Notes under the pieces: model-generated
Told to the model about the DNA's origin: nothing
The model's input: only the letters and a program-made list of their open reading frames with translations
Database searches by the model: none
Source: a virus
Lineage: Duplodnaviria > Caudoviricetes
IMG/VR virus record: IMGVR_UViG_3300033508_000131
Location: 1 to 25,154 of that record
DNA length: 25,154 nucleotides
Direction: 5' to 3' (one strand)
Shown here: positions 1-25,154 of the stretch, piece after piece
Numbering within the stretch: the stretch's first letter is position 1
How the letters are laid out: every line of letters starts with the position of its first letter
Position numbers and translations under genes: made by a program

Positions 1-343
1 CATCATGAAAGAGTGCCCCAATCATAATACCTTGGTGGTCATTGTCTACCAAGCTCTTAGCCAATTTAGGACTTGAAGCAGTGTCCCAAATAAAACCTTT
101 ATTAAATTTGATAGTCAAGTCACGTCCTCGGGTCTGAACACGGATCTCAAGGGAATGAAGAAGAACTTGTAAATAGGTTCTGTTCTTGTGTTTCATGAAC
201 AGCTCTGGAGAAACTGAGTATCTATTGTTAGAATACCAAGCTCTGTAATCATCATCTGAGAGTGGTCTGAATGACTCAAGATAACCGATCTTAGTCACCT
301 TAGCTAATCTTGCTAAGGTTCTGTTTGCTCTTCTACTTTTCAT
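1..343 (-). CDS. DUF1353-like protein (3'-truncated by the window edge; not in the ORF track)
   Basis: ATG at 343 overlaps the upstream stop (TAATG). My translation MKSRRANRTLARLAKVTKIGY...IKFNKGFIWDTASSPKLAKSLVDNDHQGIMIGALFHD stays open to the edge. GFxxDxASxP...AxxHD is the pattern I recognise from DUF1353 phage proteins. Confidence 0.65.
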   Translation of the reverse strand, partial: MKSRRANRTLARLAKVTKIGYLESFRPLSDDDYRAWYSNNRYSVSPELFMKHKNRTYLQVLLHSLEIRVQTRGRDLTIKFNKGFIWDTASSPKLAKSLVDNDHQGIMIGALFHD

Positions 344-1152
344 TAGTAAAGCTCCTGTAATCTTTTAATAACATACTTTTTAAATGATATGAAGTCAAAG
401 AAGAGATCTCCGTATTCATGGAACATGGCCATGATACTTGTGTCTCTAGCTAGGATAACTTCATGGAAGTAATTGTTACTCTGACGAATTGCTTCATCTT
501 CTACCTTAGCCATGTACGCTTGTTCGAACAACTCACGTGGAAATGGGAAGTCCCAAGTAGTTCTAGCAATGTCTGTGCTAATAGTTAATAGGTAGTAACT
601 TCGGTTAGTCGAATCACGTAGAAATTCTGAGATCATACTTCTCTCTACCTCCTTAGGAGTCTCTGCTGTAGGCAAAGGTAAGAAGTCATTCTCAAAAACT
701 AATCGTAACTGTTCTGGCCCAATGTGTGTTATCAAACCTAAAAGAACAAGGAGCTTGTATCTATCAATATCCCTATCTTTAAGATCTGCATTCATCATTG
801 GGCAGAGTTCCTTTATAGCTAATGCAAAGGTATTCCTGTAGAGTTCTGCCATGTTAGTCCCAAATAGTCTTCGCTTGGATGAAGCGAGAGTTCGTAAAGT
901 TTTGAACTCATCTTTAATCCTAGACTCAAGATCGGCTTTCCTCAAATCCAACTTGCTCCTTTTGATCTGCTCTTCAAGGTCAGATACACGGGTGTCTATT
1001 CTAGCTTTCCAATGGAACACCCCTGCATCGAGGGATGTTCCTTTTGAGAAAAAGATTATAGCTAAAATAGGAAAGACCACGAAGAGAACACCGATAGCCA
1101 TCATAAATAACCAAGGGTGTGTTAATATTATCTTAGCTACTAAATCTGTCAT
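343..1152 (-). CDS. Hypothetical membrane protein (N-terminal TM helix followed by a coiled coil)
   Basis: 269 aa. Hydrophobic WLFMMAIGVLFVVFPILAIIFF is followed by heptad-like RVSDLEEQIKRSKLDLRKADLESRIKDE. Translationally coupled to the next gene. Function unknown. Confidence 0.7.
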   Translation of the reverse strand: MTDLVAKIILTHPWLFMMAIGVLFVVFPILAIIFFSKGTSLDAGVFHWKARIDTRVSDLEEQIKRSKLDLRKADLESRIKDEFKTLRTLASSKRRLFGTNMAELYRNTFALAIKELCPMMNADLKDRDIDRYKLLVLLGLITHIGPEQLRLVFENDFLPLPTAETPKEVERSMISEFLRDSTNRSYYLLTISTDIARTTWDFPFPRELFEQAYMAKVEDEAIRQSNNYFHEVILARDTSIMAMFHEYGDLFFDFISFKKYVIKRLQELY

Positions 1153-1176
1153 CCTTAATAATTCTCCAATTCTCGA

Positions 1177-1503
1177 TTATGGTTTAGGGTCGTAGTCACC
1201 ACTAAGTGACTTCTCGTATACAGCTTTAAGTGCAGTAAGAAGTTCTGCACCTGCCATTGTTTTAGTGACACCACCGAACTCATACATGAATGGTGATGTA
1301 ACGATGGACATAAGTGAAACAGTCTTACCAAGGTTAGTCAAATCAACAAAGCTCTCATCATCAAGTTGACCACGTGAGAAGAAGTCTACAAAACCTTCTC
1401 CTCTAGAAATCGAATCATCTTTACCACGAATGGTAATCTGTTCTGTGAAGAACCGGACAGGGACAGTTTTTTCAACTAGAATCTTTTCATCTCTCTTAAA
1501 CAT
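1177..1503 (-). CDS. Hypothetical protein, possibly tail-fibre associated
   Basis: 108 aa with an AGGAG SD, directly downstream of the tail fibre gene. Function suggested by position only. Confidence 0.6.
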   Translation of the reverse strand: MFKRDEKILVEKTVPVRFFTEQITIRGKDDSISRGEGFVDFFSRGQLDDESFVDLTNLGKTVSLMSIVTSPFMYEFGGVTKTMAGAELLTALKAVYEKSLSGDYDPKP

Positions 1504-1514
1504 AACACTCTCCT

Positions 1515-4500
1515 TTATTTAATTACTGCTACACTAAATGTATGGGCATCTACATAAACTGCAGACCCATGAATTGATACTTTAATAGTTACTGTTCCAC
1601 TAGCTGAAACATATCCGAATAATCTGATACTAACTGACGACCCAGCACTAATCATAGAATTAACAAAATTAACACTAGGTGTGACTACTACAGGATCATT
1701 TACGACTGCACCTGTCAACCCTGTAACAGTGAAAGTTCTTGTATTACCATTCTCATAGTTACCTGCCGCGATATTAGAAGTGATTCCTTTAAGAGCAGAA
1801 GATCCACCTGAAAAAGTATTATCCCAATATTCTTTTGTAAGGATACAGTTAGTTCCCTGGTTAGCTGACCCTCCTGTAGTTGTGTTCTCATACCAAATTG
1901 AGAAGTTAGTAGTACCGGATGACCTGTTAAAAGTTAAGCTGACTTTGTTAAGAGTTCGGAAAAACAGATTAACATTAGAACTACCATTCATAATAACAGA
2001 ACCAGATACCACACTAGTAGTTATCGAACAGAAGAATTTTAACACAACAAAGGACGAAGCGTCAAAAACAATAGTAGTTCCTTCTGTCAAAGAGATAGGG
2101 TTACCGATGATATTAATCTGTCTACTCACTGAGGAGTTTATCGTTATCGTTCCGGCAGGAATTGAAAGAGATTCAATGAAGATGAATTGGATATCTACAT
2201 TGTTTAAAGCTAATTCAAATTCTGCAAAGGTTTTTACCACGGAGAGTCTATGGGACGAATACCCACTCAAGTGATTAGACAAGAGCGAAGCGGCTACCCC
2301 AACGTTTTCTTTACCTGTGTCACTCGGGTGGATATGGTCACCCCTCGCAAACTCCGCTGTCTCACTACCAATAGTTTGAGTTCCATTCATTCTAGGTAAT
2401 GTCCCAGTAGCCTTAGCGTGACCATAGTTCATAGAACTAGATATTCCGTATGTACCAGCAGAACTAGAATGGTTCGTAGGTGCTCTCCCTGTGTCAACAG
2501 GGTGAACATGGTCTTGAGACGAGAACCGTTCTGAAGCACCTTGAGAGGCTGTCCCATTCATTACAGGGTTTGAATTAGAGCACTTAGCCGAGACCATAAC
2601 ATCATACTCAGAAGCATTATAGCGGTAGACTTTAAATGTCCCTGTAAGAACGTCATTAAACTGCACTACATTCGTATGATCATGGACGATAATAGTTTTC
2701 TTTATAGGAGACCCTGTTATATGAAAATCTACAAAGCCATTAATAGGGAAGTCAGTCGGCATCTTAATAGTTAAGGTAGCGTCTGTTGCGGTAAGTTCGA
2801 TGACCCCACCTGCTGACCCTTTTGATACCCAAACTGTTGCACCCGAATCTTGAAACGTACCTGTCATTACCCCAGAGTCAGAAAGTGTTAGAGCTTTCTC
2901 TAAAGTCACCAAGTCTTTTGGTTCAGATATATCATTAATATCACACAGAGGTAATGACATAGAACCATCAGAGTTGAACTCCATTGCAAACTCATTTTTA
3001 TGGCTAACACGTTTCTCTTCATAACTTGTGTTGCCCCCTACGTTGTAACCCAATCTAGTTTTGAGAACCTCATCAACGTACAATGTCCCTTCAACCACAA
3101 GGGAGTCAACGATTCCACTCCCAACACCTATTCCGATATTACAAACAATGTCAGAGCCTGTCTCAGAACCATACTTAGTGTAATACCCGAATGGGCTGGT
3201 CAAACCACCTGCACCATACGCAATTGAATTTCCCCAAGGAGTAACATCTTTACTTGATGTGACTAACCAAAACCAACCTTCACGAATTAAGAAGAGACTC
3301 CCTCTTGTGTAATAGGGGAAAGTTCCGTAACTACTCCCTGCATCACGAGTACCCGCCTCAGTCCATGATCCATTAGCAGATGTGTTGGTGACAAAACCAG
3401 AGAATGTTGGAGCCTTTCCGGTAGTCACAGGTTTTCTAACTTGCCACAGGCCGGAGTGAGCCAACTGTAATAGCCCCGAATCAACCCCACCAATGTTAGT
3501 CAAGCCAAGATCTTTACCATCATTCCCAACAAGAAGAACTTGTTCAAGATCTTGACCCTCAGTCGCTTCAGACTGTTTACTACAATAGGTGATGTTGTTA
3601 CTTGTCTTGTAAGTAAGTCTTACCACACCATCCTTCGCGTAGATAGTGTCAATACCAACAAGTGTAGAGTTAGTCACAACAAAATTGATAGACCCAGTGC
3701 CTGTACACAGGAAGTCCATCCACTGTCCATTAGTCCAACCGGACATATTGACAGTGATTGTTGATAGTGCAGTATTCCGGATTACAAATTTACCTGTATC
3801 TGCTGAAGTAAAAGTAACTGTGTTACTAGCTAGAGTAGAATCATTATACTTCGCTAAGTCAAGCACAACTATTCCGGTCTGACCATTTACAGATAGGACT
3901 GTATCACTCGGAGATAGGAGTTCTTGCCAATTAGCAAGAGTAGAAGCTCCATCAACTCGAAGAATAAAAGACTTAGTTAAGTCAGTACGTATAGCTACAT
4001 CTCCACGTTGTGCAGTCAAAGCTAACATACTCACTTGGCTATTGACTACAAATGTGTCAGTAATTGATAATTCTGGAACTTGATCCGGAGTAAGTTTTCC
4101 ACCTGTGAGAGTGGCTACACCATTTGGAGCACCTTTCTCAGAGATAGAAATTTTACCATCAAGTAAATCTTGAATGTTTCCGGTGATTCCGGAAAGAGCA
4201 GTCAGTTCAGTAAGAGTGATAAGACTAGCTGTGATCCCATTCTCAGTGGTTATGACAACTCGATCCGTATCACCGACAGCTATCTGCTGTGAACGGATTT
4301 CATTTAACATACCACGGAGGTCTGTTGAGGTAAACCCTTGGAGAGCTTGTTTACCTATTTTAAGTATAGGCCCACCATCTTCACCGATACCCTCCTCAAC
4401 AGTTATCTTCTCTGTTAGTGTTAATGACTTAAATTTCTCATCAGCAAACTCAGTCTCACCATTCTTGATGATTCGACTAACCGCAGAAACAACGTGGTAA

Positions 4501-4649
4501 AGGTCTACTCCATTAGAAGTAGACCCGTGAACCATATTGTCATTCGGCATAGATGGGTCAGCAAAAATGATCCCACGGTGTTTGTTTCGTAACTTGCTCA
4601 CCAATGTGGCAAGAGAACCTTGGAAGAAAAAGATCTGCTTTTCGCTCAT
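1515..4649 (-). CDS. Tail fibre / receptor-binding protein
   Basis: 1044 aa, G/S/T-rich and mosaic. Contains fibre-type motifs KGAPNGVATL, SVNGQTGIV and two MNGT...DHxHPxDTG repeats. Follows the hub gene with a 4-bp overlap and a GGAGG SD. Confidence 0.8.
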   Translation of the reverse strand: MSEKQIFFFQGSLATLVSKLRNKHRGIIFADPSMPNDNMVHGSTSNGVDLYHVVSAVSRIIKNGETEFADEKFKSLTLTEKITVEEGIGEDGGPILKIGKQALQGFTSTDLRGMLNEIRSQQIAVGDTDRVVITTENGITASLITLTELTALSGITGNIQDLLDGKISISEKGAPNGVATLTGGKLTPDQVPELSITDTFVVNSQVSMLALTAQRGDVAIRTDLTKSFILRVDGASTLANWQELLSPSDTVLSVNGQTGIVVLDLAKYNDSTLASNTVTFTSADTGKFVIRNTALSTITVNMSGWTNGQWMDFLCTGTGSINFVVTNSTLVGIDTIYAKDGVVRLTYKTSNNITYCSKQSEATEGQDLEQVLLVGNDGKDLGLTNIGGVDSGLLQLAHSGLWQVRKPVTTGKAPTFSGFVTNTSANGSWTEAGTRDAGSSYGTFPYYTRGSLFLIREGWFWLVTSSKDVTPWGNSIAYGAGGLTSPFGYYTKYGSETGSDIVCNIGIGVGSGIVDSLVVEGTLYVDEVLKTRLGYNVGGNTSYEEKRVSHKNEFAMEFNSDGSMSLPLCDINDISEPKDLVTLEKALTLSDSGVMTGTFQDSGATVWVSKGSAGGVIELTATDATLTIKMPTDFPINGFVDFHITGSPIKKTIIVHDHTNVVQFNDVLTGTFKVYRYNASEYDVMVSAKCSNSNPVMNGTASQGASERFSSQDHVHPVDTGRAPTNHSSSAGTYGISSSMNYGHAKATGTLPRMNGTQTIGSETAEFARGDHIHPSDTGKENVGVAASLLSNHLSGYSSHRLSVVKTFAEFELALNNVDIQFIFIESLSIPAGTITINSSVSRQINIIGNPISLTEGTTIVFDASSFVVLKFFCSITTSVVSGSVIMNGSSNVNLFFRTLNKVSLTFNRSSGTTNFSIWYENTTTGGSANQGTNCILTKEYWDNTFSGGSSALKGITSNIAAGNYENGNTRTFTVTGLTGAVVNDPVVVTPSVNFVNSMISAGSSVSIRLFGYVSASGTVTIKVSIHGSAVYVDAHTFSVAVIK
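2305..2580 (-). repeat. Intragenic peptide repeat in the tail fibre (two DHxHP units)
   Basis: NPVMNGTASQGASERFSSQDHVHPVDTGR versus LPRMNGTQTIGSETAEFARGDHIHPSDTGK. Boundaries approximate. Confidence 0.75.
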
Positions 4650-7600
4650 GGTAATACCTCCTGTATCATTTCACTTGTATCAGTATCTTCATAATAGATA
4701 GAAGTTTCACTTGGGTAAGGAACTTCTTGGATTACATCAGTGATGCTATCAATGTCAAATTCGAACACGTTCACTTTGGTTACAAAACCTTGTGACTGTT
4801 CGCCAAGAACTATGTATAAGCTACCTGTAGTCCCTGGCAATAAAGAACTATTTATCTTTACCCACTCACCAATTTTGAAATCTAAATCAATAGTGTTGAA
4901 GGAAAGAAAACGTCCAGGGACTGCATGGAACAGCATATTAAGTTCACCAACCTTAAGAGCAGTAGAATAATCTGACACAGTGTCCAACTTCATTCTGTAT
5001 TCTTTCTTCTTATCAGCTAGATAAGATTTAGAAAGGATAAAAGGTCGTTGGTCTGGGAAGCTGTCAGAAGGGATCTTTCCATACTCAGTTCCTTCATCAA
5101 TATCATAATAGATATCTAGTGAAGAGACCAAGTAACCCAACGGTAGGAACTCTTCATCATAATCAAACCCAACTGACCCATCTCTAATGAACAGGTTAGT
5201 CGAATCAATAACCTTAGTAACAGTAGATTCTTCCGGTGGAGTCAAATCAATGATCTCGATAAGACCTTCTTTATTTTCATAAAGGATGAGTCCGGCCTCC
5301 TTAAGAACTTTACTTGCGGCCGACATAGCTGACACTGTAGACGTTGTAACATACGAATGTTTCCAGCCATCACGCTTAAGAGCTGTGTCTATCCAATTCT
5401 GAGTCACAAAATATTCCGGTTTAAAACCACCTTCTCTCGTTAGAATTGAGTACGCTAAAGTTACAGGGTTGGCAGGGTCTGTCATACCTTTCTTAAACCA
5501 AATCTTTAACCAAATAGAATCATCAACTGATAAGTAGAATTCATCTGTTTGAACTAGACCGTCACGGTCTACAAGATTGATTGTTACCGGAGCTACTCCA
5601 CCGGAAAGAACATCAATAAGTGAACCATCATACGGGTAGAATCTACCTTCTGATAGTAATCCAATGTTTCCTTGTCGGTCTTTAACAATGATCTGATTAT
5701 CGTCAGTTCCTAATACCGTTGTACCTGTAATGTTCCAACCAAGATTACCACCTTGATATGATACAGTGTGTGCCCACCAAAATCCTGTAGTCTGTTTGGC
5801 AAGAACCAACACCTTCTGATCTGACAGTAAGGATAACTTCTTAGGGAGATTAGCAGGCCCTACTATAACACCATCGTCCGGAGTCACTTGATCTCTATAC
5901 GGAAGTAAGTCGTCCACCTCAGCATAGAAATCATTTCCTTCAATTGACAGCTCAACGATGAAATTGAGATTACAATTACTATGGCTGAATGTAAAGAACT
6001 CTCTTGAGAAATCTTTCTTGGTAAGAACCTCATAAGATAAACTAAAAGATAAATCTTTCCAATTTGCTAGAGTTACAGGTTGTCCTTGTTCGGGAGTACT
6101 ATTCCACAATCCCCAAGATACTTGGCCTTGTGCAATCTCTTGTACTTTATTTATCTGTAACACACGAGACAGCTCATAAATATTCTTATATGAGTTAGTC
6201 GAAACATCATGATTAGAAATTCTCGAACCGTACACACCATCAACTGAACTAATTCTCACAGTGCTTATTGCTCTGTAATCCTCTACAGAAACTTCTTGAG
6301 TCTGTGACGAGAATGAACCGGAGAAGATTGGTTCACGTACTGTCCCATCTAGTGATGGGATATCAAAAAGGAGTGAAGATGCACCATACCCAACATAAGA
6401 ATCAGATTGTAAAAAGTCTAATCCGTACATAGAATAAGTTCTGACAGTTCCACTCCCCTCACGAATCTCTTTCATATTAGAAGTAAAGTTCTGAGTATCA
6501 ATTAGTGGACAGTCTAAAAGAAGATCCACATAATCTGCTGTACTATCTTGTGTATAGATAGAGATTTTAGTCCCTTGCAAGATACTAGACGGCAATGGGT
6601 TTGGCCCACTCTCAATAACTAAAGCTGTCACAAAGAACACTTCACCTGTATCAGAGACAGTCTGCTCATAAACAATTTTGTTTACAGTGTACGTCCCATC
6701 TAGCATTCGGAATGTTACAATCTGTCTCTGAGTAGGAAGAGTCCTCATTATTGCACCTTGTGAAGTCATATAGTAAGGATTATTATTCTCTAACCATACT
6801 CCCATACTCTCACCGGAATAAAAGATTGGTGACACAGGGATACGTGGCCGTACAATAGGTAGAAAGGTTATCACATCAATTGAAGCTGTACCTTTTGACG
6901 CGTTCTCCCCTGTAGGGGAACCGGAAGGAGTCACAGATGTTAGTGACCCATTAGTAACAATATCCGATATTACCGATTCATAACAACCATACCCGTCAGT
7001 CTTGTAAAGAGCGTAACTTTTACCATAAACGTCAGTAGAGGAACTCTCTAAATAGTATCTAATAAATGTATTCTTAGACCAACTTAGACATTGTGGTGGT
7101 GAAGTGTTAAGTGAGTCCAACTCAAACTTAACAATGATTCTTGCTACATCTTGAACAAAGATAACACTACCACGTGCACTAGGTTTCATAACTGTTGAGT
7201 AAACTGTTACGTCATTAGGGGCTAAACTACTAAAGATAATTTCATCATCAATAATATTGAAGTTAGTCGAAACAGGTAAAAGAAGTGGCTTCTGATTAAC
7301 ACGGGTAAACTCGTCTCGTTTAGCCTTAACTAGAATACTCTTAATAGAATATTTAGTTGGGTTAAAGATAAGTCTAGTATTCCCAAAATCATCTTTGCGT
7401 TTCTCAAGTTTAATCATTGATGTTTTACCAAACATAATTGGTGACCCATCTACAGTCAGTTGAGCTTCATTCAGAGAGAACTTTCCTTTAACAGTAAACT
7501 CTACTCTTGAAGGATTTCCCGCCCCAGAATCTATCTGAGCTACCATCTTAAGTTTCTTTGTGTTAGTGTCCGGAAACACTTCCCAAAGTTTAATGGTACA

Positions 7601-7936
7601 ACCTATGAACAGTTTTAGGTCAATGAGTTTTCTAACTAACGCGAACTTAAAGTCCTTCAAATTAGTTATCCCACCGACACCATTTAACTCTGATTTATCT
7701 GAGCCAACCTTGACACGAGTTTGTGTTACGAAGTCAATCTCACTACTTGTCTCCTCCAAGTCTAGTAAGTACCCGTTAAGAATCTTAGTAGAGAATAGGT
7801 TAGTCGAAACAAGTGCCTTAGTTGAGAAGAGGTATCCATCTTCAGTATCTAAGGTAGGTTTATCCAAGATTGGTGGATTCAATTCCCAATTGTCACCCTC
7901 TTTAGGAAAGACCTCTATTACTTTTATTGCATTCAT
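4646..7936 (-). CDS. Putative baseplate hub / tail tip protein
   Basis: 1096 aa, beta-rich, between the Dit-like genes and the fibre. The C-terminal segment (ASKVLKEAGLILYENKEGLIEI...LDFKIGEWVKINS) resembles hub/tip architecture. Mainly synteny. Confidence 0.6.
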   Translation of the reverse strand: MNAIKVIEVFPKEGDNWELNPPILDKPTLDTEDGYLFSTKALVSTNLFSTKILNGYLLDLEETSSEIDFVTQTRVKVGSDKSELNGVGGITNLKDFKFALVRKLIDLKLFIGCTIKLWEVFPDTNTKKLKMVAQIDSGAGNPSRVEFTVKGKFSLNEAQLTVDGSPIMFGKTSMIKLEKRKDDFGNTRLIFNPTKYSIKSILVKAKRDEFTRVNQKPLLLPVSTNFNIIDDEIIFSSLAPNDVTVYSTVMKPSARGSVIFVQDVARIIVKFELDSLNTSPPQCLSWSKNTFIRYYLESSSTDVYGKSYALYKTDGYGCYESVISDIVTNGSLTSVTPSGSPTGENASKGTASIDVITFLPIVRPRIPVSPIFYSGESMGVWLENNNPYYMTSQGAIMRTLPTQRQIVTFRMLDGTYTVNKIVYEQTVSDTGEVFFVTALVIESGPNPLPSSILQGTKISIYTQDSTADYVDLLLDCPLIDTQNFTSNMKEIREGSGTVRTYSMYGLDFLQSDSYVGYGASSLLFDIPSLDGTVREPIFSGSFSSQTQEVSVEDYRAISTVRISSVDGVYGSRISNHDVSTNSYKNIYELSRVLQINKVQEIAQGQVSWGLWNSTPEQGQPVTLANWKDLSFSLSYEVLTKKDFSREFFTFSHSNCNLNFIVELSIEGNDFYAEVDDLLPYRDQVTPDDGVIVGPANLPKKLSLLSDQKVLVLAKQTTGFWWAHTVSYQGGNLGWNITGTTVLGTDDNQIIVKDRQGNIGLLSEGRFYPYDGSLIDVLSGGVAPVTINLVDRDGLVQTDEFYLSVDDSIWLKIWFKKGMTDPANPVTLAYSILTREGGFKPEYFVTQNWIDTALKRDGWKHSYVTTSTVSAMSAASKVLKEAGLILYENKEGLIEIIDLTPPEESTVTKVIDSTNLFIRDGSVGFDYDEEFLPLGYLVSSLDIYYDIDEGTEYGKIPSDSFPDQRPFILSKSYLADKKKEYRMKLDTVSDYSTALKVGELNMLFHAVPGRFLSFNTIDLDFKIGEWVKINSSLLPGTTGSLYIVLGEQSQGFVTKVNVFEFDIDSITDVIQEVPYPSETSIYYEDTDTSEMIQEVLP

Positions 7937-7939
7937 CTT

Positions 7940-9214
7940 TTATCCTACTCTTAGAAATTCATAAGGAATCTGAATGTCATAGACGCCTGGTTCTTTGTAA
8001 CGGAACATAATTGTGTCTGACTCAACTGTAAGTGAGCAACCTAATACAACAGGATTCTTCTCAAAACCATGCCCGAAGTTTACCATATCAGAAGAGACAC
8101 AATCATTACCTGTCAATGACAAAGTAAATGGAACTTCACTTAAGTGTAACACTTCAGAGACAAACTTTCTGAACCCTTCTGCAATATCCTTAGGTACTGA
8201 AAGAATCAGTATAGAGTTACGACAGATGGTGAACGCACTACGTTCTTCACACGCGAAAGTCCCATCGAGACTCTCAGAGTCATACTGATTAAATCTGAAA
8301 TCACTTGGTTCTACACTGTACGTTAAGGTAGATGAACCGGATATCAATGGTATTAGGTATGTCCCTTTATTGTTCTCAGCTTTTAAGGTTATATTTGTAA
8401 GACTCTGAAGTGGGTCAGCAGTTACATAGATAACTATATAGTCACTGTATGCTACTTCTCCCGCAGAAGTTACTTTCCACAGAAAGTTCTTGCCGGAGTC
8501 TTCTAAATTAGATGTATATTCATAAACAGGGTTAGTCGAAACAAGCACACCATCTTTAAACAACTCATAAGAATAGGTTGTTGCTGTACTTCCTAGAACT
8601 ACCTTTGTAAAGAAAGTGTCTGGGAAAACATCTTCAGACTCTGACATTAAAACAACTTGGACACTTATAGTTCCAAATGGTAAGTTGATTGTGTTTGTTC
8701 TTTTCTTCCACAACTTTGTGTTTTCATTTAACTCAACACGGTCTCTGAAGTCATACCCATCTCTCGTAGGATTATACCAACCTAAGACAATACTCTCACT
8801 GATAGTTTGGTTAGTCGAATCAAGGTACACAAGTTTCACTGCACCTACGTCAGTGTTGTCATACGCTAATGACCCTTGCCACACACTTAAGATAACTTGG
8901 TTCGTCCCACTTGGTAGTGAGATAGTTTGTGCTAAAAGCCCATAGTCATTAGGGCCTTTGTTTGAAGAGTATGGTTCCGGAGTATATGCAAAATTAGTAT
9001 TTTCGGGGCCTATTACTGCCACTGATCTCCATGAGTTATCGAGATCAAGTTTCACCCAAGGAGTTACATCTTGTGTAACTGCGATGGGAGTTCCCTTAAC
9101 TACAATATCAGTTGTCAGACTTGGTGTCCCACCTACAGCAGTTACAGATAATGTAGTGACCTGCCCTTCAGTAGAAACAACACTTAACGGATTAGGGATT
9201 ACGCTTATTGCCAT
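7940..9214 (-). CDS. Tail protein: Ig-like domain, inserted beta-sandwich (CBM-like), C-terminal Dit-like domain
   Basis: 424 aa. Ig-like strands (VTTLSVTAVGG...YSYELFKDG...EDSGKNFLWKVTS) flank a ~180 aa insert. The C-terminus resembles the adjacent 136-aa protein. Confidence 0.6.
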   Translation of the reverse strand: MAISVIPNPLSVVSTEGQVTTLSVTAVGGTPSLTTDIVVKGTPIAVTQDVTPWVKLDLDNSWRSVAVIGPENTNFAYTPEPYSSNKGPNDYGLLAQTISLPSGTNQVILSVWQGSLAYDNTDVGAVKLVYLDSTNQTISESIVLGWYNPTRDGYDFRDRVELNENTKLWKKRTNTINLPFGTISVQVVLMSESEDVFPDTFFTKVVLGSTATTYSYELFKDGVLVSTNPVYEYTSNLEDSGKNFLWKVTSAGEVAYSDYIVIYVTADPLQSLTNITLKAENNKGTYLIPLISGSSTLTYSVEPSDFRFNQYDSESLDGTFACEERSAFTICRNSILILSVPKDIAEGFRKFVSEVLHLSEVPFTLSLTGNDCVSSDMVNFGHGFEKNPVVLGCSLTVESDTIMFRYKEPGVYDIQIPYEFLRVG

Positions 9215-9227
9215 TAGTACCTATCCT

Positions 9228-9638
9228 TTAATTAGTGTACATAAAAGAAAATTGCACATCATACAGGCCTGGAGGTTTTGGTTTCACCATACCTGTAGAA
9301 TCTTTGACAGTCAATCGGCACTTATTTACAGGAGCACCTGTCCCCCTACCTAAGTCTTCAGAACTCACAGTCACTGTAAATTCTTTCAACATAAACTGTA
9401 TCTTTTGAACTATGAATATGTAGAGCTTTTGGTAGTCATCTCTACTTAGGTTAGTCAATTCAAGTAGAACCACACTTCTAACTACTCGTGAACTGAAAAC
9501 TTTCTTTACCCCAACACCTGTATACCCTTTTTGATAGTCTCTCAATGCAGACTCAAGTTTCAGATTATACGACAAAGAGACCCCCGATAACTCGAGGGTC
9601 TCTGAGGTTGAAGGTATAGCAATTGTTAATACTGCCAC
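9228..9638 (-). CDS. Putative distal tail (Dit/gpM-like) protein
   Basis: 136 aa, GTG start overlapping the end of the tape measure gene. Size and position are typical of Dit. Confidence 0.55.
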   Translation of the reverse strand: MAVLTIAIPSTSETLELSGVSLSYNLKLESALRDYQKGYTGVGVKKVFSSRVVRSVVLLELTNLSRDDYQKLYIFIVQKIQFMLKEFTVTVSSEDLGRGTGAPVNKCRLTVKDSTGMVKPKPPGLYDVQFSFMYTN

Positions 9639-12600
9639 ACTTCCCCTTCTTTCGTTAGTTTTTTGAACATTGATCTAATATACTGTTCACTACCGTATAC
9701 TTCACCAATATGGTAATGGATATCACCACCACGTCCTCGTCTACCGCCCATCACAGCTTGGTCGATAACACTCTTAAATCCGGAGTACCCTCCGAGATCA
9801 TCAACTGTTTTTCTCTCAGTGACCACTTCTCCTTCACTTAGGTAAGTTGGGATTAGATCACTGTTACCACGACCATCTCGGACAGTTCCACGTGAACCGA
9901 GTGCAAACTTCTGACTGTTAATCATAGCCACTTGAGTTAAACCAAGAGCTACCATCGAAGCGGCCGCTAGTCCTCTGAGAATACCATCTCCAGGGGTGTC
10001 TGCCGCCGCCCCAATCGCCGCACGTCCTGTAGAGATAAGGGCTTGGATCGAGTCGATAGCTTGCTGTTTCTTAGCTAGTTTACGTTTCTCGTCCAACTGC
10101 TTAGCATCAAGTTTAGCTTTCTTCTGCATATACTCTTGCTCAATTATCCCTCTACGGATAGCGTTGTCACCTGCAAGACTTACTGCCAACTCATTCTCTT
10201 CAGTTAGTCGATTCAATTGAGCGTCATGTCGTTCTTGCATTCTCTCTTCATGAGCATCATAGATAGTAGAGATAGCACTCATTGATGATTCATAAATAGT
10301 ATTTATAGAATCAAGATTTCCTTGGATCTCTTTCTGATGTTGATCGCTAGATATCTCTTTTAACTTTTCAGCTACCTTAGCTAATTCCTCTGGCAGGGTA
10401 TGAGGCGACGCCTCTAACCTAAGGTAGAGAGACTCAAGGTCTTTTATGAGAACCTTCGTAACACGGCTTGACCGTTCAACATTAAGTCCAAGTATCTTTA
10501 GTGGTTCTAAAGCCTTCTTAGTTTTATCAGAGTCAACACTGAAAGAATCGAAAGCACCTAGAGACGCTTCAGATTTCTTAATCTCGGTTAGTCGATTAAA
10601 GTAGTCAGTTATCTCACCAAAACCTTGAAGCTTGCTTGTAAGTTCTGGTATACCTTTTTCAAATACAAACCCAACAGCGTTAAGGTAGGCTTCAGTCCCT
10701 TGAGTACCCATTTCACTAGCTAGGCCTGTCAATGAGTCCATTTTGTCATAGAGTTCTTTTTTGATATCTTCAATATTCTTATTGAAAAGATCACGTTCCT
10801 TCTCTATGGTCTCACGGATTTCACCTTTTTTGCCTTCACTTTGTTTATAAGAAACTTCAAATACAGAAGTAGCTTGAGCAGATATGCCGGCATCCTTAAC
10901 TTTCTTTAGGTTAGCTAGAAGTTCCTCTGACAGACTAACTTGCAATCCTAACCAAGTTTTTTCTGACCGTAGTGTAGGATCTTCACCTTTTTTCGACTTA
11001 CCATCACCTGTAAGGTCTCCAAAAATCTTTAAGTTGGATTCCTCCTTTTTAGAAAGATCCTCTTTAGCTTTAAGGATACCATTCAGACCTTTTTGAATTT
11101 GTTCAGTAGACTTAGCAACATTTATGAATACATTATAATCCATTAAGTTTTTATCAGTGAGTGTCTCCTGTCCTTTAAGAACATGAAAACCTCTTACTAA
11201 CTCTTCCATAGACATATTATATTCAGTAGCAATGTCTTTAAGTTCTTTTCTTAACTCATAGTTTCGGGCCCCTGCGTGTGTTGCTAGCTGTGCTACACTT
11301 GCTTGGGATAATTTAGCCTTAGCATCTTCAAGCTGTTTCCAAAGAGCAATCTTTTGATTGACGTACTCTGTCTCTTGATCCAAAGTTGTGCTCGGGTCAT
11401 GAATCTTATCATCTAGGTCGTCAATAGCCTTTTGGATTTGACTAACCGCTTTCTTTAAGTTCCCAGACTTCTCTGTAAACTTATCAAAAGCTAAAAGAAT
11501 CTTACCAAACATCTCTCGTTTATCTTCTTTGGATTGCTCACTAAGATCACCGAGTTTCTCTTTGGTCTGTGTGGCTTGTTTCTCGAGGTTCTTTAAATGG
11601 GAAGTTAAAGCTACTGCACCTGTTATACCTGCTATCCAAAGGTTAGCGTTACCGAGAACTCTCAAAGCTAAGGTTAATCGACTAACTCCAACCGCAGAAG
11701 CTTTTGCTGTAGTCCCTACAGTTGTAATTGCACCTACAGATGATTGGACTACTGATCCAGTGGCAAAAGTCTTTAGTGCGTCACCAAGCATCTTCATCTG
11801 AGCACTAAAAACCTTTACTGAGGTAGCCCCAATTTTTATTGCATCAAATAATTTAGTTGTGACGAGTAATGTCACTAATGGTTCAATATTCTGAACAACA
11901 AACATGGTTGCTTTACCAAGAGTTTCTAGTCCTTTAGCGAACTCTTTCACTGACTCGGGATGATCCATCAACCACTTGTTCATATCTCGGAGTTTAGCAT
12001 TTATTCCATCGAGTGTACCATTACTCTCAAAACCTGTAATAGCATCAACAAAATTTATACCTAACTCTCTGACAAGTTTACCTGTTTGTTCTAACTGAAC
12101 CCCTAATGAGTCACGGAGAGCGTCTGCTGTCTCTTGAATCTGAGTTTTATTCTTATCAATAATACCAGACATCTGTTCGTATCGTTCCATATTTTGAGAT
12201 AAGAACTCTACAGGCCCAAGTGATCTGAGACCTAAAGTTTCAAGTGTTTCTTTAAGAGTAGTATTGTCACCAATCTCTTTAGCTACATCTATGAATCTTT
12301 TTCCTTCAAGGTTCATCCCTTTAAGAACGTCTTTTACTTTACCTGTTGGTGTAAGCAAATCGACTAACATATTCTTAAGTGCCGTACCACCACGTTCACC
12401 ACGAAGGCCGGATTCTGCGATCATCCCAAGAAGAGTATTAGTCTCATGGAATGTCAATCCTAACGAAGCGGCCACAGGCCCAACTTCTTTAAACCCTTCC
12501 GCAAGGTCGGGGAAAGTTTGCATAGATGCTTCCGCAGATGCAAACAGTTGGTTCATCGCCCAGGATGCATGTTCAGTCCCAATCTTGAAAGAGTTCATAG

Positions 12601-13063
12601 CCGTAGCTACGGTTTCAAGAGTTTGTTCTACATCACCACCGCCTGCTGTGATTAAGTCCATAGTCACAGGCAAGAGAGCAAGAGATGTTTGAGCATCTTT
12701 ACCCATACGTTGATACATATTTGCGGCCTGCGCAACTTGGACTGACGATTGTTCTACTGAGAGAGCAAGTGTTCTGAAACTCTTACTTGCTGAGTCTGTC
12801 TGACTCGGAATAGATCTAGAAAGTCTTTCATACACAGCAAGTTCTTTCGAGAACTCTCCTACCAACTCTGTTGAAGTTTGTAGTGCTGTAATCATAGCGT
12901 CAAGACCTTTAAACATTACTGCATTAGCAAAAGCTGATTCGAGTTTGTCTTGGGTGGTAGTGGCTATCTTTCCAACTGTCTGGATCTTAGCACCAAACTT
13001 ATCTAGTGCCGCAGATCCTTTATCCCGAGCATCAATGTCTAGTAAGACTTTTGGATTACTCAT
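9626..13063 (-). CDS. Tail tape measure protein (TP901-like core)
   Basis: 1145 aa, helical. Core LAEGFKEVGPVAASLGLTFHETNTLLGMIAESGLRGERGGTALKNML; C-terminal FALG...GNSDLIPTYLSEGEVV motif. Follows the chaperone pair. Confidence 0.93.
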   Translation of the reverse strand: MSNPKVLLDIDARDKGSAALDKFGAKIQTVGKIATTTQDKLESAFANAVMFKGLDAMITALQTSTELVGEFSKELAVYERLSRSIPSQTDSASKSFRTLALSVEQSSVQVAQAANMYQRMGKDAQTSLALLPVTMDLITAGGGDVEQTLETVATAMNSFKIGTEHASWAMNQLFASAEASMQTFPDLAEGFKEVGPVAASLGLTFHETNTLLGMIAESGLRGERGGTALKNMLVDLLTPTGKVKDVLKGMNLEGKRFIDVAKEIGDNTTLKETLETLGLRSLGPVEFLSQNMERYEQMSGIIDKNKTQIQETADALRDSLGVQLEQTGKLVRELGINFVDAITGFESNGTLDGINAKLRDMNKWLMDHPESVKEFAKGLETLGKATMFVVQNIEPLVTLLVTTKLFDAIKIGATSVKVFSAQMKMLGDALKTFATGSVVQSSVGAITTVGTTAKASAVGVSRLTLALRVLGNANLWIAGITGAVALTSHLKNLEKQATQTKEKLGDLSEQSKEDKREMFGKILLAFDKFTEKSGNLKKAVSQIQKAIDDLDDKIHDPSTTLDQETEYVNQKIALWKQLEDAKAKLSQASVAQLATHAGARNYELRKELKDIATEYNMSMEELVRGFHVLKGQETLTDKNLMDYNVFINVAKSTEQIQKGLNGILKAKEDLSKKEESNLKIFGDLTGDGKSKKGEDPTLRSEKTWLGLQVSLSEELLANLKKVKDAGISAQATSVFEVSYKQSEGKKGEIRETIEKERDLFNKNIEDIKKELYDKMDSLTGLASEMGTQGTEAYLNAVGFVFEKGIPELTSKLQGFGEITDYFNRLTEIKKSEASLGAFDSFSVDSDKTKKALEPLKILGLNVERSSRVTKVLIKDLESLYLRLEASPHTLPEELAKVAEKLKEISSDQHQKEIQGNLDSINTIYESSMSAISTIYDAHEERMQERHDAQLNRLTEENELAVSLAGDNAIRRGIIEQEYMQKKAKLDAKQLDEKRKLAKKQQAIDSIQALISTGRAAIGAAADTPGDGILRGLAAASMVALGLTQVAMINSQKFALGSRGTVRDGRGNSDLIPTYLSEGEVVTERKTVDDLGGYSGFKSVIDQAVMGGRRGRGGDIHYHIGEVYGSEQYIRSMFKKLTKEGEVWQY

Positions 13064-13412
13064 ATTTATTATTCTTCCTTTTCTTAATTATCCGGAGGTT
13101 AGTCGAATCAAGGAAATGAGCCATCGCTTCATAAAAATCATCGTGTGTCACATTTAATGGTGGGCACGTTGATAAGTATGTAGGGAGTCCACTTAAGGTA
13201 ACCAACCCGTTGTGATCCCTTTGTGAGATAGCTATTGTATATTCAAAACACTTCCATAACTTAGGTAATGGTGTACTCAAAAGTGGGTAAAGTGGCAAGA
13301 AGTTGGCTTTATAACAACCACCTTCCTCACACCCACCATTTCGTAGTTCACAAGACTTACACATACTCGGACGCCAATCCCAATCCGAAGTAGCAGTACA
13401 CCAATCACTTAG
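13056..13412 (-). CDS. Tail assembly chaperone, frameshifted C-terminal part (gpT-like)
   Basis: The -1 frame is open from the slippery site (CTA AGT GAT TGG TGT...) through MCKSC at 13364 to the stop at 13056. No evident SD before the ATG at 13364. Confidence 0.8.
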   Translation of the reverse strand, partial: LSDWCTATSDWDWRPSMCKSCELRNGGCEEGGCYKANFLPLYPLLSTPLPKLWKCFEYTIAISQRDHNGLVTLSGLPTYLSTCPPLNVTHDDFYEAMAHFLDSTNLRIIKKRKNNKYE

Positions 13413-13717
13413 TTTTTTGAGGTGATACCTGCATAAGCAACTAGGATATCACCTAGCATCTCTTGGTCGTTGTTAATAACCCAAGAGAATATTGAACGCT
13501 GTGACGTTTCATTTATCTCTAATGGTGTTCCATCAGAGAACCCAAAACCTTTAGCAGAGACGATACTCTTACGAAGAAGTCTGTGAATAACATTATTTCC
13601 AGACTCTCCTTCAAGGTGTATCGCATCTTCTTCACTCTGAAAAGTGAATTTAACTGATATGTCAGAGTCAATCTTTGATGGAATTTCAAATGTTCTTGTT
13701 GGGCTGATCGCGACCAT
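13409..13717 (-). CDS. Tail assembly chaperone (gpG-like)
   Basis: 102 aa between tail tube and tape measure, with a GGAG SD. Ends TCA AAA AAC TAA (slippery heptamer just before the stop). Confidence 0.85.
   Translation of the reverse strand: MVAISPTRTFEIPSKIDSDISVKFTFQSEEDAIHLEGESGNNVIHRLLRKSIVSAKGFGFSDGTPLEINETSQRSIFSWVINNDQEMLGDILVAYAGITSKN
13412..13418 (-). other. Programmed -1 ribosomal frameshift site A AAA AAC
   Basis: X XXY YYZ heptamer in the correct phase. A -1 slip lands in the frame of ORF 13056..13364 (13412-13364=48). Confidence 0.85.
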
Positions 13718-13747
13718 AATAAATCTCCAAGTTAGGCATTATTTAGA

Positions 13748-13795
13748 TAAAAGAAAACCTACCTCTAGTCCCATACTTTGGGCTAGGGTAGGTTT
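13748..13795 (-). terminator. Intrinsic terminator after the tail tube gene
   Basis: Minus strand AAACCTACC-CTAG-CCCA-aagta-TGGG-a-CTAG-a-GGTAGGTTT followed by TCTTTT. Confidence 0.75.
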
Positions 13796-13810
13796 GGTTA
13801 GTCGAATAAA

Positions 13811-15208
13811 CTAGGCTCTACGGAGACCTGCAAGGTCTCGACCTGTCATTTCGTTGTATGGGTTCTTATTAACAACACGGATTACCATAGGGGATCCCAT
13901 AACATCATCAGTGAAATACTGATCGAATGCGTGTCCACCACAAGTAAGCTCTACTGATAATGTGATAGGTTCTGCTGAAACTTCTCCACCATCGGGGCCT
14001 GCTTTAGGAAGTGTAAACTTCTTAAGGAAGATTTCTTGTGAGTAGAACCCGTATGAGCTACGGATAACACCTGCAAGTTTAGTACGGTTGTCACGCCATT
14101 CCATGAACTGTTCATCTTTAGAATGGGTGATTGTTGCTCCGGCAGAGATAGCGATAAGGCCATTGAGGACAGGGTCTGTCAAGAACAAACCGCTCTCAGT
14201 GTCCTGCTGTTTCTGAAGGGGAACTTCAACGTCTACATTCATCTCAGTTACAGGGTAGAACGTGTAGTTACCACCGTTGTACTTTGTTGATGCAACACCA
14301 ATCTCAAAACGAGTCTGATTGTGGGCGAAGATGTTGTTTGATTCAACCATCGAGCAAAGCATATCATAGTCGATATCAGAATGGAGAGGGTCAGTTGTTT
14401 TGATACGCTCTTGGTCATACCCAAGCCATGAACCCATAACTTCAGTAAATTTCTGAGGAGCCCACTTGAATCCAAATTTGTAACATTTAGTATTCTGAAA
14501 GCGGAAACTGTACTCCGGAAATTTCTTAGCAAGAGTCGCCATACAAGTACGTCTATCGTCTACTGTAGCTTGATTACCAAGTGCAGTACGTTCAGATGCA
14601 GTGAACGCTCGGAACGCTCTACCGTCATTTGAAAGTTCGTAAGTATGCTCATACATTTTGTCCCAACCAATATAGGTAAGGTCAAGGAATGCACCTGCTT
14701 GGTCAAGAGTTCCCGCTTGTGTGTCGGGAGCGTTGTCCAAGAGGTAAGAGAATACAGCGTAGAAGATAACTTTGTTAGTGATCGTCTTAGCTTGGTACTG
14801 TCTAAGGAACGTGTAATCTTCACCATCAGTAGAGAATACAGTTCCTGCAGGAGCATCGGTTAGTCGATTCGTCTGGAACACAATAACTTTCTTAGTCTTG
14901 TTTTCCCAACCTGTCATCCATGACAACTGTTTGTCCATACCATCACAACGGTTGTTAAATGATAACGACTTGTCAAGGGTTCGTCCTACTTCACGTTCCC
15001 CTGTTTGGAACGCTTTACTTGTTACGGAAGTGTCTCTTTCTAAGACAGGTTCCGGATCATGTTCAAAAGTGAGGTAAGGGAAACCTGCATCAATTGACAA
15101 CGGTTTAAGAGGAGCATCTGTACCCCAACCGTTGTGAACATCTACGCCTGTCCCCGAGAACTCATTTCCGAAAGCACCCGATTGGGTGATTCTGCTTGAT
15201 GCACTCAT
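13811..15208 (-). CDS. Major tail tube protein
   Basis: 465 aa with an AAGGAG SD, between the tail terminator-like gene and the frameshifting chaperone, followed by a terminator. No separate sheath/tube pair is present. Confidence 0.72.
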   Translation of the reverse strand: MSASSRITQSGAFGNEFSGTGVDVHNGWGTDAPLKPLSIDAGFPYLTFEHDPEPVLERDTSVTSKAFQTGEREVGRTLDKSLSFNNRCDGMDKQLSWMTGWENKTKKVIVFQTNRLTDAPAGTVFSTDGEDYTFLRQYQAKTITNKVIFYAVFSYLLDNAPDTQAGTLDQAGAFLDLTYIGWDKMYEHTYELSNDGRAFRAFTASERTALGNQATVDDRRTCMATLAKKFPEYSFRFQNTKCYKFGFKWAPQKFTEVMGSWLGYDQERIKTTDPLHSDIDYDMLCSMVESNNIFAHNQTRFEIGVASTKYNGGNYTFYPVTEMNVDVEVPLQKQQDTESGLFLTDPVLNGLIAISAGATITHSKDEQFMEWRDNRTKLAGVIRSSYGFYSQEIFLKKFTLPKAGPDGGEVSAEPITLSVELTCGGHAFDQYFTDDVMGSPMVIRVVNKNPYNEMTGRDLAGLRRA

Positions 15209-15223
15209 CTTGTCTCCTTCGCA

Positions 15224-15718
15224 CTATTGTGCTGTTAGGTTAATTAAGTCGATCGAGAATACGAACAACGCTACCATAAAGACATCGTCCAATTGAGCAT
15301 TAGCAAAAATCTGAGTCGCTCCACCTACCTGTATATAACCTTGGCATGGTGGGTTTCCTTGAAGTTTATCATCCTCAAAAGAATAGATTAAGTTAAGAGC
15401 TTCCGTAGCTGAATCCATAATCATTATCTGATTTGATTCGACTAACGGTAAATTCGTAACTGAATCTTTTTCCTGTCTTATGAATATCTTTACAATAATA
15501 TCCGTCTCTGCACTAAGATTTATCTGACCTTCATACATTGTTGGGCCAAACTGACCTTGCTCTAATTTTATTAGAGGGTAGTTAGAATCGGGTAAACTGT
15601 ACGGGTCTAAAAGATCACTGATAATGACATTGTCTTGGTTAGTAAGGAAAGAGCAAGTCTGCATCTTTGCTTTGGTAGCCATCATCATCTCTGAGTAAGC
15701 GTATTTCGGGATGGGCAT
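15224..15718 (-). CDS. Putative tail terminator (gpU-like)
   Basis: Acidic protein of ~164 aa immediately upstream of the tail tube. I prefer the ATG at 15718 (MPIPK) to the GTG at 15727. Confidence 0.55.
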   Translation of the reverse strand: MPIPKYAYSEMMMATKAKMQTCSFLTNQDNVIISDLLDPYSLPDSNYPLIKLEQGQFGPTMYEGQINLSAETDIIVKIFIRQEKDSVTNLPLVESNQIMIMDSATEALNLIYSFEDDKLQGNPPCQGYIQVGGATQIFANAQLDDVFMVALFVFSIDLINLTAQ

Positions 15719-15720
15719 CT

Positions 15721-16398
15721 CTACCACCTTCCTTTGTTAATTTCTTCGACAATATATTCGTTAAGTCGATTTCTTGTCTTAAGGTAAGCGGGGAAGAAGA
15801 AAGGTCTGCTAGTTCCTCGAAGACCTGTCTCATGTCTGAATCGGATATTTGCAAGTTTCTTAGCCTTTTCGAGTGATCCACTTTGTCCTCCACCTTTTCT
15901 AGGTTTAAACATCTGTCTCCATTTGTCAAGCATAGCTGACCCTTCTCTCACATAAGAAGACCAACGTCCTGTAAAGTATTCCATCGGAGCACTTTTACTT
16001 TTACGTTGTCCACCACCTGTTATCACACCACTCAACGTCTTAAAGACTGTCGGGTCAGTTTTTGATTGTCTTTTATCAATATTTTGAATATCAATACTCC
16101 GACCACCTTCTAGAAGACCACGCTTAAGTCGTCCGGATCTGCTCGTAAGTTTTACAGGGTGCACCGGTTGTAATTTCCTCTTCATCCACGAAAGTTTATA
16201 ATCCATAAAATCGGGAAGACCCGTTCTATTATCCATAATCTGATCTGCCGCGGTTAGTCGAATCAATGACATATACTTGGCGATACCCTTTTTCACTCCG
16301 TTCTGATATACAGACCGCTTGAAGAAGTCTAACTGATCCAATGCTATATCTGCCATGAAATCTACTGTGATAGATCCTTTTGATACTCTTCTAGCCAT
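15721..16398 (-). CDS. Putative neck / tail completion protein (gpZ/HK97 gp10-like)
   Basis: Basic protein with RSGRLKR and C-terminal RHETG...RPFFFPA motifs typical of this class. The AAGGAG SD fits the ATG at 16398. Confidence 0.65.
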   Translation of the reverse strand: MARRVSKGSITVDFMADIALDQLDFFKRSVYQNGVKKGIAKYMSLIRLTAADQIMDNRTGLPDFMDYKLSWMKRKLQPVHPVKLTSRSGRLKRGLLEGGRSIDIQNIDKRQSKTDPTVFKTLSGVITGGGQRKSKSAPMEYFTGRWSSYVREGSAMLDKWRQMFKPRKGGGQSGSLEKAKKLANIRFRHETGLRGTSRPFFFPAYLKTRNRLNEYIVEEINKGRW

Positions 16399-16422
16399 AG
16401 CCACTCCTTTTTATACTAGAAT

Positions 16423-16449
16423 AGGGATACCCACTAAGTGAGTATCCCT
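16423..16449 (-). terminator. Hairpin after the major capsid gene (terminator or mRNA stabiliser)
   Basis: Minus strand AGGGATACTCAC-tta-GTGGGTATCCCT: 12 bp with one G-U. The U-tract is weak. Confidence 0.55.
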
Positions 16450-16473
16450 TGTCTTGTTTATTCGACTAACCGA

Positions 16474-17460
16474 TTACACGATTACATTGTCAAACAAGAA
16501 TCCCCAATCCTCACGGACTTTGGTTCCACGCCATTCTTTGGCGCGGATAACCTGTCCATCAGTACCTGGCTCTGCATACTCTTCGATCTCAAAGTCCTTG
16601 GTGAACTTAGAGAACACAGCTTGCCAACCAAGACCTGGGCCTTTGAATCCAACTGACCCCTGTGACAAGACACCCAAGATCATCATCTGACGAGGATAGA
16701 TATCTTCAAAGTTAGGAGTGTTTTCATCATCAGAGAAAGGAATGTTGTTGTAAGGAGCGGTAGTAGAAACGATTTCTTTAAGACCGAAATACTTACGAAC
16801 AACTTCACCCTGCTCTTCTTTGGTCATGAGTGCTACGTTAGTCGTTGCGTAGATAGTGTTATCTTTCGCAATTTTCTTAACGAGCATATCAATGTAGTCT
16901 GGGTGTGCAATCTGTGTAAGGTGATGCATACGGAGACCATAACGCTTGAAGAGTTTTCCCTGTGCCGCTTTGTAAGCTTCAGAGATTTCGTCAAGAGTCA
17001 TTGCAGAGTGCTTTTTAGCCGTTTCATCTTTGTAGTAATCAGCACCTGTGAAAGTAGTTGTGTTGAAGAGAGCTTCAGACACACGAGCTTCACGAGATGT
17101 TTTAAGGATACCGGTAGCGATAAGGCCCGACTCAGTACGTTCATTGATCTGAACAGTTTCGTTGGCCATAGCTTCCATGTTGTCCCAAGATGCTTCGATA
17201 CCGTATACTTCGGTTTCGTAGAAGTCAGAACCCATTCCCCATTTAACACGTTTGTAAGAACCGTTAAACGCACGTGAAGTATCTACAACACGTTTGTCCT
17301 GTCCGGCAGAGATCACACGGATCTTAGCCATAGGTTCTGTTACGAAAACTTCGGGAAGAAGTTTAGAAGCGATGAACTCATCTTCAACAAGTTCTTCACG
17401 GACGATATCACGAATTTCTGGAAGCTCAGTGGCTCCATGTACAAACCAACCTTTAGACAT
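16474..17460 (-). CDS. Major capsid protein (lambda gpE-like)
   Basis: 328 aa from the ATG at 17460, with a strong GAGGAGAAAGGA SD. N-terminal FIASKLLPEV...SRAFNG pattern; follows protease, scaffold and decoration genes. Confidence 0.85.
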   Translation of the reverse strand: MSKGWFVHGATELPEIRDIVREELVEDEFIASKLLPEVFVTEPMAKIRVISAGQDKRVVDTSRAFNGSYKRVKWGMGSDFYETEVYGIEASWDNMEAMANETVQINERTESGLIATGILKTSREARVSEALFNTTTFTGADYYKDETAKKHSAMTLDEISEAYKAAQGKLFKRYGLRMHHLTQIAHPDYIDMLVKKIAKDNTIYATTNVALMTKEEQGEVVRKYFGLKEIVSTTAPYNNIPFSDDENTPNFEDIYPRQMMILGVLSQGSVGFKGPGLGWQAVFSKFTKDFEIEEYAEPGTDGQVIRAKEWRGTKVREDWGFLFDNVIV

Positions 17461-17487
17461 AGTTGATCCTTTCTCCTCTACTGAGGA

Positions 17488-17510
17488 AGCCACTAAATTT
17501 ATTAGTGGCT
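17488..17510. promoter_or_regulatory. Perfect 9-bp hairpin in the leader of the capsid gene
   Basis: AGCCACTAA-attta-TTAGTGGCT, with no U-tract. Confidence 0.6.
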
Positions 17511-17529
17511 AGTGGGTTAGTCGAATAAA

Positions 17530-17910
17530 TTAAATCTTTTTCTGAGCAGGGATAGTCTGTCCGGCAACACCGGCTGACATTGCTACGAGTGACGCAACAT
17601 TCGTCGCATCTTTTACTGCTTTACCTGCGGCATCAGAACCGAGGCGGTCACCTTTTGCAACTGTACCTGCAAGAGTTACCCAATATTCTTTATTAGGTTC
17701 AAATGCTTCAACTGCAACTTTGCGTGAAGTTTCGGGGCCGAAAGAATTACCGACAGTTACCATGTTGTAAGTCAAGTTAGCACCTACAGTGATAGCTTCA
17801 GTAGTCTGATTGTAGGTAACAAGAGTTCCTACGGTCATTGGTTCAGTTCCGATTGCGAGAACGGTTACAGGGCCTTTAGCCTGCAAAGCACGCTGTTTTG
17901 TAATAGCCAT
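17530..17910 (-). CDS. Head decoration / capsid cement protein (DUF2190-like)
   Basis: 126 aa, A/G/T/V-rich, with GTVAKGDRLGSDAAGKAV...AMSAGVAGQTIP. Directly upstream of the capsid gene and carries the same GAGGAGAAAGGA SD. Confidence 0.8.
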   Translation of the reverse strand: MAITKQRALQAKGPVTVLAIGTEPMTVGTLVTYNQTTEAITVGANLTYNMVTVGNSFGPETSRKVAVEAFEPNKEYWVTLAGTVAKGDRLGSDAAGKAVKDATNVASLVAMSAGVAGQTIPAQKKI

Positions 17911-17940
17911 GTTGACTATCCTTTCTCCTCGATATGAGGT

Positions 17941-18465
17941 TTATTTTTTCCCGAAGAGGGAAGGGTACATTGATCTTGCCTGGATTGTAGCGTCACGTTG
18001 TGAGCAGTTAAGGCTGTTCTTGATTGACTGAATCGCTTCAGCTTGTGTTTTTGGAGCATCTTCGCTGTCTCCACCTGTACCAACCGAAGGGTTGTTAGCA
18101 GATGGGTTAAGGAAAGCTTCTTGATTAGATTCAACCTTAGTTTCTGTTTCAGCGTCAACTTTGCCATCAACCATAGCTTCGAGAGTAGTAAAGTAGTCAC
18201 CGTTGTTAGCTTCGAAAAGTTTACTAACGTCACCTTTGTACTCGATTTTGGTTGCTTTTTCTTGCAGTTTAGCAAGGTTTTCATAGTTAGCGATAATCCC
18301 GTTAGCTTCAGTAAGCTGATCTTTGACGTTAGTCAAATCAGCTTGTATAGCTTGGAAGGTCGCCATCTCTACAGTCGCGACTGCAGGGATATCTGATACG
18401 GTGGTAGCTACAGGGTCAACGGTTTTTGTTGCCTGTTCTTCGAGATTTTTTCTCTTGAAAAGCAT
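17941..18465 (-). CDS. Putative capsid scaffolding protein
   Basis: 174 aa, acidic and coiled-coil, with a short C-terminal helical domain ending YPSLF. TAATG-coupled to the protease. Confidence 0.65.
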   Translation of the reverse strand: MLFKRKNLEEQATKTVDPVATTVSDIPAVATVEMATFQAIQADLTNVKDQLTEANGIIANYENLAKLQEKATKIEYKGDVSKLFEANNGDYFTTLEAMVDGKVDAETETKVESNQEAFLNPSANNPSVGTGGDSEDAPKTQAEAIQSIKNSLNCSQRDATIQARSMYPSLFGKK

Positions 18466-19310
18466 TAGCTCTCCTTTGCTTTGGTTATAAGTTCTGTTAA
18501 AGTCATAACTCCATCCACTAAGAATGAAGGAGCGTTACTTCCGGTAAAGAAATCAGCCTCAGTCCCAACGATAAGACTTGCATCTACATCTCGGTACTTA
18601 GCTACTGCGCTAGTGAAATTTACATAAGTCTCACTAACCATAGATTGAATACGTTCTTCCTCTTCAGCACTCATAGGAAGGTTAGGGTGACCGAATGCTT
18701 TCTTTCCACCTGCACGATAGATAGTTGTTTTCTGTGTCTGGTTAGTCGAATCAACAGCCTTAGTAACTGTAGCATACACACCAATACTTCCAACAATCGC
18801 ACTCTGTGAACAGATCACTGAGCTTGCCGCAGAGCCTGCCCAATAAGCCGCACTTGCCATTTGAGTATCTGTAAAGGAAATTACTTCAACACCTTTAGCT
18901 CGTAAGCTAAAGATTGCTTCTGCAAGTTCCGGAGTACCCATAGTTGCACCACCCCCGGAATCCCAATGCAGGATTAAAGCGTCAGCCTCACAACCTTGGA
19001 TAATCTCTGCAAGACGTATTGTAGGAATCATTCCACAGTACGGTCGCATAGACCCTGTTCGTGGAACGAGCGTTCCCGAGATTTTCATGTAGTCATATGA
19101 ACGTCCCGACTTGGATACAAAATAGTCAGTCTCCCAAGCGGACGATACAGATTCACCAAACTTAGTGCTCTGTTCCATTGCCACAAGTGCTTGGTATGCG
19201 TCAGTGTTATTGATTTTACCATCAAATACAGAGAGCATAGTTTCAAGACCATTGTGAGTCATTGCCCAAGGGGTATTATTCACAAATGAAATCAAATTAC
19301 CAATTGCCAT
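18465..19310 (-). CDS. Prohead protease, peptidase S49 family (lambda gpC-like)
   Basis: Motifs LHWDSGGG, MASAAYWAGS, VGSIGVY and AGGKKA. Confidence 0.93.
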   Translation of the reverse strand: MAIGNLISFVNNTPWAMTHNGLETMLSVFDGKINNTDAYQALVAMEQSTKFGESVSSAWETDYFVSKSGRSYDYMKISGTLVPRTGSMRPYCGMIPTIRLAEIIQGCEADALILHWDSGGGATMGTPELAEAIFSLRAKGVEVISFTDTQMASAAYWAGSAASSVICSQSAIVGSIGVYATVTKAVDSTNQTQKTTIYRAGGKKAFGHPNLPMSAEEEERIQSMVSETYVNFTSAVAKYRDVDASLIVGTEADFFTGSNAPSFLVDGVMTLTELITKAKES

Positions 19311-20868
19311 CGTCCTTTCTCCTTTCCTTTTTTGTATCCTCGTCTACTTCACCATTTTTATCTACTTTTTCGCCCTTACGAGTTCCCCCTTGTCTGTCCT
19401 GCTTAGCGTTGGCCTGGACAGTCTCCGGAAATTCGATTCCGTATTTAGCTTCAAGTTCTTTTCTCTTAACAAGGACAAGCGCATCCTCTTCGACTTTATC
19501 CAACGCTTCATCAATACGCTCACTGCGCGTTGAATCATAGTCTGTTCCTCTACGGTCGTGAATGTCATGGATTGAAGTTGTCTCATTTGTGAGTTCAGTC
19601 TTTTCACCACGGGCATCCTTCTCTGGATCTAGGATTGAAGATCTAGGAGCTTTAATATACAAGTCAATATCGTCGGGCTTAATATTTGTATCACCCATCA
19701 TGTAGTATTCAAATAGGACACTTGAAACGACTAACCGAGCGACCTTAGTTGCCCAAATGTCCCAACCGATAAGACTCCGTTCCATTTTAAGTTGTCCACC
19801 TTTCCATGAGGAATAGTTTACATCTTTCAAATCTTGGTGGAGAATCTCATATGGAATCTGCATCGGCATACCTGTCAGTCTGAGGATACGTTTAATAAAC
19901 ATATCATCACCTTCTGAAGCAGGTCTAGGTATGAACGGTTGCAGAGTCTCGCCTGGTTTTAATGAAGCGATCATCCCTGGGGCTAACATCCCACGAACAT
20001 TCATATCATTCTGATTTCTACCCGAGACTAGAAGATTATCGGCAGTCTCATTTGAGTTAGTCGATTGAATGAAACCTGCGATTCCACCACTTGTCCGTTT
20101 ATTGATAAGTGTGGTATTAAGGTAATCTTCAAAGTATCTGTGCAAAGGAGTTGCACTTGTCAAAGGAGGTATTCCACGTGTTTGGTCTGCCGGACAGAAC
20201 TTTCCATTCTTAACCAAGAGAGCCACACGTCTCACTACCTTTTCACCATCAACATCTGCTTCTCTGAAGAAAGGCAGATACACAAAATCTTCATCTCGTT
20301 CAGATCGTGTTGTGTATATACGGTTAGCATCTTGTAACTTACGAACAAATGCACCAACAGCAATACCATCTACCGTTTTAATTCCCTCAATTACTGATGG
20401 GTCTTTACGGTAAGCAGGTGGGTTCTTGATACGTCCACCATCAATCACTTCGACATAAGTCTTAAGACCTTTTTCTACTTTTGGATTGAGAGTAATGTTT
20501 ACAAGACAGTCACCTTTCTCAAATGACATTCCTGCCACTTGTCTCAGAATCTCTGGAAGAGAGATATCTCGTGATTTGTTCACTTGTGCTAAGTCTCTGT
20601 TTAGCTTACGAGCTAAGCCTTTATGTAGCTTGCGTCTGTACATCGGCTTAACAATTACTTGGTCGCCACATACATGATTTACTACAGCTTCACGACTTGA
20701 GTCAGCCATGAAATTGTTTCGAATCAACCAAGTAGAGAGCATTCTCAACTTAGTGATATTTTCTCGTTGACTTAAGAGTACGTCCGGATCTTTTTCAGTA
20801 GAAAACCACTGACCACGGAAGTAGTCAGTGTTCAACGCTTTAAAGTCCTCTTGTCCATAACTAGACAT
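19297..20868 (-). CDS. Portal protein, lambda gpB family
   Basis: Motifs QTRGIP, LKPGE, IPYEILHQDLKDVNYSS and ILDPEKD. The GAGGAGG SD supports the ATG at 20868 rather than the ORF-track start at 20952. Confidence 0.93.
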   Translation of the reverse strand: MSSYGQEDFKALNTDYFRGQWFSTEKDPDVLLSQRENITKLRMLSTWLIRNNFMADSSREAVVNHVCGDQVIVKPMYRRKLHKGLARKLNRDLAQVNKSRDISLPEILRQVAGMSFEKGDCLVNITLNPKVEKGLKTYVEVIDGGRIKNPPAYRKDPSVIEGIKTVDGIAVGAFVRKLQDANRIYTTRSERDEDFVYLPFFREADVDGEKVVRRVALLVKNGKFCPADQTRGIPPLTSATPLHRYFEDYLNTTLINKRTSGGIAGFIQSTNSNETADNLLVSGRNQNDMNVRGMLAPGMIASLKPGETLQPFIPRPASEGDDMFIKRILRLTGMPMQIPYEILHQDLKDVNYSSWKGGQLKMERSLIGWDIWATKVARLVVSSVLFEYYMMGDTNIKPDDIDLYIKAPRSSILDPEKDARGEKTELTNETTSIHDIHDRRGTDYDSTRSERIDEALDKVEEDALVLVKRKELEAKYGIEFPETVQANAKQDRQGGTRKGEKVDKNGEVDEDTKKERRKDDGNW

Positions 20869-21106
20869 TGTAACCTCCTCCAAAAGAAACAAATCTTGCG
20901 CCACCATTGTGACCAAGATCTCCCGCTTCTTCTTCCCGAACTTTTTCGTCAAGGTATTTTGAGAAGGCTATAACATCTCCTAGTTGCCGGAAGGTCGTTT
21001 GTAAGTCATTCGCACCTTTTGACTCTTCTACGAGCCACCGATCAACACGTTGTTCAACGAGGGCTTTTAGAAAGTTTGTTCTGATAGTAGACCAAGTTCC
21101 TGCCAT
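20861..21106 (-). CDS. Head-tail joining protein (gpW-like)
   Basis: 81 aa between terL and portal, as in lambda gene order A-W-B. GAGGTG SD. Confidence 0.65.
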   Translation of the reverse strand: MAGTWSTIRTNFLKALVEQRVDRWLVEESKGANDLQTTFRQLGDVIAFSKYLDEKVREEEAGDLGHNGGARFVSFGGGYNV

Positions 21107-21123
21107 TGAGCACCTCTCTTTGT

Positions 21124-23109
21124 TTATAAATAGGTTGTTGTATAACCGTAGTTAGATGATCCAGTTCCTGCACGTTGTTGCGGTTGAGAGAAAGGAGTTG
21201 TATTAACTTCCTCAACCTCTTTAGTCTTCTTGTTTCGACTAACCACATCACCTTCATATTCTGCAACAATCTGACATGGGTTATACTTCCAATCAGGAAC
21301 CTCAAGCATATTACGCATTGTAGATGTACCGAAAGGAATATCAAGAGCAATAAAGTTGTGGATTTCAGCCATACGATAGTCAGTTTGACCACCATTTTCT
21401 TTAATCCAAACAGTCTTATTCTCTCCTGTTTTTTTGTTCTGTTCTTTTACTTTCTTCGCTGTAACAAACTGATTAAAGTAATCGTCTTCTACCCCATGGA
21501 ATAAAGTCCAATACTCTTTAAGACATTCATTCTCAGTCATTTCTAGGTAGTCATATGTCTTAGCAAACCATAATCCAGGAATGTTACTTGAAGGGACTAA
21601 CGGGACAGCCTGTTGTGTATTTCTACCTTTAACACGGATAGCCTTACTAAGGTATGAGACAATGTTTTTCATCTCAACTTCTCGGTGACCTGCTGTATCA
21701 AATGCCCAACGTCCAATTTTCCACTTAGTTCCAAACTCACTTGTGAAAATTCGTTCCTCTACATTGTCTTTAATTACCTGTGCAAACTCTTTTATAGAGA
21801 CTGACTCTATCTGAGCAGGTAAAAACATTGTATCAGTCAAGTGAGTTCTACGACCGGAACCATGACAACGGAAAGTTATGTATAATCCGTTGTCTTGGGT
21901 ATCTGCTCCGGCGGTTATTACTTTTGTCCATTCCGGAATTACTCCTCTCGGCAAGTCAATCACTCTGTCTCGGAGAGATTCTAGTGCCACTTTACTTTCA
22001 GACAGTCTAAAGAATCTAGCAAGCCAACACTGAATGAAATTTTTCATGTCGTGAAACTTACCTTTAACTTCAATAAACTTTCGTGCTATCCGCACAAACG
22101 ATCTGAAAGGACTAACCATAGAAGTAATCCAAAAATAGTTATGGGTTTGAACAAAGTCTTCCCAATTAGGAAAGTCCTCAATTGTTACACCATCATAACC
22201 TGCCGGAGCGTATGCTCCTATTGCGTTCCATTCACGTTTTTTATTGTCATCCGGAAACGCGTGTTCTTTACAATATTTACAAATACATTTGGCATCTAAC
22301 CCGTCCTTATCAGACCATTTAAGATTCTCAAAGAAGTCAAGAATCTGAAACTTACCACAGAGAGGGCAGGCATTATACCAAAAGAAAACCGTTGTGAAAG
22401 GTTTGTCAAGCTGTTGATGCAACAAATCCCCTTCAACTGAAGGGGTACTTGCTACATACATTTGACCACTACCTTCTTCAAGGTATGTTGTTAGTCGGTC
22501 TCTTAACAACTCGATTACGTTTGATTCCTCACCGATGGTTAGTGGAAACAACCGCAATTCGTCAATGATAACTCGTTTGGCGGGAGTAGAACTTAAAGTC
22601 CCCAACGATCCACCCCACCCAGGCTGTATACTCATCTCTTTAAATCTGAGCATACTCACGTTTAAGTTACGTGATTTTGGTTCAAGAACAGCATCATAGA
22701 GTTCTGGGGTACGCTCCACCATCCCTATGATTTTATCTTCGATAGCCTTACGTGCAGATTTCTCATCTGGAAAGGTATAGATAAGTGTCCCTGGGTCTTG
22801 ACAGATACTGTCTGCCACAACTGTTTGAAGATACGTTGACTTACCACCTTGTGTTGGGCCAAGTATACCAATCGTTTCTACGCCTCTTCGACCTGTTAGT
22901 TTCAGAGGAGCTTCGTGGTATGGGGTAAGTGTCAAGTCGATTCTGTCTACTACGTTCTTCGTAGGATTCAATCTGATTCGACTAACCATCTCACGAGCCG
23001 GAAATCTTTCCGGTATACGAAACAAAACCTTTTCACCTTTAGACAGGCGGAAAGGTTTAATATTTTTAAGTTCATTATCCAAATTGAATGAGGTGTCTAC
23101 TTGCTCCAT
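21124..23109 (-). CDS. terL: Terminase large subunit, GpA family
   Basis: Walker A GPTQGGKST, Walker B VIIDE, coupling motif ASTP, CPLC...CKYC zinc site and nuclease motif GADTQ. Confidence 0.96.
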   Translation of the reverse strand: MEQVDTSFNLDNELKNIKPFRLSKGEKVLFRIPERFPAREMVSRIRLNPTKNVVDRIDLTLTPYHEAPLKLTGRRGVETIGILGPTQGGKSTYLQTVVADSICQDPGTLIYTFPDEKSARKAIEDKIIGMVERTPELYDAVLEPKSRNLNVSMLRFKEMSIQPGWGGSLGTLSSTPAKRVIIDELRLFPLTIGEESNVIELLRDRLTTYLEEGSGQMYVASTPSVEGDLLHQQLDKPFTTVFFWYNACPLCGKFQILDFFENLKWSDKDGLDAKCICKYCKEHAFPDDNKKREWNAIGAYAPAGYDGVTIEDFPNWEDFVQTHNYFWITSMVSPFRSFVRIARKFIEVKGKFHDMKNFIQCWLARFFRLSESKVALESLRDRVIDLPRGVIPEWTKVITAGADTQDNGLYITFRCHGSGRRTHLTDTMFLPAQIESVSIKEFAQVIKDNVEERIFTSEFGTKWKIGRWAFDTAGHREVEMKNIVSYLSKAIRVKGRNTQQAVPLVPSSNIPGLWFAKTYDYLEMTENECLKEYWTLFHGVEDDYFNQFVTAKKVKEQNKKTGENKTVWIKENGGQTDYRMAEIHNFIALDIPFGTSTMRNMLEVPDWKYNPCQIVAEYEGDVVSRNKKTKEVEEVNTTPFSQPQQRAGTGSSNYGYTTTYL

Positions 23110-23768
23110 ACATCAAACTCCTTGTCGAAGTCTGCTAGTGGGTCAGCATTGAAATCATCAGCTTCAGCTTCCTCTGAGGAATCAACTAATGTGCGTTTAC
23201 TAACTTCGTTAGTCAAATCAACTTCCTTACGTGACTCTGAAATACGTGTAGCAAGCAAGCGAAGACTACCATCTTCTTCCCACTCTTTAACTTCTACAAC
23301 GTGCTCCTCGATACGTTCAAAAAGACTATTAAACAATTTGGTCAAAAGTTCTTCGTTCTGTCTGTTGTCTCCTGGAAATTGATTACTAGCCATTTTAATG
23401 AAGAGTTGTACCATCTGCTGATAACCGGATAACATCTCGATTACCCTTACCTTTGCAATGTCTTTCTCCATTAACTGACCAAGATCTTTTTGATTTTTGA
23501 TCTGTAAGTGAGTGAGTCTCTCGTGCTCCTGCAATCCTTTGATAGATGCTAAATCTGTGTCAGCACCTGCACCCTTAAGAGCTGTGCGTATGTTTGTGAA
23601 TTGCTTGTGGAATGCACAGAGTGTAGCCAACAGAGGGATACCACCACTTGTTGGAATGCCTACTTGGTCAAGGTCACGCTTTTGGATTCGTGTGAGTGCT
23701 TCAAAGCGACCTTTAGTCATATATGTTTCATCGTCACCAAAGAAGTTGGTTTCAAACTGTTCGGACAT
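23097..23768 (-). CDS. terS: Putative terminase small subunit (Nu1-like)
   Basis: 223 aa overlapping the terL start. Helical ERLTHLQIKNQKDLGQL segment as in Nu1-type proteins. GAGG SD. Confidence 0.7.
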   Translation of the reverse strand: MSEQFETNFFGDDETYMTKGRFEALTRIQKRDLDQVGIPTSGGIPLLATLCAFHKQFTNIRTALKGAGADTDLASIKGLQEHERLTHLQIKNQKDLGQLMEKDIAKVRVIEMLSGYQQMVQLFIKMASNQFPGDNRQNEELLTKLFNSLFERIEEHVVEVKEWEEDGSLRLLATRISESRKEVDLTNEVSKRTLVDSSEEAEADDFNADPLADFDKEFDVWSK

Positions 23769-23811
23769 TTTTCAACCTCAATGGTTAAGTTTATTCGACT
23801 AACTAATTGGA

Positions 23812-23916
23812 AAATGCCCAACAGATTCTTAGTTCCTACTGCTCACTGAGTTCCTGGAGATGAAGGCAACCATAGCTGAGTTATTGCAGTAGAAACTAAG
23901 GATCTGTTGGGCACTT
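23812..23916. repeat. Long inverted repeat (28-31 bp arms, 43-nt loop)
   Basis: TGCCCAACAGATTCTTAGTTCCTACTGC (23815-23842) pairs with GCAGTAGAAACTAAGGATCTGTTGGGCA (23886-23913), with 2 mismatches. Confidence 0.92.
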
Positions 23917-24024
23917 AGAGAGAAGACGAAATGCCCTAAACTTCTGCTCTCATATCTATATGAACAGGCTCGTAGCCTATCTTATTTATTCGACTAACCG
24001 TCTTGTGTTAGGACGTGCTAGCCA

Positions 24025-24068
24025 AACCTTAGCAAGTTGGACTCGTGAGAGACTTTCCTGCTAAGGTT
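24025..24068 (+). other. Stem-loop capped by a GNRA tetraloop
   Basis: 10-bp stem AACCTTAGCA/TGCTAAGGTT enclosing CTC-GTGA-GAG. Confidence 0.6.
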
Positions 24069-24314
24069 CTTGCAATTGTTTATTCGACTAACCGTATTTA
24101 TTCGACTAACCAAAAGAGACTAACTAAGTTAGTCGCTAATGGTTAGTCTCTGAAGTACAGTCCTTCGACTAACCAATTTTATTCAGGACGCGGTTTCCGT
24201 GCTAGCGTTCATTTTTAGCACGTTATCGACTAACTCGACTAACCACCTCAATTAGGGCATATTGAGACATTGAAAAGATATATCATGCCAAAAGGAAAAG
24301 CAAGAAAAACAATG

Positions 24315-24402
24315 AAAATAGTTGATTAATTGGCATTAATTTCGTAAGGAGTTGATTTTGAGTGTCCGATTATTAAGATTAATTTGATCTAAGTCATTGA
24401 TT
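24315..24402 (-). promoter_or_regulatory. IHF consensus sites (WATCAANNNNTTR)
   Basis: Exact matches AATCAACTCCTTA (24345-24357) and AATCAATGACTTA (24390-24402). One-mismatch copy AATCAACTATTTT (24315-24327). All on the minus strand. Confidence 0.6.
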
Positions 24403-24421
24403 TTGCTAGAGTTAGCTATCC

Positions 24422-24481
24422 TTATTTATATATATATTTAATTTAATTTAATATTAATAATAATAATAATAATAAATATAA
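24422..24481. other. 60-bp pure A/T tract including (TAA)7
   Basis: No G or C from 24422 to 24481. (TAA)7 lies at 24455-24475. Confidence 0.9.
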
Positions 24482-24713
24482 CTATAGTATTCTATGTAAA
24501 AATTAAGTCGGTTAGTCGAGTTAGTCGATTTTTTGTCAGATCGCTCTGCTCCGGTAAGGGACGGGCACGAAAGGCTATTTAAAGCAACAGAGAGACGCTA
24601 CAATGACCTTAAAACTATATTAGAGTAACATTATAGGCCTAAATGGTTAAAGGGCCTTAAAACGTCTCCCTGTGAAGGTTAGTCGAGAAGGAACTTATTA
24701 ACTATTGACCTGT

Positions 24714-24730
24714 AGCAATTGCCATGCCAA
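24714..24730 (-). promoter_or_regulatory. Sigma-54 (-24/-12) promoter consensus, copy 1
   Basis: Minus strand TTGGCATGGCAATTGCT matches YTGGCAYGRNNNTTGCW with exact GG-N10-GC spacing. Confidence 0.7.
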
Positions 24731-24780
24731 TCTCTAAATTAATCGTGACTTAATGAGCAGTTAATTAAATTATGGGCATA

Positions 24781-24797
24781 AGCAATTGTCATGCCAA
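24781..24797 (-). promoter_or_regulatory. Sigma-54 (-24/-12) promoter consensus, copy 2
   Basis: Minus strand TTGGCATGACAATTGCT, 67 bp from copy 1. Confidence 0.7.
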
Positions 24798-24814
24798 CCT
24801 TCTTTCGACTAACA

Positions 24815-24918
24815 CGACTAACCAATTTAATTAACTCAAAATTAATTGGCAGTTAATTAACTTCGAGTTTCGCGACTAACCAATTTAATTAACTCTGACT
24901 TAATTAGCAGTTAATTAA
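24815..24918. repeat. Direct repeat of a 46-bp unit with 58-bp period
   Basis: CGACTAACCAATTTAATTAACTC-N4-TTAATT(G/A)GCAGTTAATTAA at 24815-24860 and 24873-24918. A partial third copy lies at ~24736-24768. Confidence 0.9.
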
Positions 24919-25154
24919 AATTGAAAACAGATTCTTACAATCTTAGTTAGTCGAATCCCTGCACCGGAAGCGACTAACCATTAATTTAGACATGAATTTA
25001 CATGAAATATAAGCATATTCAGAACTGAATTGACCTCAGAATTATGGTATTTAACATGGTTAGTCGAATAAAGAAGATTAGTTGGTTGTCGCTAAGGTTT
25101 TGTTGGGCATCACCACTAAAAAATTCGGGTGGTTACTGTGCGAGAAAAAGCCAC

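Follow-up and report, generated by a model that had tools for sequence, protein, structure and literature searches.

A short, evenly spaced word in the genome of a lambda-headed phage, its dialects among relatives and a candidate ParB/Noc-like reader

The window, by which we mean the whole stretch of 25,154 nucleotides that was analysed, comes from an uncultured microbial-mat phage and holds the virion operon, the early region being missing. A tail module (343..16404, minus strand), including the tape measure gene (9626-13063) and a fibre-like gene (1515-4649), lies beside a lambda-type head module (16474..23109, minus strand) with a gpA-like large terminase, portal, S49 protease, scaffold and major capsid protein. 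The gene for the terminase small subunit, TerS (23097..23768, minus strand), belongs to a Nu1-like family with an N-terminal winged-helix-like domain. In this family 13 of 50 members matched phrog_57; the predicted structure (pLDDT 81.5) gave no match in Foldseek and a weak one with 6hn7_B, a lambda-type TerS domain entry (VIA-align; Z 5.2, rmsd 2.3, 61 aligned). Beyond TerS there is a non-coding end region, whose outermost part (25085..25154, minus strand) is probably the left physical end of the genome, a cos-like terminus. In fact, L050 and a contig from run X1 stop at one common base at this end, and X2 stops no more than 10 bases away. In four relative lineages contigs start within 5 bases of a common GGTTGTT[CG]GC-like start, which the window end resembles loosely at best.

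Among the 20 matches listed, isolated phages share only 21-25% identity with the large terminase of the window. No phage record matched TerS, a search of GTDB gave no capsid relative, a tail-protein scan found nothing, and a metagenome scan only brought up this phage again, in another assembly. No RNA datasets holding the phage sequence were listed. In the search for a host, fibre matches were uninformative, Atlas gave no host and two-sided loose ends in sequencing runs bore no resemblance to CRISPR spacers. A relative of 40,964 bp is known through protein matches.

The 9-mer TCGACTAAC/GTTAGTCGA is present in 36 exact copies in the window (21 on the minus and 15 on the plus strand), the same number as in the first-pass annotation, and it is the most frequent 9-mer, the next unrelated ones being far less frequent. 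Thirteen copies lie in the 1.39-kb non-coding end and 23 in the gene region, where they form a lattice over both strands of the virion operon (604..22986); 20 of the 23 are inside CDSs, and 16 are in coding-strand sense against 7 in reverse, all three of which figures reproduce the earlier ones. Seven perfect 15-mers and six near-matches were also located where they had been reported, to within 1-2 bases. The invariant core of the word is GACTAAC, with 57 copies in the window, 38 of them in the operon lattice and 35 in CDSs where 3.7 are expected, while the C of TC in the word is replaceable by T (6 copies). Any two cores in the operon lattice are at least 174 bp apart. The fibre-like gene has a single exact site over 3.1 kb.

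Selection of the word at the DNA level, rather than of a peptide as the first-pass annotation had already argued, is supported by the synonymous-codon shuffle and by frame use. Over 2000 runs of this shuffle the CDSs contained a mean of 0.50 and a maximum of 5 copies against the 20 observed, and shuffling codon order gave a mean of 0.11, so the enrichment persists under codon-preserving comparison. The word has four stop-free frames only and, as claimed before, every one of them is occupied. All 9 STN tripeptides are encoded with the word, which uses 14 of 18 opportunities in sense and 6 of 13 in antisense; both orientations are thus selected. The peptides permitting the word are themselves enriched (31 vs 11.1). 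An origin as a peptide repeat or a codon-bias artefact is ruled out by the codon shuffles together with the frame and peptide tests.

In the non-coding DNA of the operon, all three roomy intergenic gaps carry a perfect 15-mer shortly past a stop codon. The copy at 13796..13810 (minus strand) immediately follows the stop codon of a tail-tube-like gene and precedes a hairpin with a T run; the one at 16457..16471 (plus strand) is reversed, stands 2 bases past the stop of the capsid gene and precedes a terminator-like hairpin; the third, at 17515..17529 (minus strand), immediately follows the stop codon of a 126-aa head gene and likewise precedes a hairpin. The end region (23769..25154, both strands) has 19 cores, about 1 per 73 bp, in tandem and inverted arrangement. 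Here an AT-rich core (about 24420-24500) lies between two inverted double sites whose 29-nt arms are 90% complementary, an element (24225..24529, no strand assigned) that may be origin-like or nucleation-centre-like. The end region also has TGCC(C)AAC-like repeats confined to it. A promoter role was rejected, the end region having 4 sigma-70-like sites against 5.0 expected.

The sites are evenly spaced, jointly across both strands. GACTAAC cores in the window have a spacing CV of 0.58 (P 1e-4), the lowest among 101 frequent 7-mers, and so pass the more-regular-than-random comparison proposed at first pass; in G004, a relative with a different dialect, 69 sites have a CV of 0.61, with 3 gaps below 150 bp against 13 expected. 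Displacing the sites of one strand increases the CV (P 0.021 for window cores, P 0.003 for G004). Spacing set per strand is unsupported, as the per-strand CV was not below that of shuffled strand labels in 7 of 7 tests (P 0.83 in the window, P 0.47 in G004). A regularity that is joint over both strands fits a double-strand reader of finite reach. Spacing was not significant for the exact 9-mer over the entire gene region (P 0.07 for the CV, 0.23 for the strand shift) or for the relative G001 (P 0.29, 0.19), and both results count against the ParB-like reading discussed below.

The word is retained in the relative L001, mostly at different positions; thus, with respect to the question whether orthologues keep the site at synonymous positions, the word is kept and the places are mostly new. 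In 10 of 17 relative lineages there is a dispersed word of a strength that only the highest 4% among 111 other viral loci reach, and the 7 lineages below this level count against the ParB-like reading. The dialects are mostly akin to the word of the window (TGGGTTAC, TGGGTCAG, CTGGGTCG and TGGATYAC); they are private to a lineage, with no crossing between genomes, which counts for the ParB-like reading, and track the phage tree. The system thus extends over the family and comes in dialects, beyond what the single window of the first reading could show, and the lattice and its dialects hold solidly regardless of which protein reads them. Coding-strand bias in CDSs reaches 9:0 in L329 and 8:0 in both L322 and L335; the intergenic sites of L319 (4 of 4) and most of those of L320 (3 of 4) are in coding-strand sense, and in G001 the bias is seen in both arms, flipping between them. 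Stop-codon constraints explain the bias only in part, which counts against the ParB-like reading. CDS sites in G004 are oriented 39:23 and follow no single replichore. In G002 (208 kb) the dialect is restricted to the first 24 kb; this record was rejected as a prophage with host flanks, as the genes past about 24 kb seem to be those of another large virus, and its flanks therefore provide no test of the host.

Three IMG/VR motif scans, one spanning 57 of 64 parts, returned 0 loci outside the family with a comparable lattice. A 15-mer scan of GTDB (34 of 64 parts) matched 120 loci, each in a different genome; 117 had one 9-mer and 3 had two. No genome was enriched, in a scan that a short core lacking these flanks would escape and in a collection from which the host may be absent. 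The phage specificity suggested before is consistent with this, the word being no motif of any genome in the parts scanned. Among the papers listed in a literature search, largely outside subscription journals, none described the word itself or a lattice of this kind read by a phage ParB.

A candidate reader comes from the relatives. The 3 of 3 showing a PolA module (G001, G003 and G004) each encode a ParB/Noc-like protein of 327-361 aa as well as an AEP-like primase-helicase. The former has a ParB-like N-terminal domain and a HTH_ParB domain (E 4e-6 and 6e-6 for two of them), ParB-like PHROG matches in every one of the three and Noc (E 3e-6) and Spo0J as best PDB matches; no phage record matched it. 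In G005 (33 kb), with an initiator and DnaB module and no match to a ParB-like protein or primase, there is no dispersed word, which counts for the ParB-like reading. In G003 the ParB-like gene is present and the word merely weak, which counts against it, as does the window itself, with no ParB-like gene in a stretch whose early arm is missing; the reader is thus inferred from relatives. Moreover, the gene is one of a set that also includes the primase-helicase and a further eight replication genes, and since it moves with the whole module, co-occurrence is unable to single it out. No ParA family match was seen among the scanned early proteins of relatives (records 58-66% complete), and partition, one of the roles first proposed, would in its classical form be without a ParA in the sampled relatives. 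The GxxRxxA-type motif is intact in 2 of 3 of these proteins, and this counts against the ParB-like reading. So does the loss of DNA-contact residues common to ParB and Noc: the set Q162, G170, K171, S172, N178 and R204 is not conserved in the G004 protein, where by our reading of the Noc alignment Q162, K171, N178 and R204 are replaced and G170 and S172 kept.

The best explanation, in our view, is that the word serves as the loading site of a ParB/Noc-like clamp made by the phage, with a probability of roughly 0.45. One short word is maintained at even intervals on both strands, genome-wide; a phage-encoded dsDNA-binding protein, most likely ParB/Noc-like and probably carried by the window's phage in its missing early arm, would load at each word and from there extend over a few hundred bases, thereby covering the entire genome. 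Such a protein would both read the word and act as a CTP clamp. In the role that we prefer, the coat would organise replicating phage DNA and set it apart from host DNA; alternatively, it may tune transcription in a KorB-like manner. Between the sequence-specific protein and the guide offered by the first-pass annotation, a protein reader is the best inference and a guide RNA is unsupported, an Rfam search of the window having given no structured-RNA match. The system resembles Noc-NBS and ParB-parS (PMC7383237) in the best PDB matches of the relatives' protein, its many dispersed sites and some half-sites, such as TGGGTCAC, that are similar to the parS half TGTTTCAC. It differs in sites that are asymmetric or partly symmetric, at about 1 per kb and mostly in genes, in its contact residues, in the lack of a visible ParA and in belonging to a phage that brings a replication module of its own. 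ParB/Noc sites are palindromic, of 14-16 bp. The words here are mostly asymmetric; by raw dyad scores, partial two-fold symmetry, which would count for the clamp, is seen in the consensus sites of the window, of the L319 clade and of G001 (0.43-0.48), and weaker symmetry in those of G004 and L334 (0.31-0.34). KorB-OB of plasmid RK2 is another parallel, a ParB-family clamp of a mobile element with dispersed sites and a reach of about 1 kb, KorB sliding up to 1.5 kb (PMC11790492); the sites here are denser, turn over in genes and form lineage dialects, their binding is putative and no KorA-like partner was identified.

Perhaps the word is instead a priming or loading signal of the AEP primase-SF3 helicase, with roughly Okazaki-length spacing and the end cluster as origin, an account to which we give a minor but real chance. 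The same three relatives encode the enzyme, its PDB matches are NrS-1 polymerase chains only (E 5e-11), and of 2 matches in 50,697 phage records one is NrS-1, which primes at an 8-nt site, TTTGGTTA (PMC8718748), sharing TGGTTA with the reverse strand of the window, often TGGTTAG. The coding-strand bias that flips between the arms of G001 and the AT-rich core flanked by inverted double sites are also in its favour. However, the likeness is limited to the helicase domain (hhalign columns 594-765), the prim-pol and helix-bundle domains being unaligned, and NrS-1 carries just two such sites according to PMC7102993; a match to AEP-TOTE is below cut-off (E 0.0011). Opposite-strand priming sites are not interchangeable, yet in the window and in G004 the regularity spans both strands together instead of being set on each, and orientation in G004 matches no single replichore. 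Less probable is an operator of another regulator in the missing arm, forming a stoperator-like silencing network, despite the asymmetric 9-15-bp site in more than 20 copies per genome, as in L5 and other cluster A mycobacteriophages (PMC9283540), the perfect copies just past stop codons and the orientation bias of some relatives. Stoperators there are intergenic, in promoters and short spaces between genes, and transcription-oriented; here 20 of 23 operon sites are in CDSs, positions turn over, both orientations are kept (16:7 in the window, 39:23 in G004) and no further HTH-type gene is common to the three relatives. The 17-bp repeat of cluster O mycobacteriophages similarly has 34 genome-wide copies, some in genes, but forms a perfect inverted repeat whose copies are conserved in position and lie for the most part between genes or at their starts (PMC4351075).

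A private Chi-like self mark, sparing DNA or promoting recombination by halting or redirecting a phage nuclease or helicase, seems distinctly improbable. The shared module does encode a Cas4-like exonuclease and a SNF2-like helicase, even spacing is expected from minimising the longest unmarked stretch, and the word is concentrated at the probable end of the DNA, much as in Chi-rich lambdoid phages. Nevertheless, these enzymes show no sign of sequence reading, and Chi (PMC12315714, PMC3784561) is a host word, polar (20:3 and 32:0) and about 3-fold enriched, against an even word here, 21:15 between strands and about 40-fold enriched; features of stoperators and of Chi both fail. Slightly harder to sustain is a motif that the phage copied from an unsequenced host, be it an uptake sequence or Chi. 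Neisserial DUS (PMC2397512) are indeed asymmetric 9-12-mers at about 1 per kb on both strands, with permissive coding places and dialects, and the turnover, reshaped peptides and scarcity in the fibre gene fit them. DUS, though, mark a competent host's chromosome in hundreds to thousands of copies and are reportedly missing from recently acquired genes, whereas the word was found only in the phage lineage, nearly all matches in the scanned GTDB parts have a single copy, no outside locus from the three viral motif scans has the lattice and dialects follow the phage tree. Least credible is a small terminase site, a cosB-like signal spread along the genome, and with it the packaging selection considered at first pass. 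The word is densest at the probable packaging end, the TerS N-terminus is winged-helix-like, and the TerS of lambda attaches to repeats close to cos (PMC4856287). Among 15 TerS sequences, however, the DNA-binding domain fails to co-vary with the site: those of L322, L335 and L338 are 10-21% identical with nearly the same dialect, and L326 and L331 share 75% identity yet differ in dialect. The first 1.5 kb of G004 contain just 3 exact sites, and sites here span 25 kb, as opposed to three cosB R elements within about 200 bp at the end in lambda. Internal sites are not known to be needed in cos packaging.

Coming back to the ParB/Noc-like clamp, phage ParB-like proteins are common and their target is mostly unknown, as stated in PMC12704722, and dispersed phage repeats such as that of cluster O have no known reader. 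This family supplies a candidate reader together with a site in several matched dialects, so that protein and site swaps would test function directly. We tentatively envisage, with less assurance than the loading sites themselves, a lambda-headed family whose genomes are tiled with private ParB/Noc-like CTP-clamp sites, where reader and site co-diverge, selection for coverage rewrites virion proteins to accommodate the word and the coat would serve as a self label keeping the DNA of one phage distinct from that of host and rivals. If this is true, phages would have a further means of organising or labelling their own DNA, and the family may offer orthogonal site-reader pairs.

The first-pass annotation had claimed 36 exact copies of the 9-mer TCGACTAAC dispersed in the window, and this count was borne out (21 on the minus strand and 15 on the plus strand). 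The enrichment survives a shuffle in which synonymous codons were permuted inside each gene; the CDSs contain 20 exact copies, whereas 2000 shuffles gave 0.50 on average and never more than 5. The invariant core of the word, GACTAAC, occurs 57 times in the window, and any one single-change variant of the 9-mer within this core is present in one copy at most. Within the window's CDSs, the word encodes all nine STN tripeptides, 5 of 9 xRLT, 4 of 6 VSR and 2 of 7 xLV[DE] peptides. Moreover, the word is permitted at 31 coding places, compared with an expectation of 11.1, so that selection has altered amino acids besides codons.

The same annotation had raised the possibility of spacing more regular than random, which holds for the cores but falls short of significance for the exact 9-mer over the whole gene region (CV 0.73, P 0.07). 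The 38 gene-region cores show a gap CV of 0.58 (P 1e-4) and a minimum gap of 174 bp, and GACTAAC is the most evenly spaced of 101 frequent 7-mers in that region; leaving out the fibre and lysis genes, an exclusion chosen post hoc, brings the exact 9-mer to a CV of 0.44 (P <1e-4). Regularity in the window is a joint property of both strands. The CV rises when the sites of one strand are slid against those of the other (cores, P 0.021; exact 9-mer, P 0.23), and the per-strand CV is no better than under shuffled strand labels. The rule of even spacing breaks down in non-coding DNA, where 19 cores, some in tandem, fall within the 1.39-kb end and an AT-rich core is flanked by two inverted double sites. 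A perfect inverted core pair with a 3-base spacer lies at 24118–24134, inside the densest cluster of the window.

The window represents a tailed phage's left arm, whose lambda-type head module and tail module are both encoded entirely on the minus strand. The record is the entire assembly, broken at position 1, and a contig of sequencing run X1 extends 1.1 kb past the break. Position 25154 is probably a physical genome terminus, because the locus L050 and an X1 contig also terminate exactly there, run X2 ends at most 10 bases away, and a short start sequence is common to contigs of relatives. This GGTTGTT[CG]GC-like opening, which may mark a cos end conserved in the family, is found within the first 20 bases of L319, L326, L341 and L343 (4 lineages; 15 contig starts shown). 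At least half of the window's words are present in 3 runs from 3 microbial-mat studies, one possibly the source sample. One-sided loose ends at motif copies 21245 and 25078, seen in both X1 and X2, are consistent with another motif-bearing stretch beyond the window, perhaps from the missing arm.

Immediately upstream of the small terminase (TerS) gene, a 31-nt inverted repeat (23812–23842 and 23886–23916, 90% complementary, 43 nt apart), without an Rfam match, could form a leader hairpin. A second, TGCC(C)AAC-like word, with 7 of its 14 copies in the end region (23815, 23906, 24328, 24725, 24792, 24844 and 25102), is a better candidate for TerS sites than the 9-mer; similar words are present in the end of the relative G004. 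A 33-nt AT-rich unit with TTAATTAA palindromes is present three times at 24737–24919 (spacing 92 and 58 bases) and adjoins motif copies. The interval between genome end and TerS holds non-coding DNA only in the window, and 3–5 extra structural-looking genes in one clade (L319 912–3760, L328–L330, L326).

Searches with TerS and the large subunit TerL yielded 21 related loci, which gave 17 lineages once near-identical pairs were merged. Among these the window's word was found in L001 only, and many other lineages carry dialects, that is, dispersed words of their own: TGGGTTAC in L319, L329, L330 and L331, TGGATYAC in G001, TGGGTCA[CG] in L322, L333, L335 and L338, TTGGGTC in L334, CTGGGTCG in G004, TTAAGTTAG in L341 and a weak GGTCTAC in G003 and L339. 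The dialects track the TerL tree. Set against 111 unrelated viral loci, 10 of 17 lineages have a dispersed word whose strength reaches the top 4%; the L335 word ranks at 5% of this background, and 6 of 17 lineages are not above it. Twelve of 13 words tested, most having been picked from the same sequence, surpass every one of 100 synonymous shuffles, and the L341 word does not. G004 is an independent replicate of the lattice, in which 69 sites extend across 47.8 kb, through the early and the late genes equally, and 62 of them fall in CDSs against 2.5 (CV 0.61; strand-shift P 0.003). Spacing regularity was not significant in G001.

Several further observations were made on these records. In L319 and L320 the dialect makes a palindromic hairpin 3′ of the capsid gene. 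The non-coding end of G004 (L363 reverse strand, about 630–740) holds a degenerate GCTCTGT-type microsatellite and several CTAAC-type words, which differ from the genome-wide dialect. In the unrelated viral locus L035, the word TCACTCTCCA recurs at 7 separate, dispersed sites within 10 kb and may be a further lattice. The 208-kb IMG/VR record G002 (L344–L354) is probably chimeric with a junction near 24 kb, as its first 24 kb belong to this phage family and the rest resembles another large virus.

The close relative L001 (TerL 75% identical; 206 of 480 fourfold third positions identical) has 8 exact copies of the word in 7.7 kb against 0.29 expected. The word is retained in this lineage while its positions turn over, only 2 of the 8 lying on exact window sites and 1 on a near-match. 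A tail protein on the 40,964-bp contig of the L001 lineage has 5 STN/RLT/VSR peptides against 0.93 (P 0.002), and for a 33%-identical homologue the figures are 1 and 0.74.

A host motif was weighed by scanning 34 of 64 parts of GTDB for the 15-mer, the longer perfect form, which gave 120 loci, each in a different genome (120 genomes), and none with more than 2 copies of the 9-mer nearby; about 230 stretches are extrapolated for all GTDB. This speaks against a host motif, since a genome in which the word and its flanks were as dense as in the phage should have been hit many times, a result bearing on sequenced hosts with the 15-mer's flanks rather than on unsequenced hosts or other flanks. The sole reader candidate offered by the window is TerS, a Nu1-like small terminase, whose DNA-binding domain does not track dialect; these domains are 10–21% identical among L322, L335 and L338 despite nearly one dialect, and 75% identical between L326 and L331, yet with two dialects. 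The relatives reaching the PolA module (G001, G003 and G004) have in common a ParB-like protein, a primase-helicase, PolA, an SNF2-like helicase, a ligase, two nucleases and three unnamed genes. G005, a 63% complete record, has an initiator and DnaB in place of the PolA module, and no word. Could the word be a priming site of the primase? The resemblance of the primase-helicase to NrS-1 polymerase is limited to the helicase domain, and TGGTTA is common to the window's reverse strand and the NrS-1 site, TTTGGTTA (PMC8718748). Under priming, however, each strand would be expected to show regularity by itself, and the per-strand tests did not show this; priming is less favoured than a clamp.

Most likely, at a tentative probability of about 0.45, the reader is a phage ParB/Noc-like protein, although the links from site to protein and on to function are all inferred. 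Such a clamp would load on double-stranded DNA at each word and spread about 1 kb, as KorB does (PMC11790492). It is favoured because a clamp with finite spread would predict even spacing regardless of orientation, free positional turnover and partial two-fold symmetry. The N-terminal and HTH regions of the ParB-like proteins match Noc and Spo0J. In their alignment, columns near 112–113 of the nucleotide-binding region read GN in 3 of 3 and EN in Noc and Spo0J, a replacement that may alter CTP turnover. Against the clamp, no ParB-like gene was found in the left arm, the part of the phage genome that the window covers, substitutions occur at several of the residues by which ParB and Noc contact DNA, the words are for the most part asymmetric, and a coding-strand bias is present in many relatives, intergenic sites included.

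Literature searches, covering main texts, showed no account of the word, nor of any phage lattice that has dialects and a ParB reader. The lattice fails the feature tests of stoperators, Chi and cosB, and is assigned to none of them. The lattice of private, dialect-forming DNA words is real, strongly selected and family-wide; it resembles DUS (PMC2397512) in its evolution, and, if the ParB/Noc-like reading is right, it would operate as Noc-NBS or KorB-OB does.
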